Part shown: positions 1 through 64,000 of the stretch, piece after piece | Numbering within the stretch: position 1 is the stretch's first letter | Layout: each line of letters opens with the position of its first letter | Source: a virus | Taxonomy: Duplodnaviria > Caudoviricetes | Virus record (IMG/VR): IMGVR_UViG_3300037424_000564 | Span: 1 to 64,000 of that record | DNA: 64,000 nucleotides | Strand: one strand, 5' to 3' | Notes under the pieces: model-generated | The model's database searches: none | What the model was told of the DNA's origin: nothing | The model's input: the letters and a program-made list of their open reading frames with translations, nothing else | Made by a program: the position numbers and the translations under genes

Positions 1-155
1 GCATTACCGGATACTTTAGCATCATATCCGATAAAGCAGGTAGGTTCTACTGATGCAGAGTCAGCTACCCAACCACCTTCAAATCCATTTGGGTTTTTAT
101 GTCGTTTAGCTAGAACTGATCCTGCTCCATCTTCAAAATCGAATGTATTTTCCAT
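1..155 (-). CDS. Hexapeptide-repeat (left-handed beta-helix-like) protein, 5' part only, cut by the window edge
   Basis: 1..166 is identical to 2441..2606. ATG at 155 with AGGAG RBS; encodes MENTFDFEDGAGSVLAKRHKNPNGFEGGWVADSASVEPTCFIGYDAKVSGN. Confidence 0.85.
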   Translation of the reverse strand, partial: MENTFDFEDGAGSVLAKRHKNPNGFEGGWVADSASVEPTCFIGYDAKVSGN

Positions 156-266
156 TATTATCTCCTCTTTTTAGTATTCTAGTGAATTAATTATTTCTGG
201 AAGTTATAATATCTTGGTAGAACAAACATAGTCATATTCATTTAATTTGACTGTTATGTATAAAGA

Positions 267-1055
267 TTAAATCATTCCCATAAATTCATCTTCAGTTAGA
301 ATAATAACTCCAAGAGATTTTGCTTTGTCCAGTTTTCCACCAGCATCTGCACCAGCAAGAAGATAGTTAAGTTTTTTGCTAACAGATGAAATTGTGCCAC
401 CATTATCAGTGATCATCTTTTCAAACTCTTTTCTACCTTTAGTAAGTGTCCCTGTGATACAGAAACTTTTACCAGAGATAGAAGAATTTGTGTTAATATT
501 GGTAGCTGTTTTGACTTCAGGTTTCCATCGTTTATCCTTAATAATGGAAAGCATAACATGAAGATTTGATTTCCAATCAGGAGCAATCTTGTCAATAATT
601 TTCTGACCAATGCCTTCAGGATAACCAGTAATTGATTTGGTGACATAAAGCATATTCGATGTAAAAATAACATCGAGATTATTACCATCCCCGAATGAAT
701 AAAACTCAAGAATCTTCATAATATTCTTTCTACCAGCACCATTGAAGGTCATACAGGAGAAGATATCTTCTTGGCTTTTAGAAAAAACATTCTTCTTAAT
801 TTCTTTAACAAAATTGTCTTGAGATTTAGAACCATCAGACACAAATGAAAGCATATCATCAAATGTCAGAACGTTCCAGTTTTCGAGAGAAGTAGCAGTA
901 ACACCTTCAACTCCACATTTGATAAGAAAACTTTCAAGTGATTTGATTTGAGTTGCGCCACATGTCAGATTAGTACACTTCAGATCAACACCAGCCCAGA
1001 TAAGAGCAGTGCCACAAGAAGGACAAATGGTAGGTAGAAATGAAAAATTAGACAT
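267..1055 (-). CDS. ligA: NAD+-dependent DNA ligase, C-terminal subunit (Zn finger, HhH region, BRCT)
   Basis: CPSC..C..C Zn finger at the N-terminus; BRCT GKSFCITGTLTKGRKEFEKMI..GG...SVSKKLNYLLAGADAGGKLDKAKSLGV. AAGGAG RBS points to ATG at 1055 rather than 1085. Confidence 0.93.
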   Translation of the reverse strand: MSNFSFLPTICPSCGTALIWAGVDLKCTNLTCGATQIKSLESFLIKCGVEGVTATSLENWNVLTFDDMLSFVSDGSKSQDNFVKEIKKNVFSKSQEDIFSCMTFNGAGRKNIMKILEFYSFGDGNNLDVIFTSNMLYVTKSITGYPEGIGQKIIDKIAPDWKSNLHVMLSIIKDKRWKPEVKTATNINTNSSISGKSFCITGTLTKGRKEFEKMITDNGGTISSVSKKLNYLLAGADAGGKLDKAKSLGVIILTEDEFMGMI

Positions 1056-1083
1056 GTATATCTCCTTTATTTTATATATACTC

Positions 1084-1112
1084 AATATATATTTCTATTG
1101 TTTATTTGTCAA
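1084..1112 (-). promoter_or_regulatory. Sigma70-like promoter TTGACA-N17-TATATT for the ligase C-terminal subunit
   Basis: Read directly on the minus strand, 17-nt spacer. Confidence 0.8.
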
Positions 1113-1119
1113 TTAAAAA

Positions 1120-2169
1120 TCATCCGATAACTTTGATGATTTTGGGAATAACTTCACCAGATTTGATTAGGAGAACTTTAGTTCCTTTTTGGATTTTATT
1201 TTCCTGAATGAATTTGGCATTATAACCAGTTGCACGTTGAACGGTAGTTCCATCAATTTCAGTAGGTTCAACAAGGACTACTGGTTTAAGAAGACCACCT
1301 TTACTGATATTCCATTCAATACCAATAACTGTAGTTTCGACACCAGTTGAATTAATTTTGAAAGCAATTTTACTTTTAGGGTAAAAGGTATTTTCAGGAA
1401 CATAATTAGCGTCAGAAATAACCAAACCATCCATTGCATACATAGCATTTGAACGACGATGATCATACCATACTTTAAGTTGTTCATGAAGATCATTAGT
1501 TACATCAAAAAAACCAATTCCTGAAGTTTTAAATCCAAGATTATCAAGAAAAGTGAATTGGGATTCGATAGTCATATTACCAGAAAGAACTTCGTAAGTA
1601 TACGCATGAATATATTTGAGACGAGTAGGATCAACATCCTTAGCATTCATAATACCAGCAGTACCGGAACGTTTGTTTTTAAATCCAAGAACATCAACAC
1701 CATCCTGATGAATAGTTACTTCACCACGAATATCAATAGGATCTGTATTGCTGATGGTTTGGGGAATATTGATATATGGTGCTTTTGGAGTCCAGTCAGT
1801 TCCTTCATCACCATCACCACGCGAAGTTAGAAGAGTCAGTTTTCCATTGCGATATTCTGCATAGAAAGAACAACCATCAATTTTATCAGATACAAAGACT
1901 TCATTGATTTTTTGATCTTTTAACCATTTGATGAATTTATCAGATTCTTCAAATTTGAATTTAGTGAGAGAACCAAGGACATAACTATTTGCTACAGTTC
2001 CTTTGGATTCAGTGAGTGTTTTTTGAAAGGAAACAAACTCAATAAAGTCAAGTTCAGATTCAAGATCTTCGAGAAGAGAATCATACTCTTCGTCTGAAAT
2101 GATAGAGTTGCCGTTACGATAAGCATTGTTGGCATCAATAATTTGAGATTTAATAGAATCAATAGACAT
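1120..2169 (-). CDS. ligA: NAD+-dependent DNA ligase, N-terminal subunit (Ia, adenylation and OB domains)
   Basis: AYRNGNSIISDEEYDSL (domain Ia), KIDG adenylation motif, DGLVI, KIAFK, KSGEVIPKI. Confidence 0.95.
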   Translation of the reverse strand: MSIDSIKSQIIDANNAYRNGNSIISDEEYDSLLEDLESELDFIEFVSFQKTLTESKGTVANSYVLGSLTKFKFEESDKFIKWLKDQKINEVFVSDKIDGCSFYAEYRNGKLTLLTSRGDGDEGTDWTPKAPYINIPQTISNTDPIDIRGEVTIHQDGVDVLGFKNKRSGTAGIMNAKDVDPTRLKYIHAYTYEVLSGNMTIESQFTFLDNLGFKTSGIGFFDVTNDLHEQLKVWYDHRRSNAMYAMDGLVISDANYVPENTFYPKSKIAFKINSTGVETTVIGIEWNISKGGLLKPVVLVEPTEIDGTTVQRATGYNAKFIQENKIQKGTKVLLIKSGEVIPKIIKVIG

Positions 2170-2265
2170 ATATAACTCCTTCGTTGTTAGTATAAAAATA
2201 TATTACACTATTATTATTTGTTTGTCTATTATAAATTTTTTTAATATTCAACTGTTATATAAGTA

Positions 2266-2595
2266 TTACCGGATACTAGCATCACCAAATAATTTAGCAT
2301 CACCGGATACTTTAGCATTACCGAATACCATAGCATAACCGAATACTCTAGCATTGTCGAATACTCTAGCATTGTCGAATACCATAGCATTACCGAATAC
2401 TTTAGCATAACCGGATACTTTAGCTTTATCGGATACTTTAGCATTACCGGATACTTTAGCATCATATCCGATAAAGCAGGTAGGTTCTACTGATGCAGAG
2501 TCAGCTACCCAACCACCTTCAAATCCATTTGGGTTTTTATGTCGTTTAGCTAGAACTGATCCTGCTCCATCTTCAAAATCGAATGTATTTTCCAT
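2266..2595 (-). CDS. Hexapeptide-repeat protein ([V/A]xGNA[K/R] repeats)
   Basis: 18-nt tandem repeats encoding VSGNAK/VFDNAR. Confidence 0.85.
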   Translation of the reverse strand: MENTFDFEDGAGSVLAKRHKNPNGFEGGWVADSASVEPTCFIGYDAKVSGNAKVSDKAKVSGYAKVFGNAMVFDNARVFDNARVFGYAMVFGNAKVSGDAKLFGDASIR

Positions 2596-2623
2596 TATTA
2601 TCTCCTTTGTTTAAAGACTATTT

Positions 2624-2908
2624 TTACATCAGTTTACGATATACTTTTGGAGGATAACCAAAATCAACCAAAGTTCGATTCATTTTTTCAAGAGAATTAA
2701 TGACTTGTTGTATTGCCCAGTCAATCTGTTTGTCCTTGATTTCTTTAACAACAACTTCAATATCAATATTCCAAGTTTCAGGGACAGTACGTTTACCACC
2801 ATCACGACCATACATCAATTTAAAAAAATTCTGCCACTGAACAGGAAGTTTATTAACATTATCAGTCAACCAGATTCGTTTGAAATTTTTCAATTCACTC
2901 GAAGACAT
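2624..2908 (-). CDS. Hypothetical protein
   Basis: ORF in the minus-strand operon with normal spacing. Confidence 0.7.
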   Translation of the reverse strand: MSSSELKNFKRIWLTDNVNKLPVQWQNFFKLMYGRDGGKRTVPETWNIDIEVVVKEIKDKQIDWAIQQVINSLEKMNRTLVDFGYPPKVYRKLM

Positions 2909-2909
2909 A

Positions 2910-3146
2910 TTATTTTCCTTTCAACATATCATTGAGTTCTTTTTTGATACGTCTTGCAGTCTCGCCCCGCCAGCTATTAGCATTAGCAAGAAAATATGCA
3001 ACAACACTTTCTCCAGAATCATAATAGAACTTATCAGTGATTGAGTTGAGGGATTCCATTGCTTGAAGATATGGAACGGCTCCAAAATAAACATTCTTCC
3101 AATCTTGCCGAATTTCTTTTGCGATTTCATAGATAGGACGTTTCAT
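2910..3146 (-). CDS. Hypothetical phage protein
   Basis: AGGAG RBS; typical small phage ORF. Confidence 0.75.
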   Translation of the reverse strand: MKRPIYEIAKEIRQDWKNVYFGAVPYLQAMESLNSITDKFYYDSGESVVAYFLANANSWRGETARRIKKELNDMLKGK

Positions 3147-3188
3147 AATTATCTCCTTGTTAGTTATTTAACTATAATATATTATGAA

Positions 3189-3425
3189 TTATTTGATGAT
3201 TTTTACTTCATACCCTAGAAGTTCAGAAATCTGTTTGATTGTAAGTTCTTTTACTGGATTCATTTCCTTATTAAATTCTTCTTCAGTATATTTTTCACCT
3301 TTGATATACCATTCCTTATATCCATTATGCCATTCGATAGCAGGACCATCAACACGATGGTGGTTCCCATTTTGACTCCAGCGGATAGTTCCAGTATTTT
3401 CAACAGTTACTTCGTAAGTTTCCAT
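3189..3425 (-). CDS. Small protein with HRxDGPA repeat module
   Basis: HHRVDGPAIEWHNGYKEWY motif; AAGGAG RBS. Confidence 0.75.
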   Translation of the reverse strand: METYEVTVENTGTIRWSQNGNHHRVDGPAIEWHNGYKEWYIKGEKYTEEEFNKEMNPVKELTIKQISELLGYEVKIIK

Positions 3426-4338
3426 TTTGTTTTCTCCTTGGTTGAAATAAATATACTAGATATTGATTTAATTGTCAATTAAATAATTAACAAACCCTCC
3501 CAATACAAATATTTTCTTCATCGTAAATTTCAATAAATGAGCAACCTTTACCTGTGGGATCATGGACAGCTTTATATGTCCATTCAGGATCATTACTTTG
3601 TAGCATTTCGACAAATCCATCTACTTCAGTTCTTTTAAAAAGACGATATGTTAAATTGACTAATCTCATTTTATTTACCTCAATCATAATTCCAAGGATT
3701 TGAAACTTCACGTAGAATAGGGCATTCGCCTTCATCAAAAGTATCAATATCTTTTGATACTTTTTCAGTGAATTCATTACATTTACGTCTGAAAGTTCTA
3801 TTGTCACTTTTAAGTGCTTTGTTAAAAGCAGTTCGTGATCTGTTATAATTATAATGTTTTGATCTACTCATTTGGAAGTACTCCTATTTTATAACACCAA
3901 GGATGATAAGGTTTCCCATCTTTTCCTTCACGAATTTCTCTATATACAGTATAGTCATGCTGATGCCATGAAATAGTACCTTCACAATATGCACAAATTT
4001 TAGTATCTGCAGTATCTTCACAGCCAAAAATTATTGAAATAATAACAATAATACAGAATAATTTAATTACATTTTTCATTTACAATTCTCCAATCTTTTG
4101 AGTTGTTTTCTTTTACGTTTTTCTTCTGCTTTACTTTCAATTTTTTCATAAGGAACTTTTGGTTTCTTTGCATATTTTCTGGAAATACGGTCTAACCCAG
4201 ATGAAAATGATTCAAGACCCATTCCCATACATAATCCATCCATTGTAGCCATATATAAACTATCTGTTAATAATACTTTGGGCGTCCTATTTGTTACTGT
4301 TTCTATATTAGAATTTTCTTTATGCATTATATTATCTC

Positions 4339-4725
4339 CTAGTCAATGTTTGAATAAACATAAATACCTTTAATACCAGCCAAAGTGAATACTTTAGCAG
4401 CAGCATAAGCACATGCCTCATTCAGACCCCATTCTTGGCGACCAGAATATTTATGTTTGAGAAAAATTGCACCATTATAACCATTTTGGATTTTCTTAAT
4501 ATATTTGGAGAAAGCAGTGCGTTTATCAGTAATACGAATATGAACCATGCCGCACACATCAAGCATAGTTCCTAGACAAGGACCATATTGTTTGCCTGTC
4601 AGAACATCAGCATTATAAACAGCAAAAACTGGTTTGGTATGTTCATCCACCCATTTCTGACCTGCTTCTTCAGCCGCTTTCGTTGCCTGAGCAATTACAT
4701 CATCAAATCCATTTTGAGTTTTCAT
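4339..4725 (-). CDS. Hypothetical phage protein
   Basis: AAGGAG RBS; TTGACA promoter upstream near 4795. Confidence 0.75.
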   Translation of the reverse strand: MKTQNGFDDVIAQATKAAEEAGQKWVDEHTKPVFAVYNADVLTGKQYGPCLGTMLDVCGMVHIRITDKRTAFSKYIKKIQNGYNGAIFLKHKYSGRQEWGLNEACAYAAAKVFTLAGIKGIYVYSNID

Positions 4726-4893
4726 AAGTCTCCTTTAAATTAAAAAGTCTTCTTAGTTAGTAGCTAAGAAGACTTTAAATTATAATTGAATTGTTGTCAA
4801 TATTTATTTTTGATGAGATTTAAATCCTTTATATCTATTTGCTCCAGCGGCAACTAAGGTTGATTATAACATCAGATTCCAGATCTGTCAAAT

Positions 4894-5190
4894 TTAAAGG
4901 CTGGATGTGATTGCACTTCCTTGCACTACTGTTCCTGAAAACCCACCAACAAATGAATCACCAACTCTAACTGCTTGTTTTCCTTCAATAAATAACACAG
5001 AAGAGGATGCGACAAGAGTTCCTGTATGACCACAATTACCTATAACTATATCACCATTTAACCCTGCTGGCAACCCATCAATAGATGCGATAGCTGAAGT
5101 GGCTAAAACAATTCCAGTCATAGGAATTGGTGAATTATGTAGAGTACAAACACCAACACAAGTATCACCATGTCGAGCTAAAGGAATCAT
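4894..5190 (-). CDS. PAAR-like spike tip protein (gp5.4-like)
   Basis: LARHGD, CGHTG, IEGKQAVRVGD PAAR-type repeats with metal ligands. Confidence 0.88.
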   Translation of the reverse strand: MIPLARHGDTCVGVCTLHNSPIPMTGIVLATSAIASIDGLPAGLNGDIVIGNCGHTGTLVASSSVLFIEGKQAVRVGDSFVGGFSGTVVQGSAITSSL

Positions 5191-5963
5191 GAGTTAACTC
5201 CTTTAATAGTCCAGTTATGCTTTTCTAATAATTCTGCATAACCATAATCTTCTAATAATATAGTTTTTACATCTAGACCAGTTAAAATAGTCTTAGGTTT
5301 CCCGTATACCTTATACACCATCAAATCTGTTGAAGAATTAAGTATACTTTGTTGTAAATTTATAAGATTAGTAATATCACTTGTTACGCTATCATCAATA
5401 ATAACGTCAAGTGCTGATAATGATGCTGAGATATAACCTTTTGCAGTTATATAAGTTGCTGATGCTTCAGGAGTACTTAATTCTTCATCAGCATACCACA
5501 TTTTATAGTTTAATAAATCTGTATTGGTAGAAATTGGATTGCCATCAAATCCAGAAACAGAAACACCTGTCATAACAAATCCAGTATAATCAGGTAATTC
5601 ATAATTTATAGAATTAAAAATATCAATAGCACTAGCAGATACACTTTCAATTGGATCTGCACCTTCTGTAATCATTACATCTTTATTGTTGATATAAGAA
5701 TATAAAGACAATAAAGTTTGTTTGAATGTATTTAATAGATTAGTGCTATTAATATAATTATTAAAATGAACTTCTGTATTATTTAATTCCGATGTTAATG
5801 TAGACAACATTTCTGATTCGTTAATATATTGTGGAGTACCTGCATAAGATGAATTTACACTGGTGACAGCATAACTATAAAAATCATTAACACCACTAGA
5901 TACTGTTACAGTCCAATAATCAATTGCTTCTTGCTTCCATGTTTCAAAATCAATCAGTTTCAT
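5187..5963 (-). CDS. Hypothetical virion-associated protein
   Basis: Lies between the sheath and PAAR genes; no motif recognised. Confidence 0.65.
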   Translation of the reverse strand: MKLIDFETWKQEAIDYWTVTVSSGVNDFYSYAVTSVNSSYAGTPQYINESEMLSTLTSELNNTEVHFNNYINSTNLLNTFKQTLLSLYSYINNKDVMITEGADPIESVSASAIDIFNSINYELPDYTGFVMTGVSVSGFDGNPISTNTDLLNYKMWYADEELSTPEASATYITAKGYISASLSALDVIIDDSVTSDITNLINLQQSILNSSTDLMVYKVYGKPKTILTGLDVKTILLEDYGYAELLEKHNWTIKGVNS

Positions 5964-5995
5964 ATATACTCCATTTTATTTTTATTTATCCAAAT

Positions 5996-6026
5996 AAAAA
6001 GGGACTAGATTTCTCTAGTCCCTTTT
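5996..6026 (-). terminator. Rho-independent terminator after the tail sheath gene
   Basis: AAAAGGGACTAG / CTAGTCCCTTTT inverted repeat with T-run. Confidence 0.8.
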
Positions 6027-6047
6027 GTTAAACTATGTTGGATGTTA

Positions 6048-8585
6048 TTAAAATGAACCGACATACTCTTGGAAACTGGCTCCAGTAGGAACAACGATAG
6101 CACTTACGCGAATGAATTCTGCAACTTTAGTAGGTTGTAGATAGATATCAATAACAAGACCATTTGAATCAATAACTTGACTTGTATTGTTAGATTCATC
6201 GATAACTAGTTTGTAAGCATATAGACCTCTACGTGCTTGAACTGTACGTAGGAATGGGTCGATGATGTTAAACAAACGAGTTCTAGTGAATGTATCATTA
6301 AACTCGAAAAGACCAATATTTGAAGCAGTAGCAATTGATTTTTCAAGGTAGATAAGAAGTCTACGAACGTTAACTCTATCAAAAGCTGAAGGAGTTGCAG
6401 TAGCAGTCTTTTGACCCCAAACAATAGCAGAACCTTCACCTGCAATTGCCATGATTGGATTGATACTATTTACATATAGTTCATCTCTATTTTGTTTATT
6501 AGGGTTGAATGCAAGTTTAATAGCATTTTTGATAACACCGCGAAGTGTACCAGCAACAGCCCACCAAGGATCATTAGTATTATCAGTTTGTGCATATAGA
6601 CCAGCAAGGTCGCCTGATACGTTAACCCAACGATTCACATTATTAAATTTATCATATTGATATTTCATGTTACCATAAACAGCAGTGTATGTACCAAATG
6701 TATAGAAAATTTTACCATCAAAATCTACTTGTGAACCAAAATTATCAAGAAGATAAGAAGTACAATCAGTGTTTGATTTTGTTGAAAGATAAGCATAATC
6801 AAAAGGAGCAACAATAGCCATACAGTCTTTACGAGATTCTGCTATAGTTGATGCATAGTTCATATCAAGTGCATGACAAATCAGAATATTAATGTCAAAA
6901 GATTCAGGATCAGCAAACATAGAATAAGCTTGCATGATATCACCTTGAGTATAACCAAAAGCATCATATACTACTTTGCCATATTCAACTTTTTGAGGAT
7001 AAATTGTAGCTGAAAGAGCAGGAGTACTTAAAATTTTAGGCAAAGCAGTTGGACCTGTATCTACACGTTGACTAGTAGTGCTACCAATTTTACAATATAG
7101 TGATTCAGAAGTTTTGAAGAATAAATCTTCAGCATAAATCAAGCTACCATTAACGTCTCTAGCATCTGGTGTATATGAAGCAATACTTTGTTCAAAACTC
7201 TCATAAAGACCAGAATCATTTTTACGAAGTACAACTACAGCAAATTCACCATTTGCATAGTTAGGTGGATATTCAAAAATTTTATTAAAAGGTAGTAATG
7301 ACTGAGCAATCACGCTAACAGGTTCGCCACCAGAAAGAGATAGAGTCATTCTAGTTTTTTGAATAAGACCAGCATCGTATACTTTATCAAAGTAGTTGAT
7401 ACCAGTAATTAAACTATCAAGAGTAATAATAGAAGTAGCAATAGATAAAGAAGATGAGACACTTACATCAAGAGGAGCAGGAGAAACAAATGTAATTTTA
7501 TTTAATGTTTCATCAACAGAAGCAACAATTAGTGAAAAAGTTTCATCAATATCAACTACTACACCGGGTTCTAGAATAAAACCGGGTTGTAGATATAATT
7601 CAGTAGCACCAGCTTCAATACCAAATTGAACGTTAGCATTATTATATGCAGTATATGCAACATATTGTATTTCATTCAATGATAGTGGACCAGTAGATAC
7701 TTCAGCAGAAGAATTATTTAAAGTTACTATATATTCTAGAGCATTGTTAGGATTATTTTGAATATTAGTAACATAAGCAGGTACAGCAAAAGCAGTAGCT
7801 GAATATGCACCTTTTTTTAAGGTAAATCCTTCTTTAAGAGCATAAAAATTAATACCACCAGCAACAGGAGTCTCACCAGAAACTACATTAGCCCACATAG
7901 GACCAATATCAACAGCATCAATAGTTCTATCAAAAGTAATAGTAGCAGTTGCACTAGTAGATTGACTAACAGTAGTAACAGTAGCTAATTTTGAACCATT
8001 AAGAATTACTTTAGAACCATTAGTTAAAGTAGGGACACCAGAAGCAGTAACGCTAGTAGTTCCAATTGCATTAGTAACATTAGCGAAAAATTCCAAACCA
8101 ATTGGAGATTTGAAGTATTTTGGAGTTGAGCAGATACCAAGAGCATATCTTTGATTAGAAGTAATTTCTCTATTGAAGAAATATAGAGATTCAGCGGCAT
8201 CACTGAAATTCTCAAGAGTATTTTCTGCAACGCGAGGATTGAAGAGATTTTCTTGAGCTAGATTTGATGAACCGGCAGTTCCAGTAATACCAATACCAGC
8301 ATTTTTTACAGTAGTATTAGCATCGATAGGTCTAACGACATAAAGTGATGATGAATATTGTAAAAAATTCCAACATTGAAACCAATCTTGGTAGTTAGCA
8401 GTATTTGGCTTGCCAAATTTGCTAATTAAGTCAGTTTCATTTGTAATAGAAGTGATATCTAATGCTGGTCCTTGATCTGCTCTTAGTATCATACCTGTTT
8501 TAGCAGAAGGTAGATTAGGAACACTTCCTGTTAGATTGATTTCACGAACGGTAACTGCGGGACTTAGTGAAAATCCTAAAGCCAT
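6048..8585 (-). CDS. gp18: Tail sheath protein (T4 gp18-like, with internal insertion)
   Basis: LSPAVTVREINLT N-terminus; WWAVAGTLRG, RDELYVNSINPI, FDRVNVRRLLIYLEKSI, FEFNDTFTR. Late promoter TATAAATA upstream. Confidence 0.96.
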   Translation of the reverse strand: MALGFSLSPAVTVREINLTGSVPNLPSAKTGMILRADQGPALDITSITNETDLISKFGKPNTANYQDWFQCWNFLQYSSSLYVVRPIDANTTVKNAGIGITGTAGSSNLAQENLFNPRVAENTLENFSDAAESLYFFNREITSNQRYALGICSTPKYFKSPIGLEFFANVTNAIGTTSVTASGVPTLTNGSKVILNGSKLATVTTVSQSTSATATITFDRTIDAVDIGPMWANVVSGETPVAGGINFYALKEGFTLKKGAYSATAFAVPAYVTNIQNNPNNALEYIVTLNNSSAEVSTGPLSLNEIQYVAYTAYNNANVQFGIEAGATELYLQPGFILEPGVVVDIDETFSLIVASVDETLNKITFVSPAPLDVSVSSSLSIATSIITLDSLITGINYFDKVYDAGLIQKTRMTLSLSGGEPVSVIAQSLLPFNKIFEYPPNYANGEFAVVVLRKNDSGLYESFEQSIASYTPDARDVNGSLIYAEDLFFKTSESLYCKIGSTTSQRVDTGPTALPKILSTPALSATIYPQKVEYGKVVYDAFGYTQGDIMQAYSMFADPESFDINILICHALDMNYASTIAESRKDCMAIVAPFDYAYLSTKSNTDCTSYLLDNFGSQVDFDGKIFYTFGTYTAVYGNMKYQYDKFNNVNRWVNVSGDLAGLYAQTDNTNDPWWAVAGTLRGVIKNAIKLAFNPNKQNRDELYVNSINPIMAIAGEGSAIVWGQKTATATPSAFDRVNVRRLLIYLEKSIATASNIGLFEFNDTFTRTRLFNIIDPFLRTVQARRGLYAYKLVIDESNNTSQVIDSNGLVIDIYLQPTKVAEFIRVSAIVVPTGASFQEYVGSF

Positions 8586-8682
8586 AATTATAATTCCTTT
8601 CTTGTTATGTTTCTATTTGTGTACATTTATTTATAAAAATAATTTTTAATTTTGGTAAAGAATATTTTTCATAAATAATAAG

Positions 8683-10098
8683 TTATAACCAATGGAAATC
8701 TCCTTTTGGAATTTCTAAATCATCATCAGGCATAACAATGTCTAATAGTGAATCATCTTCTTTTACCCCACTATCACCTATGATTTTTGCAAGTTCTGCG
8801 TTATTTTCAATCAAACCAACATCTAGACCTTCAGCCAATAAGAAAAATATGGAAGCAATCAATGACATAATTAAGTCATCTTGATATCCCTTCTCAGCTT
8901 CATATGACATTTTCTTTTTAATGAATGTACTTAATTGTGAAATAGTATCAAAATCTCTTAATATTAATTTACTGTGTTCAATTAATAATCTTAAGTTTTC
9001 ACACCCAAGTCTTTTTGTTTTCTTTGTAGTTCTAAAACCGGGAAGACTACCTTTCTCGAAATACACATTTTCATATTCGAGATCGAAGTGAAGCATGTTT
9101 GCTACTTCTTGTCCTATTTCATTATTTTCAACAAACACAATCGCATTATTAAAGTAATGACCTAATGTAAAAATTATTTCTGGTGATTGTAAATATGACA
9201 CTCCTTTTTTAGCAAAGAAAACGCATACCTGTCTAATAGGGAAAACAGTTATATCTAACACTTGCATACCTAAAGCATCACCAATACTTTCTTCTGTCAT
9301 TTTTGCTGAGTCAGCGCCGATAACATATTGATGACCTTTTTTAACATCTTCATATAGTTTGAAATAAGGATGAAGTCTAGCATCAAACTTATCTAACAAA
9401 GTACTTTCGTTTAATGCTTCTGCGTGTTTCAATTCAGTTATAACTTTAGGATCTACAAGAGTAGTTATAGAACCTAATGCTTGATTACCATATTCCTGAT
9501 TGAATCTTGTTTGTCCGATGTTAGCAATAGTTTCTGCTTTCCATTTTTCATCTCTACCGGGAACTTCCCACCAATCAACTCTAATTGGTTCGAATTCACT
9601 TGCTCCTTCTGTAGCATCATTCCAGTCACGATAGAAATGGTTTAGACCACAAAATGTAGAAACATATATTACTCTTGATGTAGGAGAAGATGAAACTGTA
9701 GGATAAACAGAAGATAAGAAAGCATCCCAAAGATTATGTGGAATGAAAGCACGTTCATCAATAATTAGACAATTATGTACACTTATACCATTACAAATAA
9801 ATGAGTTGTTATCTTTGACATTTAGTAAGTCAAATACTTCATTATTTTCATAAAATATTTCCTTACAAATAATTTCATCTATACCATTTTCAGTAATGAC
9901 GGTATCACCTATTTTAAGTTCAATAGCTTCAATAAAGTTATTGGGAGTTTCTATTAGATGTTCAATTGTACATGTTAAATTATAACCATTACTTGTTTCT
10001 ATATATATCATTTCATTTCTGGAATTAATAGAAATTCCATCAAAATCTTTAAATCCATCTTTAGTTAAAACTTCATATATGTTATTTTCTTTTACCAT
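8683..10098 (-). CDS. gp17: Terminase large subunit C-part fused to a split-intein C fragment (IntC 9772..10098)
   Basis: IntC ends NGISVHN|C, followed by Walker B LIIDE, YVSTFCGLNHFY, RFNQEY and nuclease GADSA/DDLIMS. Likely start is MVKENN at 10098. Confidence 0.93.
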   Translation of the reverse strand: MVKENNIYEVLTKDGFKDFDGISINSRNEMIYIETSNGYNLTCTIEHLIETPNNFIEAIELKIGDTVITENGIDEIICKEIFYENNEVFDLLNVKDNNSFICNGISVHNCLIIDERAFIPHNLWDAFLSSVYPTVSSSPTSRVIYVSTFCGLNHFYRDWNDATEGASEFEPIRVDWWEVPGRDEKWKAETIANIGQTRFNQEYGNQALGSITTLVDPKVITELKHAEALNESTLLDKFDARLHPYFKLYEDVKKGHQYVIGADSAKMTEESIGDALGMQVLDITVFPIRQVCVFFAKKGVSYLQSPEIIFTLGHYFNNAIVFVENNEIGQEVANMLHFDLEYENVYFEKGSLPGFRTTKKTKRLGCENLRLLIEHSKLILRDFDTISQLSTFIKKKMSYEAEKGYQDDLIMSLIASIFFLLAEGLDVGLIENNAELAKIIGDSGVKEDDSLLDIVMPDDDLEIPKGDFHWL

Positions 10099-10972
10099 AC
10101 CCATACTTAAATCCTTCTGGTAATTCATCTGATTCTAAAATATATTTTCTTTCATTCGTTACTTCATTATAAATCCATTTCATTCCTTTATTTTTAGCTG
10201 GTGAATTTTCAAATCTTCTTTTTTGTGCTTCTTTCATATTTTGTTTTGCTTCTTCACTACGTTTCATTCCTCTGTGTGTGTCAGCAGTTTTTTTAATTTT
10301 TTCTGGATTGTTGTTTATTTTATTTTGCCAATCATGAATTCGACCTTCATGTTGTTCTCTTATTTGTTGTTTACTTTCTTCCGTATGATTGCCCCAAGAT
10401 TTACCTAATCGTTTTTGTCTTAAGATTTCTTTTGTTTCATCTGTATGGTGTTTCCCTTTAAAACTGTTTGAACATTTTTGTTTAAATTCATCTGTTATAA
10501 ATGATTTATCTCTATTAGAGAAAATGTCAATCATTCTATCTTTATTTTCATCCCAAAATTGTTTACTTGCTTTTGAAATTTTTTCTTTGTGTTCGTCTGT
10601 TGGTTTATACCAACTATTATTCTGTTGGATTGTAGCAATTGTTTCTTTAGAATGAGTTTTTCCATAGAAAGGATTGTTTTCACCATACATTACAGGATTT
10701 ATATTCCCACCTTCTGAAATATTATAAGTATCTTCCCTTAATGTAAATTCCTTTGTTACATATTCTTTTTCTTTTTCAAACGCATGAGTTACTTCATCAT
10801 TATTGAATATGTGTAAATATTCTCTTTTAAAATTTTCTTTTCCATATTTCTTTAGTGCTCGTTTTATTAACTTACCACTTCCATAATAATTATCATTTAA
10901 AATATCTGTTCTATGAACTCCAATATAAATTTTATTGTTTATTAAATTTGTTATCTTATACACAACTACCAT
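10082..10972 (-). mobile_element. Free-standing GIY-YIG homing endonuclease with NUMOD3-like repeats
   Basis: VYKITNLINNKIYIGVH..YYGSG; NPFYGKTHSKET, KGKHHTDETK. AGGAG RBS before ATG at 10972; TATAAATA at 10999..11006. Confidence 0.92.
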
Positions 10973-11010
10973 AATGCACACTCCTGAATGTTTTATCTTA
11001 TTTATAAAAT

Positions 11011-11706
11011 TTAGATAAGTGTGCGTTTATTTAATTCATCAATTGAAATATTCTCAATCTTTCCTGTTAATTTGTTTTTAATTGTTACTATATTATCACC
11101 TGTCACACAAGAAATTGAGCGACCACGAATAGCAGTTGAGCTAGTTGATGCCGCAATTACCATTGAACCATTTTCTAAACGAATAGATCCAACGTTCCAT
11201 AAAGTTGTACCTTGTTTCAACCACATTGGAAGTAGTTCATATGCTTCTTTAATTTTACGTAAAATATCTCTTGATTGTTCAGCTTTGTTTGCAAGTATAG
11301 CAACACGTTGATCTTTGTGAAAAAGTATTAACCAACAGACGAATATTTCGAAAGATGTTGATTTACCAGCCTGACGGGTAGCAAGAACAATATTAAATCT
11401 TTTATTGACGTAATTATCTATCATTTTTACTTGATAATCACGCAATATAGGAATGATCATACCTTCAGTTAGTGATAGAATCTTGTAAAAGTTTTCAGCA
11501 AAGAATCTCCAATCAGTAGCGCACTTCATAAACAATTCTATATGTTCTTCTGTATATGCTAAATCAGTTCCTTTGCCTTTCAAATTTGTGTTACCATTGA
11601 ATGATAATTCTTCACCATTAATATCATATTGGAAATCAGATATAGATCTTGCTAATTCTTTGTAGTACTTTTTATTCTTTTTAATTTTTACAACTTCTGG
11701 TTCCAT
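11011..11706 (-). CDS. gp17: Terminase large subunit N-part fused to a 32-aa split-intein N fragment (IntN 11014..11109)
   Basis: LRDYQ, Walker A TRQAGKST, AILANK, AIRGRSIS|CVTGDNIVTI (intein block A), then stop. Confidence 0.93.
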   Translation of the reverse strand: MEPEVVKIKKNKKYYKELARSISDFQYDINGEELSFNGNTNLKGKGTDLAYTEEHIELFMKCATDWRFFAENFYKILSLTEGMIIPILRDYQVKMIDNYVNKRFNIVLATRQAGKSTSFEIFVCWLILFHKDQRVAILANKAEQSRDILRKIKEAYELLPMWLKQGTTLWNVGSIRLENGSMVIAASTSSTAIRGRSISCVTGDNIVTIKNKLTGKIENISIDELNKRTLI

Positions 11707-11780
11707 TTCATATTCCTTAATAAAAAAATCTCTTACTTTATTTAGTAAGAGATTTTTATGATATATACTATTTTATTTTT

Positions 11781-12452
11781 TTATTTTTTATTACTATGCT
11801 TTGCGGCTTGGATAGCATCAGCATGATCATCAAATACTGCTAAGATACCAGCATTTTTTAATCCTTGTCTTGGTTTAACTGCAACTCCATCTCCTGTGTC
11901 AACTAAAGCATACTTCCATGTATCTGATGTGCCGGGATGTTGATTATAAGTATTTTTATATTCATCTCTAAAATTACCATCAGAATCTTTTGTCAACTTT
12001 TCTTTCAATAGTTTTAGCATTTTGCTTATATTTGATTCAGCACGAATTGTTTGTTGTTTACCATCCTTTTCAGCAATCTCAAGAGCAATGTCATATCCTT
12101 TGACTTTTCTTTTAGGAAACATTTTTTGAAATATTTCTTGGGCCTTATTCTGTGCGTCGAGTTTACCCTTATCACTAGTCACTTCAATCTTTTTATTATC
12201 ATAAAAAGCTATGTAGCCATAAACAGCTTCATTCATAGACTCATTTTTAGGACGCATTTTTTCATATTTACCACCCACAAATTCAGGAACAGATCTAAAT
12301 TTAATTTCAACATCTTGGCCATACATTTCTACTGCTACTGCAATAGCATCTTCTTTATCATCAGAATAATAAGCACCATCTTCATAACCATCTTTAGCTG
12401 GAACTCTAAATTCTCCGTCAGCTTTTTCTATTGTAATTTTCATAATATACAT
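11781..12452 (-). CDS. Putative internal head protein
   Basis: Multi-module protein with E|A-type candidate protease sites (NESMNEA); clustered with CTS-bearing ORFs. Confidence 0.5.
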   Translation of the reverse strand: MYIMKITIEKADGEFRVPAKDGYEDGAYYSDDKEDAIAVAVEMYGQDVEIKFRSVPEFVGGKYEKMRPKNESMNEAVYGYIAFYDNKKIEVTSDKGKLDAQNKAQEIFQKMFPKRKVKGYDIALEIAEKDGKQQTIRAESNISKMLKLLKEKLTKDSDGNFRDEYKNTYNQHPGTSDTWKYALVDTGDGVAVKPRQGLKNAGILAVFDDHADAIQAAKHSNKK

Positions 12453-12455
12453 TTC

Positions 12456-12956
12456 TTAATCAAATAATTCAGAATATTCTTCTTCTGCTTTTGAGGTAAT
12501 GTTTCCTTTATTATCTAAAAACCCAAGTCTAACTAATTTAGAACGCTCAGAAGCAGATATTGTATCTCCATTTATAGCTTTGTCGATAATATCTTTAATG
12601 GAATTATTTGATGCTTCTGATAAATCCATAGCTTCTTTCATATCCTTTTTTCGTAACTCTGGATTATTAGGATATGTTGGTTTACTATTACAATATTTTG
12701 TTTTGCCACAAAGTTCACCATTTTTCTTCACAGCAAATTCAGTATTTTCGAGCCAATCTTTATCATCTTTAAAATGTAATGGATATGTTTTTCCATCTTT
12801 CCAAATTTGTTTAGTCCATTCTGGTTTGTTGTTACCAGTAAATCTATTTACAAATTTAGATTTTGCTTCTCGTTGTTGTTCAGGAGAAAGTCGTGAACCT
12901 TTTACCCATTGTTTTTCTGCTTCCATTATAAGTGATAGTGTTTTATTAAAATCCAT
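12456..12956 (-). CDS. Putative internal head protein
   Basis: MDFNKTLSLIMEA N-terminus and internal MKEA/LSEA motifs. Confidence 0.5.
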   Translation of the reverse strand: MDFNKTLSLIMEAEKQWVKGSRLSPEQQREAKSKFVNRFTGNNKPEWTKQIWKDGKTYPLHFKDDKDWLENTEFAVKKNGELCGKTKYCNSKPTYPNNPELRKKDMKEAMDLSEASNNSIKDIIDKAINGDTISASERSKLVRLGFLDNKGNITSKAEEEYSELFD

Positions 12957-12967
12957 TATATTATTCC

Positions 12968-13192
12968 TTATCTTGATTTTTCAGATTTGTATGTATCAGA
13001 TGCTGATTTAGCTGCATCTTGAGGTGTCTTTCCACTATTAAATGCATGTGTTGCACTATCCCAACATACTCTTCCCGGTTGATAATCTTTGCGAGTAGAT
13101 AATGCTTTCTCATAATCTAACATCCATTTTTGTTTCTTTGATGGTTTATTAGATGCTTCTTGTAGAAGTGCTAAAGTTTCTTTGAAATTCAT
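12968..13192 (-). CDS. Putative internal head protein
   Basis: MNFKETLALLQEA N-terminus. Confidence 0.5.
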   Translation of the reverse strand: MNFKETLALLQEASNKPSKKQKWMLDYEKALSTRKDYQPGRVCWDSATHAFNSGKTPQDAAKSASDTYKSEKSR

Positions 13193-13204
13193 AATAGTAT
13201 CCCT

Positions 13205-13420
13205 TTAATTTATTTTTTCTACTTTAATTGCTTTTCTTTTAGTTTCTTTGCCATTTTTGGTTTCAACAGTAAAAGGTTTACCAATAAAATATTTTTTAGC
13301 ATCTGCTAAAGTAATATCAGCAGCCATATCAGTTGTACTAGTAGTACCATCATCATATGTAATTTTATATGCAGTTAATGGTTTAGATTTTTCCATTAGA
13401 TATTTATCAAATTTGCTCAT
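13205..13420 (-). CDS. Putative internal head protein with capsid-targeting-like N-terminus
   Basis: MSKFDKYLME resembles the T4 IP capsid-targeting sequence (MKTYQEFIAE). Confidence 0.55.
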   Translation of the reverse strand: MSKFDKYLMEKSKPLTAYKITYDDGTTSTTDMAADITLADAKKYFIGKPFTVETKNGKETKRKAIKVEKIN

Positions 13421-13423
13421 AAT

Positions 13424-13921
13424 TTATCCTTCGTAGTATTGTAATTCTTTATCTGATGCTTCGAGATACCCATGTTTATTATCATCAAATGGAATAATTT
13501 TAGTCTTATTCCAATCAATTAATTTAGACGCATTATCATTAAATATTAAAATTTGATGTGGAACTTGTGTTATTCCATTTTTGTCATACACTCCATCAAA
13601 TCCTTTTTCTTTTAATTCACTTTTATCAATACCTCTTTTAAGAATTGCTAGTTTCAATGGTTTATTAAAAATGAATTCTATAAATGCTCCTTCTTTATCT
13701 TTTTTTGCTGAATGAACCCAAGGTGATGTTCTATTCATTGAAGGGTGAACATAAAAACCTGAACCTATTTCATTAACACCAGTAGAATCTTTCATTACTT
13801 TTGTGTCTAATATATTTTTAGCTATAGCTAAAGATGTACCATGAAACAAAGATTTATCCTCCCATTGAATTTCTTCAATGGGAGTTGACAATTCAACTAA
13901 AAATCTTTTAAAATTTAGCAT
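13424..13921 (-). CDS. ADP-ribosyltransferase-fold protein with capsid-targeting-like N-terminus
   Basis: LFHGTS, IGSGFYV, GFDGV, HQILIF pattern of H-Y-x ARTs; N-terminus MLNFKRFLVE. Confidence 0.65.
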   Translation of the reverse strand: MLNFKRFLVELSTPIEEIQWEDKSLFHGTSLAIAKNILDTKVMKDSTGVNEIGSGFYVHPSMNRTSPWVHSAKKDKEGAFIEFIFNKPLKLAILKRGIDKSELKEKGFDGVYDKNGITQVPHQILIFNDNASKLIDWNKTKIIPFDDNKHGYLEASDKELQYYEG

Positions 13922-15336
13922 TAAAATTCAGTTCTAAATTGTTCTGGGAAGTTAGGAACAATAACGTTAGGGTCATAATAATTTACAGAGAAAATTCTAA
14001 AGAAATCAGAATCTCCATCACCAGTACCTGAATCTTGTGGATGTTGTGTAAATCCGTAACGATTCATAACCATAAAGTTTTGACTGAAAGGGATAACATC
14101 ATTTGCAGTATCACCAGAAGTTAACTCATGAATAGTAGTAGTGTAAGGACAGAAGAATAGTCCTGAATCATGTTTCTCTTTTGATTTATGTTTGTATCCA
14201 ATAACAACATAATGATCTATAGAGAAAGGATCGCAATACAAATCATATGCTCCAATTTTACCAACATAATATGGATTACTTTCTTCTGGTGAAGCTTGAG
14301 TGTGTATAGGATTTAAAAGTAAAAAAGCACAAGTAGCTGAGTCAGCCAAAACAAACATAGTACGATTACGTTTTGTTGCTTTAACAATTTCTTCAGCGGC
14401 TAAAAAGATAGACCCAAATAAATCATAAGTCAAATCTCCTAAACTAGAACCCATACCAATTGATAAAGGTAGAACAATATCAGATTGCATAGGAGTAGCG
14501 ATTAATTTGAGATATTCAATAATTTCTCTATCAACTTCTTGTCTAATTTCATTTGATATTGCTTCTGCAACTATATCATATGCCTTTTCTTTGTAAAGAG
14601 CTAGTAAATCTTGTAGCTTTTCTTGAGAGAATTTAGAACGAATCTTTCTAGAGATAGTTTCGATTGTTTTAGTAGCTGGTTCAAAGTTAATTTCACGTAA
14701 ATCACTATTTGTTTCAAGAACCTTAGAATAATTTTTAAATACTTTTTTGATTGTATTTTTATTTGTAGTTGTGTAAAGGATTGTTTCGCCTCCAATAGTA
14801 TTACCGGCAATAACAGCCCCAATTGGATTTAGTGTTCCTAATGTAGTTGTGTCAAACCCAAGAGAACCAGTTACACAAGCAGCAAGAATATTCCAATACT
14901 TATCAACTGAACTTACTGATTGAGTTTGACTTAATCCGGCAGAACTTTCATAAGTAACAAATTCTTGTTTCATCTCTCCATAATATACTGTTAAATAAAT
15001 GTTTGGAGTTGTATTTACCAAATAAGTTCCACCAGCAGTTACTGATGAAGATGCAGATGCAGCTAAAGTTAATAGACGGGAGTTAGTCCAGTGAACATCA
15101 TTTTCAATATTTGATTTATCACCAGTGTATATAGCGTTAAGATAAGTGATTTTAGCTCTTGGTGATTTTGTTGGTTGAACAGACGCGATTTGCTCAACTA
15201 ATGATTCAGGATATATCTTATGAATCAAAGGAAAAATCAAAGGTTCCCATTTAGCGATATCATCAGCCATAGAAACTTCATTTAATGTATTTTGGTACAA
15301 AGCGTCACCTAGTGCTTCTGTAAAAAGTTTATCCAT
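13921..15336 (-). CDS. gp23/gp24-like capsid protein (probable vertex or minor paralogue)
   Basis: LIFPLIHKIYPESLVEQIASVQP, SRKIRSKFSQEKLQDL, ISNEIRQEVDREII HK97-fold T4-type motifs. Confidence 0.85.
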   Translation of the reverse strand: MDKLFTEALGDALYQNTLNEVSMADDIAKWEPLIFPLIHKIYPESLVEQIASVQPTKSPRAKITYLNAIYTGDKSNIENDVHWTNSRLLTLAASASSSVTAGGTYLVNTTPNIYLTVYYGEMKQEFVTYESSAGLSQTQSVSSVDKYWNILAACVTGSLGFDTTTLGTLNPIGAVIAGNTIGGETILYTTTNKNTIKKVFKNYSKVLETNSDLREINFEPATKTIETISRKIRSKFSQEKLQDLLALYKEKAYDIVAEAISNEIRQEVDREIIEYLKLIATPMQSDIVLPLSIGMGSSLGDLTYDLFGSIFLAAEEIVKATKRNRTMFVLADSATCAFLLLNPIHTQASPEESNPYYVGKIGAYDLYCDPFSIDHYVVIGYKHKSKEKHDSGLFFCPYTTTIHELTSGDTANDVIPFSQNFMVMNRYGFTQHPQDSGTGDGDSDFFRIFSVNYYDPNVIVPNFPEQFRTEF

Positions 15337-15360
15337 ATTTAATACCTCTTTGTTTTTATT

Positions 15361-15876
15361 TTATTTATGATTTTCTTTTATAATATCTAATAATGCTGAT
15401 GTATTCCCAGAAAATACTATTGTGTTATTAGTTGTTGTACTACCATGACGTTGTTCAACTGATCCATCTGGAACTTTACCTGAAATACCTAATCTCATTT
15501 TTTCTATTTCACAAATCTCTTTGTAAATACTAACCATCAATTTTAAATTACTACCAACAGTTTGTTGTAATGTAGCTAAAGCACTTAATGTAGCTGGTTT
15601 TAAGTCACCAACATCTAACACAGAAGCAGATTCTAAAATACGTTGTCCTGTTGTAATAAGTTTCATTACATTATTTCTAATTAAAATAAAATCACTTTTA
15701 AGTGAATCAATTGAAAATATTTCATGTGAATCAGCAGAAACACTAGCAACAATAGATGGTGTAATATCTATCGAAGGTAACATACTTAATTCATGACTTT
15801 CAATATCAAGTTCATCAATAAGTTCTGTAGCTATATTTAACTTTTTTTCTAGTAAGGCGAAATCAAATTCTTTCAT
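15361..15876 (-). CDS. gp16: Terminase small subunit (gp16-like)
   Basis: DFILIRNNV helix and C-terminal TNNTIVFSGNTSALL; position next to gp15. Confidence 0.7.
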   Translation of the reverse strand: MKEFDFALLEKKLNIATELIDELDIESHELSMLPSIDITPSIVASVSADSHEIFSIDSLKSDFILIRNNVMKLITTGQRILESASVLDVGDLKPATLSALATLQQTVGSNLKLMVSIYKEICEIEKMRLGISGKVPDGSVEQRHGSTTTNNTIVFSGNTSALLDIIKENHK

Positions 15877-15887
15877 ATATTATCCAA

Positions 15888-16793
15888 TTATGCGATTAAA
15901 AAATCAACTAAAGAAGGAGCATCAGGATCAGGAATAGTAGCTTCTCCGATTGAAGGTGGAATAATATATGTTTTTCCAACTACATCATATGTATACTCAT
16001 CACCATTATATGTTTGGATTATCCAAGCATTTATCGTAGTACTTTCTTCTATTAATACAGGGCCAAGGTATTCAGTTTCATTTTGATTTTGTGAAGTAGT
16101 ATATACAGTTCTGAAATTACTATCACCAGATATATCTGGTGTAGAAGTTATTATCATATTAAATGCTGATGGTTGAAATGTTTCTAATGGAGTAATATCT
16201 AATGTATAAGCAGATCTAACTAAAATGTAAGTTGAGTTATAAAGGGCGCTAATAGTACCATCAGAAAGTACACAATAATAAAACAAATCAAAATCATCAG
16301 TAAATGTCAAAGTTCCAGTATATCGAATAAATTCACCAGCACTACCAGTAATAGAATAATAGATAGGTGCATTATTTGCAAAACAAATGAGATCAATATC
16401 GAATGCAAATCCATTATTAACATAAGTTGGATATGTTCCAGCAGACACAGAAGGAATTACATAATTACTAATAGGAGTAAGAATGATATCTTTCTTTAGA
16501 TGAAAAATAGTTCCATTCATATTAGCAATACAATTTATTTTATAATTACCAGCATATGTATATGTATGTTCTGGAACATCTAAAATAGAATTGAATACGT
16601 ATTCATTGGTAGCAGAGAACGGATCACCAAAATGCCATATAACTGAAGTATTTTTATCTTTGCCTTGATCTAGTTTAGCAAAATCAATTGATATCACTTT
16701 TTTAACAGGACTAGCTACATCAAACAATAATGAAGATGCCATTGTTGCTGATGTAGCTGGTGTTATTTTATATATATCTTGTATTAATGCCAT
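15888..16793 (-). CDS. Ig-like (PKD and chitobiase/FN3-like) virion decoration protein
   Basis: WHFGDP..PEHTYTYAGNYKI PKD motif; APIYYSITGS motif. Confidence 0.7.
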   Translation of the reverse strand: MALIQDIYKITPATSATMASSLLFDVASPVKKVISIDFAKLDQGKDKNTSVIWHFGDPFSATNEYVFNSILDVPEHTYTYAGNYKINCIANMNGTIFHLKKDIILTPISNYVIPSVSAGTYPTYVNNGFAFDIDLICFANNAPIYYSITGSAGEFIRYTGTLTFTDDFDLFYYCVLSDGTISALYNSTYILVRSAYTLDITPLETFQPSAFNMIITSTPDISGDSNFRTVYTTSQNQNETEYLGPVLIEESTTINAWIIQTYNGDEYTYDVVGKTYIIPPSIGEATIPDPDAPSLVDFLIA

Positions 16794-16804
16794 AATTATT
16801 ATCT

Positions 16805-18022
16805 TTAATTAATAGTAAAATCTGCTGATGTTGGAACAAGTGGATCACCTACTAACCAGAATCCTACTCCATTTACAAGAATATCTATGTTACTAAATTG
16901 AGAAACTGAAGTTCCATTAGAGAAATCAACCCAACAATATAAACGAGTCATACTATTAGTAATTTCTATTGGTCCTTCATATTTATGCGCTGTAAAATCA
17001 TCATCAATTCTATAATACATGAAGAAACTATTTTGATATGCAGACGCAGAATCATTTGTCAAATATACTAATGAAGAAGGACCACTATCATCAACGAAGG
17101 CATGAATAAATGGTGTTGGCAATCCTGATATAGCATCACTTATATATTGTAGTTCTTTTAAAGTTTCAAATTGTTTAATTTTATTTGCATCTGTATAATT
17201 AATTTCAGAAGTAGAATTAAGATTGATTAGAGGATTCATTCTATCTGCATTAGATATATATTCTGTGAATTTTGTTTGCATTTTGTTTTGAGCTTCAAGC
17301 CATACAGTATCAATTCTTACTATTTCAGTGCCATTTTGCATGTTAATAGTAACACCAGTAATGAAACTCTGAATCTTTTTCATCATATAATAATTTATTT
17401 TTATTTGAAAAGTATATACATTAGTAAAAATGCGTTCATCAAATTCTGGTAGATCGGTTGGATTATCTAAACTAACATTAGACAAAGTAATAGGAACAGA
17501 TTCCGTTAATCGATTATCATAAAGATTTAAATTCAAATTCATAGTAGGAGAGAAGAAAGGTAAAATTTGTTCCATAATTTGGAAATTATCATCTAAATGT
17601 CTAGCAATAGAAGCAATTTCAAAATTAAGAATATAAGGAGCAGGAGTGTAAACTTTACCAGTACTATTACTTGTACTATGAGCATAATCTTCTACGATTT
17701 GTGTTTTAATTAATCGTCTACTTGCGTCATATTCTAATCCAGATAAATTACATGAAATTCTAGGAAGAATCCATTGCATTTCAATAGGATTTAAATCACG
17801 CATAGCAGGGTCCATTGCTTTTCGTCCAGCAGATGAACGAACAATTTCAACCCACTTTTCTCTAGTTGCCCATTGAATAGGAACAGGAATTACTTTGCGT
17901 TGTGCATATACAGACTCACCAGATACAGAAATTGTTTTGTATTTTTCAATAGAAATTCTACTAAACCAATCCATTAATGCGATAGAAACCATTCTGGTTA
18001 TGCTTTGATTAAAAAATTCCAT
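16805..18022 (-). CDS. gp15: Tail terminator/sheath stabiliser (gp15-like) with C-terminal extension
   Basis: VPIQWATREKW, LPRIS, PAPYILNFEI, QIMEQILPFFSP. Confidence 0.88.
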   Translation of the reverse strand: MEFFNQSITRMVSIALMDWFSRISIEKYKTISVSGESVYAQRKVIPVPIQWATREKWVEIVRSSAGRKAMDPAMRDLNPIEMQWILPRISCNLSGLEYDASRRLIKTQIVEDYAHSTSNSTGKVYTPAPYILNFEIASIARHLDDNFQIMEQILPFFSPTMNLNLNLYDNRLTESVPITLSNVSLDNPTDLPEFDERIFTNVYTFQIKINYYMMKKIQSFITGVTINMQNGTEIVRIDTVWLEAQNKMQTKFTEYISNADRMNPLINLNSTSEINYTDANKIKQFETLKELQYISDAISGLPTPFIHAFVDDSGPSSLVYLTNDSASAYQNSFFMYYRIDDDFTAHKYEGPIEITNSMTRLYCWVDFSNGTSVSQFSNIDILVNGVGFWLVGDPLVPTSADFTIN

Positions 18023-18024
18023 AA

Positions 18025-18729
18025 TTATCCTAGAGGATCGTCTTCTGTGTTATTTATTATAGGAACTGAACTTTGAATTATTTTAGCATTATTCTGGTTG
18101 AATTCTTTTGTAGGTAGATCAACTAAATTACCATCCATATCATTAAGTAAGTTATCAAGAGCTTGAACAGCAGATGGAATACCACCAGAAGTTGATTGTG
18201 AAATCTCTTCATGATTATAAGCAAATAATTTACATTGAATTTTAAATCCACTACGATTTCCTAGTAAATAGAATGAAGGCTGGATTTCATCTTCAATATG
18301 ACTGATTTGAAATAATTTCTGTGATTTACCAACATAAACAAGATCACCTTGTTTAGGATATACACCAGATGTTTGTTGAGTGAAAAATGATTTAGTACAC
18401 CATAAAGTACATTCGTCGGTAACTTGTAATCCAAATTTAGAATACATATCACCATTACCAGACCATGCTTGAACTTCTTCAATAAACATTCTCATTGGAT
18501 ATCCTCTTTCATATGTTGCTGAAAGATATTCACCAAAAGTTGTTTCTTCTTTGTTAACTTCTCGGGGTAAGAAATTCATATCAGTACCATAAAGAAAGTA
18601 CCATTCAGATGCAATAGCATCCATAGTACTTGCTTCATTCGTTGCTGATAATGCATATGTTTCATTTAAAAGATATGGATGAAATGCAGCAGATACCCCA
18701 TAGCTATTATAATTTGCAAATATACTCAT
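18025..18729 (-). CDS. gp14: Neck protein gp14-like
   Basis: YGTDMNFLPRE, DMYSKFGLQVTDE, PKQGDLVY, FYLLG. Confidence 0.9.
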   Translation of the reverse strand: MSIFANYNSYGVSAAFHPYLLNETYALSATNEASTMDAIASEWYFLYGTDMNFLPREVNKEETTFGEYLSATYERGYPMRMFIEEVQAWSGNGDMYSKFGLQVTDECTLWCTKSFFTQQTSGVYPKQGDLVYVGKSQKLFQISHIEDEIQPSFYLLGNRSGFKIQCKLFAYNHEEISQSTSGGIPSAVQALDNLLNDMDGNLVDLPTKEFNQNNAKIIQSSVPIINNTEDDPLG

Positions 18730-18803
18730 TTGTTAACCTTTAAGAAAATCAATCTTATTTTATAAATAGTATTATACTAACTTTATTTATAAGGAATGAA
18801 AAT

Positions 18804-19532
18804 ATGAAAATTTGTAAAACTACTACATTTATAACAAAAGCAAAAAAGATTCATGGTGACACTTATAATTATTCTGAAACGGAATATGTGCATGTAATGG
18901 ATAAAGTTAAAATACTTTGCAGTATTCATGGAATATTTGAAATAACTGCTAATAAACATTTAAATGGTAGAGGTTGTAATATTTGTGGTAATATTAGAAC
19001 AGCAGATTCGAAACTTTCAAATGTTAATGAATTTATTAATAAAGCTAATAAAGTTCATAATTATATTTATGAATATAATTTGGTTAAATATAAAAAGTCA
19101 TCAATTAAAGTAAAAATAAATTGTAAAACTCATGGAATATTTGAATGCACTCCAAATAATCATTTGAGTGGTAAAGGTTGTCCTATGTGCAGATTATCAA
19201 AAGGTGAAATTAGAGTAAAAAATTTTTTAGATATTCATAAAATTAATTATAATACTCAGTATAGATTTTTAAATTGTAAAAACATCAGACCATTACCATT
19301 TGATTTCTATTTACCAGATCATAATATTTGTATTGAATATGATGGGAAACAACATTATATTAAGGATTGTTGGAGTTTAGATAAAATAAAAAACGAAACA
19401 AGATATAAACAAACACAACTGACAGATAAAATAAAAGATGAATATTGTAAGGATAACAATATTCATCTTATTAGGATATCTTATTTAAAATTTGATGAAA
19501 TTGAAAATATATTAAAAGATTTAATTATTTAA
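18804..19532 (+). mobile_element. Homing endonuclease (DUF723-like repeats plus PD-(D/E)XK/Vsr-like domain) inserted antisense between gp13 and gp14
   Basis: Two KVKIxCxxHGIF...HLxGxGCxxC repeats; LPFDFYLP..ICIEYDGKQHY. Own TATAAATA at 18761..18768. Confidence 0.85.
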
Positions 19533-20312
19533 CTAAGCTACAAAAAAATCGACAGGTAGTTCGTAACGGTCATGTAGTTCTGCTTCTAGTTTTTCAATTT
19601 GAGTATTAGCTAAATTCATAATACCATCACCATTCAAAGATCCTCCATTTGGTAGTGCAGATCCAAGATATTTAAGTCCAATATTTTTTCCCCATTGAAG
19701 CATAGCTTTGGCAGTTGCCATTCTTTTAACCCATCTATCGTTGTAAATGTTATTTTCAACATAAGTCATACTACCAGCAGATACTTCAGTAGTATCAACA
19801 GTTAAAGTTTGATAACATTGGAGAATAATATTTTCATCATCATGAACTTTACCATGTAAATGTAATACTTTAGAAACACAGTTAAAATCAAATGTTTTCT
19901 TTTTAGCAAAAATGATATCGATACTTGAAGTTAATTGATTAATCATTTCATAACCAGCTAAGTCGATCTTTGCAACTCCCGGTCTATATAAGTCAGCAGC
20001 AATAAATTGATTCATAGAAAACATATTACTTGGTAGATTAGCACCAATCATTGACATATTTGCATCATTAACACCTAGCACAGCAAAAATTTCATAAGGT
20101 AATATATAATCTTGAACATCTTTGATGACAGTAATTGGAATATATATTTCAGTTACACCAGAATATGCAAATTGTACATAATCTTGTACTGTATCATCAA
20201 TAACATCATCAAGCTGTTCATCTGTAATTTCTATAGTATGAGCAGGATAACCGAGGCTTCTTAATATATATTGTTTCAAACCACCTATTGAATTTATTTT
20301 TGGTTGTGCCAT
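19533..20312 (-). CDS. gp13: Neck protein gp13-like
   Basis: LKQYILRSLGYP..IEITDEQLDD; WVKRMATAKAMLQWGKNI..LPNGGSLNG. Confidence 0.92.
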   Translation of the reverse strand: MAQPKINSIGGLKQYILRSLGYPAHTIEITDEQLDDVIDDTVQDYVQFAYSGVTEIYIPITVIKDVQDYILPYEIFAVLGVNDANMSMIGANLPSNMFSMNQFIAADLYRPGVAKIDLAGYEMINQLTSSIDIIFAKKKTFDFNCVSKVLHLHGKVHDDENIILQCYQTLTVDTTEVSAGSMTYVENNIYNDRWVKRMATAKAMLQWGKNIGLKYLGSALPNGGSLNGDGIMNLANTQIEKLEAELHDRYELPVDFFVA

Positions 20313-20317
20313 AAGTA

Positions 20318-20623
20318 TTAACCTTTAGTAAATGGTATTTTTTTAGGAACGGAAACTTTTGTTAATTTAGGAGCCTTTTGTGTTTTAGGAGCCTTTTGTG
20401 CCTTTGGTGTCTTTTGTGCCTTTGGTGGTTTAGGAGCCTCTGGTTGTGTTTCGACTGTTTCTTTCACCGGAGCAATAGGATCTGGAATATGAATAAAATA
20501 AGAAGGATATAATGCAATTAATTGTTTGTTATTAACAACATCACCATGACTTAACGTTACAGTTCCAAATGGAAGAGATAAGTGAATTTGACCACCTTTA
20601 GGTGCATTAACGATATATGACAT
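20318..20623 (-). CDS. Hypothetical protein with basic K-A/T-Q-K low-complexity tail
   Basis: PKAQKTPKAQKAPKTQK repeats. Confidence 0.7.
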   Translation of the reverse strand: MSYIVNAPKGGQIHLSLPFGTVTLSHGDVVNNKQLIALYPSYFIHIPDPIAPVKETVETQPEAPKPPKAQKTPKAQKAPKTQKAPKLTKVSVPKKIPFTKG

Positions 20624-21069
20624 TATTTTTTACCTTTCTTAGTTAGTTCTTTATCTGATTCTTCTATGGCATCCTCTACAACAACTGTAGGAGCCACAAC
20701 AGTAATTACATTAACATGTTGGCTAAAAAGTTTTCCGATATGTTCAGGAACCTCTTGTCCTTCAACTATATCAAAAGGTCCGTATATAGATCTTAATTGA
20801 GTCGTTCTTTTTGCGATATACTTTTTCATTTTATATCCTTATTTAATTTGTTTGTGTACATCACCACATTTAACAATTATTTGAGTGGTACGATTATTAG
20901 ACATCATATATTGTGCTAATTCAATAGTTTCCGCATCACGTTGCCAGTGACGGCGATCATTAGGATCTTGAGCTTTTAATCCAGATAGAAAGTTTTGCTT
21001 ACCATTGTCTGTTTCTAATTCGATTGTTGAGAAATTTCCGTTATCTGTTACTTTCATTTGTGTTCTCCT

Positions 21070-21759
21070 TTAATGTATTGGTGTTCCATACTTATTTATA
21101 GTAAATTTAGACTTGCCACGTTTCTTTCTTTTCTTTTTAACCTTTTTAGTCTTTTTCCCTAGATATTGTCCATGTTGAGCAATGTCAGCAGCTACTGTAC
21201 CTTTGAATGCAACAGGAGCATCCCCAACAGGAGCATCACCACCACCTTCATCCTCAAATATAAGTCGTATTGCTGGATTATCTACAAGACATTTTTCTAT
21301 AATACTCATATATTTAAACATCAAGAGTTCTACATTGTCTTCAGTAAGTTTTTCAACTATAGGAAGTTTTTTCATAAATGTATGTAGATTTAATTGTTTG
21401 CTATATGTAATATCACTAAGCAAAGTTTCATTTAAATATTCTATATTACGATTAATATAAAAAAGATTAATAGAATCTTTAAGAAGATAGGCGGCAGTAA
21501 AGTAAGATACAAATTTTGATTTACCTATAAACTTCATTGTTATTTTCTTGAGATTCCAACAAAAGCGTGTTAATATATCCCATGCTTCGCGTTCTCTTGA
21601 GTTAACAGGTGATTTTAGTTTGTTTCCATTTTTATCAATGATACCTAATTTAAACGCATCCCATTCTGTGAATTCAGTCATGAGACGTTTTAATATCATA
21701 TAGATAGAAACACTTCCTATTAAAGATTCAGTTAAAAGATAGTTTTTAGGATTCGTCAT
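21070..21759 (-). CDS. T4-like hypothetical protein in head gene region
   Basis: WDAFKLGIIDKNGN motif; likely start is MTNPK. Confidence 0.6.
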   Translation of the reverse strand: MTNPKNYLLTESLIGSVSIYMILKRLMTEFTEWDAFKLGIIDKNGNKLKSPVNSREREAWDILTRFCWNLKKITMKFIGKSKFVSYFTAAYLLKDSINLFYINRNIEYLNETLLSDITYSKQLNLHTFMKKLPIVEKLTEDNVELLMFKYMSIIEKCLVDNPAIRLIFEDEGGGDAPVGDAPVAFKGTVAADIAQHGQYLGKKTKKVKKKRKKRGKSKFTINKYGTPIH

Positions 21760-22434
21760 CTGCAAGTTCCTGTACCTTTTTGATAAATTTTTCAAACGAA
21801 TAAACATTCATATTTTTATTGAGAAGAATCATAGTAGAATGAAATCTAATATCAACTAACTCACAAAGAGCAGGATACAACACATCAAAATCAAATACAT
21901 TATTCAACTGACGTAATATATTAATTGATTCAAGGATATATCGCTCCTTTTCAGTTCTTTCAAGCTTGGATAAAACTTGATTCAACTTCTTAATCAATTT
22001 AATATCTTCAATTATAAATTTAGTTATCCTTGGAACTTTGTAAGCAAGAGCCAAACTAATATTCAAATCATTCATTATTTTTTCTCGATAGTGGTTATCA
22101 TAGCGGCGATAATTGGTGCCAGCATTTGTAAGTTAACATCTTCTTTTTTAGAAGATCCGATTGTTTGTTTATATTTAGTGATGATAGAATCAAGAGATTT
22201 ATATTTTTCTCCATTAACTGTTTCACCTTTTTTCAAAAATGAATTAAGAAAGCCAATAGAATCGTTATCAATCTTATCAACTATTTCTTTTTCCATTTTG
22301 CTGTCAGTTGCCATTTTTTCTAAAAGTCTTTGAATTCTCATGGTGTCTCCATATTTTTAATTGACATTATCAAATAAGTAAAGTATTATCATTACTAACA
22401 GTATTTATATAAATCAAAATAAGGAGTTATACCT

Positions 22435-23609
22435 ATGTGTGACGAACTAGATTCTCAAGGTTTGATCCCGGTACAAGTAGTAAAACCTTTTGAAGCTACC
22501 AGAACTCCTTGTCCTCCTAAAGGAACTTATGGAGAGATTTATAGATTTGATGGTGACTATGTATGTGTTCGTTTTCCTCTTCCTATGATAGATACTGATG
22601 GTGATGTGTGGCATTCTCATGGAGACAATACTGACTTCATGAGACTTAAGTTTAAATTTAACGAAATTTCAGAGATTTAATTAAGGAGATAAAATATGGC
22701 AAATGTAAAGATTAGAACTATCATGGAACTTATTGAAAAGAATTTCAAAGAAGTTATTGAAACAAAGAATAGTTGGAGAAAGAATGAAATTAGTAGAGCA
22801 TTAGATAGTAGTATTGACAAAGCATTAATTCAGATATATGATGATATGGTTGAAAGCGAACGAGTAGTGAAAGAAATTTGACGTAATAAGTATAAGGAGA
22901 TACATCATGGCTGTCAAAATCGTATGGACTCATCAAGTATTTGGAGATTTTGTAGAAGTAATGGCTATTGCAAAAGTGAATGAATTTGCATTTGCTATGA
23001 GTATTGATGAAGAAGGAAACCATTCCTGTGTATTTGGAGATAAATCATTACATGAAAATCTTAAGGATGCGTTTGACTTTATTAAAGAACGTAGCAAACC
23101 AGTATATTACCAGCATTTCAATTTGAATTATGAATTAGAATATGTCGATAAGACTTCTCAAGAATGGTATGATGCTCATACACGATACAATACTACAATG
23201 GAATTGATTCGTGAATTCAACAAACAACAAGAATTTAACAAACTTCCATGGTATAAAAAACTATTTAAAAGGATATAATATGGATGAATTGATAAATGAT
23301 ATTAATGAAATCATAAGTAGAATTGAATTTAAGTGTGATGTTTTGCCAGTAGAGATCTTAAATAAGTACACTGCTGTTATATCATATATATTATCATTAG
23401 CAGAGATTAAAAGTGATTGGAAGACAGAAACAATACCTAAATCACTTTTAATACTCAATAATAATCTCTGGGTACATAGAGATAAATATTTAAGTTCTAG
23501 TTGTATGAGACGTAATAAAATGGGTGATCATTCTAGTGCATATCATAAATATCAACTAACTTTTATGTTATCAACTATAAAAACTCTTAAAGAGTTACAA
23601 ACCTTATAG
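22435..23609 (+). other. Short plus-strand operon of four hypothetical ORFs (22435..22680, 22696..22881, 22907..23278, about 23280..23609)
   Basis: Each has an AAGGA(G) RBS; a TTGACA upstream near 22360; ends at a bidirectional terminator. Confidence 0.7.
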
Positions 23610-23648
23610 AAAAAGGAGGATCTAAATTAGATCCTCCTTTTCTTTTTG
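23610..23648. terminator. Bidirectional terminator
   Basis: AAAAAGGAGGATCTAA / TAGATCCTCCTTTT between convergent genes. Confidence 0.8.
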
Positions 23649-23665
23649 CCTGTGGTGCTATGTTA

Positions 23666-24013
23666 TTAAACAACTCTGTCGCTTCTACCAACCTTACCAA
23701 ATCCATCAGTTCTTTTTCCTGTTGGTAGATTTTTTGCTAACAGGAGATTGTCTATTAGGCGAATGTCATTGTCATTGATTTTAGAGAATCCTTTTGATTT
23801 CAAAAAAGCCAATTTATTTACAACTTTATTTTTGTTGAAATAATTAGACAATGCTTTAGCTACTTCTTGTGGAGTGGCCCTTGTTATGTCCAAGCCAAGT
23901 TCTTTCATAAAACTATTATTTTCTCTATTAGAAGTATCGACTGCAACCACACTTTCAAGTAAATGATCTACTTGTTCTTGTTGTTCAGTTAAAAATTGAT
24001 CGAATTTAGGCAT
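23666..24013 (-). CDS. Putative internal head protein
   Basis: MPKFDQFLTE CTS-like N-terminus. Confidence 0.55.
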   Translation of the reverse strand: MPKFDQFLTEQQEQVDHLLESVVAVDTSNRENNSFMKELGLDITRATPQEVAKALSNYFNKNKVVNKLAFLKSKGFSKINDNDIRLIDNLLLAKNLPTGKRTDGFGKVGRSDRVV

Positions 24014-24024
24014 TGCATTCTCCT

Positions 24025-24657
24025 TTAGAGTGGGCTAACGATTCTTTTGCCTTTAACTCTGCCCATCCCTTTATAAATTTTCTTATGAAGACCAGAAACT
24101 TTTTGACCAATTTCAGATGCTCTCCATTTAGCATTACGTGCAGAAATCTTACCTTTATTCTTGCGATAGAATTCACGCATTTTAGAACGTGCTGCTAGTG
24201 CGGCTGGACCTTTTTTAGCTTTATTGAAAAATGAAGCACCTTCAGTAACAATTGATTCAAGCATGGTATCTTCAATTTCAAACATATCTTTTAAGTCATC
24301 TACTAATTGATTGATGACAGTTTCAGGAAGTAGATCTGCGTATTCATAGATAAGATCTAGACCAATCTCACCAATATCATCGCCACCTTTTTTATTACCT
24401 TCTTCGTCATCATCATCTTCGTCATTTTCTTCTTTTAGAAGATCACGAACATAATCGATAATTTCACGAAGATCATCAGCAGTATAATGTCCTTTACCAT
24501 CAGGAGTATGATCGCTGATTTTTTCATCTTCTTCGTCTTCATCTTCATCCCCAGTAGTAACAGGTTTCTTTGTTGCCATAGCAGCGGTTTCTTCTTCTTC
24601 AGCTTCGATTAAAGCTACTTGTAATTCTTCTAGCATTTCTAAAATATTTTTTTTCAT
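24025..24657 (-). CDS. Acidic/basic prohead core-like protein
   Basis: Acidic tracts and a basic C-terminus; late promoter TATAAATA at 24699..24706. Confidence 0.45.
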   Translation of the reverse strand: MKKNILEMLEELQVALIEAEEEETAAMATKKPVTTGDEDEDEEDEKISDHTPDGKGHYTADDLREIIDYVRDLLKEENDEDDDDEEGNKKGGDDIGEIGLDLIYEYADLLPETVINQLVDDLKDMFEIEDTMLESIVTEGASFFNKAKKGPAALAARSKMREFYRKNKGKISARNAKWRASEIGQKVSGLHKKIYKGMGRVKGKRIVSPL

Positions 24658-25351
24658 GAGAACTCCTTGATGTGTTATATAAACAATAATCTTACGTTTA
24701 TTTATATTTATAAAAAGTCAATAAAAAAAGGTCAAAGAAAAATATCCTTGACCTGATTGTATTTTAATGTCATTCATCTTAATCTGGTTATTGCGAAATA
24801 TAAGAAAATCACATATAAAATTATCATATTATATTTCCTTACTAATTATTACATTTAATGAAATCAATGTAGTATTCATCACCTATATTGAATTTGCCAA
24901 TTAATTGAGTATTAGTTATAGTCAAACTAAATCTAGCTGATGGAGTCCATTTTGCAAATGTGTTATTTTCATCAGTACCAGTATCATCATATGCATCTTT
25001 ACTTACTGCACGTAATTCGATATCTTCCCATACAGGAGGAAATAGTGAATCTTTACGTGTATCTGTTACTTTCATTTTTGCTCTACATACTTTATCTTCC
25101 ATGAATGTTATTCTCCCTAATATAGTTTCTGCATGAAATATTTTCCTTCTTCCCCGCATGTATCTTTAAACCATTTATCTTTTCTTTCATCATTACAATA
25201 AAGATTAATTGAATTGTATTTTGGTTCTCCTGTAATAAGTGAAAATCCATTTATAGTATTTTTCCTTATACAAGTATGAATCTTCCAAATTTCAATATTT
25301 TCATGATATTTACAATTGACACACAATTCCATTTGTATATTTCCTTATTAA

Positions 25352-26059
25352 TTAAATTTCTGTGATTTGAACACAATCTTCAAATAAAAATCTATGATCA
25401 TTTGGAATTTGTTCCCAAACTTTCCGAGCAAGTTCTCTAATTTCAAAATGTGCTCGAACTGAATCACGTAAACAAAAGAAGTTTCTAAGTGAACGAGCAT
25501 TAATTGTCCAAAACAAATCAGTTTTATAGCATTCAGGTAATGCATATTTTGTATAGTCATTTGAATAAAATTCGCTTTTAACTAATACACGTAAAGATTC
25601 TAATGCATGTAAAGATGCAATATCAATTTCTTTGATTCCAGTTAAATTAATATACTTAGAAGCTGTGTCAAAGTAGTAAGAAGGATTTGGTACACCAAAA
25701 TCCATAAAAGATTCTTCTTTCATTAATTCTTTTAATGTATATCTGGTAGATTTTACGGAAAGACTAGCCATACGGTGTCGAGCAAGTTCCTGAAGAACTA
25801 AACGTGATATTCCTTTGATATGGAAATTATAGGTTAGATGCTCAAGTGTGCTAGTGTGACCTGATTTGATAATAGCTTGAACTAATGCTTTATCTTTAGG
25901 TCCAATAAGATATACAGCCCCATGATATTCTTTTGGTTTGTACGTATCAATAAATCCATATACGGAGTCACTTTTATCTTGTGATTCATAACATTGTCTG
26001 ATTGCTTTAACTGCAATTTCTAGTGGTGTTGAGTTTAATAATTCTACTTTAATATCCAT
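25352..26059 (-). CDS. thyX: Flavin-dependent thymidylate synthase
   Basis: GHTSTLEH, ISRLVLQELARHRMASLSVKSTRY, INARSLRNFFCLR. Confidence 0.97.
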   Translation of the reverse strand: MDIKVELLNSTPLEIAVKAIRQCYESQDKSDSVYGFIDTYKPKEYHGAVYLIGPKDKALVQAIIKSGHTSTLEHLTYNFHIKGISRLVLQELARHRMASLSVKSTRYTLKELMKEESFMDFGVPNPSYYFDTASKYINLTGIKEIDIASLHALESLRVLVKSEFYSNDYTKYALPECYKTDLFWTINARSLRNFFCLRDSVRAHFEIRELARKVWEQIPNDHRFLFEDCVQITEI

Positions 26060-27065
26060 GTATTATCCTTTATTATTTTTATTCATTGCAAATGATACTT
26101 CAAATGGTATAACTGTTGTTATTAGTTGTGGTGCGAATCTATTTTTGAAAGTTAATTGTCCAACCCAAATCCTTTTATTTTTAATAAGATCTTTAATATC
26201 TTCTTCGTCTAGTTCCCAACATGACCACACTGTGCCTTCAGTGTCATTACATACTAATGCTGGTAGTTCTAGATATTCTGGTTGACCTTTACCTAAAGTG
26301 AGATTCTGCCCTTCAAATGATGTAGGTTTCATTATATTCCTTTGTTATTTTGAAAGTATGAATGATGTATTGAAATCAGTAATGACTAAATATTTTTTAT
26401 TTAGTTTGACGTATTCTTTAGTTTGTATAAATTTAATAATTGATTGTTTGCAATCTTCCCATGTTTCATATGGAATATTGGATGGTACAGGATTAAACCA
26501 ATCAACTAAAAGCATTGTACATGCGATTGGACCATTAAAACAATAATCATCTGGATATCTAGATGGAAGTTCAAATACTCTACAAAAATTTTCTTCTTCA
26601 CTTACCTCAAACATTTTATCTCCTTATCCATACCAAGAATGGTTTATAGTACGGTGATTAAATTGTTTTTTGCAAATTACACATTCATACCAATAATCTG
26701 TATATGCAGTATCATTATAAGATCCACTATTATATGATTGTTTGGGTACTAATTGTTTACAAGGACATTGTAACAATATTTCATTGAGATAAGCTAAAGC
26801 AATTCTCAATTCATCTTGTTTGCATTTATATATTTCTCTAGCACGTTCAACTTTTTCCTCAAATTCTAGAGGGAATAGATTTAATTGATCTTCCATATTT
26901 ATCCTTTCATTAATCATCATCATCAAAATCTTCTATTCCAATTCCTCCAATAATAAGTGCCCCACTTTGGAATTTTGATATTAATTCGATTGCTTCATCG
27001 CCACTACATACACTTAATTTCTTTAAAAATTCATAAAAGGTTATATCTTGCATTTCGTCTCCATA

Positions 27066-27536
27066 TTAAATAATAATTCCGTTCAGATGATCTAGTTCAT
27101 GTTGGAAGCCTCTTGCTTCATCGCCACGAAGAACAATAGGCTTAAGAGAATAAGCATCTTTCACAATGATTTCTTTATGACGTTTTACTGTGGATTGTTT
27201 GCCGGGAAAAGAGAAACAACCTTCAGTAGAAGAAATCTTCTGCGTTCCAGAAAGAAGTTCGGGATTAACGAATGCGCGATATTTGCCATTCTTCTTACGA
27301 AGCACAAAAATACGAACATCGTAACCAAGTTGATTTGCAGCAAGTCCCAGACAAGATTGTTTTTTAGAACTATTCAGATCCATAGCAGTAATCGTTAGAT
27401 CGTAAATAACGTCACTGATAAGTTGAGGGTCATCATGAAGATCCAGAAGTCTACAAGGAATTTTCAGTTGTTCCACATCAGTAACGATACATTTGATTGC
27501 AGATTCGAATGCACTTTCAGGGATTGCCATGGTCAT
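27066..27536 (-). CDS. def: Peptide deformylase
   Basis: GLAANQLG, EGCFS, HELDHLNG motifs. Confidence 0.95.
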   Translation of the reverse strand: MTMAIPESAFESAIKCIVTDVEQLKIPCRLLDLHDDPQLISDVIYDLTITAMDLNSSKKQSCLGLAANQLGYDVRIFVLRKKNGKYRAFVNPELLSGTQKISSTEGCFSFPGKQSTVKRHKEIIVKDAYSLKPIVLRGDEARGFQHELDHLNGIII

Positions 27537-29396
27537 GTTAAATCTCCTTTTGATATATTACTAATATACACGTAACTTTATTTCTTGTCAAATTTTTAAT
27601 CGTTAAGATGAACTACCTGACCAATACCAGCTTCCATACAATGACGAACTTCATGTCCAAATACATAGAATCTGAATGTATCTTTCCAACCAGTCCATTC
27701 TGAAATATAGATTCTGCTAAAATACGTACCACCAGTTCTAGCCAATCCATAAATTGGAGGTTGATTTATGTAATTAGGACCATAATACCTCTCCATAATT
27801 TCTTCATGAGTTTCAAATTCAATAAGGATAGATAGTTTGTTATCAGTTAGATCTTTATAGTCATGTGTAGCTACTGCATCACCTTCATATGTAATGCTTT
27901 CGATATAAAATTTCACATGATTATCTATCACAATTTCATCAGGAACAGCAGGTGTTTCAGTAGTATCAACAACATCACTTCCACAACCAACCAGCATAAG
28001 AACAAATAGGATATAGATAAAAAATTTCATGATATCTCCTTAGTTAAAGTCCGGTGAAGTTCCGCTATTTGGTTCAATACAAATTCTCAATGCTTGCCCA
28101 AAGTAAATAAAAGGATAAAGATCATTCCAATCTTTCCATTCAACAATAAAGATATCACAAGTGTTATTTGTAGGATAAATCATTGCCATTATTGACGTAG
28201 GATCATTAAAATATTGGCTTGAAAGATCCAATAAATTTTCAGATGTTATAAAATGAATTCGAACATTCATATTTGTTAGATATTCGTTATTAACGACTAC
28301 TGGATCATTTGTGTTGTTGTAATCAAAACCAACTGGTTCAATCCCAGTTGGAATATTGATTTCTGCATGACCATAAGTTACGACCATAAAAACTGCAAGT
28401 AGAACAACAAGACCACTATAAATGTGTTTCATTTTTTCCTCCCTTTGTTATAATGACTATAATTCAAAGGGATTTATTTGTCAATTTAAATCTATGAGTT
28501 TCATATAGCGCATAGTTTATTGAAATGCGAAGAATCTATAATTATTTCCTCAAGAAATGTTTACCATTAATTTTTTTGATGGTGCTATCAATTTTAATTC
28601 TGGTAGATTCACTTACAACTACATTAGTATAGTTAATAATAAAATACCATTTAAAATTGAAGTCATAAGAACCATTAATTGCTTTACCTGCACCTAGCCA
28701 GTCACATAGCATTTCTTCAATAAAAACATCAGGAATTTCTAAAGGAATCAATAGACCACTATCCATTGCCCTATTGCATGGAATCGATTGTAATTCTTTT
28801 GTTACAACACATTTATCACCATGTCCCATGCAAGTACATCTAGTGAAATGTTTTCTAGCTCTTAGGAGTTTTGGCATACTAATTTTCCACTTGGTCAACA
28901 TGTAAGATTGATAGATCATCACGATCTGCGAATTTAACAGCAACCATATACGAATCTGCGTTGCTACGAATATTAGGATACTTGGCAACTACTAAAGGAT
29001 CTTTAAAATCCAATTGAGTTACGATAGTTCCTTTGGGATAAAGAACTTTTCCAATTCTAGTAGGATATTTTAATTTCATTTTTATTTCCTATTCTTAATT
29101 TAGGTTTGATATTCCAATCAAGTATTGGGTATAATCCTGCAATTTTTCTTAATACATTATAACGTATTCTTGCTACTCTAAGTATTTCACGAATAGGAGC
29201 ATCTTTAGATGCAAATCTAAGATTTGATGCAGAATATGCTCCACCATCGAATAATCTACTTTCATATTCTAGTGCTTCTTTATATTGTCTTTCACTTAAC
29301 ATGTTTATTCCTTGAATTAATATGAATAAATTAAATAGGTTCTGATATCTTTAACAATACCAGAACCTATTCAATGTTAGATAAATTTTAGTCAAA

Positions 29397-30386
29397 TTAA
29401 AATTGCCAACGAGGAATAACAGCATATGTCATTACCATACTAGTATCAATTGGTGGATATTGCATTTTAATAAAAGTAATAGGCTCTATAGGAGAATGTG
29501 TTATGACTGGCTCTACGTTAACTTCTTTGCAAATATTACAATGTTCTTTACAAGAGTTAAAACATTTGAATCTATAATCTTTAAATTGGTTTTCCCAAAT
29601 ATCTTGCAACGAAGTAATTGATAAATTGCCTTGATATGAATTATTGAGTTGTTCAGTAGTCATCCAGCTTACCATTGATAAACAAGGAATAACATAACCA
29701 TTTGCACATATACCAAGAGAATGAACACCAGCAGTACATTTTGTTTTAGGATTCATATTATCACCAAGAACAATATTTGCTTTGGAATTAGAAATCAATT
29801 GACGTAGATATGAGTCAGAAGTAGAATTTGCATAGATTGCTTGTTTATAATTATCTTCAGTATACATTGTGTATTGAATTTGCCAAATGATGTCATTATC
29901 AATGACAAACTTTTCAATTAAGCCAAAGTCAAAAATATTTGAAATATTGAAATTAGTAATAACTGTAAATTTATTTCTAATATCTTGTATTGACCCTTCC
30001 ATTGCCATTACCAATGGAAGTGATTCGACTTCATGCCTGTTATTAATAGAAATTCCAACCCAATCATATAATTTAATTATATCAAAATCAGTATCAATAC
30101 TTATATTAAATGGATTGATAATTAGCTTACATTTAACTCCTTTTGCTTTGAGTTTGGTGACTAGCGATTCATGAATTGTATAGTCAACCAGCAAAGGATT
30201 TCCACCTGAAATATTAATTTCTTCTGGTGGATAATTTGCGATAGTTGTGACAATATTATTGATTCTAGATCCATCAATTTTTGTTTTATTGATATGATCT
30301 TTAGATCCGCAGTAAGAACAATTCTGATAACAATTATCAGTAATCTCATAAATAATTTCTTTTAATTTTAAGCTAGGCTCTTGCAT
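29397..30386 (-). CDS. Radical SAM protein with SPASM/twitch-like C-terminal region
   Basis: CYQNCSYC; ISGGNPLL; CTAG...GYVIPC; C-terminal Cys cluster. Confidence 0.9.
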   Translation of the reverse strand: MQEPSLKLKEIIYEITDNCYQNCSYCGSKDHINKTKIDGSRINNIVTTIANYPPEEINISGGNPLLVDYTIHESLVTKLKAKGVKCKLIINPFNISIDTDFDIIKLYDWVGISINNRHEVESLPLVMAMEGSIQDIRNKFTVITNFNISNIFDFGLIEKFVIDNDIIWQIQYTMYTEDNYKQAIYANSTSDSYLRQLISNSKANIVLGDNMNPKTKCTAGVHSLGICANGYVIPCLSMVSWMTTEQLNNSYQGNLSITSLQDIWENQFKDYRFKCFNSCKEHCNICKEVNVEPVITHSPIEPITFIKMQYPPIDTSMVMTYAVIPRWQF

Positions 30387-32923
30387 ATTTATTTCCTTTA
30401 TGTTGCGTTTCTATTAAGATCAATAATATCTTTTTTGAGTTTTGCATGGTCTAGATCACGTTTAGTTCTTGAATCATATAGATATACTTTAACAGTCAAT
30501 TTAGAATCTTTATCTATAAAGGTAAGTCTAATTTTATCTTTAGTTTCAACATCATATCTACCATCAATACTACCATCAAATGACTCAACATAAAGTAGAG
30601 TATGGAATGGTGAATGAATATTAATAATATCATCTTGAATTTTTATTAATTGCATTAACATAATTTATTCCTTTATATGATGTTTGAAAATAGATCTTCA
30701 TATGCATCACGATCAGCAAGATAACAACCGCCGCGAGAAGTCTTATTAATAATACCAACTTCTAACAAAAAATCTTCAATAACACCATCATAAATGCATA
30801 TAGCATTAAAATATCCATCGGTTTCATTAAGTGCATCCAAAACATCAATCAAAGTATGCATATGTAATTCATAATTGTTATATTTGATATATTTAACTGG
30901 TTGTAGTTTTGTTATGATTTCAAATCCAATACTCATTAGTTCCTCTTAGTAAATTGATATAATTTGTTTAGGACCATGATACGATTCTTCTGCTTCATCC
31001 CAAGCAAGATTTCCTGCTTCTTCTTCATCAAAAGCTATAACTTCATATTCATAGATATGATTTTCAGTATTCAAAATAGAAACTGTGTAATGTTGTTTAT
31101 CCATTAGTTTTAGATTCATTCACAATTTTATTCACGAACTTTTGAGCAACAGGAGAACCCCAGAATTCTCTAACTTCTGCGATCATTTCGTCTCTTGTTT
31201 TGTGTTGTTGATCTTCTGGTGTGTTAGCAATCAGAATGTCAACAAAACGATTAATTTTTTTAACAGTTTTACCGTTCATATGATGATCTTTCATTTGGTT
31301 TGTTGTAATGTGATTCATTAAATTTACTTGCACCTATTGAAATTAGAATACACAGAATAGCAAGTACAATCAATAGTTCAATAAATGTGAACCCGTTATC
31401 TGATTTCATTTTTTATAATTTCTATTATTAGTTTTTTTAAACCACTGTATATAGAATGTTTCTTTTGTTGAATAATTGGTAATTTTGATTGGCATACCAC
31501 AGATCCACGCAATTAAAAAAATACAAACACCAATTAACAGGATGGGAATAAAAGAAACAGCAACAATACAAAAAATAATTACTGCACCTATAAATTCTAA
31601 AAAATTCATTTTATCTCCTTAAAAAGTTATCCAGTTTCGATTTATCCAGAAATATGTATTTCCTTTATTTTCTTTGACAGGTGGCATATAGCAAGTGATA
31701 ACTGCTAAATCTCTCACCACAATAACCCAATCAGTATATTTGTACATTTTATCCGTAGATTCTTTTGCTAGAATGAATTTACCTTTATCATAGATCTGTT
31801 GAATTCTTCTTTTTGTTTCTTCAACTGGAATATTCAAACCAGCACGTTGTTGAAATCGAGTAACAGCATGATCTGTAATTTTAATAGTTCCTCTTCGCAT
31901 TAGATCCTCACATTTTGATAGAGATTCTTGACCCAAAAATATCAACCCAAAAGCTAAGTTTATAATCTTCCAATACCTCAATTACTATATCACGCATTAT
32001 ACTAGAATGTCCAGTTATAATGTCAACAACATCATCACAATCCCAATGATCTTCTATAAAATAAGTAACATATCTAGATACATCTTCATGCTTAACACCA
32101 TGAAGATCAAGTACTTTCTTCATGGTGTCAATTCTCCATTTGTTACTAATCTGATTCCGTTTAAATAAACTGCTTTAAATTTACTAATTGGGTGTTCTGT
32201 ATACACATTTTGGTAAATGACATAATGAGAATCAGGATTTACTTGGTGAACTGAAAAACGAATAATACTATCGCAAATTAGTTTGTTAAGATTTTTTCGT
32301 CCATAATCCCCTACAATTTCAACATCAGCAACAACACCATCATAAGTAACTGTAGTCAATCTGTTCATATATTCCTCCATAAAAATATCAATAATCTTCT
32401 GTAAAACATTTGATAAGAATGTTAATCTTCTCAAATGTTTCCATTGTTACTTTATGGGCTTGTCCATTAATATTAACTATTTCATATTTCGGTTCATTTG
32501 ATTTTTTATAAACATTGGTTTTCTTCCAATCCAAATAGTCATCTGTATCTTTATTGTAAATAACATATCTATCATTATGTTCCGCAATAAAGATTACATT
32601 AGCATCAAGCTTAATGCCTTTAACGATAACATCAACTTCTTCCCCATATTTGGGAATCCATTCCATTTCTTTCCATACTTTTTTAAGTTCATCTAAAGTA
32701 TAGATAGTTGCTCCATTTTCCAAACAAAAACTTTTTGATCTTGGAGTAAACGTATTATCAATACTTATACAAAATCCAATATCTCTATTATACAAATAAA
32801 CATAAGATCCTGTTAAATCTTTAGGCCAAATCAATCCATTTTCTTCACATAGATTAATATAATTCAAGTATTCAATATAATTTGCTAGAAATACGTAAGC
32901 ATTTGGAATGGACTTATCCATAA

Positions 32924-33409
32924 TTAGATTCCTTTATTCTTGGTGCAGAGTTGTTCCGCATCACAACTATAACAGACATCATTATCAGTTGTCAATTTAT
33001 TATTTTCTAGAATTTTACGTTCGGTCACAAGGTCACGATTCTCCGCATGAAATTCAGTAAACTTATCAGGATAACGTGCTTTAAGTTTAGCAATATTGAC
33101 TGACATAACATCGTCTAGAGTTGTTTGGAGGATATCAACAGCAAGAGCGATGTACCACATTGAATCACCAATTTCTTCCCCAAGATTGACAAGATCAAGT
33201 GGTTTGCCATAGAATAGATGTTTCTTAAGCATATCAACAAATTCACCAGCTTCAGTTACCATGCCCATACCAGCATGAAGAAGCCTAATATTAGTTGGAT
33301 CTGAAAAACGTGCAATCATTTCAGGAGTGATTGGAGATTCAGTTGCAGTTGCATTTTTTACGTAAGTTGAGCTATTAATCATATTAGTTTCCTTTTTAGT
33401 AAATTGCAA
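32924..33409 (-). CDS. MazG-like nucleotide pyrophosphohydrolase
   Basis: GMVTEAGEFVDMLKK..EEIGDSMWY..NIAKLKARYP. Confidence 0.9.
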   Translation of the reverse strand: MQFTKKETNMINSSTYVKNATATESPITPEMIARFSDPTNIRLLHAGMGMVTEAGEFVDMLKKHLFYGKPLDLVNLGEEIGDSMWYIALAVDILQTTLDDVMSVNIAKLKARYPDKFTEFHAENRDLVTERKILENNKLTTDNDVCYSCDAEQLCTKNKGI

Positions 33410-33754
33410 TTCGATCTAGATAATCTTCAATTAGATTAGAATCGTGTTCAATACTTTCTAATACACTTCGCATTTCGTTAAAATAAGATGGGTACACTCG
33501 ATATGCCACATCAGTTACTTTTGTTGTTGGTAATTCTTCAAATGGCAACATTATAGGTCTTAATTGGGATTCAATTCTAATTTGAATTGAGTTAATTCTT
33601 TCTGAAGCATAACGTAATCGTTCAAGCATTTGATATCCAATAGATATTTCAACATCGACTTCTGATACAGTATCTCTTTTTGGTGTGCATTTATTCATTT
33701 TTTATCTCCTTAATTTTATATGGTATCTTACCATAATTTTCGTTATGTTGCAAT

Positions 33755-34312
33755 TTAGTCTTTAAAGATGTTTCCGAGGATTTGAGTCTGAAATTGTTCT
33801 GGGGATAAATGTTTATATTTAAAGGGATCATGACTATACACATATGTAAAATCAGGATGAACTATTAAGTTATACATTAATTCTTTTGAATATATATCAA
33901 CCATTTCATCTAAATCTTTTAAAATAGGACCAAGTTCTTTTTTATTTTTCCACCATGCACGACATAAAGTTATGTCAGTAGTATAGAATTGTTTTGAAGG
34001 TGTTCCAAAAGCAGTAGTACTACATATAGTTTTATATTCATTTAAATTAAATATTTTTTCTTTAATATTCATGGGTAGATCAAAATAATCATCAATATAT
34101 AAATGGGTTGTTAAAGTTGCCACATGACCAACAAAACATTCATTAGTACAAAAAATAACTTGATCTTTATTTACAAAATTATCACCAACAAATCTTCTAT
34201 ACATTTCTCCATGAGCAACAATAACTTTAGCATTTGGATTTTTCTTCAATTCTTCAAGAATAAAAGTTGTTTTTCCAGTCATTCTAGGTTTAATAACTAG
34301 TTGATTTTTCAT
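33755..34312 (-). CDS. P-loop NTPase-like hypothetical protein
   Basis: KPRMTGKTT and LYIDD motifs. Confidence 0.55.
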   Translation of the reverse strand: MKNQLVIKPRMTGKTTFILEELKKNPNAKVIVAHGEMYRRFVGDNFVNKDQVIFCTNECFVGHVATLTTHLYIDDYFDLPMNIKEKIFNLNEYKTICSTTAFGTPSKQFYTTDITLCRAWWKNKKELGPILKDLDEMVDIYSKELMYNLIVHPDFTYVYSHDPFKYKHLSPEQFQTQILGNIFKD

Positions 34313-34686
34313 TTTACGCCTCTCTTCTCATATATATCTCTAATTTGTTTCATTTCTATATCATCAATAAGATTACTATATTCTTTAGCTACTTGATGTG
34401 AACAATTATAATACTGCATCAAATAGAATACATCTTGATCTTTTTTTGCTTTAGCTGCATTATACTTTATAAACCGTTTGCCTTGTGGAAGACCATGATA
34501 TAGGCAATCGAAATACATTTTATTTGAAATTTTAAGTTTAGACATTTCATGAGCAATACCAGCAAATAATTTATCACAGGATAAGGTCATATTAATAATG
34601 TATTGATTACAATCTTTATTAATTTCTTCTGTGGAAGGAATTGATTTCTTTTCGAAGAAAATATTTAGAAAGTCGAAAGGTTTCAT
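34309..34686 (-). CDS. gp62: Clamp loader small subunit (gp62-like)
   Basis: QYIINMTLS, YFDCLYHGLPQGKRF, YYNCS..AKEY; adjacent to gp44. Confidence 0.85.
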   Translation of the reverse strand: MKPFDFLNIFFEKKSIPSTEEINKDCNQYIINMTLSCDKLFAGIAHEMSKLKISNKMYFDCLYHGLPQGKRFIKYNAAKAKKDQDVFYLMQYYNCSHQVAKEYSNLIDDIEMKQIRDIYEKRGVK

Positions 34687-35621
34687 TTAAACTCACAATC
34701 GCGCATGATTTCAGTAATACATGCACATAGAGAAATTTCAGGAGCAATCGATAGAGAAGCCTCATATACAAATCTACCTAAAATCATAATAGCAGTAGGT
34801 TTAGATTTATCCACAAGAATTTCATCCAACTTAGAATAAAATTCAGTATAGAAAGTGGAATGGTCAATTTGAGTTACAAGTTTTCTAACGTTATTGAATT
34901 TTTTATTCTTGATTTCTTCCAGAATATTACCAAAGATTGCACCATCAATGTTACGAAAGATAGCGTCATCAATTTTCCCAAACATTTTATAAAACTTCTG
35001 CAATTCGTTTAATGTTTTTCTGAAGTCAGGATAGATTTGTTGAACAAACTCTGCTAGGATTTGTTTATCATATTGGACACCTTCTTGATCGAGAATCCAG
35101 CATACACGTTTAAAGTATGCAACTACCATTGATTTCTTTTCTTTTTGATTGAAATTGAAATCAATCAACTGGCATCTAGATTTGATCTGATCAATAATTT
35201 GTGACATATTATTAGTTGTTAAAATAAATCGACAGTTTGATTCTGTTTGTTCTATCAAAGCTTTCATTGCATCTTGTGCTTGTGGACTTAAACGGTCGCA
35301 TTCGTCAATGAAACAGATTTTTCCGTTATCAGAGAAAGAAGATGTGTTAGCGAACTGTGTGACTTCATATCGCAAGGTATCAATTGAGGTGCTAACAGAT
35401 CCATTTAAAAAAAGTTTATCAGCTTTAAGATCATGAATTAAAGAAAATCCAGCAGAAGTTTTTCCTCTACCAGCAGAAGATGAAAATAAAAGATTAGGGA
35501 TATCACCATCTTTAACAAAATTATCAAATAGATTTTTGATATCTGTAGGTAAGATTAGATCTTTTACAGTTTTGGGTCTGTATTTTTCTACCCATAAACT
35601 TGATTTACCGATTAGTTCCAT
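34683..35621 (-). CDS. gp44: Clamp loader large subunit (gp44-like AAA+)
   Basis: LWVEKYRP, GRGKTS, FIDECD, CRFILT, SRC, YPDFRKTLNELQ. Confidence 0.96.
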   Translation of the reverse strand: MELIGKSSLWVEKYRPKTVKDLILPTDIKNLFDNFVKDGDIPNLLFSSSAGRGKTSAGFSLIHDLKADKLFLNGSVSTSIDTLRYEVTQFANTSSFSDNGKICFIDECDRLSPQAQDAMKALIEQTESNCRFILTTNNMSQIIDQIKSRCQLIDFNFNQKEKKSMVVAYFKRVCWILDQEGVQYDKQILAEFVQQIYPDFRKTLNELQKFYKMFGKIDDAIFRNIDGAIFGNILEEIKNKKFNNVRKLVTQIDHSTFYTEFYSKLDEILVDKSKPTAIMILGRFVYEASLSIAPEISLCACITEIMRDCEFK

Positions 35622-35676
35622 GTATTGTTTTCCTTGTTAAAAAATTCCCGCATAGGTTATTCTATACGGGAATATG

Positions 35677-35799
35677 TTAATTAGAATGATATGTACCACA
35701 AGTAGGGCATCTATGCTGAAAAATTGGAATACCTTTTTCAGAAAGATATATTACATATTCCTCGCCACATTTTAAGCATATAACTACTTTAGTTCGCAT
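35677..35799 (-). CDS. 40-aa Zn-ribbon protein (not in the ORF track)
   Basis: MRTKVVICLKCGEEYVIYLSEKGIPIFQHRCPTCGTYHSN; two CxxC motifs; overlaps the gp45 stop. Confidence 0.65.
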   Translation of the reverse strand: MRTKVVICLKCGEEYVIYLSEKGIPIFQHRCPTCGTYHSN

Positions 35800-36511
35800 T
35801 TGGATCTACGATATTAGTAGCAATAAAGTAAGTCACTCCATTTAAATTAGACCATTTAGAGAGATACTTAGTTTTACCTTTTACTTGTTTGCTACCAACG
35901 TTTAGAGTATACTCACCACCAATAAGTTTAAAATCTTCCATAGAGATACGAACTGGTTCAGTTAGATTATTAATGGTGGCGTCATCAATAACAAGTTCAT
36001 AACTGTTCGCAGAAGTTTCTAGTTCATCGCCAATAGTGATACGAACTAACTTTTTAGTGTTAAATGTGATGGATTCAATGAACATGTATTTTGATTTGAA
36101 TTGAGCAGATGCTTTCATGATAATAGCGATACGATCAGCAGGAAGAGATAGCGCAACACTTTCATCTAAAGTTTTGAATAGTGAATTAGTATCTGGAACA
36201 ATTGGTACTAATTCTTTAGCTGTCGTATAATATGTAATTTTATCACTTTTTGCAGTTATTGATAGAAATTTATCTTTGACTTCAATTTCTGCTTGCTTCA
36301 TAATTGAAAGGATACCAATGAAGTCACTTGTATTATACAATCCAAATGGTTCAAAATCAAATGGAGTAGTGAAAGGATAATTAGCAATAACTGATTTACT
36401 GCTACTAATAACTGAAAACTTATCTGGTTCTACTAACATTTGTTGACTGATACTTGAGAAGTTAGCCAATATTTTTAATTGGACTTCATCAAAATTAAAC
36501 TTAGTTGTCAT
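35789..36511 (-). CDS. gp45: Sliding clamp (gp45-like)
   Basis: LKILANFSSISQQM, FGLYNTSDFI; synteny with gp44 and gp62. Confidence 0.9.
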   Translation of the reverse strand: MTTKFNFDEVQLKILANFSSISQQMLVEPDKFSVISSSKSVIANYPFTTPFDFEPFGLYNTSDFIGILSIMKQAEIEVKDKFLSITAKSDKITYYTTAKELVPIVPDTNSLFKTLDESVALSLPADRIAIIMKASAQFKSKYMFIESITFNTKKLVRITIGDELETSANSYELVIDDATINNLTEPVRISMEDFKLIGGEYTLNVGSKQVKGKTKYLSKWSNLNGVTYFIATNIVDPNAN

Positions 36512-37115
36512 TTAAATCTCCTTGTGGTTGAAATTTATGTTTGTTGTTCTTCATAAATTTCTTAACTTTTTTAGTGGCGATAGAGTTAAGATAACGTCTA
36601 GCCTTACGTGGCTGATAACCTTGAGCCAGTAAATTTTCATATGCTTTTTTATACCCTTCAGAAAAGGCATCTTCTTGTTTTGGTTCTTCTTGTTTTGTTT
36701 CTTCAAGTGGTTCTACATTAATTTCCATTTAATTTCCTTCATCTAGAATAAATTCTAGCTCGGTTAATGTTTCAAATTGTTTACCAATTACTTTCCAACT
36801 ACCATCATAAATATAATACAGATCGTCAGAAAAGTCAACTGAGTCCTCTAAGTCCTTGAAATTGATGTATTCTTCATACACTCTGGAAATGACAGAATCC
36901 CCATCATCCTCGAATTCAGTATAAAATTCAATTTCACCATCTTCAATGAAATCAACTGTAGTCTTAACAATTAATTTTGATTCAGAGATATCTTTAAAAT
37001 AATCATACAATTCAATACCTAGATATTCAATTTCACCATCACCTAGATATTCAACAACTTTGATTGATCCTTTTTTCTTTGTTACACCGATAAAAGTACC
37101 CATAATTAATCTCCT

Positions 37116-37868
37116 TTAAAAAACAGTACTTGAACATTTATCAATTACGAATAATTTTTTACATCTAATCTTTCCTGCTTGTACTGTGATAATATCATCT
37201 ACATGAACTTTACAAAATAAAACTACTCGACCCCCATTTCCTTCCCAATATGTCGCATTAGATACATGAAGTCCTTTTGCACAAGATCTATTAGATAGAT
37301 CGGCTGAATCTTCGCTAATATATGAATCCAATTTATAAAAGAAATTTGAGTTATATAGTGAACTTAAATCCTCATTAACATGTTTATAACAATAAACATA
37401 ATTACCTACAGTTTCAAGTCCAGTTTGGACTTTAATATTTTCTCTAATGTTTTTGGGATCTGTAAGATCAACTACACACTTAGAATAACTAACTTTCATG
37501 TTTTCAGATACAATAGCATTACCGAATACTCTAGCATTATCGAATACTACAACATCACCGTATACTCTAGCATTATCGTATACTCTAGCATTATCGTATA
37601 CCCAAGCATCACCGTATACTCTAGCATCACCGTATACTCTAGCATTATCGTATACTCTAGCATTATCGTATACCCAAGCATTACCGAATACCCAAGCATT
37701 ACCGGATACTCTAGCATTACCGGATACTTTAGCATCATATCCAATAAAACAGGTAGGTTCTACTGATGCAGTGTCAGCTACCCAACCACCTTCAGATCCA
37801 TCTGAATTTTTATGTCGTTTAGCTGGAACTGCACCTGCTCCATCTTCAAAATCGAATGTAGTTTTCAT
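37116..37868 (-). CDS. Hexapeptide-repeat protein, long paralogue with C-terminal CxxGLH domain
   Basis: Same N-terminus as 2266..2595; about 12 VYDNAR-type repeats; SCAKGLHV. Confidence 0.85.
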   Translation of the reverse strand: MKTTFDFEDGAGAVPAKRHKNSDGSEGGWVADTASVEPTCFIGYDAKVSGNARVSGNAWVFGNAWVYDNARVYDNARVYGDARVYGDAWVYDNARVYDNARVYGDVVVFDNARVFGNAIVSENMKVSYSKCVVDLTDPKNIRENIKVQTGLETVGNYVYCYKHVNEDLSSLYNSNFFYKLDSYISEDSADLSNRSCAKGLHVSNATYWEGNGGRVVLFCKVHVDDIITVQAGKIRCKKLFVIDKCSSTVF

Positions 37869-38251
37869 TAGATATCCTCATTTCGCATTTTGGTACGTTT
37901 TGTGTGTGGAGTATTTTCATATTCATATTCATGGTCATCGCACTGAAATACAATATAACGACCATTAATATACTCACATTTACATCCACATTCTAATTCA
38001 TATGTTCCGTTTTCAGCCGACACTTTTTGTTCTCCTTGAGTTTGTTTAAGATTATTCATATTTCACGAAAATTGCATCAATAATATCTGTATAGTACTCG
38101 AAAAATGCAGCTACAACCATCTTCCCATTCTTCAATGATATATGCAATGGGAAATAAAATTGGGGATAAAATAAAGATAACAATTCCAGCAATAGGTAAT
38201 AGCCAAATATGTTTCTGAAAAAATGGGCGAAGAGTTTCTTTTTTATTCATA

Positions 38252-38767
38252 TTACCTCTCATGATGTTTAATTAATGGTACGTCTTTAAATCTAAGAATC
38301 AGTTGATCCATTGATACTGGCTTATAATTCCAAGCATCAACTCCTACATCACATGACCTACAATAATCAGGCATTCCACCATGTGAATGTCCAAATGCAT
38401 GATAGACTCCATAATGCGCTCTATTCCAAACTCTATGAGCATAATGAGAAAGGAAAATAAACTCTTTTTCTACTTTGATAGTTGCTACCTCACGGCACCA
38501 TTTGAATCCGGCATCTTTCCAGTCATTGCCTTCATGATTACCTTTAATAAGATAATGTGTTCCATTTAGTTGTCGGAGATATTGTTTGTGATTTTTGAAA
38601 GCAAAGTCGCCTAGATGATAAACTTCATCTTCTGGTTTGACTACAGCATTATGATTTAGAATAAATGTTTTGTGCATTTCTTCTAAATTGACAAATGGCC
38701 GATTACAATACTTAATAATATTGTTGTGGTTGAAATGTTGATCTGATGCGAACCATACTTTTGACAT
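38252..38767 (-). CDS. Calcineurin-like metallophosphoesterase
   Basis: SDQHFNH, YHLGDF, GNHE, HAFGHSH. Confidence 0.92.
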   Translation of the reverse strand: MSKVWFASDQHFNHNNIIKYCNRPFVNLEEMHKTFILNHNAVVKPEDEVYHLGDFAFKNHKQYLRQLNGTHYLIKGNHEGNDWKDAGFKWCREVATIKVEKEFIFLSHYAHRVWNRAHYGVYHAFGHSHGGMPDYCRSCDVGVDAWNYKPVSMDQLILRFKDVPLIKHHER

Positions 38768-39133
38768 TAGAAATTTACCCACCTTACTAGATCTAGAATA
38801 ATTAAAACAGAATACATAAAGACAAAAAATAAACAAATATTATAAATCCATTTGGTTTCTTGTAATTTAGGTTCATTCACAGCCCACAGATAGGCAATAA
38901 AAAGGAAAGCATCCAAAAAATATTTGAGAATAACGGCAGTTAGTGTCATATTATTTTCCTTTAAATGTGATGAACATAATTATAGAGTTTGACAATCATA
39001 AGGATAGTATGCATATTTACAAAAAATACACTAATTGCTAGAGTATACACCTTTTCTTTTGAAGTTGTTTCAAAAATGTAAAGCCATACGATAAACATAA
39101 AGGCACTTAAAAAATACTCAATCAATGGTTCCA

Positions 39134-39532
39134 TTATTCGTTCCCCTTTTGTAGTATATTTGCGTCATTTGTCGAATAATACACATTTCGGATACCTACA
39201 TAATCGATAAATTCTTGGCAAAATTCACACGGTTTAGCCATACGAAGTTCACCATTTGAATTTATGCGAACTACTAGTATATTATAATCTTTTAGATTTC
39301 GTCTGGCTTTGATGATAGCATGTGCTTCTGCGTGACTTGATTCCAAATAGTTCTTAAATTTATAAGGAATTTTATTAGATCTTACCGCATTATGAGCTAT
39401 AGCGATAACTCGTTTCCCCTTAAAAATAACAGCGGCTATCTTATGCTGTTTATAGGTTGAAAGCTTTGCCTCTTCAATTGCAAGCTTCAAGATAGGAGAA
39501 AATATAAATTTTTTGGTTACGTTGATTTCCAT
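39134..39532 (-). CDS. Zn-dependent deaminase (dCMP/cytidine deaminase-like)
   Basis: HAEAHA and KPCEFCQ. Confidence 0.85.
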   Translation of the reverse strand: MEINVTKKFIFSPILKLAIEEAKLSTYKQHKIAAVIFKGKRVIAIAHNAVRSNKIPYKFKNYLESSHAEAHAIIKARRNLKDYNILVVRINSNGELRMAKPCEFCQEFIDYVGIRNVYYSTNDANILQKGNE

Positions 39533-39592
39533 ATACAGAATATAACAGAGAGGGAGATATTTGTCAATTTAAAATATCTCCCTCTCAATTAA

Positions 39593-39820
39593 TTACCCAT
39601 CGTAACTAGCACCATACGAAATATCAAGGTGAGTGATTCCTTTTGCTTTTGCTTCTTCTAGTTGTTTCATGAGTGAATTGATTTCAAGTCGTGTAGTATC
39701 TACCTTATTTACCTCGCAATCTTCGTCATACCCTTCATTCAAAATTTCATCTTCTCCAAGACTAATAAGAATGAAACTAGAACTTGAACTATTTGCTACA
39801 AATGATTGTCTTGTTTTCAT
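39593..39820 (-). CDS. FVANSSSSSF-leader protein 1
   Basis: MKTRQSFVANSSSSSF N-terminus. Confidence 0.8.
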   Translation of the reverse strand: MKTRQSFVANSSSSSFILISLGEDEILNEGYDEDCEVNKVDTTRLEINSLMKQLEEAKAKGITHLDISYGASYDG

Positions 39821-40287
39821 TTATTCTCCATTCTACACCATTCCATAAATTCAGTGTAATTTTTAAATTGTGTTTTGATTTCTTCTTCTACTTGTGTTGA
39901 TGTGATATTAAAATTACGATAGACATAATCAATATATTCACAATTGTAGAGTTTCTTCCTGCGTTTATTCATTTCTTTGATTCCAGCAAATACAATTGCA
40001 CGATCAACTTTGTATTTTGCTGTGAGATATGATGTGATATCACTTTCAGCAAAATTTAGAAATTGACAGAAAGGACAGTTTTCTTCTGGTGCTTCATACA
40101 TACAGATTTCTTCACCATCAACAGGTACATTTACCAAACCTTCATCACAGAAGATATGCCCATGTTCACATTGATAATGATCGAATTGTGATGGAGAAGC
40201 ATCCCAACCTGTAAAAGTTTCTCCACATAGATCACAAATAAAACTTGAACTTGAACTATTAGCTACAAACGATTGTCTTACTTTCAT
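39817..40287 (-). CDS. FVANSSSSSF-leader protein 2 (Cys-rich)
   Basis: Same leader; CDLC, CEHGH, CPFC. Confidence 0.8.
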   Translation of the reverse strand: MKVRQSFVANSSSSSFICDLCGETFTGWDASPSQFDHYQCEHGHIFCDEGLVNVPVDGEEICMYEAPEENCPFCQFLNFAESDITSYLTAKYKVDRAIVFAGIKEMNKRRKKLYNCEYIDYVYRNFNITSTQVEEEIKTQFKNYTEFMEWCRMENK

Positions 40288-40289
40288 TT

Positions 40290-40694
40290 TTAATTATCTC
40301 CTTCTAGTTTAAACATACCATCGCCTCGATCTTTATCTGACATATAATCATAGAAATCACTATCTTCATTATTATCAATTTCAATAAATGCAATTGAATA
40401 TTTGTCATTAATGGTCTTCACGTATGTATTATATTTTTCTTTATAATCTGGATCTGAGCATATTGATTCTACGGTATCTGTATCACAATATCCATATCGC
40501 TCAATAAAATGCACATTCAATTCTTCAATATTATCCGCAATACTATTACCTAATAATTTAGTTGCTGTTTTTTTGATTTGCTTCTTAGCCCAATCTGGTA
40601 GATTGTCAAAATTAGGAGCAGTAGTAGGATTTTTGAATGCAATAACAAATGAAGATGAACTTGAATTAGCTACAAATGATTGTCTAATTTTCAT
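40290..40694 (-). CDS. FVANSSSSSF-leader protein 3
   Basis: Same leader. Confidence 0.8.
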   Translation of the reverse strand: MKIRQSFVANSSSSSFVIAFKNPTTAPNFDNLPDWAKKQIKKTATKLLGNSIADNIEELNVHFIERYGYCDTDTVESICSDPDYKEKYNTYVKTINDKYSIAFIEIDNNEDSDFYDYMSDKDRGDGMFKLEGDN

Positions 40695-40984
40695 AATGAT
40701 TCCTTTATTGTTGGTATATATTTTAAAAATTGGGTTAAATGACCAGTGTTATAACGACCTGTTGTTGCGCAACGTGTACAATCAACATCTTCTGCATCGT
40801 TATGATAGATACTATGTGTGGTATATCCTTTGCCTTCACAAGAAGGGCATATATCATGAATTCTATACAAATCTTCTCTAAGAATTTTAAACTTATTTTC
40901 CGCTACAAATTTACGGATTCTTTCATATTCTTCAAGTTCATCCACTTTCAATAGATCTTTTTTTAATTCTGCAAGCTTATTCAT
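40691..40984 (-). CDS. DnaJ-like Zn-finger small protein
   Basis: CPSCEGKG and CTRCATTG. Confidence 0.6.
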   Translation of the reverse strand: MNKLAELKKDLLKVDELEEYERIRKFVAENKFKILREDLYRIHDICPSCEGKGYTTHSIYHNDAEDVDCTRCATTGRYNTGHLTQFLKYIPTIKESL

Positions 40985-40992
40985 AATTATCC

Positions 40993-41676
40993 TTAATGAT
41001 TACTAAATCTTACTGCTGTATTGATTTTATCCCAATGTCCACCATGTTCCAGTTCGCTACCCAAAGATCCATCTTCATCACAAAAAGTTCCATATAAAAA
41101 ATTAGTGAATTTGTCAGGTTGATATCCTTGGATTTTATGGATGAAACTTTCTACATTTAATAAGAAATTTTCTTTGATTCTTTTAAGTTTAAAGTAATCA
41201 TTTATAATTTCAAAACGTTTCATATCTGGAATATCATATTCAGAATATCTATCAAGTTCTTCTTCTGATTTATTAGGAAATTGTTTGGTTAATATTTTTC
41301 TAACTCGTTTATCGATATAATTGTCATAGTCTGTATCATCATATCTAAACGAAAAATGAGTAGACAACTTATACAGAATTTTCCATTCATTATCCATTGT
41401 GATATCATCGTACTCATTTTCTGCAAATTTAGGTGCTTCTTCCCACACTCTATTAATACATTTGATATTTTGTGCGATAGATCTTAATTTATTCAGATCA
41501 AGTGGGAATGGTGTGAGTCCAGAGAAAAGATTTTCCATAATAATAGGAGCGACATATTCTTTGGTACGACCAAATACAATATCACCAAATTCTCCTATTG
41601 TATTTGGAATAGCTGATACTCCAATGATGAAACTAGAACTTGAACTATTTGCTACAAATGATTGTCTTGTTTTCAT
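40993..41676 (-). CDS. FVANSSSSSF-leader protein 4
   Basis: Leader starts at ATG 41676; 50 bp identical to protein 1. Confidence 0.8.
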   Translation of the reverse strand: MKTRQSFVANSSSSSFIIGVSAIPNTIGEFGDIVFGRTKEYVAPIIMENLFSGLTPFPLDLNKLRSIAQNIKCINRVWEEAPKFAENEYDDITMDNEWKILYKLSTHFSFRYDDTDYDNYIDKRVRKILTKQFPNKSEEELDRYSEYDIPDMKRFEIINDYFKLKRIKENFLLNVESFIHKIQGYQPDKFTNFLYGTFCDEDGSLGSELEHGGHWDKINTAVRFSNH

Positions 41677-42725
41677 GAGTCGATTCCTTTCCACCAAGAA
41701 GTATAAGTAATCCAAAACGAAGGACGTTCATCCAAATCACGTAGAATTTTATCTGTAATTGGAATTAGCTTAGGGCCTTCTGTTGGACGGGAATCCCCCA
41801 GACGAGGCTCAATACCACCGTAACAAATATGAAGAAATTTATGTAATTCAATCAGATCACGATGAATACTTGTTCCATCACAATATGTATTACCATTAGT
41901 ATGATACCCCATCCAATTCAAAATATATGCAGTTGGTTGATTATTTGTTGGTGTGATATCAAGTTTCGTAGTGGAAATATCAGTAAAACAAGATTCAGTC
42001 ATAGTAAAACAATCATATCCATCTAAATCAACTTTGATAGTAGGTTCCAGAATATAGATATTTACTGGACCTATATATGAAACTCCTTTAACTTTAGCCA
42101 CAAGTCCATCTAAAATTGGAGATCCTGTTGAATGAATTTTTACCAGTGTGCCATTAGTGTATTTCATACTAATTTTCCTTTATAAATTTAAAGAACTTCG
42201 GTGAGAATTCGCCATGATTTAAGTGTCATCCCATCAAATGTTAGTTCAACAGGTTTACCTCGTAGATTAGTGATATCATCAACTTTAGCATCACTCATAA
42301 TAGTTTCAATTCGGTTAATCATTTCAAGCCGTGACTTCGAACGATCTTCTTCTGTCCATTTAGTATATTCTGATATAGTTATTGTATTTACCCATCCACC
42401 GGAAATGAAATCTCCACAACCACAACAACCATTAAATGTGAAATTAAAATTACATCCAAACATTGCTTCATTATATCCACCAACCCCAAACTGAATACTA
42501 TCAATTTTTCCTAGTTTCTTTTCCATTATAATTTTTATACTCCTATATCAACTGTTGGTTGTATATTACAACCAACAGTTGTATATTACAACCATAAGCT
42601 TCATTAAAATGATCCAATCGAACTAATCCATCAAACATAATGTCCATATCTCTAAAAAACTTAGTTGAATATTGCTCTCCTGTAATAGGATTAAGATAAA
42701 CGATATATGGTGGGCTAAGATCCAT

Positions 42726-43820
42726 TTAAACCTCAAAATACGGGCATGATCTACCATTATCCATGATACGTTTACGTTCAACACATGTTAATTTATTATG
42801 CCATACCTGTTCCTGAAAGTCAATTACTTCCAACATATCAATTCCGGTAGTAACATCTTCAGCAAAAGAGCAAGGAAAGAAGCGACAATCAACACTAGTA
42901 TACATACTAAAAGCAGTTGATTCACATGGTTCGATAAACTGGTCGTATTTTTCAAAAATACCCATCTTTTTAAATACTTGGGATACTTTGTTTGCTGAAC
43001 ATGAATCAAATCCAATAGGAACTTTACCATGCATCGCATATTTGATTAGAAATTCAAAATTAGAATCATCAAGCACATGATAGCTTTCACCACGACCTTT
43101 TTGTTTCAACCCAAGAAACACAATGGCATTCAGTTGTTCTAGACGAGGATCATTTAGATACGAAGTAACTACAGAAAGACAATTATTAAAGGTTTCTTTT
43201 GAAACCATTTGATGGATATTAACATACTTCATACCAGCATCAGTAAGACGCTTTACCGCATCATAACAAACGTTAGCGTCATCGTAACAAGAAACAGAGA
43301 TAGCACCACAAAAACTAACTAGCTTTTCAACTAGACGATCAGTTAGACGATCCCCATTGATTGTAATATTTGGAATAACACCATTGTCACGGCAATACTG
43401 CATCATAAGCCATAGATCAGGATTGGAATCAATATCTCCAATTCCAAATGCAACTTGAGTTAGAAAAGGAATACCATCATATTTTGGGAGTTTGTCAAAC
43501 ATTTTAATGAAATCAAAATATGAAGTATTGCGACCTTTATTACCAACATTACCTTTATAGCAGAAAGGACAAGGAATATTATTAACACCATGACATTTCT
43601 CTGAAACTTCAGCATCCCAGATTTCAGGACCAAAAGGAGAATATGTAGGATCTTCTTCTACAGTTTTCCCCCATCGTTCAAAGTATCCTGTTTTGACATT
43701 GAAGTTGTAATTATATTCTGGTGAACGAAATTGTTTAACATCACCAACCATGACAAGAGACACATTTTCCAGATTCATTTTTTTCTCCATTTTATTGAAA
43801 ATTATTTTGTTGGCTTCCAT
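42726..43820 (-). CDS. Radical SAM protein
   Basis: CHGVNNIPCPFCYK cluster motif; VAFG, NITING; C-terminal CESTAFS..PCSF. Confidence 0.85.
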   Translation of the reverse strand: MEANKIIFNKMEKKMNLENVSLVMVGDVKQFRSPEYNYNFNVKTGYFERWGKTVEEDPTYSPFGPEIWDAEVSEKCHGVNNIPCPFCYKGNVGNKGRNTSYFDFIKMFDKLPKYDGIPFLTQVAFGIGDIDSNPDLWLMMQYCRDNGVIPNITINGDRLTDRLVEKLVSFCGAISVSCYDDANVCYDAVKRLTDAGMKYVNIHQMVSKETFNNCLSVVTSYLNDPRLEQLNAIVFLGLKQKGRGESYHVLDDSNFEFLIKYAMHGKVPIGFDSCSANKVSQVFKKMGIFEKYDQFIEPCESTAFSMYTSVDCRFFPCSFAEDVTTGIDMLEVIDFQEQVWHNKLTCVERKRIMDNGRSCPYFEV

Positions 43821-44146
43821 AGTTTGAAAAATTTGAATGGCTTCACATCTTCTGTTGGAAACACACCAATAGCAACCTCTCTACCACCAAGAGCAGATTC
43901 TGTGAATACCTTATGTTTATACTCTGATTTTTTAATATTGTCAAATTCTTTTTGATTTACTGTACAAACAACTTTCTTAAATGAAAATTTCTTCCATACA
44001 ACCATATCAATATCATATTCAAATACAAGATAAGTACCTAATGCAGTATGGGCAGCGATAACAGGAACAAAATTATCAGGAACATCGTCTTTTATAAGAA
44101 TATACATTTTTAGGTTAGAATCATTTTTATAAGTTTCCATTTTCAA
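43802..44146 (-). CDS. Peptidyl-tRNA hydrolase type 2-like
   Basis: KMYILIKDD..AAHTAL..KKVVCTV..AIGVFP. Confidence 0.75.
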   Translation of the reverse strand: MKMETYKNDSNLKMYILIKDDVPDNFVPVIAAHTALGTYLVFEYDIDMVVWKKFSFKKVVCTVNQKEFDNIKKSEYKHKVFTESALGGREVAIGVFPTEDVKPFKFFKLWKPTK

Positions 44147-44471
44147 TTAAGTCTCCCCTTATGTTATTTGTATTCCTTTGGATTTTTTTTGTTCATGTAA
44201 GCGAACATTAGCAATAAATTCATCGTGTCTTTTTTGTTCTTTTTCTTTATATGTGATAACTTTTTCAATAGTATTAAATCGTTCTGATACGCTATCAAAA
44301 TCTTGTTCTTTAAATAAATATATGGACCAACTTGCTACACTGGAATTAATAACTCCAATATGAAACCAATATCGCACTTTATGATATATCGGAAAAAGTC
44401 TATAGTATGCATATTCTACACAATAATACTGATCCCCACCATAATATCTAATTCTACTTTTAAATTTATAC

Positions 44472-44870
44472 TTAGGAATCATTATTAGCTCCATTAATAT
44501 TGATTGATGGACTTTTCACTTTTGCCATAGCTTGTCCGACTGTGATATTTTTACCAGTATGAGTTATAGAAACTCCACCAACAATTGAATATCCCATATT
44601 CATATATGCGGTGACTGTTTGTGTAAATTCATCCCAATCTTCATCTGTATTTTCTATATTAATTCTTCGAACGACAATATACTCATTTTTTTGCTTTTCT
44701 ACAACTTGAACATCTAGAACAGCAATTTGATGATTACAATTATTTTGCTTTTCGTTCACAAACTTACAAACTTGACTGTCAGTATATCCATAACAACCAT
44801 CACATAAGTTGCCCAGATTGGGAATTAGTTTAAAATTTTTATCATTGTATTTAAAAGTTTTACCACTCAT
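44472..44870 (-). CDS. Hypothetical protein with DUF1737-like C-terminus
   Basis: VTAYMNMGYSIVGGVS..GQAM. Confidence 0.6.
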   Translation of the reverse strand: MSGKTFKYNDKNFKLIPNLGNLCDGCYGYTDSQVCKFVNEKQNNCNHQIAVLDVQVVEKQKNEYIVVRRINIENTDEDWDEFTQTVTAYMNMGYSIVGGVSITHTGKNITVGQAMAKVKSPSININGANNDS

Positions 44871-44979
44871 AAATATGTTCTCCTTTTTAGTTTAGGTATG
44901 ATAACAAAAAACTCCTTCAAAGTGACTGTTAAGTACACTCTAAAGGAGTTTGAATTGTTTGTCAATTTTTATTTAAGAA

Positions 44980-46536
44980 TTAATCGATATAATCAAGGAA
45001 ACGTTTATATGATTCTTTCACAGGAGGTTCATCACCAGTTAATTTATCAGTATCAACTGGTTCAGTGCATTTTGACACACCTTTGACACCACATTTTGCT
45101 TTACAGTGATGACATTTTCCTCCTGCTGCTTTTCCTTCACTTTCACCAGCACAGCACATTTTATTTTCCATTTTACTAATCAAATGTTTAGCATCTTCAT
45201 CAGTAAACACATGAGTAAATGGAGGATTTATATGATCAAACTCTTCTTCTATATTAGGAATTACATTTGCTTTTGTTTCAGTGCGGGTTCCATCTGTAGA
45301 AGTTGTTACTTGTTTCCAAATATCTCCTTCACGAACTAAAGTAGTAACTACATTATGATGTGTTTCAGGATTGAATGCTTCTTCTATTTCTGCTTCTTCT
45401 TGATCTTTACCTTTACCTACATTAACTTCTAGAACTTTTATAGTTCCTTTTTTAAGAGCAGAACTAGCAGCGTCTCTTAATTTATTATATCTTTTAGCAT
45501 AATCATTTAGTGCATCAGTAACAGCACTAATACTAGGATATTTAACATCACCGTCTAACCAATGCATGAGTTTAGCAGGGAAGTTTGCTTGCATGATTAT
45601 TGTCTTAGGTGAAAAAGGTTCTTTCGGTTTCGATGGAGTAAATCTAACTCCATTACCGGGAATATCATGAGCAGATGTTATAACTCCAATATGTGCATCA
45701 TCCCCTTTAGATTCAAGAATTTTTGTTAAATCAAATGGGGTATGTGTTACTGTTCTTCCAATAACTTTATCGGAATGTTTCTTAATATTTTTAGCATCTT
45801 CTTTAGATAATTTTGATTTCAAATGTTCTTTGTCAGCATCAGATAACTCTTTATGATCATGATTACCATGTCTCAAAGCTTTAACTGCTTCATGAGAAAG
45901 TCCAAATACTTGAGCATTCATAGAAACATCAACACCCTTTAATGCAGGATGATGAATATGGTCTTTAAGAAATGAGATTTCTTTAGTAATAGCTTTTACA
46001 TGCCAACCATGTTGTTTTGCATCATCTAAGAAAGCAGTAACATTATGTCTAAAGTAGTCTTTATCTGTTACGTTATATTCTTTCATCAATTCAGCATAGA
46101 AAGGATCTGATGAATCAGGATAATCGGCTGCACTAAACATGCGAATTCCGCCATTTGCATTGATTTGTTTTTTAGTGTCTTCTAGAATTTTTTTATTTTC
46201 AGGATTCTTATTTCCCCATTCTTCCCATTTATTAATATCCCCTTTATATTCTTTGATAGGTAAATCTTTTACTGCATTACATGCAATTTCTTTTGCTCTA
46301 TCTACATAACAACCGGGACAACCACGATTGCATCTATTGGTCAAGTCAAAAGAGTAAAACATATTTTTACCATTATGAGTTAATGCAGTAGGAATGCCAG
46401 CATGTAGTTTACGCCCCCTTGAATACTTATCACCTTCTTTTGCTGATACTAATGCAGGTTCAAATATTTTAATGGCTCCTGTTTTATCTTTCTTCCAACC
46501 TTCGAAAATAAATTTAGTTAATGGTTTGATATCCAT
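44980..46536 (-). CDS. Radical-SAM-like Fe-S protein with CTS-like N-terminus
   Basis: CNRGCPGCY, GGIRMFSAADY; C-terminal CC..CHHCKAKC; N-terminal LTKFIFE. Confidence 0.6.
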   Translation of the reverse strand: MDIKPLTKFIFEGWKKDKTGAIKIFEPALVSAKEGDKYSRGRKLHAGIPTALTHNGKNMFYSFDLTNRCNRGCPGCYVDRAKEIACNAVKDLPIKEYKGDINKWEEWGNKNPENKKILEDTKKQINANGGIRMFSAADYPDSSDPFYAELMKEYNVTDKDYFRHNVTAFLDDAKQHGWHVKAITKEISFLKDHIHHPALKGVDVSMNAQVFGLSHEAVKALRHGNHDHKELSDADKEHLKSKLSKEDAKNIKKHSDKVIGRTVTHTPFDLTKILESKGDDAHIGVITSAHDIPGNGVRFTPSKPKEPFSPKTIIMQANFPAKLMHWLDGDVKYPSISAVTDALNDYAKRYNKLRDAASSALKKGTIKVLEVNVGKGKDQEEAEIEEAFNPETHHNVVTTLVREGDIWKQVTTSTDGTRTETKANVIPNIEEEFDHINPPFTHVFTDEDAKHLISKMENKMCCAGESEGKAAGGKCHHCKAKCGVKGVSKCTEPVDTDKLTGDEPPVKESYKRFLDYID

Positions 46537-46898
46537 AGTGTTACTCCTAATAATTTGATGTTTTAATTATTTAGGAAAGTTTGAATTTGATGTTTTCTTT
46601 AAAATAATCATAAACTTTATTTGCAAATTTATCAGGATTTATTAAGGAAAGATCATTACCAAATTCTGTTTTACCTTGCAATAAGAAATAATTTAAATTT
46701 GTATTCTTATTGAATTCTGTTTCTATTGTTTGTGCTTTAGACCATTCCCATAGCAAACCAAATCCATCCCATGTTGAGAAGTCAGTTAATTTATCTTCAT
46801 CAATATCTTGATTGCATTTAATACAATGAATAGTTCCATAATTATTAAATCCTTCATGAACGCAATTATTCATCAATTCAATAATAAAGTTATCTCTT

Positions 46899-47393
46899 TC
46901 AGAATTTATTTGCATAATAAAATACTCTTCTACGATAATGGTTAGGATCAAATTTCAATCCATGTTTATTAACATTTCCCGGTCCTACGTTATACGCCAA
47001 TACAGCTTTTTTAATATCACCATGATAATATCCAATTAGATATTTAATATAACGTGAACCTACCATAATATTAAAATCATCATCATATCGCAATGCCTGC
47101 GCTAATTGTTTGTCAGTACCATAAAAGTTAAAGAGTTTCTTTTTAATCATAAATTTTGCAGTAGCCAATTGAACTTGCATAACACCAAAGGATCTACCAT
47201 CATCCCCAATTCGCCCAAGTTTACCTGCAAGAGTTTCTTGCATCAAAACACCTTTTACTGTTTTGGGATACCCAAACATAGCTCCATACTTACCAGCAAT
47301 AGATAACAGATAATTTTGTTGATCTGTAAATGCAAAACAAATACTCGGAATGAAACTAAGGATACAAAAAATTATAACAATTTTCTTTTTCAT
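46899..47393 (-). CDS. Lytic transglycosylase (SLT-like) with signal peptide
   Basis: QET catalytic Glu, FGVMQV, AVLAYNVG; hydrophobic N-terminus MKKKIVIIF. Confidence 0.88.
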   Translation of the reverse strand: MKKKIVIIFCILSFIPSICFAFTDQQNYLLSIAGKYGAMFGYPKTVKGVLMQETLAGKLGRIGDDGRSFGVMQVQLATAKFMIKKKLFNFYGTDKQLAQALRYDDDFNIMVGSRYIKYLIGYYHGDIKKAVLAYNVGPGNVNKHGLKFDPNHYRRRVFYYANKF

Positions 47394-47521
47394 CGTTTTT
47401 CCTTTCAGTTGTATTTGACAAACTATATTTGATATCAATTTGTTTGTCAATATAAAAAGTCCCAAAGACTTATAATAGTTACTTTGGGACTTTTTATTAA
47501 ATAAAATTTAGAGTAACAGTA

Positions 47522-49627
47522 TTATACCCAATCAGTCATAATACGATCCAAATCAAAAGGACTTAGATCCCCATCTTCTGCAATAACATAATCTGCATCA
47601 GATCTACGATAAACGATATCTGCACCTTGAGCAATAATATTTGAAACAAAAATATCATATAGAGAAGCAGATGTGTTTGCCATTTGTGTTGCTTTAGCAG
47701 CAGTAGCAACAGTAATTGGAAGAGTATTCTCTACACGAAATCCACTACCATCAATAGTAGTAGCTAGATCACACCAAATAATTTGATTATTTCTAATATC
47801 AACAATCAAAGGACTGGTTGAAGTAGCGTCAGCAGTTAAATCACAACGACCTTTGACAGATTTTGGTTCAAAGATTTCTCCTGAATTTACAGAAGAACGT
47901 TCCATCCATCCCATAAAACCAACTTCTAATTGATTCATTTTTTGACCAGTATAGCTATTAACATTACATACAACGTAAGCAACATTTGGATCAAGAGAGT
48001 TAAGATTTACATCAATAAATTCACTTGCACCAGTAGGAGCATCAACAATATCTCCAGAATGGTAGTAAGCATTATTACTACCACGTAGGTGTGTCCAAGA
48101 ACAATTACCTAAGTAATTCCAATCTGCGTCAAATGTAACAGCAGAAAGATCTAAATCAACTCTATTAGAGCCAATATTCTGCCAGTACATGAACAATCTA
48201 ACAGTAGGTGCAGTCAAATCAAAACGTGAACCTCGTCCAACTTGACGTAGTGCTGATGATGCACTACGATTACTAGAAGGAATTAACAGATTTTGACAGA
48301 TATCATCAATAAATACGTTTTTTCCCTTGATTTCAGTTTTGTCTTTATATTTTTCAATGATGGCATCAATAATAACTCTGACGATTCGATGCGTAATATC
48401 GTCTGTAAGTGGTTTTAAATTATTTTCAATGGTAATCACAGCATGAGATTTTTTAGGTAAAAAGATCCTATTTTTATAAGAACAAAGTTCATTACGACCA
48501 CGGAAATATCCATATAGTTGCCAAAGGACAGTTGTTGAAACTGAATTTGCAACTTTAGCAAATTCATTAATAACCTTATTAGGATTTGTTGCTTTATTAA
48601 TTAAAGCATTCAAACGTCTAGCGAAGTCACCGGGACGAGTTGCACATTTAGACAGAACTTCATCAATTAATCCAAGTTCAATGAAATATTCAATAATAGA
48701 ATTATAAGTCTTACAACCTTCATTACGAAGAGCATGAAAACAATCTACTGTTTGTGGGAATTGGGTTGAATATTCTCTTGGATGAAGCTTTTCAGCAACA
48801 CGAATCCATTTGTTGCGATGACGCATCAAATCTTCCCCAACATTGCTTGGATTCATTGATTCAAGTTTAGATAGAATCAATCTACGAAGTGAACGAGGGA
48901 TATTTTTATATTTGGTGTTTTTACCGAGAGATACATCACCACCAGACAGACTTGTAATGAAACGAAGAACATCAGTTGCAGTGGTTACTTGAGTATCCCA
49001 AACATTCATAATCATTTTGCGTTGATTTGATGTCGCTGTTTTACCATCACCAATAATACCAAATAGAGTTGCCATTCTTTCTTTATTGGTGAAGATTGCG
49101 TTACAAGAGAATCCAAATTCTACAAAGGTTTCAATATCAGAAACATCCTGAACTGAAGGAGAAGCTTTGGATTCGAGAATAGTTTTAAAACAATCAACAA
49201 TATCCTCCATAACACCTAAACCAATCCATTTTGCTTCGGTGATATCAGTGAAAGGAAAACGATATGATGTGTTATAATTTGGAATAAAGGAAGGATTGAG
49301 ATAATGACAAATAGCATTAATATAAAGTTCTTCCTCAGAAGCGGTAGCTACTTGTACAGGAAAATTACGATACATAGGACGATGATATACTATCCCATTT
49401 TGCTCTTTGATAATAGAAACAACAAAGTCATACAATGACTTTAACGTAGAAGAACTGGCAAGTTTCATTTCACCAATAAATTTTTCATCAAACACATAAC
49501 CTAGATCAGCAACATTCGCTATAATTGCACCAACCATACCGATAGGTGCTACATTTTCAGTAGACTCCGCACTGAAAACAATTTTAGATTTACGGCGAAA
49601 AATGATTGCATCGATTGAGTTAGTCAT
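47522..49627 (-). CDS. 701-aa protein with helical N-terminal region (possibly TROVE/Ro-like) and C-terminal TerD domain
   Basis: RVDLDLSAV, HSGDIVDAPTGASEFIDV TerD motifs. The TROVE assignment is inference. Confidence 0.7.
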   Translation of the reverse strand: MTNSIDAIIFRRKSKIVFSAESTENVAPIGMVGAIIANVADLGYVFDEKFIGEMKLASSSTLKSLYDFVVSIIKEQNGIVYHRPMYRNFPVQVATASEEELYINAICHYLNPSFIPNYNTSYRFPFTDITEAKWIGLGVMEDIVDCFKTILESKASPSVQDVSDIETFVEFGFSCNAIFTNKERMATLFGIIGDGKTATSNQRKMIMNVWDTQVTTATDVLRFITSLSGGDVSLGKNTKYKNIPRSLRRLILSKLESMNPSNVGEDLMRHRNKWIRVAEKLHPREYSTQFPQTVDCFHALRNEGCKTYNSIIEYFIELGLIDEVLSKCATRPGDFARRLNALINKATNPNKVINEFAKVANSVSTTVLWQLYGYFRGRNELCSYKNRIFLPKKSHAVITIENNLKPLTDDITHRIVRVIIDAIIEKYKDKTEIKGKNVFIDDICQNLLIPSSNRSASSALRQVGRGSRFDLTAPTVRLFMYWQNIGSNRVDLDLSAVTFDADWNYLGNCSWTHLRGSNNAYYHSGDIVDAPTGASEFIDVNLNSLDPNVAYVVCNVNSYTGQKMNQLEVGFMGWMERSSVNSGEIFEPKSVKGRCDLTADATSTSPLIVDIRNNQIIWCDLATTIDGSGFRVENTLPITVATAAKATQMANTSASLYDIFVSNIIAQGADIVYRRSDADYVIAEDGDLSPFDLDRIMTDWV

Positions 49628-49656
49628 TAGTTTATTCCTTAATTAGTTAGTTAGTA

Positions 49657-49755
49657 TGTGGTGATTGTCAGGCGAACCGTACAGGGTGAAACTCCAATGA
49701 TAGAATATAGAAGGATGCCCTTGGTAAAACCCCTGTAACAGTTAACATAGCCACA
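49657..49755 (-). ncRNA. GCATCCTTCTA-motif structured RNA, copy A
   Basis: Outer stem TGTGG/CCACA; begins about 5 nt downstream of the -10 box of a promoter at 49761..49789. Confidence 0.7.
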
Positions 49756-49785
49756 TTCTTAATATAGAACAGTTTTGAAAATTTG

Positions 49786-50277
49786 TCAAATCCAAATATC
49801 TTTAAGATCGATTCCTAGAGTTCTCATTTTGAAAAACATGTATTCAGAGAAGTTAGGGTGAGTTGCTGGTTTGATCAAAGTCATATTTGTCTGATGAAGC
49901 AATTTATCATCCTTCCAATTATTGCAGGTTTTACAAGCAGTTACACAGTTAAGGTAAGAACTTTTGCCACCTTTTGAAACAGGAAGAACGTGGTCAATGG
50001 TGCAAGTTTTTGGAGTTAGAACTTTACCACAGTATTGACAAGTATGGTTATCTCTAACCAAAACAGTTTTCTTTGAGAATGGAATTTTTTTATTCAAAGA
50101 TTGTTTGACTGCTTTAAGTAAGCGAATAACCTTTGGTAGATACATACCACCATGAATCAATCTATCAGTATTTTTAACAACTTCTACTCGATTTTTCACG
50201 ACTAGTTTAATTGCTTTTTTGATAGATACAACATTCAAAAATTGGTAATCATGAGTTAGAAGAAGTACGGTTGCCAT
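49786..50277 (-). CDS. HNH endonuclease (McrA-like)
   Basis: RDNHTCQYCG, TIDHVLPVSKGG, VTACKTCNNWK. Confidence 0.92.
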   Translation of the reverse strand: MATVLLLTHDYQFLNVVSIKKAIKLVVKNRVEVVKNTDRLIHGGMYLPKVIRLLKAVKQSLNKKIPFSKKTVLVRDNHTCQYCGKVLTPKTCTIDHVLPVSKGGKSSYLNCVTACKTCNNWKDDKLLHQTNMTLIKPATHPNFSEYMFFKMRTLGIDLKDIWI

Positions 50278-50298
50278 GATAGATTTTCCTTAATTAGT

Positions 50299-50366
50299 TT
50301 GCGGTGATTAATAGGCTGATTTAGTTTAATAATATTAAGTAGAAGGATGCCTTAATATAGCCGCAA
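50299..50366 (-). ncRNA. GCATCCTTCTA-motif structured RNA, copy B
   Basis: Outer stem TTGCGG/CCGCAA; inner 8-bp hairpin presenting an 11-nt conserved loop. Confidence 0.7.
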
Positions 50367-50374
50367 TGTCTTCT

Positions 50375-50683
50375 CTATTTAACAATACTCAATGGATTTG
50401 GTTTTACTGTTCCTTTAATGACAATACCTGTAGTTGATTCGATATATGCATTTTCTAATTCTTTAGGGCAAGGCATTTTACGAATGATATGTTTAATATC
50501 AATATCGCAACCAACAGTTTCAAATGGATACATATACGGAACTAATTCAATTCCAACTCGACCTTCATGTGAAGGAGCAAAATTAACCATAAAAACATTT
50601 TCGAGGTATTCAGGATTCGTATCATATGTACGACCAATAACAATTTCTCCTGTACAAAGTTTTACAACTACAATTTCATTCAT
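50375..50683 (-). CDS. T4-like hypothetical protein (Sm-like fold candidate)
   Basis: VVKLCTGEIVIG N-terminus; C-terminal LENAYIESTTGI. Confidence 0.65.
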   Translation of the reverse strand: MNEIVVVKLCTGEIVIGRTYDTNPEYLENVFMVNFAPSHEGRVGIELVPYMYPFETVGCDIDIKHIIRKMPCPKELENAYIESTTGIVIKGTVKPNPLSIVK

Positions 50684-50703
50684 TATATTTTCCTTTGTTT
50701 GTG

Positions 50704-51258
50704 TTAATAACTTTTACTTTCTTCGTATCGTTGTCTTCTATAAAATCTACCATTACCTATATTTTTTGATCTATGGTTATCAGTTTGAGTATGACAATTA
50801 GGACACAAAATTTCTAAGTTATCTGGTTTGTTATTAGAAGAATTCCCATCTTTATGATGTATTTCGAGTGTTAAGGCAATACCATTCCATTCTGAAATAT
50901 TACACTTACAACAAGATGAATATATTTCTTTGATATATTTTCTTACCGTAGCAGGATCTAATACTTCCCCTAAGCGAAATTTATTTCTATAATATTCTTT
51001 ATTTTTTACTACCTTATTTTCTTTAATTTTTGAAATAGTCCTACAAACACCTAAGTTATTAAAAGAAGCAGCACATGAATGATTGCAATATGTTAATTTC
51101 TTTTTTTCATATGATAATGGAGTCAGGCAAAACTTGCACAATTTTGGATCTTTATTATAATCTTCGATTCGTTTTGACTTTTTTGTTGCTTGTGTTTCTC
51201 TTCCTCGTTTAGCCGCTTCTTCAATTTTATTTTTGTTTTCTTCTGATATGCTTCTCAT
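50704..51258 (-). mobile_element. HNH homing endonuclease
   Basis: LEIHHKDGNSSNNKPDNLEILCPNCH; TATAAATA at 51288..51295. Confidence 0.88.
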
Positions 51259-51322
51259 AAAAATCTCCTATAAATGTTTCTTATAGTTATTTATAAAAAG
51301 CCCATCAGTTTATTCGGACTTG

Positions 51323-51407
51323 AGCCGGAAGAGGGATTCGAACCCCCGATGTAGTTTCCATACCTGATTACAAGTCAGGTGCAATCGACCAACTATGCGA
51401 TTCCGGC
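51323..51407 (-). tRNA. tRNA-Thr(UGU) with 15-nt variable region
   Basis: GCCGGAA/TTCCGGC acceptor, CCTGA-CTTGTAA-TCAGG anticodon arm, TTCGAAT T-loop, U73. Confidence 0.85.
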
Positions 51408-51975
51408 ATTTTAAGGATTTGAACAAATATGTTGTTCTCTCATTGATTCTGTATCTAATATATTAGACCTCGTAGAATTCCTTTTACAACAGCAACGAGT
51501 TTTATTTAAATAATTTATCCCATTCATCTACTATTTTTTGCATTTTTTCTTCCTGATAATCCCAAAAACCAATAAATTCAGCTTCTTCAAATAATCGATT
51601 ACCTTCTGTCATAAATGGTTCTTCTGCATATAAAATCTTACATGGATCGACACTACATCCTTTATTAAGGACAAGGATATCACCCTCACTAAAAAAATCT
51701 TTCCAACAATTAATAGCGCACTCAATTACTTGTGATTCTGAATCAAATCGTTCAGTTTCATCACCCTCACGATAAAAACCACGCTCTTTAAACTTGTTTA
51801 ATTTTGCAGCACTTTCTTTATCTAGAACACGATTTAATGTAATCTTTTCAAGATCATTGTTAGAAAATAGTTGCAAATATCCATAATAATGAATAGCACC
51901 GGGACAAATACCAGCATAGCTTGAAGTTTCTAAACTAACTATTTTTGATGACATTTCGATAGTCCTTTAACTTAG

Positions 51976-52052
51976 CGGGGATAGTAGGAGTTGAACCTAC
52001 ATGTGTCCAATTACACTTTCAAGTGGGTAGAAGCCACAGGTGATATATCCCC
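51976..52052 (-). tRNA. Rearranged (D-arm-less, D-loop-displaced) tRNA-Arg(UCU)-like RNA
   Basis: GGGGATA/TATCCCC; GTGG-CTTCTAC-CCAC; T-arm GTAGG-TTCAACT-CCTAC; G73; 77 nt. Confidence 0.75.
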
Positions 52053-52067
52053 AAATTATTAATTTTT

Positions 52068-52152
52068 TGGTAGGGAAGGAGGGGATCGAACCCTCACCCA
52101 ATTAAGGACAGGATTTTGAGTCCTGCGCGTCTGCCAGTTCCGCCACTTCCCC
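52068..52152 (-). tRNA. tRNA-Leu(CAA)
   Basis: Type II cloverleaf with encoded CCA. Confidence 0.95.
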
Positions 52153-52199
52153 ATGAAAACTGGTCTTTTTAAGGTATGACCAAACCTATCAAGGCTGTG

Positions 52200-52343
52200 T
52201 TAGCCTTGACCAACACTTAGTTTCTTGCCACGTTTTTTATCTCTTTTCTTACGAATTTTAGTATTGGTTGATTTACCAATAGAAGTAACTTTAGTTGATT
52301 TCCGTTTGACTTGCTTAGTCGCATCTGATGCTTTAACTGCCAT
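52200..52343 (-). CDS. 47-aa basic protein ending in GQG (not in the ORF track)
   Basis: MAVKASDATKQVKRKSTKVTSIGKSTNTKIRKKRDKKRGKKLSVGQG; AAGGAG RBS. Confidence 0.6.
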   Translation of the reverse strand: MAVKASDATKQVKRKSTKVTSIGKSTNTKIRKKRDKKRGKKLSVGQG

Positions 52344-52383
52344 TGTATAACTCCTTTGGTTGTTTGTCAATTTAATTAAAAAT

Positions 52384-52477
52384 TGGTACTCCGTGAGGGA
52401 CTTGAACCCCCATCATGCGATAATCTGTCGCCAAGCCTGTGTATAAAACAGGTGCTTTGCCATTAAGCTAACGGAGC
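52384..52477 (-). tRNA. tRNA-Ile(UAU) with 24-nt variable arm
   Basis: CCTGT-TTTATAC-ACAGG; variable-arm stem GCGA/TCGC; CCA. Confidence 0.85.
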
Positions 52478-52485
52478 ATGATCTT

Positions 52486-52570
52486 TGGTAGGGAAGGAGG
52501 GACTCGAACCCTCAAGCAATTAAGCGACGGATTTTAAGTCCGTTGTGAATACCAATTCCACCACAACCCC
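52486..52570 (-). tRNA. tRNA-Leu(UAA)
   Basis: Type II; acceptor stem has two U.U mismatches; CCA. Confidence 0.88.
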
Positions 52571-52576
52571 ATGTTA

Positions 52577-52903
52577 TTACCTTGAATGTGGTGGATGCAG
52601 ACCAGTAGCAGATCGTGCCAGATCAACTAGATCTTTTGCTTCCTTAAGTCTAAAAGAAAAATTTGAACTAAGTTCTTTGATACAAGGAATCGGCGCATTC
52701 CCTTCTTTCAGAAGACGAACAGCAAGAACATAAGCTTCTTGATCTTCGCTTTTAACACCATCAGGAAGACGATATTCGGATACTTGTGAATCAGCGAAAT
52801 ATGCACAGAAACATGCCGGATCTTCTTTAGCGAGACGAATAGCAATTTTCTTGTAATCAACTGCAACATCACCAGTAAGGATATCGATAGCTTTTTTGTA
52901 CAT
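52577..52903 (-). CDS. Protein with ribosomal L7/L12 C-terminal-like motif
   Basis: IPCIKELSSNFSFRLKEAKDLVD. Confidence 0.65.
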   Translation of the reverse strand: MYKKAIDILTGDVAVDYKKIAIRLAKEDPACFCAYFADSQVSEYRLPDGVKSEDQEAYVLAVRLLKEGNAPIPCIKELSSNFSFRLKEAKDLVDLARSATGLHPPHSR

Positions 52904-52970
52904 TATGAACCTCCGTTAGTTAGTTATAAGACATTGTAAACTAAGTTTACTTTTTTGTCAATTTAATTTG

Positions 52971-53043
52971 TGCGGAATGTAGGGATCGAACCTACTTATC
53001 AAGATCTTCAATCTCGCGCATTGACCACAATTGCTTATTCCGC
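52971..53043 (-). tRNA. tRNA-Phe(GAA)
   Basis: CGAGA-TTGAAGA-TCTTG; cloverleaf. Confidence 0.9.
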
Positions 53044-53231
53044 AGATATTAACCTTCTACCATATAGATGAAATGTTTGATTGAGTTACAACGTTCACAC
53101 ATACCACGTTTAGCATAACCAATATTCATCATTGTTTCTAATTCTTTATGACATTCTAAACACAACCAAGTACCAGTATGAATTGTCGGATTCTTTACAG
53201 TATCTAGCATTTTTAGTTCCTTAGTTAAATT

Positions 53232-53315
53232 TGGCAGACGCAGGGGGAGTCGAACCCACAACACAAGTTTTGGAGACTTGCCTAACTCGCCCGGTTAGAT
53301 GAAGTTCCTGCATCT
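53232..53315 (-). tRNA. tRNA-Trp(CCA) with 10-nt acceptor-to-D-stem linker
   Basis: AGATGCA/TGCGTCT, CAAGT-CTCCAAA-ACTTG, G73, CCA. Confidence 0.8.
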
Positions 53316-53320
53316 ATTTT

Positions 53321-53391
53321 TGGTAGTTTACCTTGGAATTGAACCAAGCTATATTTCGATATGAGCGAAACATGATCCCAGATCGTAAACC
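53321..53391 (-). tRNA. tRNA(CAU) (Met or Ile2) with minimal D-arm
   Basis: TTTCG-CTCATAT-CGAAA; D region only GATC-TGG-GATC; CCA. Confidence 0.75.
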
Positions 53392-53401
53392 GTGATACTT
53401 C

Positions 53402-53573
53402 GGGCCAGTAGAAGGATTCGAACCTCCAAAGATCATTAGAATACAACCGCCAGATACGTCTATCTACTTTATGCATTCCCGATCCAACTGTAGCCTTTCA
53501 TATACTTTCAGTCATGACTCCTGCCATATATGAACACTTTCTGTCTGCGTCTTCCAATTCCGCCATACTCGCC
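53402..53573 (-). ncRNA. 172-nt tRNA-like RNA with anticodon arm replaced by a roughly 115-nt structured domain
   Basis: GGCGAGTA/TACTGGCC ends, Leu-type D-arm GCG-GAATTGGAAGA-CGC, T-arm GGAGG-TTCGAAT-CCTTC. Confidence 0.75.
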
Positions 53574-53583
53574 ATGTTTGTAT

Positions 53584-53829
53584 TTAAATAATTCTACTAT
53601 ACTTTTTTATTCTTGTCAATATTTCTTTGCAACAAATTTGATTATCGTCAAAAGATGATTCTATCCTAATTAAGATTCTTTCGTATGTCCAACCAACTGA
53701 AATTCCGGTCAAATAAAATTCATACCAATCAATAACCATATCATTATTATAAATTGAATTCACTATTAAGTCAAGTGGTATTCCTAACGAATCCGACATT
53801 TTAAAAGCATCAAACCCAGAAATAACCAT
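53584..53829 (-). CDS. Small protein resembling an alanyl-tRNA synthetase internal segment
   Basis: ISGFDAFKMSDSLGIPLDL resembles the AlaRS motif SGxDAFKLYDTYGFPLDL. Confidence 0.55.
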   Translation of the reverse strand: MVISGFDAFKMSDSLGIPLDLIVNSIYNNDMVIDWYEFYLTGISVGWTYERILIRIESSFDDNQICCKEILTRIKKYSRII

Positions 53830-53928
53830 TTTATCTTCAGTAGTTATTCCTACAGATCTTAAACCGTAACATTTTTTCCATTTGCGTTTAGCTGTTTCAT
53901 TTGTACCTCGCCTATTCTATTAAATATT

Positions 53929-54002
53929 TGGAGCTAACATTCGGAATCAAACCGAAATCCAGACTGTACCAGAGTCTTATTCTATCATTGAACTATGCCA
54001 GC
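53929..54002 (-). tRNA. tRNA-Thr(GGU)
   Basis: AGACT-CTGGTAC-AGTCT; U73; CCA. Confidence 0.9.
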
Positions 54003-54006
54003 ATTG

Positions 54007-54092
54007 CGGAGAGTGAGGGATTTGAACCCCCAGATGTTTTACCACCGGACTGTTTAGCAAACAGCGTCCCTACCAGATTAGGCCAACTCTCC
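54007..54092 (-). tRNA. tRNA-Ser(GCU)
   Basis: Type II; G73. Confidence 0.93.
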
Positions 54093-54339
54093 AAATGTTC
54101 TAATTCCTACTTGATTCCCTATATCCCAAGCATAATACATTTCATAATCGTTAAAGAAATTATAAGGATTTTCGACTAAACTTTTCAATCCTGCTTGGTA
54201 TCCATCATTATATTCTTGTGTTAGATCTAGTCTAACTGCTTTCCCTTTTGGAACACCGGGATATTTCCTACTCATTATTTTAATTCCTTTAGTATAAATA
54301 GGCTCGATTTGCTGATAGATTATCTTCACACCTATTTTG

Positions 54340-54480
54340 CCAAGGGAGTTGGATTCGAACCAACATTCTTCTTATTACTTGATATTACCCTCTCTTATCT
54401 AAAATCAGTGATATCAACTCTGATTTGTCCATTGAGCAATAATACCTTTCATAAGGTGCTTTCCAGTCAGCTATCCCCCG
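54340..54480 (-). ncRNA. 141-nt tRNA-like RNA without an anticodon loop and with a large insert
   Basis: CGGGGGA/TCCCTTG, D-arm GCT-GACTGGAA-AGC, tetraloop hairpin, long stem domain, T-arm GTTGG-TTCGAAT-CCAAC. Confidence 0.75.
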
Positions 54481-54499
54481 AAAGTTAATCTATTATATT

Positions 54500-54582
54500 T
54501 GGTAGCTCTGGGGAGACTCGAACTCCCAATCCTTTCGGCAACTGCTTCTAAGACAGTCATGTATACATTCCAACACAGAGCC
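54500..54582 (-). tRNA. tRNA-Leu(UAG)
   Basis: Type II; CCA. Confidence 0.92.
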
Positions 54583-54589
54583 ATGTTAA

Positions 54590-54736
54590 TTAAAAATTTT
54601 TAATCTGTTTAAAATATCCACGATATAGACGTTTCATGCTTGCAGGATGAACAGTTTTACTACATCTATCACATGCTTTAGTTTTACTAGTAATTCTTCC
54701 ACATACAACACAAAAACATTTAGAATGTGATTTCAT
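54590..54736 (-). CDS. 48-aa Zn-finger peptide (not in the ORF track)
   Basis: MKSHSKCFCVVCGRITSKTKACDRCSK...; GGAGG RBS. Confidence 0.65.
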   Translation of the reverse strand: MKSHSKCFCVVCGRITSKTKACDRCSKTVHPASMKRLYRGYFKQIKNF

Positions 54737-54748
54737 TAAACCTCCTAG

Positions 54749-54821
54749 TGTGACGTGTCGGTATTGATCCGACTAACAACTGATTCACAGTCAGTCTGCT
54801 CACTTTTTGCACTACGTCACC
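54749..54821 (-). tRNA. tRNA-His(GUG)
   Basis: ACTGA-CTGTGAA-TCAGT; encoded G-1; A73. Confidence 0.88.
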
Positions 54822-55063
54822 ACAACTGTAGTAAATAGTCTCAGGTCGCTACATCGTCTCATACATATTAGTTAATTTAAATTTCATGCCTGAAAGATAA
54901 TTAGAAAAAAATAAGTGCGTACTTTAATGCCCCTCAATGAACTATAATTAGTATCTCATTCTCCGTGATCAGTTAGAGCGATACCTGTTAATTCAGGTCA
55001 ACTGGTGCGCTGTCTTGTATATATGATAAATCATATCACATCTTTAGCGTTTGAGATTATAAG

Positions 55064-55196
55064 AGCCGATAGTCGGAGTCGAACCAACGCTTGTCTTATC
55101 AATGATTTCTTAGATTTAACTAGTCATCTAAAAGCTATCTAAAGACATTATAACAGGATTTTGCAGTCCCTGCTCTAGCCACTGAGCTATACCGGC
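55064..55196 (-). tRNA. tRNA-Cys(GCA) with roughly 65-nt variable-region insertion
   Basis: GCCGGTA/TATCGGC, GCTC/GAGC D-stem, CTGCAAA loop with an extra A, U73. Confidence 0.8.
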
Positions 55197-55204
55197 AATA
55201 TTTT

Positions 55205-55323
55205 TAGCTTTTGATTGTAATCGAACCAATCTATACAAAACCTCAAGGTGACTAGTCTTGATTCAAGCCTTTAGTTGTCAACTACCTGCATTTAGTTTTG
55301 TATAAAATCCATCTTTAAAAGCT
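55205..55323 (-). ncRNA. 119-nt tRNA-like RNA with long stem and branched apical domain
   Basis: AGCTTTT/AAAAGCT, TATACAAAAC/GTTTTGTATA, T-arm GATTG-GTTCGATTA-CAATC. Confidence 0.65.
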
Positions 55324-55325
55324 TG

Positions 55326-55401
55326 AGCAGAATGGGAGAATCGAACTCCTAATTGTCAGCTTGGAAGGCTGATGTTGCTACCTTACAACTTATCATTCTG
55401 C
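55326..55401 (-). tRNA. tRNA-Gly(UCC)
   Basis: TCAGC-CTTCCAA-GCTGA; U73. Confidence 0.9.
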
Positions 55402-55581
55402 ATTGCGGTAGATATGTCAGGTCTACCTTCCTTATTCCAGAGTCGCGTCATGGAAAACCAGAGGACTATTTAAGTTTTCGTATCCTTTAAGACCAGTTGC
55501 CAATTCTGGTCAGGATACTTATTTACCTTAGACGAAAGGTGGTTAATAGTCAAACCTTTAACATAAAATCATTTATTATAA

Positions 55582-55668
55582 TGGTGGGTGTGGAGGGATT
55601 CGAACCCACGCTGGCGTAAACGCCTCCTGATTAAAAGTCAGGTATATTACCACTATATTTACACACCC
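55582..55668 (-). tRNA. tRNA-Lys(UUU) with 16-nt variable arm
   Basis: CCTGA-CTTTTAA-TCAGG; variable-arm GGCG-TTTA-CGCC; CCA. Confidence 0.88.
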
Positions 55669-55677
55669 CAAAAAGGG

Positions 55678-55750
55678 TGGATGCGGTGAGGTTCGAACTC
55701 ACGGCGTATCGGTTAAAAGCCGATTACTCTACCAACTGAGTTACGCATCC
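55678..55750 (-). tRNA. tRNA-Lys(UUU), canonical
   Basis: ATCGG-CTTTTAA-CCGAT. Confidence 0.95.
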
Positions 55751-55760
55751 ATAATATTAA

Positions 55761-55835
55761 GTCATTTTCGTGACTACATACTATGAATGCATGTAGTCAC
55801 GAAAATGACTACATACTATGAATGCATGTAGTCAC
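55761..55835. repeat. 19-bp-stem inverted repeat with a 35-nt-period tandem duplication
   Basis: TGACTACATACTATGAATGCATGTAGTCAC at 55771..55800 and 55806..55835. Confidence 0.85.
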
Positions 55836-56038
55836 TATTGTTTATATTTTTTCATAATTTCATCATATTCCTTTTCTTCTTTGCTTTTAATTGAAAGGTT
55901 AGCTGCATTATCTAAGGTACAAGCAACAATAACAACCAACGTTGCCTCCCATGAAATAAAAAACCCAATGATAAGACAAATAATACCAATAAACCATAGA
56001 ATGCTACTTTTAATCATTTCAGTATCCTTTTTATTGTT

Positions 56039-56112
56039 TGGTAGCTCCTGCCGGTTACGATCCGACTGCTTCATCTTATCAGGATGATGTGTTACCATTA
56101 TACCAAGGAGCT
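56039..56112 (-). tRNA. tRNA-Ile(GAU)
   Basis: TCATC-CTGATAA-GATGA; CCA. Confidence 0.9.
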
Positions 56113-56145
56113 ATGTTTTATATAAGACACTTTAACATCTTTATT

Positions 56146-56499
56146 CTAGTCTGTCAATTTATAAATCATGACATAAACTTTTAAACCTTTTTTAGTTGCA
56201 TAATCAATCATACCTTTTGTCCCGGCAGACTTTCCGTCCCAAATAGCAATGAGCGCATCTGCATAGTCTACCATTTCTCTATTTCGGATATGACCAGCGG
56301 CTTTACCTTTACCATCCCAATCAGGAATAAAAAACTTTATAGAAATATGATTCTTTTCTGCAAACTCTTTACCTAGTCTATCTACCCCTCTAGCACCACC
56401 ACAAACAACTTCAGTTATAACAAATCTAGCTTCTTTAACAGCTTTGAGTATTAGATTATAGTCCGTTATATCTCTACTACCTGCGATGATTACTTTCAT
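56146..56499 (-). CDS. SLOG-superfamily protein (DUF2493/YspA-like)
   Basis: VIIAGSRD, CGGARGVD, AGHIRNREM, WDGKSAGT. Confidence 0.88.
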   Translation of the reverse strand: MKVIIAGSRDITDYNLILKAVKEARFVITEVVCGGARGVDRLGKEFAEKNHISIKFFIPDWDGKGKAAGHIRNREMVDYADALIAIWDGKSAGTKGMIDYATKKGLKVYVMIYKLTD

Positions 56500-57044
56500 T
56501 CTTTTCCTTTGAGATTACCTCTTCAAAAAACCCATGACAAGTTTGATTATTTCTCAAATGAGGAACAGGAAATCTCATTTTATCATTATTTTTCGTATTG
56601 AAGTTTCTTCTTAATTTAATTACAGTTCCGCATATTTTACAAATATATATCATCTTAGCATCATCTTATATACCTTTGATATATAATCTTCCATTCCTAA
56701 ATCTTTTAAAACAATACCTTCATTGATATATCGTTCAACTAATTCTGCTTCTATAGGATACCATTTACCTTGTTTGATATACCATCGTGTTCTACCTGAT
56801 GGATAAGTTCTACATTCTACCTTTTCAAGATACGAATTAATCGTGACATATTTTTCTATTTGAGTCATGGTGTCCTTTCGGGATCGAACCGTTGCAATTA
56901 TATTATTATAGCTATACACCCCGTATTAGCATTAAATATAATCTCTTGTCCATCATCTACTCTACCATTACTTAACATGTATTTCATGATATTTCAACTT
57001 TGCCCAAGTATCACATAGGAGTTGAACCTATGAGGGACATAATA

Positions 57045-57121
57045 TGGTGGGGCTTATCAGACGCTACCCTGATCCTTGTCCCTGATGTACGGTCAGGTTG
57101 TGCTACTTACACCATCACCCC
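57045..57121 (-). pseudogene. Degenerate tRNA-like sequence (GUA in loop) with CCA end
   Basis: CCTGA-CCGTACA-TCAGG; poorly paired acceptor; non-canonical T-loop. Confidence 0.5.
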
Positions 57122-57136
57122 ATATTTGTTATATTG

Positions 57137-57212
57137 AGATTGCAAAGGGAGTCGAACCCTTTATTCGAAGTTTTGCAGACTAAGCCCATTACCACAATGA
57201 GGAAATGCAATC
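57137..57212 (-). tRNA. tRNA-Cys(GCA)
   Basis: CTGCAAA loop, U73; weak anticodon stem. Confidence 0.8.
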
Positions 57213-57235
57213 ATTTTTTTGTTCTAGATATTTTG

Positions 57236-57763
57236 TTATCTCTGAGAGGACCAGTCAGATGAACCACTGTCGATACAGACTAATGTATTGCAATAGTGTT
57301 CTTCTACATGACATCTACAACATAATGGAACACAATTTTGAATCTCTTTTAATATTCTATCCCAAGACCATCCTCTTAGGTTTTTAAATTTACTGTCTTT
57401 CTTTGTTGGGTCTACATGATGTAAATCAATAGCTCCATAATACTTATCATACCCACATTTAATACATTTTCCACCTAAATATTCAATAGCTTTTTTACGT
57501 TTTTCATTACCAACTTTTATTGTATATTTGTTGTGACATTTCGAACAAAATGATCGTTTTTTCCCATAAAATTTATCTGGATTTGTTTCACCACAAATGC
57601 ATTTATGTGTTATATTTCTAGGTGAAATTTCTATCTGTTTAGTATTATGTTCCCCATAAGGAGAGCATTCCAAACAATATTTTCTTGTATTAATTATTTT
57701 AATCTTCCCATCAATATTAACTCTATTTGGGAATTCTTTATTACATTTAGTACAGATTGGCAT
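57236..57763 (-). mobile_element. HNH homing endonuclease within the tRNA array
   Basis: CIKCGY..DLHHVDP..CVPLCCRCH; TATAAATA at 57793..57800. Confidence 0.85.
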
Positions 57764-57843
57764 AACAGCATCCTTTGTAAGATAGATACTATTATTTATA
57801 AAAAATTTATCTTACATTCTCATAATATTATCCTTAGTTGAAT

Positions 57844-57918
57844 TGGCGGGGGATGAAAGAATCGAACTTTCGTCTTCTGGGTCAAAGCCAGATATGTTAC
57901 CACTACAATACAATCCCC
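57844..57918 (-). tRNA. tRNA-Gln(UUG)
   Basis: TCTGG-CTTTGAC-CCAGA; CCA. Confidence 0.92.
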
Positions 57919-57920
57919 TA

Positions 57921-57995
57921 TGGTCGGTGAGGCAGGGATCGAACCTGCATGATCTACGCCCCAAACGTAGTGGTCAGCCATTGACCCACTCACCG
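57921..57995 (-). tRNA. tRNA-Pro(UGG)
   Basis: C1-G72; CTACG-TTTGGGG-CGTAG; CCA. Confidence 0.92.
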
Positions 57996-58021
57996 AATTA
58001 CTAATTAACTTTACCATATTG

Positions 58022-58094
58022 TCGCGGAAGCAGGATTCGAACCTGCGACCTCTTGGTTATGAGCCAAGCAAGATAGCCTCTTCTCTATTCCGCA
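58022..58094 (-). tRNA. tRNA-Met(CAU), elongator-like
   Basis: CTTGG-CTCATAA-CCAAG; lacks the initiator GGG/CCC pairs. Confidence 0.88.
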
Positions 58095-58255
58095 ATAATT
58101 TTAAATAATTCTTTATTGAGTCTATCTTTTTGAACCCTTCGTACACTTCTTGAAATTAATTTTCTTTCTTTCCCATGATAGACATTACAACAGTAACATT
58201 TAAGTCCACCAATTCCACAACGAGAATTCATTTCTTGCCTAAAAATATCAGACAT
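58085..58255 (-). CDS. 56-aa Cys-containing basic protein (not in the ORF track)
   Basis: MSDIFRQEMNSRCGIGGLKCYCC...; AGGAG RBS. Confidence 0.6.
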   Translation of the reverse strand: MSDIFRQEMNSRCGIGGLKCYCCNVYHGKERKLISRSVRRVQKDRLNKELFKIIAE

Positions 58256-58269
58256 TATAATCTCCTATT

Positions 58270-58347
58270 TGGCACTCCTGATCGGGATCGAACCGACAAT
58301 TTTTGCCTTGAAAGGGCAACGACTTTAACCAATTTGTCTACAGGAGC
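58270..58347 (-). tRNA. tRNA-Glu(UUC), copy 1
   Basis: TTGCC-CTTTCAA-GGCAA; CCA. Confidence 0.93.
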
Positions 58348-58388
58348 ATGTTTAGGGATAGAATAATTGAGGGATTGAACCTCATATT

Positions 58389-58466
58389 TGGCACTCCTGA
58401 TCGGGATCGAACCGACAATTTTTGCCTTGAAAGGGCAACGACTTTAACCAATTTGTCTACAGGAGC
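58389..58466 (-). tRNA. tRNA-Glu(UUC), copy 2 (exact 119-bp tandem duplication)
   Basis: Identical to copy 1 at offset 119. Confidence 0.93.
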
Positions 58467-58476
58467 ATGTTTAGGG

Positions 58477-58622
58477 ATAGAATAATTGAGGGATTGAACC
58501 TCATATTTCGAACCATCAATATAAAGACCCATTTTCTTTATACACAAAGGGAATCGAACCCTTACTTGATACGACCAGTATTTAATAGGAATTGAACCTA
58601 ACTACTCACCAAGTTATTCTAT
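58477..58622 (-). ncRNA. Candidate multi-T-loop RNA
   Basis: ATAGAATAA/TTATTCTAT closing stem with three T-arm-like hairpins. Confidence 0.6.
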
Positions 58623-58623
58623 G

Positions 58624-58696
58624 CGCCCTAGACGGGGATCGAACCCGCTACTTTCTGCTCGACAGGCAGACTCCACTACCAAATGGACTCTAAGGC
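58624..58696 (-). tRNA. tRNA-Asp(GUC)
   Basis: TCTGC-CTGTCGA-GCAGA; G73. Confidence 0.92.
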
Positions 58697-58709
58697 ATTA
58701 TTAAATTAT

Positions 58710-58799
58710 TGGCTCCAGTGACAGGCTTCGAACCTGTAAGTTCCTTGCGAGAACGCTTGATTAACAGTCAAGTGGGTTTGCCAATTCTCCTACACTGGA
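58710..58799 (-). tRNA. tRNA-Asn(GUU) with 18-nt variable arm
   Basis: CTTGA-CTGTTAA-TCAAG; variable-arm GTTC/GAAC; G73; CCA. Confidence 0.88.
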
Positions 58800-58812
58800 A
58801 TGATATTAATTT

Positions 58813-58887
58813 TGGCTCCGAGAGCAGGGATCGAACCTGCGACAGGGTGGGTAACAGCCACCTACTCTACCACTGAGTTACCTCGGA
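58813..58887 (-). tRNA. tRNA-Asn(GUU), canonical
   Basis: GGTGG-CTGTTAC-CCACC; CCA. Confidence 0.93.
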
Positions 58888-59037
58888 ATGTTATGCTACC
58901 GATTTACATTAGGCTGATAAAGTGAAATAATCATTTCCTAACTATCTTGTAGCGATGGAAATTCTATCACAATGAATAAGCAGTCTCACATGGAGTTAAA
59001 GTATTCAATTGTGACTTAAGATTGTAGCCGTATTCTT

Positions 59038-59106
59038 TGGTGGAGCGACTAGGACTTGAACCTAGAATTGATGGGTTACAGCCATGCGTGATACCAATTT
59101 CACTCC
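59038..59106 (-). tRNA. Short tRNA-Tyr(GUA) lacking the 5' D-stem strand and variable arm (possible pseudogene)
   Basis: GGAGTGA/TCGCTCC, ATGG-CTGTAAC-CCAT, CCA; 69 nt. Confidence 0.6.
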
Positions 59107-59112
59107 AAAATT

Positions 59113-59194
59113 TGGTGGGTATGGTAGGACTCGAACCTACATGCTTTCGCTACGGTGTTACAGACCGCTGGACCACCAATTGTCCAACATACCC
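59113..59194 (-). tRNA. tRNA-Tyr(GUA), canonical type II
   Basis: GCGGT-CTGTAAC-ACCGT; CCA. Confidence 0.93.
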
Positions 59195-59651
59195 AAAGTA
59201 TGGAGACTAGTTATCGGACTAATCTTTATCCACATTTACTGATCCGATTCAGACTTAAGTTTATATTATTGTTAGACTACACACAGATCATTGTCCAGAG
59301 TTAATAGGCTCCTTCCTCCCTGATATCATCTTCAAATATAATTCAAAAGATTTAAGTTTTCGGGCATACCCAAGGTACTTATTACCTTAAAACTGAAGTA
59401 TAGCAAATAGGTAAATCTAAAATCTAACAACAATGGCTTTGACAGGGAGTTAGTTCCCTCCGGTAGGTATCATGTTGCAAATCATCGAATAGCCACTATT
59501 CATCGAATGATATTGAGAGTTTATTATTGGGATTGGGAAACTCTCTCTTTTACGCAACTGCTTAATAAGCATGGACCCAATTTTGATGTAAGATATTTTA
59601 ATATCTCTTGGAGGGCTTTTCATCCTCGTCGTTATCTTACATCTTGTAATA

Positions 59652-60397
59652 AGATTACTACTTAATCATTTGGTTGTCAATTTAAATCTTCAAGTTTTCA
59701 GGCATACCCAAGGGACTTGATACCTTGTATCTGAGAATTGAGAATTTTGATTTCAGGTGGTTATTCCAAGGACGTCTCCATTCTAATTAGCATTAGAACT
59801 TCACAGACTCACCACTATCCTATACATCCATCAAAACTTATCACTTTTGAAATTATAAACCGTGTCGTAATCTTTTCAGACCCAACAACCATACCTCAAT
59901 AAATAATGGCTGGCTTATAATTCTAGTCAAGCTACTCAATTTTTTCAAATAACTCGTTCAACATTGAAATAATCTTACTACTTAACCATTTGATTGTCAA
60001 TTTAATTCCAAAATAAATTAATTAAGTTAGAGTTCACATCACACACCTTCCTTTCACAAAAGTAGGAGTTATTGATTTTTGATTTTCTCTATCGTAACAT
60101 GATGATTTTACTTTGTCAATTTATTTGTATAAACAGATAGTCATTGATTGCATTTAAACTAAACTCTGCAAAGTTAGATCGCACCTACCTATCGTCAAGC
60201 CTTATTGTCGCCCCCTCTGGTTATCGTCAGGCTCTATTGTCGTATACATCTATCCACTTCTATTGAGTGGGTTTTATTTCTGATTGCAGTCAGAAGGCAC
60301 TTCAATCAATGACTTTCTGTTTATACAAATAAATTGTCTTGTCAAATAACTCGTTCAACATTGAAATAATCTTACTACTTAACCATTTGATTGTCAA
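59652..60397 (-). promoter_or_regulatory. Four tandem sigma70-like promoters (59652..59680, 59972..60000, 60091..60119, 60369..60397)
   Basis: Each is TTGACA-N17-TA(A/C)(T/G)(C/A)T; no ORF of 60 aa or more follows any of them in the ORF track. Confidence 0.8.
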
Positions 60398-60402
60398 TTT
60401 AA
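59945..60402. repeat. 61-bp exact direct repeat (59945..60005 = 60342..60402) containing a promoter and transcript start
   Basis: Base-by-base match at offset 397. Confidence 0.92.
60117..60336. repeat. 34-bp inverted repeat (1 mismatch) enclosing 152 nt with two 21-nt direct repeats
   Basis: 60117..60150 versus 60303..60336; inner repeats at 60190..60210 and 60222..60242. Confidence 0.92.
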
Positions 60403-60413
60403 ATTTTGATATG

Positions 60414-60490
60414 CGCCCCGAGTAGGACTTGAACCTACATGTATCCAATTAACCTTTCAATCGGTTCGTAGCCGAAGGGTATACCGAGAC
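60414..60490 (-). tRNA. Rearranged (D-arm-less, D-loop-displaced) tRNA-Arg(ACG)-like RNA
   Basis: GTCTCGG/TCGGGGC; TCGG-CTACGAA-CCGA; T-arm GTAGG-TTCAAGT-CCTAC; G73; 77 nt. Confidence 0.78.
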
Positions 60491-60504
60491 AATAAACTAG
60501 TTTG

Positions 60505-60590
60505 CAGCGAGTGAAGGCATCGAACCATTGACGCTATTAACGTCACCACTGTTTTCAAGACAGCTTGGGGAGCCAACCCCGGCACTCGCC
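60505..60590 (-). tRNA. tRNA-Ser(UGA)
   Basis: CTGT-CTTGAAA-ACAG; long variable arm; G73; weak T-stem. Confidence 0.85.
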
Positions 60591-60737
60591 ATTGATTAAA
60601 CTTTACTACATCTTTATTCAGTTGTCAAATTAAATATAGTAATTTCAACCCTAGAAGGACTTTCGTTAAACACTGCTAAAGCATTTTAAGTGTTAGTTGA
60701 AATCTTTACTGTCCATTAACTATATTATTGCTGTTTG

Positions 60738-60808
60738 TAGCTCTTAACAGAATCGAACTGTTGTTTATGGTATGTAAAACCACCACTCTACCATTGAGTT
60801 AAAGAGCT
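60738..60808 (-). tRNA. tRNA-Val(UAC)
   Basis: GTGGT-TTTACAT-ACCAT. Confidence 0.9.
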
Positions 60809-60818
60809 ATATTACTTG

Positions 60819-60888
60819 TGGAGATAGGCGGAATCGAACCCCCTGCTGAGATTTGCAAGACCTCTGCCCTTTACCAAAACATACCCCC
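60819..60888 (-). tRNA. tRNA-Ala(UGC) with reduced D-arm
   Basis: G3.U70 identity pair; CTTGCAA loop. Confidence 0.8.
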
Positions 60889-60894
60889 AAAACT

Positions 60895-60925
60895 AAAAAA
60901 CCCTTGTCACATAAGCAACAAGGGT
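60895..60925 (-). terminator. Terminator between the leader ORF and the tRNA array
   Basis: ACCCTTGT..ACAAGGGT followed by TTTTT. Confidence 0.8.
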
Positions 60926-60952
60926 GATAAATCTAACTATCCCTGTTACCGT

Positions 60953-61069
60953 TTACATTGTATCCCCACCAAATGCCCAAATAAGATATGAGCGCACATC
61001 AGCTTTAAAGGATGCAGTCATAGCACTCTCTAAATTGACTTTATTAATTGTGGGTTGATTTATATTCAT
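60953..61069 (-). CDS. 38-aa putative leader peptide
   Basis: MNINQPTINKVNLESAMTASFKADVRSYLIWAFGGDTM; downstream of TATAAATA at 61100..61107. Confidence 0.45.
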   Translation of the reverse strand: MNINQPTINKVNLESAMTASFKADVRSYLIWAFGGDTM

Positions 61070-61177
61070 ATATATTTTTCCGTGTAAATTGGTTATCTTT
61101 ATTTATAAAAGATAAATTTTATCTATTCATGAAATAGCGTAACTAGTTGAAATAGTTATTTAAATTATTGATTTTTT

Positions 61178-61384
61178 CTATTCATTATAATCGATGCAAT
61201 ATAACTCACCAGTACCATGTAAATATTTTTGTAATGCTACAATTAACCCAAAACTTTCATTTTCTAGCTCACCATATATAACAGAACAATTTATTTCAGC
61301 CATAACTTTGTTGCATCGTTCATGTAACTTTAATGCTTCTTTTTGTCGTTCTTCTGGTTTGTTAGTTAAATAGTTGAATTCCAT
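61178..61384 (-). CDS. Hypothetical protein downstream of RNA motif copy C
   Basis: AAGGAT RBS. Confidence 0.7.
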   Translation of the reverse strand: MEFNYLTNKPEERQKEALKLHERCNKVMAEINCSVIYGELENESFGLIVALQKYLHGTGELYCIDYNE

Positions 61385-61401
61385 ATTATCCTTAATTAAG
61401 A

Positions 61402-61484
61402 CTAGTGGAGATTAGCAGGCTTATATCAATTAACAGTTGAGTCCCCGAAGGGAGTAGAAGGATGCCTCTTACTATAGCCACTAG
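61402..61484 (-). ncRNA. GCATCCTTCTA-motif structured RNA, copy C
   Basis: Outer stem CTAGTGG/CCACTAG; promoter TTGACA-N17-TACAAT at 61494..61522. Confidence 0.7.
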
Positions 61485-61523
61485 CTTTAAATAATTGTAG
61501 CATGTTTTTATTTAGGTGTCAAT

Positions 61524-61967
61524 TTAAATATCTATAATTCCGAAAACAACGTAATCTGGTTGTTGCTGAAAACTAGTAACATAGGAAATCTGTTTGTTAA
61601 TTTCTCTTCCAGTATAAAATCGGTCATCTGAAAGAATTTTATATTCTTTTAAAATTACAAAATCACCTTTGTTGAAGGTACGATCACCGTTATAACGAAT
61701 TTCGAATGTCTTTTCACCACGTAGAATAGCTTCAAAAAATTCAGGTAGTTCTTTTAGTTCATGTGTTTGTCTCTTCTTAATTGGTTCTTTATATGCACAT
61801 GGAGCACAAGTAAATGCTCGTTTATCACCTAAAAAAATTTGTTTACAAATATGACATACATTTGAGTAGTTTCCACCAGCCCATCCTGCTCTAGGTGGTC
61901 TTTTATCACAATTAAATGTATCATAGAATGGTATATTCATATAATTACTTCCTACGTTATAAACCAA
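61524..61967 (-). CDS. ASCH/PUA (DUF3850-like) domain protein
   Basis: HELKELPEFFEAILRGEKTFEIRYNGDRTFNKGD. Confidence 0.85.
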   Translation of the reverse strand: MVYNVGSNYMNIPFYDTFNCDKRPPRAGWAGGNYSNVCHICKQIFLGDKRAFTCAPCAYKEPIKKRQTHELKELPEFFEAILRGEKTFEIRYNGDRTFNKGDFVILKEYKILSDDRFYTGREINKQISYVTSFQQQPDYVVFGIIDI

Positions 61968-62555
61968 CTAACTCCAAATAAACAATATTACCGATACAAT
62001 TAACGACATAAATGATAACGCACCAATTGCAGCGACAATACGTGATACTGTGTTGCTTACATCGTCAAAACACAATGCAATAAAAACACAAGCAAATATA
62101 ATAATAAATGATGTCTGCATTATTTTAATTAACATTATTATTTTTCATCCATAGTATTAATATCTTTAACAGACAGTTTTCTAAATTTAGAAGCATGAAC
62201 ATCATAAAGAAGTAGAGTATCATCATCAGTTAGTGCTGATTTACCAGAACCAATATAATTACCGAGATACTTAGATTCAAGGGAAAATGTTTTAAAGAAA
62301 TTCATACCATTATGTGAGTACGAAACTTCATAAGTACCAGAGCGAAGTTTAGTAAGAACTTCTTCCTTGGTGAAGCCATTCCCAATATTGGCAGAAGTTA
62401 CTGCTTGAGTAGAATTCAGAGGAGCCGACATGAATTTTCCACAAATAGAACAACGACCTTGATGTTTATAAGTATTAGCGATACAGGTATGCATTATGAT
62501 TTCCTTTCGTTGATTGATTTAATTAAATGTAACATGAATATTGGTTCTTGTCAAT

Positions 62556-63302
62556 TTAATTATTATCTATAATATTTTCTTTTGGTAACATTGCGTGAAT
62601 AGAATCAATTTCTATTTCAGATCCATGTGCATCTTGTTTCTTCAGATCTTCTAGTGACATGTTTCGACGTTTTGCTCTAGTTTCATCTGATGCGACAACA
62701 CCATAAATCTTAACAGAATAACCAGTATATTTACCAAATTTCAATAAAGATTCATATTCATTTACAAATCTACAATCCGATATAATAGCATAAGTTGCTA
62801 ATTTTTCATCGAATGCTTTTTTAATTTTATTAAATGCTGTATCAATCCAGATAGTATCATTAACATATCTACCTAATTCCGTACCTAATAGTTGACCTAA
62901 TTTACGGAATGAATTATTATAATCAATATTCATTGCACAATTATTTACATTCTTAACAAATTCTTCTTGATAAATTTCATAATTTGTTCTTATGCTTTGT
63001 AAACGATATTGTTTATTTTGTGTAATATATGTTGTAGTATCTAGGTTTTCCAACAATGACAATATATTTTTAATGGTATGGTGAGTAATATAATTATGAG
63101 TAAAATTAGATCTAATTGGGGTTGATGTATTTGATTTAGTAAACCCAAAAGAATCATATAAAATTTGTTTGATTGGATCAGCAAACGAAATCATCAATAT
63201 TGAATTACCATCATCTTTAAGTTTTTCAATTTGTCTCATTGCACTATAATCTTTACCTGAGCCTAATTTTCCAGAAAAGGCTAAAACTTTATTCATAAGC
63301 AT
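62556..63302 (-). CDS. Deoxynucleoside monophosphate kinase (gp1-like)
   Basis: AFSGKLGSGKD, SFADPIK, LGQLLGTELGR, ISDCRF..E. Confidence 0.9.
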   Translation of the reverse strand: MLMNKVLAFSGKLGSGKDYSAMRQIEKLKDDGNSILMISFADPIKQILYDSFGFTKSNTSTPIRSNFTHNYITHHTIKNILSLLENLDTTTYITQNKQYRLQSIRTNYEIYQEEFVKNVNNCAMNIDYNNSFRKLGQLLGTELGRYVNDTIWIDTAFNKIKKAFDEKLATYAIISDCRFVNEYESLLKFGKYTGYSVKIYGVVASDETRAKRRNMSLEDLKKQDAHGSEIEIDSIHAMLPKENIIDNN

Positions 63303-63895
63303 TCCTTAATTATTTGTTTAATTTCTTCGTAACTACCAGCAGATTTAAATTTAGACATATCAATATTATTCTCCATAATTAGAGGAAGATGATTATTAAT
63401 ATTTGACCAACCATTGTTATGTAAGTTGATGCATATACCTAAGTTATTGTTTTTATTGATATGTTGTAAAATATGATACGGGTAATCATCAACTAAAATA
63501 CATTTTTTAGTAAAGTTATATTTTTCGATAATATTATTAGAAAACTGGATATCAGTTATACCATAATTATATTTAACAAACTTACTTTTTGCTTCTTTAT
63601 TTTTATATGTGTCTGCATGACTTAATATAGAAACTTCATCAAAATTTTCTTTACACCATTCTACAAATTCTTTTGAACCTTCATATGGTTGAATTAGTTT
63701 ACCATAGATGAAATGGGGATCTTCAAGATAAAAATCAGATGCTCCCTTTCCAAAAGAACGACATAGGAAATCATAGGTAGTAACTTCAGGTAAAGTTAAA
63801 ATCCTATCAGCATATCCTTCAGAGTATAACCAAACTAACCAAGTTTCAATGAAATCACATAGAGTATTATCTAGATCAAGTATAATTCTTTTCAA
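63293..63895 (-). CDS. HAD-family 5'(3')-deoxyribonucleotidase-like protein
   Basis: ILDLDNTL, ILVDDYP. Confidence 0.85.
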   Translation of the reverse strand: MKRIILDLDNTLCDFIETWLVWLYSEGYADRILTLPEVTTYDFLCRSFGKGASDFYLEDPHFIYGKLIQPYEGSKEFVEWCKENFDEVSILSHADTYKNKEAKSKFVKYNYGITDIQFSNNIIEKYNFTKKCILVDDYPYHILQHINKNNNLGICINLHNNGWSNINNHLPLIMENNIDMSKFKSAGSYEEIKQIIKECL

Positions 63896-64000
63896 GCGTA
63901 TTCTCTCCTTAATTTTACTTTACCACACTTAGTACATTCTTTCGATTGTAATACAAATTGAGCAGTTACAATGCCTTCTGATGTTCCTGTATCAGTTTCG

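What the first reader, a model, noticed from the sequence alone, without database searches (positions are those of the whole stretch)
47522..61484. Three-copy structured RNA motif linked to a TerD (possibly TROVE/Ro-like) protein and an HNH nuclease
Seen: copies A (49657..49755), B (50299..50366) and C (61402..61484) share GG-CTAT..RG-GCATCCTTCTA..GCCT-N3-AATC(A/T)-CC. Their outer stems differ in sequence but pair (TGTGG/CCACA, TTGCGG/CCGCAA, CTAGTGG/CCACTAG). In B and C the 11-nt core is a hairpin loop on different stems (ATATTAAG/CTTAATAT and GAG/CTC). A and C start right after perfect TTGACA-N17 promoters. All three are followed by TAATTAAGGA, the RBS of the next gene, and the loop's TCCTT is complementary to that AAGGA. 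The downstream genes are the 701-aa TerD protein, the HNH protein and a 68-aa ORF. Inference: either a cis-acting translational switch that sequesters the RBS, or a Y-RNA-like ligand of the 701-aa protein if its helical N-terminus is a TROVE ring. That would make a phage RNA-repair or RNA-surveillance module beside the tRNA array. TROVE-TerD fusions in RNA-repair neighbourhoods are recalled from the literature, not verified here.
Basis: partly seen in the sequence, partly recalled or inferred. Interest (0 to 1): 0.8.

Follow-up and report, generated by a model that had tools for sequence, protein, structure and literature searches.

The report
Phage small RNAs paired with TerD protein
The three repeats are real members of a widespread structured small-RNA family, absent from Rfam, that almost always sits beside one uncharacterised 700-residue protein in phages and bacteria, which suggests an undescribed RNA-protein particle resembling Ro60 with its Y RNAs.

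Summary
All three copies are real, and they are the only three in the 205-kb phage genome. They are not a private repeat of this phage. Covariance models built from them find several hundred same-strand copies, often in tandem arrays. These flank homologues of the 701-aa gene in about 77 of 80 viral loci and 78 of 80 bacterial loci. Eighty unrelated viral loci gave 2 chance-level hits.

Both main helices covary strongly: 94.5% of cells are paired, against 40-54% in slid controls. The invariant single-stranded blocks are GGCUAU, C-WUCCUUCU-A and U-Y-U-CC. The apical hairpin P3 is variable and often looks like a tRNA anticodon arm or T arm. In copy C it carries CUGUUAA, the anticodon-loop sequence expected for tRNA-Asn(GUU).

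Rfam 15 has no match. The protein has a clear TerD fold (Z 16-17). Its helical N-terminal part has Ro60 as its three closest solved structures (Z 7-8), but there is no TROVE sequence signal.

The best reading is RNA partners of this protein, on the plan of Ro60/Y RNA. RBS sequestration is not supported as the family's function, although here every copy lies 7-15 nt before an RBS. No binding or expression data exist. This scan has already reported the same pairing on other genomes.

The parts
49656..49756 (-). RNA copy A, the long variant. P1 is 49756-49751 with 49661-49656. GGCUAU is 49752-49747. P2a is GUUA 49746-49743 with UGAC 49670-49667. P2b is GGC 49719-49717 with GCC 49673-49671. The core AUCCUUCUA is 49716-49708. 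Extra helix X is UACAGGG 49737-49731 with CCCUGUA 49686-49680. X crosses P2b, so the two form either a pseudoknot or alternative folds. AAUCA is 49666-49662.
   Evidence: Sequence. The model matches it only partly because of the insert. Helix X is complementary with different sequences in the orthologous first copies of L019, L020 and L140.
49761..49789 (-). Sigma-70-like promoter TTGACA-17-TATATT. The predicted transcript start falls at the first bases of P1 of copy A.
   Evidence: 11 of 12, the best site in the region. This is a consensus match only; it was not tested.
47522..49627 (-). Gene for the 701-aa protein. It has a helical-repeat N-terminal part (about residues 1-450) whose closest solved structures are Ro60, and a C-terminal TerD-fold domain (about residues 460-645).
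47454..47496 (.). Inverted repeat AAAAAGTCCCAAAG / CTTTGGGACTTTTT with T or A runs on both sides. It is a likely bidirectional terminator that closes the promoter-A-gene unit.
   Evidence: Read directly from the sequence. The scan tool does not list it because the loop is 15 nt.
50299..50366 (-). RNA copy B, the short canonical form. P1 is 50366-50361 with 50304-50299. The core GGCAUCCUUCUA is 50351-50340. P2 is AGGC 50352-50349 with GCCU 50316-50313. It lies between the 102-aa ORF and the HNH gene.
   Evidence: Best-scoring match of both models: 78.2 and 66.4 bits. The orthologous copy lies upstream of the HNH gene in L019 and L020.
49786..50277 (-). 163-aa HNH endonuclease gene lying between copies B and A.
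   Evidence: Pfam HNH and HNH_5. It is 91% identical in L019, where the neighbouring 701-aa protein is only 68% identical. It is found near the protein gene in only 5 loci.
61402..61484 (-). RNA copy C. P1 is 61484-61478 with 61408-61402. The core is 61466-61455. P2 is AGGC 61467-61464 with GCCU 61420-61417. P3 has two hairpins: UCCC-UUCG-GGGA (61453-61442) and UCAA-CUGUUAA-UUGA (61440-61426). The second is an anticodon-arm look-alike with a GUU (Asn) loop.
61494..61522 (-). Sigma-70-like promoter TTGACA-17-TACAAT (TG-extended) just upstream of copy C.
   Evidence: 11 of 12. This is a consensus match only.
61178..61384 (-). 68-aa ORF of no known family. Its AAGGA lies 8 nt after copy C.
51322..60888 (-). 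Array of 24 tRNA genes on the same strand, bracketed by copies B and A on one side and copy C on the other (context).

Best explanation
Copies A, B and C are genes for small structured RNAs of a large family that is absent from Rfam 15. That family is the dedicated genomic companion, and most likely the physical RNA partner, of the roughly 700-aa protein encoded at 47522-49627. The protein combines a Ro60-shaped helical part with a TerD domain.

Each RNA has an invariant 'handle'. The 5' and 3' ends pair as P1, which closes on G-G/C-C. Next comes an internal loop, CUAU opposite (A)AUYN. Then comes helix P2, ending in a C-G pair. After it lies an unpaired WUCCUUCUA stretch. I infer that this handle is the protein-binding platform, as the conserved stem is for Ro60 on Y RNAs.

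The apical element P3 is free to vary. In many members it imitates a tRNA anticodon arm or T arm. In copy C it imitates the anticodon loop of tRNA-Asn. I infer that this module brings in, or decoys, a tRNA-directed enzyme or a damaged tRNA.

In this phage the RNAs are made from early-type promoters as the 5' parts of mRNAs. Copy A is made with the protein's own mRNA. They would then be cut out, or be bound in place.

Shown here: the family, its structure, and its linkage to the protein gene. Inferred: binding, processing, and the tRNA-related function.
For: 1. Linkage. Model R1, built from 9 copies, finds 251 matches (E<=1) in 86 protein-anchored sources; 250 are on the gene strand, and the one opposite-strand match overlaps a stronger same-strand match. 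They lie upstream and downstream of the gene, often as arrays of 3-4. Model R2 finds 145 matches (E<=0.1) in 78 of 80 bacterial loci spanning Bacillota, Bacteroidota, Acidobacteriota, Armatimonadota, Planctomycetota, Cyanobacteria and Saccharibacteria. R2 also rescues the viral loci that were weak with R1. Cultured phages XacN1, Weasels2 and LpeD carry the pair too.

2. Control. Eighty unrelated viral loci (647 kb) gave 2 matches at E 0.15 and 0.93.

3. Structure. On 150 distinct copies, 94.5% of cells are paired and 787 cells changed on both sides. Slid controls give 40-54% and no shuffle reaches the observed value. G-U pairs are frequent (for example 42 U-G at one pair), which fits RNA of this strand.

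4. Invariant unpaired blocks: GGCUAU 94-99%, UCCUUCU at least 99%, U..CC 97-99%.

5. These are not tRNAs, and no Rfam family matches.

6. The P3 regions are enriched in anticodon-like 7-nt loops (50 of 223, against 14.8 +/- 3.4 when shuffled) and in T-loops (10, against 0.1).

7. Protein. The TerD fold scores Z 16-17. The N-terminal domain's three best matches among 48,161 PDB representatives are the three Ro60 structures: Z 8.2, 8.0 and 6.9, with 223-276 residues aligned, against about 95 for the next hits.

8. The unit promoter, copy A, gene, terminator-like hairpin forms a compact operon. Bacterial Y RNAs are likewise co-transcribed with rsr and then processed (PMC4201824).
Against: There is no direct evidence of binding, of a discrete RNA species, or even of expression. 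No RNA-seq run is listed for this virus.

The Ro60 resemblance is weak. Z is about 8, and the tool's own guidance says helical repeats can reach 13 by chance. There is no TROVE sequence signal. The profile search against PDB sequences finds only TerD. Ro60 is absent from the top 30 AlphaFold Swiss-Prot matches.

The handle lacks the Ro-binding motif of Y RNAs (GNCGAAN0-1G or GGUCCGA).

In this phage all three copies are mRNA leaders ending 7-15 nt before an RBS, and the core is complementary to AAGGA, so a cis role here is possible.

The alignments used for pair counts were fitted to the model, which leans towards the structure.
Confidence: 0.6

Rival explanations
1. The elements are cis-acting leaders, either a translational operator or a riboswitch. 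The element controls the gene that follows it, for instance by pairing its UCCUU with the AAGGA of the RBS. The state would be set by a ligand, or by the 701-aa protein binding its own leader (autoregulation).
For: In this window all three copies end 7-15 nt before an AAGGA and a start codon. UCCUU is complementary to AAGGA. A and C begin at predicted transcript starts. Highly conserved junction nucleotides with covarying stems and a variable peripheral hairpin are typical of riboswitch aptamers. Autoregulation by the partner protein would be compatible with the best explanation.
Against: A third of the copies lie downstream of the gene. Most upstream copies sit in tandem arrays about 10 nt apart with no ORF or RBS after them. 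No conserved expression platform follows P1. MFE folds leave the SD free. The three downstream genes here are unrelated (TerD protein, HNH, 68-aa ORF). The TAAGGA RBS is generic in this genome. P3 modules that copy tRNA arms have no place in an aptamer.
Confidence: 0.17
2. The RNAs are free-standing tRNA-mimic decoys or sponges, for example against host anticodon nucleases or tRNA-modifying defences. They act without the 701-aa protein. The gene linkage would reflect only co-regulation within tRNA and RNA-metabolism islands.
For: Anticodon-arm and T-arm look-alikes occur in P3. The copies sit at the edges of tRNA arrays here and in other phages, with tmRNA nearby in two loci. The phage carries Rnl1 and two Rnl2-type RNA ligases elsewhere in its genome.
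Against: Linkage to the protein gene holds in bacterial chromosomes that have no tRNA array at the locus, at distances of 0-30 nt on the same strand. Only about a fifth of copies have a tRNA-like P3, whereas the handle is invariant in all of them. This points to a common reader of the handle.
Confidence: 0.15
3. The repeats are DNA-level or mobile regulatory cassettes, like the promoter-early stem-loop (PeSL) cassettes of T4-type phages. On this view they are promoter plus stem-loop units that drive gene shuffling, or the footprint of HNH homing.
For: The phage is T4-like: gp23 and a gp44-type clamp loader occur in relatives' loci. A and C combine an early-type promoter with a stem. The HNH gene between B and A is 91% identical to that of L019, although the flanking genes are only 68-70% identical, which hints at mobility. 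PeSL is recalled from the literature and was not checked here.
Against: There is strict strand specificity. Compensatory changes include many G-U pairs. Conservation reaches into distant bacterial phyla next to one protein family. None of this is expected of a recombination cassette.
Confidence: 0.04

Closest known systems
Ro60 (Rsr) with Y RNAs (YrlA/YrlB of Salmonella and Mycobacterium, Yrn1/2 of Deinococcus, phage versions; PMC4201824; Thermus phage phiLo Ro60, PMC12135203)
   Same: One or several small RNAs are encoded right beside the gene of a large helical-repeat protein, on the same strand, and are often co-transcribed with it. The 5' and 3' ends pair in a stem that carries a conserved recognition block near the 5' end. 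The distal part is variable and can mimic tRNA elements. The system occurs in bacteria and in large phages, near tRNA and RNA-repair genes. Ro60 chains are the closest solved structures to the N-terminal part.
   Different: There is no TROVE sequence match. A TerD beta-sandwich stands where Ro60 has its vWA domain. The handle is GGCUAU...WUCCUUCUA...UYUCC, not GNCGAAN0-1G or GGUCCGA. Rfam Y_RNA and YrlA models do not match. Copy number is often much higher, with arrays of up to 4 on each side. The mimicked part is usually an anticodon arm rather than the T and D arms.
TerD-family proteins (tellurite-resistance TerD/TerE/TerZ, SCP2; PDB 3ibz, 2kxt, 2qz7)
   Same: Residues of about 460-645 adopt the TerD beta-sandwich: Z 13.5-16.7, 154-167 residues aligned at 2.7-3.3 A. 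There is a weak Pfam TerD hit and a partly kept GD...G..E calcium-site motif.
   Different: Classical TerD proteins are stand-alone, about 190 aa, and belong to ter stress operons. Here the domain is the tail of a 700-aa helical protein and is linked to RNAs, not to ter genes.
NCBIfam NF041916, MXAN_6230/SCO0854 family RING domain-containing protein
   Same: It is the nearest curated protein family: E 1e-113, 381 bits, over residues 306-682.
   Different: The score is below the equivalog cut-off of 600 bits. The family model is 842 positions long with an N-terminal RING domain that the phage protein lacks. No function is known for it, and no paper in the searchable library mentions it.
SD-sequestering leaders and riboswitches (for example the pseudoknotted preQ1-II and SAM-II classes; recalled, not tested)
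   Same: It is a conserved pyrimidine stretch complementary to the SD, placed in a 5' leader a few nucleotides upstream of the RBS in this phage.
   Different: Across the family, most copies have no RBS after them and many are downstream of genes. There is no conserved expression platform and no Rfam riboswitch match.

Membership tests
Y RNA (Rfam Y_RNA / bacterial YrlA) | Matches the curated covariance models | tested here: not met
   There is no Rfam 15 match at gathering score. Nothing relevant appears at E<=10 on the three copies or on bacterial and phage relatives.
Y RNA (Rfam Y_RNA / bacterial YrlA) | Ro-binding motif GNCGAAN0-1G (bacteria) or GGUCCGA (animals) near the 5' end of the stem (PMC4201824) | tested here: not met
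   The conserved 5' block is GGCUAU (94-99% of 150 copies). Neither Ro motif is present in A, B or C.
Y RNA (Rfam Y_RNA / bacterial YrlA) | Stem formed by the 5' and 3' ends, plus internal loops | tested here: met
   P1 and P2 covary: 94.5% paired, 787 double changes.
Y RNA (Rfam Y_RNA / bacterial YrlA) | Encoded next to a Ro60 (TROVE) orthologue | tested here: not met
   The neighbour is a TerD-tailed protein with no Pfam TROVE match. The genome has no TROVE hit at all.
Y RNA (Rfam Y_RNA / bacterial YrlA) | tRNA-like domain (T and D arms) in at least one RNA per genome | tested here: inconclusive
   Copy C has an anticodon-arm look-alike (UCAA-CUGUUAA-UUGA). T-arm look-alikes occur in other genomes' copies (L179, L207, L212). 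No T/D-arm pair occurs in this window.
Y RNA (Rfam Y_RNA / bacterial YrlA) | Bound by Ro60 in vivo | not testable with these tools
   This needs immunoprecipitation or CLIP.
Ro60 / TROVE protein | TROVE domain recognisable by sequence (Pfam PF05731) | tested here: not met
   There is no hit at E<=10 for the protein, for 30 family members, or for the genome. The profile search against PDB sequences finds only TerD.
Ro60 / TROVE protein | HEAT-like helical ring fold | tested here: inconclusive
   Ro60 chains from Thermus phage, Deinococcus and Xenopus are ranks 1-3 of 48,161 representatives: Z 8.2, 8.0 and 6.9; 240, 223 and 276 residues aligned; rmsd 3.8-6.1 A. On the full model Z is 7.0-7.7. 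These Z values are within the range that helical repeats can reach by chance. Ro60 is absent from the top 30 AlphaFold Swiss-Prot matches.
Ro60 / TROVE protein | C-terminal vWA domain with a MIDAS site | tested here: not met
   The C-terminal domain is a TerD beta-sandwich (Z 16-17).
TerD domain family | TerD beta-sandwich fold | tested here: met
   Matches are 3ibz, 2qng, 2qz7, 2kxt and 9a6r_B at Z 13.5-16.7. Foldseek E is about 1e-5.
TerD domain family | Pfam TerD above the gathering score | tested here: not met
   The score is 18.7 bits against a cut-off of 25.3. Some homologues do carry a precomputed PF02342 hit.
tRNA | Cloverleaf recognised by ARAGORN or the Rfam tRNA model | tested here: not met
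   None of the three copies, and none of the array copies inspected, is called a tRNA, whereas neighbouring true tRNAs are.

The most novel reading that the evidence does not exclude
The phage assembles a Ro-like particle from the TerD-tailed protein and a set of exchangeable guide or decoy RNAs. The apical modules of these RNAs copy specific tRNA anticodon arms, here tRNA-Asn. The particle would capture or neutralise host tRNA-cleaving defence nucleases, or hand nicked tRNAs to the phage's RNA ligases. That would protect the translation capacity the phage brings in with its own 24-tRNA array.
Probability: 0.2. Interest if true: 0.92.

Novelty: new variant of a known kind. Interest (0 to 1): 0.8.

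Why it matters
If the pairing is physical, this is a second, widespread family of Ro/Y-type ribonucleoproteins. It would have its own RNA handle and a TerD domain in place of vWA, and it is present in many bacterial phyla and in large phages, yet absent from Rfam and from the literature I could search.

It gives the orphan family of roughly 700-aa 'cytoplasmic protein / SCP2-like' proteins a testable partner. It explains unannotated gaps beside tRNA arrays in phage genomes. It also offers cultured systems for experiments: Xanthomonas phage XacN1, Lactobacillus phage LpeD, Rhodococcus phage Weasels2, and strains of Niallia, Brevibacillus and Paenibacillus.

The tRNA-arm mimicry links it to the open question of how phages and hosts fight over tRNA integrity.

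Tried and rejected
- Rfam. A gathering-score scan of the window and E<=10 scans of the three regions gave only tRNAs and noise. The same held for 18 related loci and a Bacillus locus.
- Exact-pattern scans of IMG/VR. GGCTAT..GGCATCCTTCTA and GCATCCTTCT..GC..A.TC.CC returned almost only chance matches in coding DNA. They were later used as a negative control set.
- A megablast of the region against GenBank phages found nothing. A single-protein locus search in IMG/VR found no relative; the alignment-based search then worked.
- RNA evidence. No RNA holder was listed for this DNA. There were only two sediment-metagenome DNA runs, one of which may be the source sample.
- TROVE by sequence. Pfam on the protein, on 30 N-terminal domains and on the genome gave nothing. 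The profile search against PDB sequences found only TerD. The AlphaFold Swiss-Prot fold search listed generic helical-repeat RNA binders (PUF, PPR, Nop9, FASTK) and not Ro60.
- The tRNA or pseudo-tRNA reading was rejected by ARAGORN and Rfam.
- Further copies in the genome. There are only weak, chance-level matches at 144903-144971 and 170268-170312.
- Literature. Searches combining Y RNA, Ro60, TROVE, TerD, RtcB, SCO0854 and MXAN_6230 found no description of this pairing. Burroughs and Aravind 2016 and Sim et al. 2020 are not held, so prior mention there cannot be excluded. Iyer et al. 2021 mention a ROT/TROVE protein in some jumbo phages without detail.
- Complex prediction was not used, because it cannot take RNA.

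Full report
**Setting.** The window is the first 64 kb of a 205,056-bp IMG/VR virus record. Relatives' loci carry gp23, T4-type prohead protease and gp44-type clamp-loader genes, so the phage is T4-like. All genes and RNAs discussed lie on the minus strand. A 24-tRNA array (51322-60888) lies between copies B and A on one side and copy C on the other.

**Observation.** The 12-mer GGCATCCTTCTA occurs exactly three times in the window and in the whole genome, against 0.14 expected. Read on the minus strand, the copies are A (49756-49656), B (50366-50299) and C (61484-61402).
- Each has a different but complementary outer stem P1 that closes on GG/CC.
- The shared blocks are GGCUAU, GGCAUCCUUCUA, GCC(U) and AAUC(A/U)CC.
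- A and C start at the predicted transcript start of the best sigma-70-like sites of their regions, each 11 of 12.
- B follows the stop codon of a 102-aa ORF.
- All three end 7-15 nt before AAGGA and a start codon. TAAGGA-type ribosome-binding sites are generic in this genome, with 140 sites.

Rfam 15 has no family for these elements.

**Relatives of the protein carry the same RNA.** The 701-aa protein has hundreds of homologues of 690-720 aa. The closest contigs were L019 (68% identity), L020 (52%), L140 (53%) and L142 (48%).
- They carry the same motif with different stem sequences upstream of the homologous gene, in 2-3 tandem copies.
- In L019 and L020 a copy also sits upstream of the syntenic HNH gene.

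**Family-wide linkage.** I built covariance model R1 from nine short copies.
- It was run on 80 IMG/VR loci that were picked only because they encode a relative of the protein (30-48% identity), plus the loci above.
- It gave 251 matches at E<=1. One was on the opposite strand, overlapping a stronger same-strand match at the same place; the other 250 were on the gene strand. They cluster just upstream and just downstream of the gene, often as arrays of 3-4 units about 10 nt apart.
- 68 of the 80 loci had a match at E<=0.01.
- Model R2, rebuilt from 150 matches, rescued nearly all the rest. Of the 15 weakest loci, only L145, L239 and L259 stayed empty, and L259 has no upstream flank.
- As a control, 80 unrelated viral loci (647 kb) gave 2 matches, at E 0.15 and 0.93. 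These loci had even been pre-selected to contain part of the core pattern.
- In one representative genome per bacterial species, 266 stretches encode a relative of the protein.
- In the 80 best of those, R2 finds 145 matches (E<=0.1) in 78 loci. All but one weak match are on the gene strand, at 0-300 nt from the gene. The taxa include Niallia, Heyndrickxia, Bacillus, Brevibacillus, Paenibacillus, Clostridia, Lachnospiraceae, Saccharibacteria, Bacteroidota, Pyrinomonadaceae, Armatimonadota, Planctomycetota and a cyanobacterium.
- Cultured phages XacN1 (3 copies upstream), Weasels2 (3 downstream) and LpeD (1 upstream) carry the pair in unannotated gaps.
- None of these copies is a tRNA or matches Rfam.

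**Structure.** On 150 distinct copies from phages and bacteria, the 13 modelled pairs are standard in 94.5% of cells, and 787 cells changed on both sides.
- Sliding the 3' partner by 1-3 columns gives 40-54% paired and 130-206 such cells. No shuffle reaches the observed covariation score (an earlier set is; RNAalifold extends P2 to about 7 bp).
- The alignment was fitted to the model, which favours the structure, but the margin is large. The many G-U pairs are what RNA of this strand would give.
- The invariant unpaired positions are GGCUAU (94-99%), the C closing P2 (97%), W-UCCUUCU (at least 99%) followed by A (72%), the G opening P2's 3' strand (97%), and U-Y-U-CC (77-99%).
- Copy A is a long variant. 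P2 is split into GUUA/UGAC and GGC/GCC by an insert. Part of that insert (UACAGGG) pairs with CCCUGUA, which lies 3' of P3. This helix X has completely different but complementary sequences, 8-12 bp long, in the orthologous first copies of L019, L020 and L140. X crosses GGC/GCC, so the fold is either a pseudoknot or an alternative to P2b.

**The variable apex.** The P3 regions differ widely.
- Among 223 distinct P3 regions, 50 contain a hairpin of at least 4 bp whose 7-nt loop fits the anticodon-loop pattern N-U-NNN-R-N. Mononucleotide shuffles give 14.8 +/- 3.4.
- Ten contain a T-loop (UUCRANY), against 0.1 in shuffles.
- This is a crude control, and the sequences are related to one another.
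- The commonest loops are CUUUUAA, CUUGAAA, UUUGGGA, CUGAAAA, CUGUUAA and CUGCAAA. From general knowledge of tRNA, these are the loop sequences of tRNA-Lys, Ser, Pro, Phe, Asn and Cys.
- Copy C has UCAA-CUGUUAA-UUGA, the Asn type. For comparison, the phage's own tRNA-Asn has the loop CUGUUAC.
- Copies A and B have no obvious tRNA-like apex.

**The protein.** AlphaFold2 with 25 homologues gives pLDDT 83 and pTM 0.79.
- Residues of about 460-645 form a TerD sandwich: Z 13.5-16.7, Foldseek E about 1e-5.
- For the N-terminal 452 residues folded alone (pLDDT 85), an exhaustive comparison with 48,161 PDB representatives ranks the three Ro60 structures first. These are Thermus phage phiLo (Z 8.2, 240 residues aligned), Deinococcus Rsr (Z 8.0, 223) and Xenopus Ro (Z 6.9, 276). 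The following hits align about 95 residues.
- These Z values are modest for helical repeats. No TROVE sequence signal exists, and the Swiss-Prot AlphaFold search lists other helical RNA binders instead. I therefore call the part 'Ro60-shaped', with kinship unproven.
- The nearest curated families are NCBIfam NF041916 (RING_SCO0854, below its cut-off) and phrog_33734 (unknown function).

**Mechanism.** The data show an RNA family and a protein family that travel together at almost every locus, on one strand, across phages and distant phyla. The simplest account is a ribonucleoprotein.
- The invariant handle would be read by the protein.
- The free apex would carry a module that, in a sizeable minority of copies, imitates a tRNA arm.
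- This is the plan of Ro60 with Y RNAs. Those RNAs are likewise encoded beside rsr, co-transcribed, processed and partly tRNA-like (PMC4201824).
- Membership in the Y RNA and Ro60 families fails on the tested defining features: the covariance models, the Ro-binding motif, the TROVE HMM and the vWA domain. So this works like that system, not as a member of it.

The RBS-sequestering reading explains this window's geometry but not the family. Of 147 copies, 51 are downstream of the gene, only about 20 lie within 30 nt of its start, and the SD stays unpaired in MFE folds. Binding of the protein to leader-embedded copies could still feed back on translation here.

The HNH gene between B and A is probably a mobile insertion. 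It is 91% identical to that of L019, against 68% for the neighbouring gene, and it is present in only 5 of about 165 loci.

The phage has Rnl1 and two Rnl2-type ligases elsewhere and no RtcB. An RNA-repair link is possible but unshown.

**Novelty.** I found no description in Rfam or in the searchable literature. Two relevant reviews were not held. Earlier agents of this same scan reported the same protein-RNA pairing on other genomes. My tests here were independent of those notes and agree with them.

Noticed in passing
L268:831-1264: A GOLLD RNA (Rfam RF02032, 171.6 bits) lies directly upstream of the motif array (1337-1908) and the TerD-tailed protein gene in a Saprospiraceae MAG contig.
   Followed up: no
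L171:3634-3767 (also L152:4253-4320, L179:4537-4635, L207:3743-3830, L212:396-483): Some family members carry a full T-arm, or an acceptor/T-arm minihelix (for example ACAGGTTCGAGTCCTGT followed by CTTCCCCA), in the P3 position. This amounts to a tRNA fragment grafted into the handle.
   Followed up: partly
window 49786-50277 (-): The 163-aa HNH protein is 91% identical to its counterpart in L019, while the flanking 701-aa and 102-aa proteins are 68-70% identical. This suggests recent transfer (homing-like behaviour). By NCBIfam its HNH core resembles those of IscB and Cas9d.
   Followed up: partly
window 61524-61967 (-): A DUF3850/ASCH protein (PUA-like; 'RNA-binding protein' in PHROGs) is encoded immediately upstream of the promoter of copy C.
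   Followed up: no
window 58273-58347 and 58392-58466 (-); 55064-55196 (-): Two tRNA-Glu genes give identical Rfam matches 119 nt apart. A 133-nt Rfam tRNA match at 55064-55196 is not called by ARAGORN, so it may be a tRNA with an insertion or intron.
   Followed up: no
L177:370-681 and L211:4059-4418: Phage-encoded tmRNA genes sit within about 1 kb of the motif arrays and the protein gene in two unrelated viral contigs.
   Followed up: no
L312 (Lactobacillus phage LpeD) 5111-5449: A PemK-type mRNA interferase gene lies about 650 nt downstream of the LpeD homologue of the protein.
   Followed up: no
window 47454-47496: A 14-bp inverted repeat with A and T runs on both sides sits between the 701-aa gene and the next promoter (47450-47422). 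It is a likely bidirectional terminator that the scan tool missed because of its 15-nt loop.
   Followed up: no

What the first reader, a model, noticed from the sequence alone, without database searches (positions are those of the whole stretch)
51976..60490. Two topologically rewired arginine tRNAs, with the D-loop moved to the 3' side of the anticodon arm
Seen: two 77-nt RNAs align without gaps. RNA1 (51976..52052) is GGGGATA TAT CAC C TGTGG CTTCTAC CCACT TGAAA GTG TAATTGGA CACAT GTAGG TTCAACT CCTAC TATCCCC G. RNA2 (60414..60490) is GTCTCGG TAT ACC C TTCGG CTACGAA CCGAT TGAAA GGT TAATTGGA TACAT GTAGG TTCAAGT CCTAC TCGGGGC G. Only 7 nt separate the acceptor and anticodon stems, so there is no D-arm. 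A D-loop-like AATTGGA(T/C)A sits after the anticodon arm, and a 3-bp helix covaries (CAC/GTG versus ACC/GGT), as do the anticodon stems. Both anticodons read Arg (UCU, ACG). The other 19 amino acids each have a cloverleaf tRNA in this array and Arg has none. Known: bacterial ArgRS uses A20 (after D-loop G18G19), C35, G/U36 and A/G73; both RNAs have GGA, C35 and G73. Inference: the D-stem is rebuilt in trans from a 5' linker and the variable region, giving an L-shaped Arg tRNA with new connectivity. It might evade Arg-specific anticodon nucleases such as colicin D-like enzymes, and tRNAscan-type models would probably miss it.
Basis: partly seen in the sequence, partly recalled or inferred. Interest (0 to 1): 0.93.

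Follow-up and report, generated by a model that had tools for sequence, protein, structure and literature searches.

The report
Rewired phage arginine tRNAs, no cloverleaf
The only two arginine tRNA genes of this 205-kb phage belong to a large, almost purely viral tRNA family in which the D-stem closes around the anticodon arm instead of forming its own hairpin; I found no paper describing this layout, and standard tRNA finders miss it.

Summary
Two gap-free 77-nt genes lie on the minus strand at 51976-52052 (anticodon UCU) and 60414-60490 (ACG). Each has a normal acceptor stem, anticodon loop and T-arm but no D-hairpin. A 3-bp helix encloses the anticodon arm, and a D-loop-like UAAUUGGA follows it.

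Two pattern scans of viral contigs gave 98 distinct relatives. All have the helix fully paired, with compensatory changes at all three pairs. A model built without the window copies scores them 91.0 and 85.6 bits, against 23 or less for ordinary tRNAs.

- **Identity:** all 61 Arg-anticodon members have A at the position-20 equivalent. All 37 members with A35 (GAU, UAU, CAU, UAC) have U there and discriminator A. This matches the published bacterial Arg and Ile identity sets.
- **Fit to the phage:** there is no cloverleaf tRNA-Arg and no ArgRS, and UCU plus ACG cover about 99% of its Arg codons.
- **Detection:** ARAGORN called 0 of 96.
- **Spread:** 596 Gb of cellular genomes held two copies, both on short tRNA-bearing MAG contigs (one packed with 27 tRNAs).

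They are most likely working, host-charged, L-shaped tRNAs. Expression, charging and any anti-defence role are untested. This scan has met the family before on other phage DNA.

The parts
51976..52052 (-). RNA1: rewired tRNA-Arg(UCU), 77 nt, no encoded CCA
   Evidence: leave-out model R2 91.0 bits
52046..52052 (-). RNA1 acceptor stem 5' strand, pairs with 51977-51983; discriminator G at 51976
   Evidence: 7 of 7 pairs; covaries in the family
52043..52045 (-). RNA1 UAU connector: U8 and A9 equivalents, then U at the position-22 equivalent
   Evidence: T8 and A9 are invariant and T10 is over 90% in 73 and 77 sequences, although the search patterns did not fix them
52040..52042 (-). RNA1 helix H 5' strand (CAC), takes the place of D-stem positions 23-25
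   Evidence: pairs with 52014-52016; covariation
52022..52038 (-). RNA1 anticodon arm: a U.U mismatch plus 4 bp, loop CUUCUAC, anticodon UCU at 52029-52031
52017..52021 (-). RNA1 UGAAA linker from the anticodon stem to helix H
   Evidence: relatives found by the model show YRGAAA-type variants
52014..52016 (-). RNA1 helix H 3' strand (GUG), takes the place of D-stem positions 10-12
52001..52013 (-). RNA1 D-loop-like UAAUUGGA (equivalents of A14, A15, G18, G19, A20), then CACAU ending in the U48 equivalent
   Evidence: position 20 is coupled to the anticodon
51984..52000 (-). RNA1 T-arm, 5 bp and loop UUCAACU
60414..60490 (-). RNA2: rewired tRNA-Arg(ACG), 77 nt, no encoded CCA
   Evidence: Rfam tRNA model only 18.9 bits; R2 85.6 bits
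60478..60480 (-). RNA2 helix H 5' strand (ACC)
   Evidence: pairs with 60452-60454
60460..60476 (-). RNA2 anticodon arm, loop CUACGAA, anticodon ACG at 60467-60469
60452..60454 (-). RNA2 helix H 3' strand (GGU)
60439..60451 (-). RNA2 D-loop-like UAAUUGGA, then UACAU
60422..60438 (-). RNA2 T-arm
52342..52370 (-). Promoter-like site (TTGACA, 17 nt, TACAAT) upstream of tRNA-Leu(CAA) 52068-52152 and RNA1
   Evidence: consensus match only
60600..60628 (-). Promoter-like site (TTGACA, 17 nt, TAAAGT) upstream of tRNA-Ser(UGA) 60505-60591 and RNA2
   Evidence: consensus match only

Best explanation
Both genes encode working arginine tRNAs that the host ArgRS charges, and they decode AGA/AGG (UCU) and CGU/CGC/CGA (ACG, presumably after A34 to inosine).

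The chain order differs from the cloverleaf. After U8-A9 it runs straight into the strand that normally forms D-stem positions 22-25. It continues through one C (a position-26 equivalent) into the anticodon arm and returns through a UGAAA linker. It then forms the 10-12 strand of the D-stem, so the D-stem encloses the anticodon arm. Next it runs through a normal-looking D-loop (A14, A15, G18, G19, A20, A21 equivalents) and reaches the T-arm through CAU, where U stands for position 48.

The four-way cloverleaf junction therefore becomes a three-way junction. The stack (U.U plus 3 bp, one nt, U.U plus 4 bp) keeps the ten layers of the usual D-stem plus anticodon-stem stack. The elbow contacts (G18/G19 with the T-loop, U8-A14, A15-U48) can be kept.

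Shown: the sequence anatomy, the covarying helix, the coupling of identity positions, the family's spread, and the fit to the phage's codon use.

Inferred: the L-shape, charging by ArgRS, CCA addition (the phage has a CCA-adding enzyme homologue) and use on the ribosome. Why phages keep this design is unknown.
For: - **Helix H:** 100% of 219 cells pair. Changes on both sides occur in 27, 30 and 12 sequences at the three pairs, with four pair types each and no G-U. The whole-structure covariation score is 0.926 against 0.208 for shuffles and 0.17 or less for slid partners. RNAalifold finds the helix independently. It is among the highest mutual-information pairs.
- **Family size:** The model also finds members that do not fit the patterns.
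- **Separation from ordinary tRNAs:** the leave-out model gives 91.0 and 85.6 bits, against 23 or less for all other tRNAs in the window.
- **Identity coupling:** 61 of 61 Arg anticodons have A20. All 37 members with A35 have U20 and A73. This matches the bacterial determinants for Arg (A20, C35, U/G36, A/G73) and Ile (U20, A35, U36, A73) listed in PMC9976931.
- **Unforced conservation:** U8, A9, C14, U15, A37 and A58 are invariant although the patterns did not fix them.
- **Complementarity:** 25 rewired Arg genes lie in loci that also hold canonical tRNA-Arg. Only 2 share an anticodon with one, against 7.9 expected (P = 0.002).
- **This phage:** no canonical tRNA-Arg and no ArgRS. Arg codons are AGA 732, CGT 403, CGA 136, AGG 71, CGC 63, CGG 19. 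It has a CCA-adding enzyme homologue. Sigma-70-like promoters head the tRNA pairs.
- **Viral restriction:** the same 19-base pattern in 596 Gb of cellular genomes gave 16 hits. Only 2 were tRNA-like, both on short tRNA-bearing MAG contigs, one of them packed with 27 tRNAs. The 14 chance hits had poor pairing.
Against: - There is no direct evidence of transcription, processing, aminoacylation or ribosomal use. The window's DNA occurs only in three sediment DNA runs.
- For a relative (L106), the only support is one 146-nt contig in a wastewater RNA library, which may hold DNA.
- The proposed fold lies 4.9 kcal/mol (RNA1) and 5.9 kcal/mol (RNA2) above the single-sequence minimum-energy fold.
- The helix has only 3 bp, and the top pair of the anticodon stem is mostly U.U (60 of 73).
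- Many conserved columns (UGAAA, UAA, UGG, ACAU, GGUUC) were fixed by my search patterns and do not count as conservation.
- The A15-U48 idea has one compensatory case (G with C) and one that does not fit (G with G).
- No 3D model could be made.
Confidence: 0.8

Rival explanations
1. A working tRNA without a canonical elbow. Helix H only lengthens the anticodon arm, the 13-nt strand is a loose connector, and the molecule is a boomerang like D-armless mitochondrial tRNA-Ser(AGY).
For: The Rfam model treats RNA1 as a tRNA with a deleted D-arm and a long insertion. An engineered D-armless tRNA works in E. coli translation without changes to the machinery (PMC11551756). No tertiary contact could be tested here.
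Against: The connector carries A14, A15, G18, G19 and A21 equivalents in D-loop spacing. Its position 20 switches between A and U exactly with the amino-acid identity. That is expected only if the synthetase sees it as a D-loop. The T-loop keeps UUCRA and A58.
Confidence: 0.1
2. A non-decoding tRNA mimic that titrates a host tRNA nuclease, a defence sensor or a synthetase rather than serving in translation.
For: Phage tRNAs are known to counter tRNA-targeting defences (PMC10264068, PMC11464382, PMC11555353, listed). No expression or charging data exist.
Against: The anticodons complement the canonical Arg tRNAs beside them (P = 0.002). In this phage they are the only Arg tRNAs in an otherwise complete set and match its two main Arg codon groups. 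The identity elements for charging are kept.
Confidence: 0.06
3. Decaying tRNA pseudogenes, or precursors that are rearranged at the RNA level into a normal cloverleaf, like permuted or split tRNA genes.
For: The array holds other aberrant tRNA-like genes. HNH endonuclease genes are interspersed.
Against: There are 98 distinct sequences, all of 76 or 77 nt, with compensatory changes in all four helices. The acceptor strands are in the normal order at the two ends. Removing any single segment leaves no anticodon arm, and a normal order would need two cuts and two ligations inside the core (read from the sequence).
Confidence: 0.03

Closest known systems
Canonical class I bacterial and phage tRNA-Arg (Rfam RF00005), such as E. 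coli tRNA-Arg(ACG)
   Same: 7-bp acceptor stem, 5-bp T-stem with a UUCRA loop, 7-nt anticodon loop with U33 and A37, and the Arg determinants A20, C35, U/G36 and A/G73. Total length is 77 nt. The D-loop sequence has GG.
   Different: There is no D-hairpin. The two D-stem strands lie on either side of the anticodon arm, giving a three-way rather than a four-way junction. The variable loop is reduced to 3 nt, and a 5-nt UGAAA linker is present. RNA2 falls below the Rfam cut-off, and ARAGORN finds neither gene.
D-armless mitochondrial tRNAs (metazoan mt-tRNA-Ser(AGY)) and the engineered mini HisT (PMC11551756)
   Same: No D-hairpin between the acceptor and anticodon stems. They show that translation can tolerate such tRNAs.
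   Different: Those lack a D-loop and G18/G19 altogether and fold into a Y or boomerang shape. Here all D-arm parts are kept but joined in another order, and the setting is phage and bacterial translation.
Permuted and split tRNA genes (Cyanidioschyzon merolae, Nanoarchaeum)
   Same: The order of tRNA segments in the gene differs from the standard.
   Different: In those, the 3' half precedes the 5' half or lies elsewhere, and processing restores a normal cloverleaf. Here the ends are in normal order and the rearrangement lies inside the core, with no sign of RNA-level repair.
allo-tRNAs and tRNA-Sec with 8/4, 9/3 or 8/5 acceptor branches (PMC5389517)
   Same: Natural, conserved departures from the standard cloverleaf, found in metagenomes and phages and missed or misread by standard tools.
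   Different: Those change stem lengths but keep the four-arm order. Here the arm lengths are standard (7/5) and the connectivity changes.

Membership tests
Canonical tRNA (Rfam RF00005 cloverleaf) | [quoted passage not shown] | tested here: not met
   Only 7 nt lie there. cmscan deletes 15 D-arm positions.
Canonical tRNA (Rfam RF00005 cloverleaf) | Score at or above the gathering cut-off of 29 bits | tested here: inconclusive
   RNA1 scores 31.3 bits and RNA2 scores 18.9 bits.
Canonical tRNA (Rfam RF00005 cloverleaf) | 7-bp acceptor stem, 5-bp T-stem with a UUCRA loop, 7-nt anticodon loop with U33 and R37 | tested here: met
Bacterial tRNA-Arg identity set (PMC9976931) | A20, C35, U/G36, A/G73 | tested here: met
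   Both copies have GGA, C35, U36 or G36, and G73. All 61 Arg-type relatives have A at the position-20 equivalent. The identity table was read. Charging itself was not tested.
Rewired (D-stem around the anticodon arm) phage tRNA-Arg/Ile family, named here and in earlier notes of this scan | 3-bp covarying helix enclosing the anticodon arm, UAU before it, a YRGAAA linker, and a D-loop-like UAANUGGN after it | tested here: met
   Model R2, built without the window copies, gives 91.0 and 85.6 bits.
D-armless mitochondrial-type tRNA | D-arm replaced by a short connector, with no G18/G19 and T-loop elbow | tested here: not met
   The D-loop-like segment with GG is kept and coupled to identity. The elbow contact itself cannot be tested with these tools.
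Permuted tRNA gene | The 3' half lies upstream of the 5' half, so the acceptor strands are not at the gene's ends | tested here: not met
   The acceptor strands are at the two ends and pair 7 of 7.
allo-tRNA (8/4 or 9/3) | Acceptor stem longer than 7 bp with a shortened T-stem | tested here: not met
   The arrangement is 7/5 in both copies.

The most novel reading that the evidence does not exclude
This is a natural, widespread class of elongator tRNAs (Arg, Ile and a few others) that work with bacterial ribosomes and host synthetases without a cloverleaf. A strand-swapped D-stem keeps the L-shape with a new backbone path. The class arose once in phages, spread as tRNA cassettes and switched identity by changing position 35 together with position 20. 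It may persist because it escapes a host factor that reads the D-arm hairpin or the core of tRNA-Arg and tRNA-Ile.
Probability: 0.55. Interest if true: 0.92.

Novelty: new variant of a known kind. Interest (0 to 1): 0.87.

Why it matters
[quoted passage not shown] If these phage tRNAs work, that rule has a natural exception with hundreds of members.

- **Translation machinery:** it would show that ArgRS, IleRS, EF-Tu, RNase P and the ribosome accept a different chain path through the tRNA core.
- **Annotation:** phage tRNA counts and codon-compensation studies undercount Arg and Ile tRNAs. ARAGORN found 0 of 96, most cultured-phage copies are unannotated, and one is filed as tRNA-Phe.
- **Engineering:** the design offers a natural scaffold for engineered or orthogonal tRNAs.
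- **Phage-host conflict:** it gives a testable lead for conflicts over tRNA.

Tried and rejected
- **Local D-like hairpin in RNA1 (GUGU/ACAC), part of its minimum-energy fold.** Rejected as a family feature: 56% of cells pair, and the 38-49 pair holds in 5 of 73 sequences.
- **Pseudogene or RNA-rearrangement readings.** Rejected on covariation and on the end order of the gene.
- **Colicin D-type anticodon-nuclease escape.** Not testable here and not favoured, because the anticodon loops are ordinary.
- **Expression.** The window occurs only in three sediment DNA runs. For relative L106, RNA libraries gave one 146-nt contig across the gene, and in two transcriptome runs a relative phage carried 74 other letters in that slot. 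This is no proof of transcription.
- **Levitt-pair covariation (columns 42 and 52).** One supporting case and one contrary case, so no conclusion.
- **BLAST of a divergent 81-nt variant (L137) against cultured phages.** Nothing useful.
- **Pattern scans for the neighbouring 66-nt GUA gene.** The first had a miscounted gap and found nothing. The second found mostly ordinary tRNAs and one full-cloverleaf relative, L167.
- **Pfam and PHROGs on the ORF after RNA1 (51502-51954).** No family.
- **An earlier scan note.** It says part of the same claim on other DNA fell on checking. I could not learn which part, so I keep "viral" as "almost entirely viral" and "undescribed" as "not found in the searched library".


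Full report
**What is in the sequence**

The two 77-nt stretches are at 51976-52052 and 60414-60490. They align without a gap.

Each has these parts, in order:
- a 7-bp acceptor stem;
- UAU;
- three bases (CAC or ACC);
- one C;
- an anticodon arm whose top pair is U.U, with loops CUUCUAC or CUACGAA;
- UGAAA;
- three bases complementary to the first three (GUG or GGU);
- UAAUUGGA;
- C/U-ACAU;
- a 5-bp T-stem with a UUCAAnU loop;
- the 3' acceptor strand and discriminator G.

Neither gene encodes CCA. ARAGORN finds neither. The Rfam tRNA model scores RNA1 at 31.3 bits, by deleting the D-arm and inserting 18 nt before the T-arm. It scores RNA2 at 18.9 bits, below the cut-off of 29.

**Genome context**

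The window is the first 64 kb of a 205,056-bp IMG/VR virus record with 30.5% G+C. Its DNA is found in sediment metagenomes.

ARAGORN and Rfam together find tRNAs for 19 amino acids in the array at 51.3-60.9 kb. Outside the window there is a second tRNA-Met and a CUA suppressor tRNA. There is no canonical tRNA-Arg anywhere. However, Trp is atypical and weak, and several others are odd (see the last section).

The phage has no ArgRS homologue and does have a CCA-adding enzyme homologue. In its long ORFs the Arg codons are AGA 732, CGT 403, CGA 136, AGG 71, CGC 63 and CGG 19. Anticodons UCU and ACG (read as ICG) would therefore cover about 99% of them.

Sigma-70-like sites with a TTGACA -35 box lie upstream of the pairs Leu(CAA)+RNA1 and Ser(UGA)+RNA2. 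These are consensus matches only.

**A large family**

A 19-base pattern from the conserved core found 34 viral contigs, and 32 of them showed the same architecture. A looser pattern left all three helix positions and two D-loop positions free.

Together the two scans gave 98 distinct sequences with good acceptor and T stems. Every one has helix H paired 3 of 3.

On 73 diverse members (alignment A2):
- helix H is paired in 100% of 219 cells;
- changes on both sides occur in 27, 30 and 12 sequences at the three pairs;
- each pair shows four pair types and no G-U;
- the whole-structure covariation score is 0.926, against 0.208 in shuffles and 0.17 or less with slid partners.

RNAalifold predicts the same helix unaided, and its pairs rank among the top mutual-information pairs.

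The alternative local hairpin that RNAfold draws for RNA1 is paired in only 56% of cells.

A covariance model built only from other contigs scores the window copies at 91.0 and 85.6 bits. All ordinary tRNAs in the window score 23 bits or less. A few divergent variants with longer linkers or variable regions score 44-69 bits.

**Evidence that they are used as tRNAs**

1. *Identity coupling.* All 61 members with Arg anticodons (UCU 29, ACG 22, CCU 7, UCG 2, GCG 1) have A at the base after GG. All 37 with A35 (GAU 16, UAU 16, CAU 4, UAC 1) have U there and discriminator A. The published bacterial identity sets are A20, C35, U/G36, A/G73 for Arg, and U20, A35, U36, A73 among others for Ile (PMC9976931). 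The relocated loop therefore behaves as a D-loop read by the synthetase.
2. *Unforced conservation.* U8, A9, the C before the anticodon stem, U at the stem top, A37 and A58 are invariant although no pattern fixed them.
3. *Complementarity.* 25 rewired Arg genes sit in loci that also hold canonical tRNA-Arg. Only 2 share an anticodon with one, against 7.9 expected from shuffling (P = 0.002).
4. *This phage.* They are the only Arg tRNAs in an otherwise complete set, and they fit its codon use.

**How it most likely works**

This section is inference from anatomy and from standard tRNA geometry.

In a cloverleaf the strand 22-25, 26, 27-31 runs continuously down the stack of D-stem on anticodon stem, and 39-43 and 10-13 form the other side. 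Here the bases after U8-A9 take the 22-25 side, the single C takes position 26, and the UGAAA linker joins 43 to the 10-12 strand.

That strand continues into U-A14-A15-U-U-G18-G19-A20-N-A21 and then C-A-U48 into the T-stem.

The stack keeps ten layers: U.U plus 3 bp, one nt, then U.U plus 4 bp. The bases needed for U8-A14, A15-U48 and the GG/T-loop elbow are all present.

The result is a three-way junction whose long strand mimics the D-loop. Nearest-neighbour energies do not favour this fold for single sequences. It lies 4.9 and 5.9 kcal/mol above the minimum, so tertiary contacts must help.

**Distribution and annotation**

The same 19-base pattern in 596 Gb of bacterial and archaeal genomes gave 16 hits. 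Fourteen are chance matches with poor pairing. Two are true members, on 3-4 kb MAG contigs that carry other tRNAs, one of them packed with 27 tRNAs. The family is therefore almost entirely viral.

Cultured carriers include many Streptomyces phages, Microbacterium phages, two crAss-like phages from animal faeces, a Vibrio phage and a Rhizobium phage.

The genes are mostly unannotated. In Streptomyces phage Mildred21 the gene is annotated with the right ends but as tRNA-Phe(gaa), a 2-nt register shift of the UCG anticodon. ARAGORN called 0 of 96. Rfam 15 has no dedicated family.

**Novelty**

Seven full-text searches found no description of this layout. A 2024 paper states that all known bacterial tRNAs are cloverleaves (PMC11551756).

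Earlier notes of this scan report the same family on many other phage genomes and reach the same reading. One carries a remark that part of the claim fell on checking, with no detail given. I formed my reading before seeing those notes and tested each point again here.

**What stays open**

There is no direct proof of transcription, processing, charging or decoding, and no 3D model.

Nothing bears on why phages keep this design. A factor that reads the D-hairpin or the core, neutral spread with mobile tRNA cassettes next to HNH genes, or some other cause all remain possible.

**Other oddities in the array**

Several further tRNA-like genes are non-standard:
- a 66-nt GUA gene that lacks one D-stem strand;
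- an atypical Trp;
- a 133-nt gene with a 60-nt insert;
- long variable arms in Ile, Lys, Asn and Thr tRNAs;
- an 8/4-type Gly.

Noticed in passing
window 59041-59106 (-): A 66-nt tRNA-like gene with anticodon GUA and encoded CCA. It has a 7-bp acceptor stem and AAUUGGUAUCACG where the D-arm should be, with no 5' D-stem strand. Rfam scores it 37.6 bits and ARAGORN misses it. A relative in L167 has the full cloverleaf. It sits 6 nt after a normal tRNA-Tyr.
   Followed up: partly
window about 53236-53316 (-): Atypical tRNA-Trp(CCA) with acceptor AGAUGCA/UGCGUCU, discriminator G and encoded CCA. It has G at position 8 and an oversized D-region. It scores only 22 bits on Rfam's tRNA-Sec model and ARAGORN misses it.
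   Followed up: partly
window 55064-55196 (-): A 133-nt tRNA-like gene (Rfam 38.3 bits) with a GCA anticodon region and an insert of about 60 nt after the anticodon arm. It could be a long extra arm or an intron.
   Followed up: no
window 52384-52477, 55582-55668, 58710-58799, 51322-51407 (-): tRNA-Ile(UAU) of 94 nt, Lys(UUU) of 87 nt, Asn(GUU) of 90 nt and Thr(UGU) of 86 nt carry long class-II-like variable arms. This is unusual for these amino acids. The Lys and Asn genes sit next to normal-length copies with the same anticodon.
   Followed up: no
window 55325-55401 and 57136-57212 (-): ARAGORN draws tRNA-Gly(UCC) with an 8-bp acceptor stem, a 4-bp T-stem and a weak D-stem. tRNA-Cys(GCA) has a mismatched anticodon stem. 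For both, the best Rfam hit is the tRNA-Sec model (37.9 and 33.9 bits).
   Followed up: partly
genome G000:C1:202687-202759 (-), outside the window: Suppressor tRNA with anticodon CUA. Reading TAG through adds 6 ORFs of 150 aa or more and 38 in-frame TAG codons, which suggests some TAG recoding.
   Followed up: partly
genome G000:C1:185363-185719 (+), outside the window: CCA-adding enzyme (PolyA_pol) homologue in a 415-aa open frame. This fits tRNA genes that lack an encoded CCA.
   Followed up: no
L146 301-376 (Streptomyces phage Mildred21, MF155946.1 91367-91442): A rewired tRNA-Arg(UCG) is annotated as tRNA-Phe(gaa), directly after an HNH endonuclease gene. Sister phages leave the same gene unannotated.
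   Followed up: yes
L106 2765-2842: In two transcriptome runs of one organism, a related phage (90-99% alike over the flanks) has 74 other letters exactly in the slot of the rewired tRNA-Ile(GAU) gene. This suggests cassette-like replacement of single tRNA genes.
   Followed up: partly
window 55762-55808 (-): A 20-bp hairpin just after tRNA-Lys. It draws weak microRNA-model hits and scores as terminator-like.
   Followed up: no
window 56146-56499 (-) and 61524-61967 (-): Small ORFs inside or beside the tRNA array match YAcAr/SLOG (E = 7e-13) and DUF3850/ASCH (E = 7.5e-21). HNH endonuclease ORFs lie at 49786-50277, 50704-51258 and 57236-57763.
   Followed up: no

Follow-up and report, generated by a model that had tools for sequence, protein, structure and literature searches.

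Stable tRNA-like RNAs were described in the tRNA regions of phages T4 and T5 some fifty years ago, and no function has yet been assigned to them. In T5, the gene rna1 (NC_005859 30501-30644) is annotated as a "tRNA-like stable RNA with unknown functions", and its product, T5 RNA1, is present in 487 phage records. The molecule combines a leucine-type D arm and a T arm with a variable arm of 6 pairs, and at the anticodon position a stem of 5 pairs encloses a long hairpin. Across 11 aligned records, which span 74–100% identity, the acceptor, the anticodon-position stem, and both inner helices show compensatory changes. Seven of the eight bases of the tip loop ACAUCCRC are conserved, and the variable-position hairpin is nearly invariant. 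The T4 species 1 RNA (rnaC, NC_000866 70908-71046) folds into an acceptor, a 60-nt arm, a 26-nt arm, and a T arm (z = -4.6). Both RNAC and RNAD of T4 have been detected on Northern blots (PMC9697503), and their roles remain unknown (PMC3014915, PMC9697503). Rfam holds no family for T4 rnaC or rnaD or for the T5 stable RNAs.

A 172-nt gene in a phage tRNA island

The window analyzed here is the first 64 kb (64,000 nt) of a 205-kb IMG/VR phage record whose completeness rating is complete. The phage is T4-like in its sheath, terminase, capsid, and clamp-loader genes, and it carries a tRNA island at 51.3–60.9 kb in which every gene lies on the minus strand. ARAGORN in its default mode counts 24 tRNAs in the island and Rfam 25; the size of the island is given as 30 genes, the 172-nt RNA among them. 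The RNA runs from 53573 to 53402 on the minus strand, exactly as the original prediction had placed it, and its features are collected in Table 1. Its GC content is 45%, compared with 32% for the window. The tRNA(CAU) gene that begins 10 nt downstream implies a single polycistronic tRNA-type transcript. On the other side of the gene, the TTGACA-17-TAGAAT site is a match to the promoter consensus only, and promoter-like sites are not enriched overall in the region (9 found versus 6.9 expected).

Table 1 Features of the 172-nt RNA gene and its flanks, in the direction of transcription.
Feature	Coordinates	Strand	Details
Upstream small ORF, phrog_22967	53584..53916	-	81 aa from ATG at 53829; family-conserved frame open from 53916
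Sigma70-type promoter-like site, TTGACA-17 nt-TAGAAT	53591..53619	-	11/12 matches; ends ~18 nt upstream of RNA 5' end
Whole 172-nt tRNA-shaped RNA gene	53402..53573	-	G-1 at 53573; C73 at 53403; C74 at 53402
Acceptor 5' strand GCGAGUA (positions 1-7)	53566..53572	-	G-1 at 53573 able to pair with C73
Leucine-type D arm GCG-GAAUUGGAAGA-CGC	53547..53563	-	A14, A15, G18, and G19 present
Predicted elongated arm at anticodon position, 60 nt (RNA positions 29-88)	53486..53545	-	19 pairs: weak base GACAG/CAGUU, then 3+9+3
9-nt tip loop GAGUCAUGA of anticodon-position arm	53512-53520	-	Contains palindrome UCAUGA
Predicted elongated arm at variable-arm position, 56 nt (RNA positions 89-144)	53430..53485	-	20 pairs: 14 + internal loop + 6-pair hairpin
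6-pair hairpin UAGAUA-GACG-UAUCUG, GACG tetraloop	53451-53466	-	Tops the variable-position arm
T arm GGAGG-UUCGAAU-CCUUC	53411..53427	-	T loop UUCGAAU
Acceptor 3' strand UACUGGC + discriminator C73	53403..53410	-	CCA not encoded; next bases C, G, A
tRNA(CAU), 3-nt D loop, CCA encoded	53321..53391	-	Next array gene, starts 10 nt after the 172-nt RNA

The acceptor, D arm, and T arm are tRNA-like, and this part of the original prediction is borne out by their pairing, by the elbow bases, and by a shell pattern that is unique in the window. The acceptor stem GCGAGUA/UACUGGC is paired at six of seven positions, with a G.G opposition at 3:70 and the possibility of an additional G-1:C73 pair; it closes a span of more than 140 nt with pair probabilities of 0.93–1.0, the G3.G70 mismatch excepted. 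U8 and G9 stand between the 5' strand of the acceptor and the D arm, whose complete sequence, GGCGGAAUUGGAAGACGC, we take to be that of the E. coli tRNA-Leu D arm with a single loop base different; the D arms of the phage's own tRNA-Leu genes are related to it as well. All of the elbow bases are there, namely U8, A14, A15, G18, G19, U48, U54, U55, C56, and A58. A composite shell pattern, made up of the leucine D arm, a gap of 95–125 nt, and the T loop, and tested with the motifs GGCGGAAUUGGWAGACGC and GGUUCRANUCC at shell spacing, has one exact match in the window and none in 100 shuffles. Additionally, the D-loop motif of the shell occurs a single time across the 205-kb genome.

The acceptor end departs from that of an ordinary tRNA-Leu. 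A survey of position 3:70 in the island finds a purine-purine opposition in the 172-nt RNA only, while the ordinary tRNAs have Watson-Crick pairs and tRNA-Ala has G3:U70. The discriminator A73, a leucine identity element that both tRNA-Leu genes of the phage carry (52068-52152 and 54500-54582), is replaced by C73. Among the other shells described below, G-1 is found only in L077, which likewise has C73. By analogy, the combination of G-1 and C73 suggests an eighth, histidine-tRNA-like pair, a reading that rests on the known identity rules of HisRS. C73, the G.G at 3:70, and the missing CCA could be signs of decay.

Standard finders pass over the gene. ARAGORN in default mode makes no call at 53402-53573, and a search of Rfam returns no match on the RNA either at the gathering score or at E ≤ 10. 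As a canonical tRNA it fails: the Rfam tRNA model RF00005 gives no score, and a 7-nt anticodon loop is absent. With the shell intact and no anticodon loop, its description in the original prediction as a tRNA-shelled, non-decoding RNA agrees with what we find.

Two other genes of the island have unusual arms. A 142-nt RNA (54339-54480) forms a class-I cloverleaf whose anticodon position holds an arm of 85 nt, and in a tRNA-Cys-like gene (55064-55196) the anticodon arm is retained but the variable arm measures 56 nt. Taken together, these two genes indicate that elongated arms are a recurring theme in this phage.

Predicted fold and comparison with the known RNAs

The minimum free energy of the whole RNA is -49.1 kcal/mol (z = -2.4), and its predicted architecture is a five-arm class-II cloverleaf in which two of the arms are over-long, forming rods of about 20 bp. 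The arm at the anticodon position contains a hairpin at positions 36-82 that can be closed, at the place of an anticodon stem, by the helix GACAG/CAGUU (27-31/39-43) with one A.A mismatch. Closing this helix costs less than 2 kcal/mol, and the energy of the complete cloverleaf is no more than 2 kcal/mol from the optimum. When the arm is folded alone it does only weakly better than its shuffles (z = -2.0), and its tip carries no 7-nt anticodon loop. The arm at the variable position is predicted with pair probabilities of 0.69–1.0, its 14-pair helix joining RNA positions 89-102 with 129-144; folded alone it reaches z = -4.0, and none of 300 shuffles matches it. The helix stops 2 nt (UU, U48) before the T stem, in the arrangement UGAUCU-UU-GGAGG, which is exactly the end point of the variable arm in a tRNA-Leu. 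Because the anticodon arm and the extra arm are replaced by rods, codons cannot be read.

This fold differs from the one first proposed, in which a single multibranch domain stood in for the anticodon arm; the prediction here is of two separate long arms on a class-II cloverleaf. Of the three helices that had been put forward for the core, two find strong support in the pair probabilities. The pairing TTCATATA/TATATGAA has probabilities of 0.43–0.98, with six of its eight pairs at 0.96–0.98, and AGATA/TATCT has probabilities of 0.95–1.0. The strands of the third, TACAGTTG/CGGTTGTA, could pair by sequence, but the pair probability is 0.00 and this helix was rejected. Forcing it gives -37.2 kcal/mol against -50.0, a cost of about 13 kcal/mol, because the 14+6-pair arm at RNA positions 89-144 takes the same bases, the 3' strand of the proposed helix being part of the 14-pair helix.

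T5 RNA1 is built in much the same way. Both molecules have a leucine-type D arm (GCCGGAAUUGGUAGACGG in T5 and GGCGGAAUUGGAAGACGC here), a canonical T arm, acceptor closure, and a setting within a phage tRNA island. Both also have a long, irregular arm of 14–19 pairs at the anticodon position, which ends in a tip loop of 8–9 nt and has no anticodon, and both place a variable-position hairpin 2 nt ahead of the T stem. The arms, however, have no sequence similarity between the two RNAs, the variable arm has 6 pairs in T5 RNA1 and 20 in the 172-nt RNA, and the C73, G-1, and 3:70 mismatch of the latter set its acceptor end apart. T5 RNA1 is, moreover, a proven stable RNA with covariation, whereas the 172-nt RNA is known from its sequence alone. 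The T4 species 1 RNA likewise comes from the tRNA cluster of a T4-type phage. An acceptor-like helix closes it, a T arm is present, and its long arms, one of 60 nt and one of 26 nt, follow each other in the same order as here. Unlike the 172-nt RNA, it has no D arm and no leucine-type features, its acceptor contains U.U mismatches, and despite the similar order of the arms no alignable sequence is seen.

The T4/T5 precedent invoked when the gene was first noticed is therefore real, both in the annotation of T5 RNA1 and in the published T4 RNAC and RNAD (PMC3014915, PMC9697503). In design, the 172-nt RNA is a new orphan variant of the T5 RNA1/T4 species 1 type, and it shows that their building plan also occurs in a far-removed T4-like phage. 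Measured against an ordinary class II tRNA-Leu, it has the same D arm, U8, A15-U48 pair, T arm, and five-arm cloverleaf, but lacks an anticodon loop, has lower arms three to four times too long, and carries C73 in place of A73.

Leucine-type shells in other phages

We searched for relatives of the 172-nt RNA by several routes. No ortholog was found in GenBank phages with blastn, no exact 25-mer of the RNA matched elsewhere in IMG/VR, and two metagenome scans found no ortholog. The major capsid protein has only two relatives, whose records contain no match to the RNA, and a search of IMG/VR by way of the upstream ORF returned no orthologous RNA locus. When the RNA was compared by blast with all of the loci fetched, similarity was found in the shell only and none in the arms. 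The 172-nt RNA is thus an orphan, and the pairing of its arms is predicted from the fold of one sequence, not from covariation.

The shell, in contrast to the arms, is widespread. The shell pattern occurs in at least 111 places in IMG/VR viral contigs, and in 63 of the 111 matches listed an acceptor of 6–7 pairs closes 143–170 nt; removal of two tandem tRNAs leaves 61. The cargo of these 61 listed shells falls into 32 unrelated subfamilies, within which the acceptor stems and the cargo helices covary. A motif common to the cargo was sought across 34 subfamilies, and no k-mer rose above the shuffled maximum, so that a mechanism common to the class is an assumption; GCGGUU(G) and UAGAUA recur in the cargo at a level that is not significant. 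In bacterial genomes (contigs, one genome per species), about 4 of the 124 pattern matches listed are shells and the remainder are tandem tRNAs, the viral and bacterial figures being proportions among the matches listed rather than densities. The plan therefore appears widespread and phage-enriched, with conserved shells and structured arms that are specific to each lineage.

Of the listed members of the class, 42 of 51 carry A73, 52 of 52 have U48 (as NU), and 27 of 51 end in a CAA tail. About 40 of the 61 listed shells are solitary, with no tRNA within 1.5 kb, and the genes that recur beside the shells serve early replication and recombination (Sak4-like, NinG/Rap, NinB, DnaD-like, helicase, and cI-like repressor). 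The 172-nt RNA fits the pattern by which the class was retrieved and has in common with it the 7-bp acceptor closure, U48, the length range, and an idiosyncratic structured cargo. It differs from the class in carrying C73 where 42 of the 51 listed have A73, and in lying inside a 30-gene tRNA island where about 40 of the 61 listed stand alone in the replication/recombination modules of small phages. A design rule emerges, in which the elbow and the acceptor end are kept, the anticodon is removed, and the two lower arms are extended, and the class supplies many natural variants of it.

Candidate roles and the upstream small protein

We think it probable, if with some reservation, that the locus is a genuine gene for a non-decoding, tRNA-derived RNA, which would be processed like a tRNA and act as a translation-inert mimic or scaffold whose arms give it specificity. 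As the acceptor, D arm, and T arm of a class II leucine-type tRNA are kept, the elbow and the acceptor end should form. Transcription would start from the gene's own promoter, probably with read-through as well, within the tRNA array. As for maturation, stability, and binding partners, we infer that the RNA is excised as a tRNA is, by RNase P, 3' trimming, and CCA addition, and that its likeness to tRNA would make it stable. The molecule should be unable to enter the decoding site of the ribosome. Its shell could then serve for processing, for stability, and as a dock for tRNA-binding factors, while the two arms may offer specific binding surfaces to some protein or RNA. The original prediction put forward the elbow as a possible processing or stability handle, or as a decoy or ribosome ligand.

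A small ORF that terminates 10 nt ahead of the RNA offers one candidate partner. Its sole Pfam match, a faint one, is alanyl-tRNA synthetase (AlaRS; E = 0.0066, residues 2-38 against profile positions 381-417), and its sole NCBIfam match, alaS, is also faint and falls at the same place (E = 0.0087). An exhaustive search gathered 110 cluster representatives of small proteins into its family, and 42 of 50 aligned members match phrog_22967, which is annotated "unknown function". When solved structures were searched by phmmer with the single ORF sequence, no useful match emerged; with the family profile, the top six matches are AlaRS (E = 0.013–0.08, E. coli residues 389-424). The alignment-based model of the protein has a pLDDT of 94, and its top five Foldseek matches are AlaRS chains (rmsd 1.1–1.3 Å over 37–43 residues, 23–38% identity, E = 1.3–2.2). 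For both ORF models the top four or five fold matches are AlaRS, at an rmsd of 1.1–1.8 Å over 37–44 residues, with E-values of 0.6–1.3 that, like the 1.3–2.2 above, are not significant alone. The matched AlaRS stretch (E. coli 389-424) includes Tyr399, Asp400, and Gly403, which touch the minor groove of G3:U70 (PMC6055181). The ORF retains the Asp and the Gly of this stretch; Gly, Pro, and Leu are nearly invariant in the family and the Asp is not invariant. The N-terminal half of the protein resembles the AlaRS element that reads G3:U70. Six of ten genomic contexts of its relatives are phage tRNA islands in which the gene adjoins or overlaps one for tRNA-Leu, -Ala, -Arg, or -Tyr, and one relative is followed, after about 85 nt, by another long tRNA-shell RNA, of 207 nt. 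The family is absent from about 170 loci with other shells and from the T5 and T4 tRNA regions. Together, the contexts and matches make this AlaRS-reader-related protein a candidate acceptor-stem-binding factor in phage tRNA islands.

The reading of the locus as a genuine non-decoding gene competes with explanations in which the RNA is broken or decodes after all. A decaying tRNA-Leu pseudogene, its anticodon and variable arms broken by two insertions and its shell drifting without function, would be in keeping with the G.G at 3:70, with the absence of CCA, and with C73 in place of the determinant that the phage's tRNA-Leu genes retain, and no ortholog was found to show purifying selection. 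Yet the elbow nucleotides are all intact, six of the seven acceptor pairs remain, a near-consensus promoter-like site lies directly upstream, shuffled sequences fold far less well than the inserted arms (z = -4.0 for one arm), and T5 RNA1 and many phage lineages conserve this design with covariation; we regard decay as unlikely. The splicing of the core to leave a normal decoding tRNA, the outcome that the original prediction had set against itself, is highly improbable, as no clean intron solution exists. ARAGORN in intron mode does propose a tRNA-Ser(AGA) with a 78-nt intron, but the intron falls at 31/32, the anticodon stem is mismatched, and a 24-nt variable region is left unpaired, and the call was dismissed as forced. 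To our knowledge, 31/32 is not among the known tRNA intron sites, and we know of no protein splicing endonuclease in bacteria; a group I core needs about 200 nt, and the insert here is far below that size. Furthermore, the fold would require two separate inserts to be removed rather than one, and across the related class the "anticodons" of intron mode are scattered over 17 amino acids among the matches listed, with just 2 Leu calls. A miniature tmRNA-like molecule would likewise lack an anticodon while having a tRNA-like acceptor and T arm, and the first arm does contain a 9-codon frame (AUG GCA GGA GUC AUG ACU GAA AGU AUA UGA). This possibility is barely credible. The ARAGORN tmRNA search and Rfam give only an 11–13-nt T-loop match, on neighboring genes; 3:70 is G.G and not G3:U70; and the tag end has none of the usual hydrophobic residues. 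The mini-frame was rejected for want of a finder match, because it is buried in the 9-pair helix, and because the RNA, unlike tmRNA, has a full D arm.

The remaining alternatives give the RNA a particular protein partner. We consider it very unlikely that it is a YrlA-like, Y-RNA-like partner of the phage's Ro60-like/TerD protein (47522-49627), even though that gene and its Y-like RNAs are 4 kb away. YrlA joins a tRNA-like module to a Ro-binding stem, and as the module is internal the topology is reversed relative to the 172-nt RNA, whose free ends are at the acceptor stem and not at a Ro-binding stem. An exact 10-mer, AUCCUUCUAC, is common to the T-arm/acceptor side of the RNA, where it lies in helices, and the cores of two Y-like RNAs, but it is not a rare word once a single mismatch is permitted (8 found versus 4.2 expected), and the Y RNA and YrlA models of Rfam give no match even at E ≤ 10. 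The tRNA region of T5, the phage of the closest analog, shows no Ro60 gene, and a search for relatives of the Ro60-like protein with which to look for co-occurrence retrieved none. Phage TROVE proteins have been linked with a tRNA-like partner in a review (PMC7824862). The Y RNAs including YrlA, the tRNA-like domain of tmRNA, and the 172-nt RNA all reuse the tRNA elbow in a non-decoding RNA, but the defining motifs and topology of YrlA and tmRNA are absent here, as there is neither an Rfam match nor a G3:U70. A small chance also attaches to a partnership with the AlaRS-derived upstream protein, which would dock on the irregular 3:70 pair to form an RNA-protein particle. In its favor are the 10-nt spacing of the two genes, the AlaRS matches from Pfam, NCBIfam, the family profile, and the fold searches, the Asp and Gly kept from a stretch that contacts G3:U70, the fact that no other gene of the island has a purine-purine 3:70, and the one relative upstream of another long shell RNA. 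On the other side, the relatives adjoin ordinary tRNAs of several kinds, and adjacency may merely reflect life in a tRNA island; neither the loci of the other shells nor the tRNA regions of T5 and T4 contain a member of the family; the fold-search E-values are not significant by themselves; the Asp is not invariant; and if G-1:C73 is paired, the mismatch becomes the fourth pair from the helix end instead of the third. Given these mixed genomic contexts, a specific ORF-RNA partnership is a doubtful lead rather than a finding. We would give only a slim chance to its fullest form, an inert acceptor stem on a rigid two-rod body that makes a particle with an AlaRS-derived mini-protein reading 3:70 and that may, owing to G-1:C73, be charged like a histidine tRNA. 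If true, phages would have recycled both the synthetase reader of the "second genetic code" and the tRNA shell for a job outside translation.

The start of the upstream ORF shows a further peculiarity. The frame conserved in the family reaches 29 codons upstream of the ATG and has no start codon of its own, and a Shine-Dalgarno sequence with an ATG is found at 53899, one base off frame and beside a run of A. This off-frame start could be an assembly error or a frameshift.

A small ORF resembling alanyl-tRNA synthetase

The small ORF that stops 10 nt before the Leu-type, tRNA-shelled 172-nt RNA belongs to a phage family, phrog_22967, with 110 cluster representatives. By sequence profile and predicted fold, its N-terminal half resembles the helix-loop with which the synthetase reads G3:U70 (Asp400/Gly403). 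Relatives of the ORF lie in phage tRNA islands in six of ten contexts, with a tRNA gene adjoining or overlapped. Its N-terminal 29 codons form an in-frame extension, conserved across phrog_22967, that lacks a start codon and includes TAKRKWKKCYGLRSVG. A start signal (Shine-Dalgarno and ATG) is present at 53899, 1 base off the ORF frame and beside an A run; either an assembly error in the homopolymer or a frameshift could account for this.

Features of the tRNA island, its surroundings and a related metagenomic locus
Feature	Position	Strand	Remarks
Thr, Ile, Lys, Asn tRNAs	51322-51407, 52384-52477, 55582-55668, 58710-58799	-	86-94 nt
tRNA-Trp(CCA)	53233-53311	-	D region enlarged; ARAGORN at lowered threshold only
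tRNA(CAU)	53321-53391	-	D loop 3 nt; CCA encoded; default finders negative
Small ORF, phrog_22967	53584-53916	-	N-terminal half: profile and fold match to alanyl-tRNA synthetase
N-terminal extension of small ORF	53830-53916	-	29 codons
Second tRNA-shell RNA	54339-54480	-	142 nt; class-I cloverleaf
tRNA-Cys(GCA)-like gene	55064-55196	-	Rfam tRNA, 38 bits
tRNA-Ser(UGA)	60504-60590	-	acceptor 5' strand GGCGAGU
HNH endonuclease genes (two), YspA/SLOG-family gene	50704-51258, 57236-57763, 56146-56499	-	
tRNA-shell RNA, metagenomic	L265:2503-2709	+	207 nt; z -3.2; T arm GGAGG-UUCGAGC-CCUUC

Long arms and overlooked tRNA genes in the island

The 172-nt RNA shares its island with a second tRNA-shell RNA, in which the anticodon position bears one long arm of 85 nt with a CUUAU/AUAAG stem (z -1.8). 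In the tRNA-Cys(GCA)-like gene the anticodon arm is retained and the variable arm, 56 nt long, is branched. The length of the tRNAs for Thr, Ile, Lys and Asn, all class-I amino acids, implies long variable arms. Default finders also missed tRNA(CAU) and tRNA-Trp(CCA); the 3' half of the latter has ~80% identity to tRNA-Trp of Proteus phages PM135 and Stubb. Of the other genes in the island, two encode HNH endonucleases and one belongs to the YspA/SLOG family.

Shell RNAs of other phages

T5 RNA1 (L002 2502-2645, minus strand) was compared with its counterparts in 10 T5-like phages at 74-100% identity. Across this alignment, the long arm contains three helices with compensatory changes, seven of the eight bases of the tip loop ACAUCCRC are kept, and the hairpin at the variable-arm position, GAGAUA-AAUGGUC-UAUCUC, is nearly invariant. 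The 10-mer GGUUGAGAUA is common to T5 RNA1 and rnaC, the T4 species 1 RNA.

Among the matches listed from IMG/VR (L006-L115), Leu-type shells are isolated in small phage contigs in ~40 of 61 cases, and A73 is followed by CAA, not CCA, in 27 of 51. Genes of early replication and recombination recur beside these shells: Sak4-like, NinG/Rap, NinB, DnaD-like and helicase. The 207-nt shell RNA comes from a tRNA island in metagenomic sequence, where it follows a relative of the AlaRS-like ORF at a distance of ~85 nt.

Sequences shared within the window

The initial 7 nt of the 172-nt RNA, GGCGAGU, recur in the acceptor 5' strand of tRNA-Ser(UGA), a sequence match that may be a hint that the two acceptor ends have a common origin. 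Within the 64-kb window, the 10-mer ATCCTTCTAC occurs without mismatch at just three places (53408-53417, 50339-50348 and 61454-61463, minus strand). One lies in the 172-nt RNA, on its T-arm/acceptor side; the other two lie in a pair of Y-RNA-like repeats, in the conserved core of each, and these repeats stand on either side of a Ro60-like/TerD gene.

Follow-up and report, generated by a model that had tools for sequence, protein, structure and literature searches.

A 133-nt gene located in the tRNA island of a large phage was found to have the acceptor, D and T arms of a tRNA together with a 65-nt insert at the position of the variable arm. Our preferred, tentative interpretation is that the gene produces an unspliced, end-processed RNA with a giant arm, which would be derived from a tRNA and would not decode normally.

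Setting and architecture of the 133-nt gene

The window that was analyzed (64,000 nucleotides) covers the initial 64 kb of a virus genome of 205,056 bp, which is rated complete and has a GC content of 31%. Clear family matches for the major head protein, the tail sheath, the sheath stabilizer and the large terminase identify the phage as a T4-like myovirus, a phage type that implies a bacterial host. Positions 51.3 to 60.9 kb of the window harbor a same-strand island of ~30 tRNA and tRNA-like genes, with HNH endonuclease genes interspersed. In this array, the 133-nt gene is located 9 nt downstream of a 118-nt tRNA-like RNA, which itself begins 1 nt after tRNA-Gly. About half of the tRNAs of the island lack an encoded CCA. 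A gene encoding a Ro60-like TerD protein is present 5.5 kb from the 133-nt gene.

Additional genes relevant to tRNA metabolism were detected outside the window. A gene for a T4 Rnl1-type RNA ligase (G000:C1:111281-111898; PF09511, 66.9 bits; 380-aa open frame) suggests that the phage may possess a tRNA-repair pathway directed against anticodon nucleases. The genome also contains an amber-suppressor-type tRNA(CUA) gene (G000:C1:202687-202759; 69.5 bits), and a relative, L069, carries both tRNA(UUA) and tRNA(CUA) genes (L069:8877-8951 and L069:11644-11718). These genes hint that stop codons may be reassigned or read through in this group of phages.

Table 1. Positions in the window of the parts of the 133-nt gene, of the other over-long tRNA-shaped RNAs and of the conserved tRNA-Cys. 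The parts of the gene are read on the minus strand; idx, count from the 5' end of the gene.
Feature	Position	Strand	Remarks
Whole 133-nt tRNA-shaped gene	55064..55196	-	Rfam RF00005, 38.3 bits (gathering score, 29)
Acceptor stem, 5' strand (GCCGGUA)	55190..55196	-	Pairs 7/7 with 55065-55071
D-arm, GCUC-AGUGGCUA-GAGC	55172..55187	-	Canonical; from the sequence and the Rfam alignment
Anticodon-like hairpin: A26, GGGA, loop CUGCAAAA, UCCU, G	55154..55171	-	GCA at 55162-55164
65-nt insert at the variable-region position	55089..55153	-	26% GC; idx 44-108; unaligned in the Rfam tRNA model
56-nt interrupted rod: UGUCUU/AAGACA, GAU/AUC, UUUUAGAU/AUCUAAGA	55092..55147	-	MFE fold, -9.8 kcal/mol; z = -1.16 against shuffles
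Apical loop GACUAGUUAA, 10 nt	55116..55125	-	Contains the 6-nt palindrome ACUAGU
T-arm, GUUGG-UUCGACU-CCGAC	55072..55088	-	Canonical
Acceptor 3' strand and discriminator U (55064)	55064..55071	-	CCA not encoded; trailer begins with CUU
118-nt tRNA-like RNA	55206..55323	-	9 nt upstream of the 133-nt gene; hairpin loop ACUAGUCAC at 55248-55256
141-nt tRNA-shaped RNA	54340-54480	-	7-bp acceptor, 3-bp D-stem, canonical T-arm
144-nt tRNA-shaped RNA	58478-58621		In the tRNA island
Lineage-conserved atypical tRNA-Cys(GCA)	57136..57212	-	Orthologues: L072:5867-5944, L070:6285-6355, L048:1195-1270

The acceptor stem of the 133-nt gene (GCCGGUA/UAUCGGC) is paired along its entire length, one of the pairs being G-U, and is followed by U8 and A9. 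The nucleotides expected at the elbow of a tRNA are all present (U8, A14, G18 G19, A21, G53, U54 U55 C56, A58 and C61). The Rfam tRNA model (RF00005) aligned the acceptor, D and T parts of the gene, leaving 76 nt as an unaligned insert, with a score above the gathering threshold and E-values of 1.7e-4 for the whole window and 9.3e-7 for a local search. The intact acceptor stem, U73, D-arm and T-arm of the original prediction can thus all be read in the sequence, and the 133-nt gene is confirmed as a real tRNA-shaped gene. Default ARAGORN misses it. When introns were allowed, the program called the gene as tRNA-Cys(gca) by forcing a 54-nt intron into the anticodon, and the stem reconstructed in this way contained a G.A mismatch. 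The same setting called a tRNA-Ser(aga) with a 78-nt intron on the minus strand at window positions 53402-53572; the stems are mismatched, a small open frame is overlapped, and this call is probably a false positive.

Anticodon arm, insert and the question of splicing

The 133-nt gene lacks the anticodon arm expected for a tRNA, namely, 5 bp and a 7-nt loop in which position 33 is U and position 37 is a purine. The arm can be drawn with 4 bp and an 8-nt loop or, in another register, with an AGGGA/AUCCU stem containing an A.A mismatch, nucleotide 26 then being missing. Enumeration of the registers revealed that, in every one of them, the arm has one nucleotide fewer than the canonical form. The extra A previously noticed in the anticodon loop does exist, the loop reading CUGCAAA(A), but the structure is better described as an arm that is one nucleotide short. 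Folded in isolation, the hairpin has a free energy of -2.4 kcal/mol.

The insert can be folded into a rod comprising 6 bp, 3 bp and then 8 bp below the 10-nt tip, preceded by 7 unpaired nucleotides and joined to the T-stem by a 3-nt AGC linker. The nested stems UGUCUU/AAGACA and UUAGAU/AUCUAA, which had been recognized by eye in the original prediction, were both recovered, the latter extending to 8 bp. The rod is no more stable than shuffled sequence, since 24 of 200 shuffles of the 56 nt folded equally well; the z scores for the fold of the 77-nt region and of the whole gene were -0.48 and -1.52, respectively. No other copy of the insert was found in the 205-kb genome or in the related loci fetched (about 60), the best other match in the genome spanning 13 nt, and searches for the hallmarks of a MITE-like or repeat-type mobile element found neither extra genome copies nor a flanking direct repeat or target-site duplication. 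The possibility that the insert is a diverged duplicate of the 5' half of the gene was rejected, as 211 of 2,000 shuffles scored equally well, and its similarity to the neighboring odd RNAs was not significant. A perfect extended -10 element, TGTTATAAT, is located within the insert region on the strand of the gene (window positions 55147-55155, minus strand). It is probably a coincidence, as the window should contain ~11 of these elements by chance alone.

In order to determine whether removal of the insert could generate a canonical tRNA, all possible single deletions in the region from the D-arm to the T-arm were made in turn, and each product was required to contain nucleotide 26, a 5-bp anticodon stem, a loop of 7 nt in which position 33 is U and position 37 is a purine, and a variable loop of 4 to 5 nt. 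None of the single excisions restored the canonical cloverleaf, and the best solution under relaxed conditions kept the AGGGA/AUCCU stem with its A.A mismatch and without nucleotide 26. Since no single excision rescues the arm, the missing nucleotide of the anticodon arm is independent of the insert. A permissive scan for a bulge-helix-bulge motif, one of the checks proposed with the original prediction, did not detect any such motif bracketing the insert. The complete phage record lacks RtcB and a tRNA-splicing endonuclease of the PF01974 family, for which control searches matched 4 archaeal genomes. Rfam intron, ribozyme and Y-RNA families gave no match at an E-value of ≤1 on either strand, the tRNA model being the only one that matched. 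The insert was rightly judged too short for a group I intron (65 nt versus about 200 nt or more).

Excision of the insert and rejoining of the halves, for example by the Rnl1-like ligase of the phage, is therefore very improbable given the lack of a productive excision, of the bulge-helix-bulge motif, of an EndA-type endonuclease or RtcB, and of any Rfam intron or ribozyme match. The phage does encode this ligase, ARAGORN can be made to force a 54-nt intron, and "introns" have been reported in tRNA genes of Lak megaphages (PMC6784885), but an Rnl1-type ligase is the classic tRNA-repair enzyme and on its own does not constitute a splicing pathway, and the T4-like type of the phage points to a host that is bacterial. 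Of the two options left open by the original prediction, a giant-arm tRNA or an intron, the former is consistent with the position of the insert and with the AGC linker, whereas the latter is not supported: the insert does not behave as a removable intron.

Identity, relatives and other tRNA-shaped RNAs

The body of the gene and its anticodon loop point to different amino acids. The acceptor stem with its discriminator U is identical to that of the tRNA-Thr(GGU) of the related locus L012 and resembles the acceptors of all compared tRNA-Thr genes of the phage group (seven genes from five loci, window included), all of which carry U73. Nucleotides 1 to 26 are 100% identical to those of tRNA-Thr from several Mycobacterium phages, such as PegLeg and Bongo. 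In the anticodon hairpin, the 8-mer CUGCAAAA is identical to that of the tRNA-Cys conserved in the lineage, in which it comprises the anticodon loop, which is invariant, and the base that follows. The assignment to tRNA-Cys made in the original prediction agrees with this loop, with the GCA anticodon and with U73, but the acceptor and D-arm are of the Thr type, U73 is also the usual discriminator for Thr in this phage group, and a conserved tRNA-Cys is present elsewhere. The label of tRNA-Cys should thus be regarded as uncertain.

The 133-nt gene is not an orthologue of the tRNA-Cys genes of related phages, the conserved lineage being that of the gene at 57136-57212 (Table 1). Members of this lineage have an invariant GUCUGCAAAAC loop and an odd D region, and six of their acceptor pairs show compensatory changes across the orthologues in three other phages. 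The second, normal-length Cys tRNA of the original prediction therefore exists, but in this phage it falls below the Rfam tRNA threshold, which two of its orthologues pass, and has two anticodon-stem mismatches, its arm folding alone at 0 kcal/mol. Because both Cys candidates of this phage are defective, neither is a clean decoder.

Related phages were gathered by using the Ro60-like neighbor protein and the major head protein as queries. The closest match to the major head protein (70%) is on a 4.7-kb fragment and the closest match to the Ro60-like protein (68%) is on a 3.9-kb contig. In distant relatives, with 46 to 52% identity for the Ro60-like protein, the synteny of the island (Lys-Lys-Gly-...-His-Leu-Ser-Thr-Phe) is recognizable, and the syntenic interval between Gly and His in L002 contains no counterpart of the 133-nt gene. 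Pattern searches, both exact and gapped, with the anticodon arm, with the D-arm plus CUGCAAA and with the 3' half did not match any contig of the viral and metagenome collections, and a pattern scan of the genome collection returned two matches, both to unrelated genes of normal length. Scanning three whole related records with the Rfam tRNA model gave no match longer than 96 nt. A custom covariance model of the 133-nt gene, run against 31 loci, ranked ordinary tRNAs best, with the tRNA-Thr of L012 first, and additionally retrieved one unrelated 136-nt RNA. This RNA (L037:9150-9285, plus strand; the same in L038) is tRNA-shaped; its anticodon-loop region contains an insert of 49 nt, and its variable hairpin is GC-rich. 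It lies ~700 nt upstream of the Ro60-like gene of that phage. The tRNA island of the window also contains a gene for a 117-aa YAcAr/DUF2493 (SLOG-family) protein with thousands of homologues (PF10686; window positions 56146-56499, minus strand); in its nearest relatives (71 to 77% identity), this gene is not beside tRNAs, no tRNA island being found on the contigs with readable DNA.

On this sampling, the 133-nt gene appears as an orphan, a status that has little power either way because the collections contain no close relative. Uniqueness of the insertion among relatives, which was named in advance as an argument against the original prediction, was indeed what we observed within the reachable data, and it counts for little for the same reason.

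The 133-nt gene is not the only over-long tRNA-shaped gene in this phage group. In the 141-nt RNA of the island, the place of the anticodon and variable regions is taken by an AT-rich composite arm of ~85 nt without a usable anticodon loop, and the 141-, 118- and 144-nt RNAs are all tRNA-shaped and cannot decode. Related phages harbor tRNA-shaped genes of 123 to 193 nt. Extra arms of 12 to 21 nt are also present in class-I tRNAs of the window, namely, Thr-UGU (51323-51407), Ile-UAU (52387-52477), Lys-UUU (55585-55668) and Asn-GUU (58713-58799), all on the minus strand. Such tRNAs recur in distant relatives (L002, L069 and L070) as Lys, Asn and Thr versions with short GC-rich arms, and the 87-nt tRNA-Cys(GCA) encoded by L002 has U73 and a D-arm of the Ser/Leu kind. 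Conservation of extra arms on class-I tRNAs indicates that this phage group tolerates growth of the arm.

The apical loop of the rod (GACUAGU) is complementary over 7 nt to ACUAGUC in the 9-nt hairpin loop of the 118-nt neighbor, a match that was noticed post hoc and is reached by about 4% of the shuffles for this loop. Overall, the two RNAs are no more complementary than expected by chance (60% of shuffles do as well), and enrichment of ACTAGT in the island is weak (7 occurrences versus about 2.7 expected pro rata from a genome-wide count of 53).

Interpretation

Class II tRNAs (bacterial Leu, Ser, Tyr and Sec) similarly have an extra helix between the anticodon arm and the T-stem, and the AGC linker of the 133-nt gene is identical to that of the 84-nt tRNA-Lys(UUU) of the same phage. 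Class II tRNAs have a compact hairpin of roughly 10 to 25 nt starting 1 to 2 nt after the anticodon stem, also the dimensions of the extra-armed class-I tRNAs, whereas the arm of the 133-nt gene comprises 65 nt, about three times the length of the longest natural variable arms, and is preceded by 7 unpaired nucleotides. It is also AT-rich and interrupted, in contrast to the short GC-rich hairpins that form the real extra arms of this phage, and the gene differs from both types of tRNA by its defective anticodon arm and its lack of orthologues.

Stable RNAs of 120 to 145 nt with tRNA-like ends and unknown function are located in the tRNA clusters of phages T4 (species 1 and 2) and T5 (RNA1 and RNA2). 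The 133-nt RNA is similar to these in size and cluster setting, and the island holds several such RNAs; the likeness is to general descriptions of the T4 and T5 RNAs and not to their sequences, and, unlike them, the 133-nt RNA keeps a recognizable anticodon-type hairpin. Y RNAs of the YrlA type, which are associated with Ro60/Rsr, likewise consist of a long rod and a tRNA-like module, and a Ro60-like gene is in the vicinity. YrlA is circularly permuted relative to tRNA. Identity with a Y RNA or YrlA was rejected, with no Rfam match at an E-value of ≤1 and with the core GGCAUCCUUCUA of the three Y-like RNAs of the phage absent from the 133-nt gene. Devoto et al. (2019) described enigmatic, conserved and unexplained introns or inserts in tRNA genes of Lak megaphages (PMC6784885). 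These genes and the 133-nt gene are all over-long, belong to large phages, are missed by standard bacterial tRNA finders, can be called only with intron settings and have no known splicing mechanism. The comparison is one of description rather than of insert position or structure, and, unlike the insert of the 133-nt gene, which has no counterpart, those of the Lak phages are conserved between cohorts and are often identical.

Our preferred reading supposes that the gene derives from a tRNA, its acceptor and D scaffold being of the Thr type, its anticodon loop of the Cys type and its discriminator U, and that the 65-nt AT-rich insert at the variable-arm position would result in an RNA with a five-way junction. 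Based on established tRNA biology, the gene would be cotranscribed with its neighbors in the array, the 5' end would be cut by RNase P, which needs only an intact acceptor/T-arm stack, and the 3' end would be trimmed and completed with CCA by host enzymes, as about half of the phage tRNAs would likewise require. The insert would be retained, yielding a mature RNA of ~133 nt without splicing. With an anticodon arm that lacks one layer and a very large additional arm, this RNA is most probably no ordinary decoder. It would more likely be one of several non-decoding tRNA look-alikes of the phage, for which plausible roles are those of decoys or partners for tRNA-binding enzymes or for tRNA-cutting defense nucleases.

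We favor this reading because the cloverleaf is flawless outside the anticodon arm and passes the Rfam threshold, because the gene is part of a tight same-strand array, 9 nt after a tRNA-like RNA that itself follows tRNA-Gly by 1 nt, and because the AGC linker matches that of a long-armed tRNA-Lys. The absence of a rescuing excision, of a bulge-helix-bulge motif and of a splicing endonuclease or RtcB, the presence of other tRNA-shaped RNAs in the island and in relatives, and the conservation of class-I extra arms argue in the same direction. Precedents are provided by the Lak inserts (PMC6784885) and by engineered tRNAs with enlarged, aptamer-carrying tips of the variable arm, which still translate (Mukai; PMC7590224). 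On the opposite side, no homologue was found, so neither covariation nor conservation backs the rod or a function, the AT-rich rod folds no better than shuffles, and the 7-nt unpaired 5' linker is unlike that of real variable arms. The combination of an intact body with two lesions would also fit a recently disabled gene.

This last possibility, in which a class-I tRNA gene would have received a 65-nt insertion in its variable loop, lost one nucleotide of the anticodon stem and become a passively transcribed, functionless and decaying sequence, is rather unlikely in our view, although it deserves consideration. The two lesions are independent, the insert matches the phage background in composition (26% versus 31% GC) and folds as expected by chance, the gene is an orphan in every collection searched, and the lineage-conserved tRNA-Cys is available elsewhere in the island. 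However, the acceptor, D and T stems retain all of their 16 base pairs, and every elbow nucleotide is intact, in a genome with 31% GC, and any decay must therefore be very recent. Phage genomes also quickly shed dead DNA, and the insertion is accounted for neither by a repeat, a target-site duplication or a mobile-element copy nor by a diverged duplication of the 5' half. We consider it unlikely that the gene encodes a true tRNA-Cys(GCA), which would be charged by the host CysRS via U73 and GCA and would carry its giant arm on the ribosome, perhaps replacing the lineage's own tRNA-Cys, weakened in this phage. The CUGCAAA loop, identical to that of the lineage's tRNA-Cys, and the discriminator would suit such a function, as would the anticodon hairpin, at -2.4 kcal/mol versus 0 kcal/mol for the conserved tRNA-Cys with its two stem mismatches. 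Conserved class-I extra arms, including that of the 87-nt tRNA-Cys of L002, and the activity of the engineered tRNAs (PMC7590224) are also compatible with decoding. These arguments are countered by an anticodon arm that is one nucleotide short in every register, by the exceptional length of the insert and its 5' linker, unlike those of class II tRNAs, by the Thr-type scaffold, for which U73 is the usual discriminator here, and by the lack of orthologues. A chance match or an assembly artifact can hardly be entertained: the record is metagenome-assembled and the insert is an orphan, but the Rfam score is above the threshold, acceptor halves located 125 nt apart pair 7/7, and position and strand fit the tight tRNA array.

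Returning to a retained giant arm on a non-decoding RNA, a more elaborate scenario, which we regard as quite improbable, is that of a selected tRNA mimic in which the rod would serve as a docking arm and GACUAGU would pair with ACUAGUC of the 118-nt RNA, the two RNAs forming a tRNA-shaped particle that would counteract a tRNA-binding enzyme or cooperate with it. In a weaker version of this scenario, the gene would encode a true tRNA-Cys that decodes despite its 65-nt arm and 8-nt anticodon loop.

The 133-nt gene is a singleton, and its main practical value is a warning: default ARAGORN misses such genes, and pipelines that allow introns would mislabel them as "tRNA with intron". Should the RNA prove to be stable and under selection, it would be a further example of a tRNA-shaped RNA to which a large phage has added a very large arm at the variable position. 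Giant-armed RNAs of this kind are poorly described and escape both Rfam and standard tRNA finders. They may be relevant to the conflict over defense systems that cut tRNAs, such as Septu, which is reported in a 2026 paper to cleave the variable loop of tRNA-Tyr (PMC13096335).
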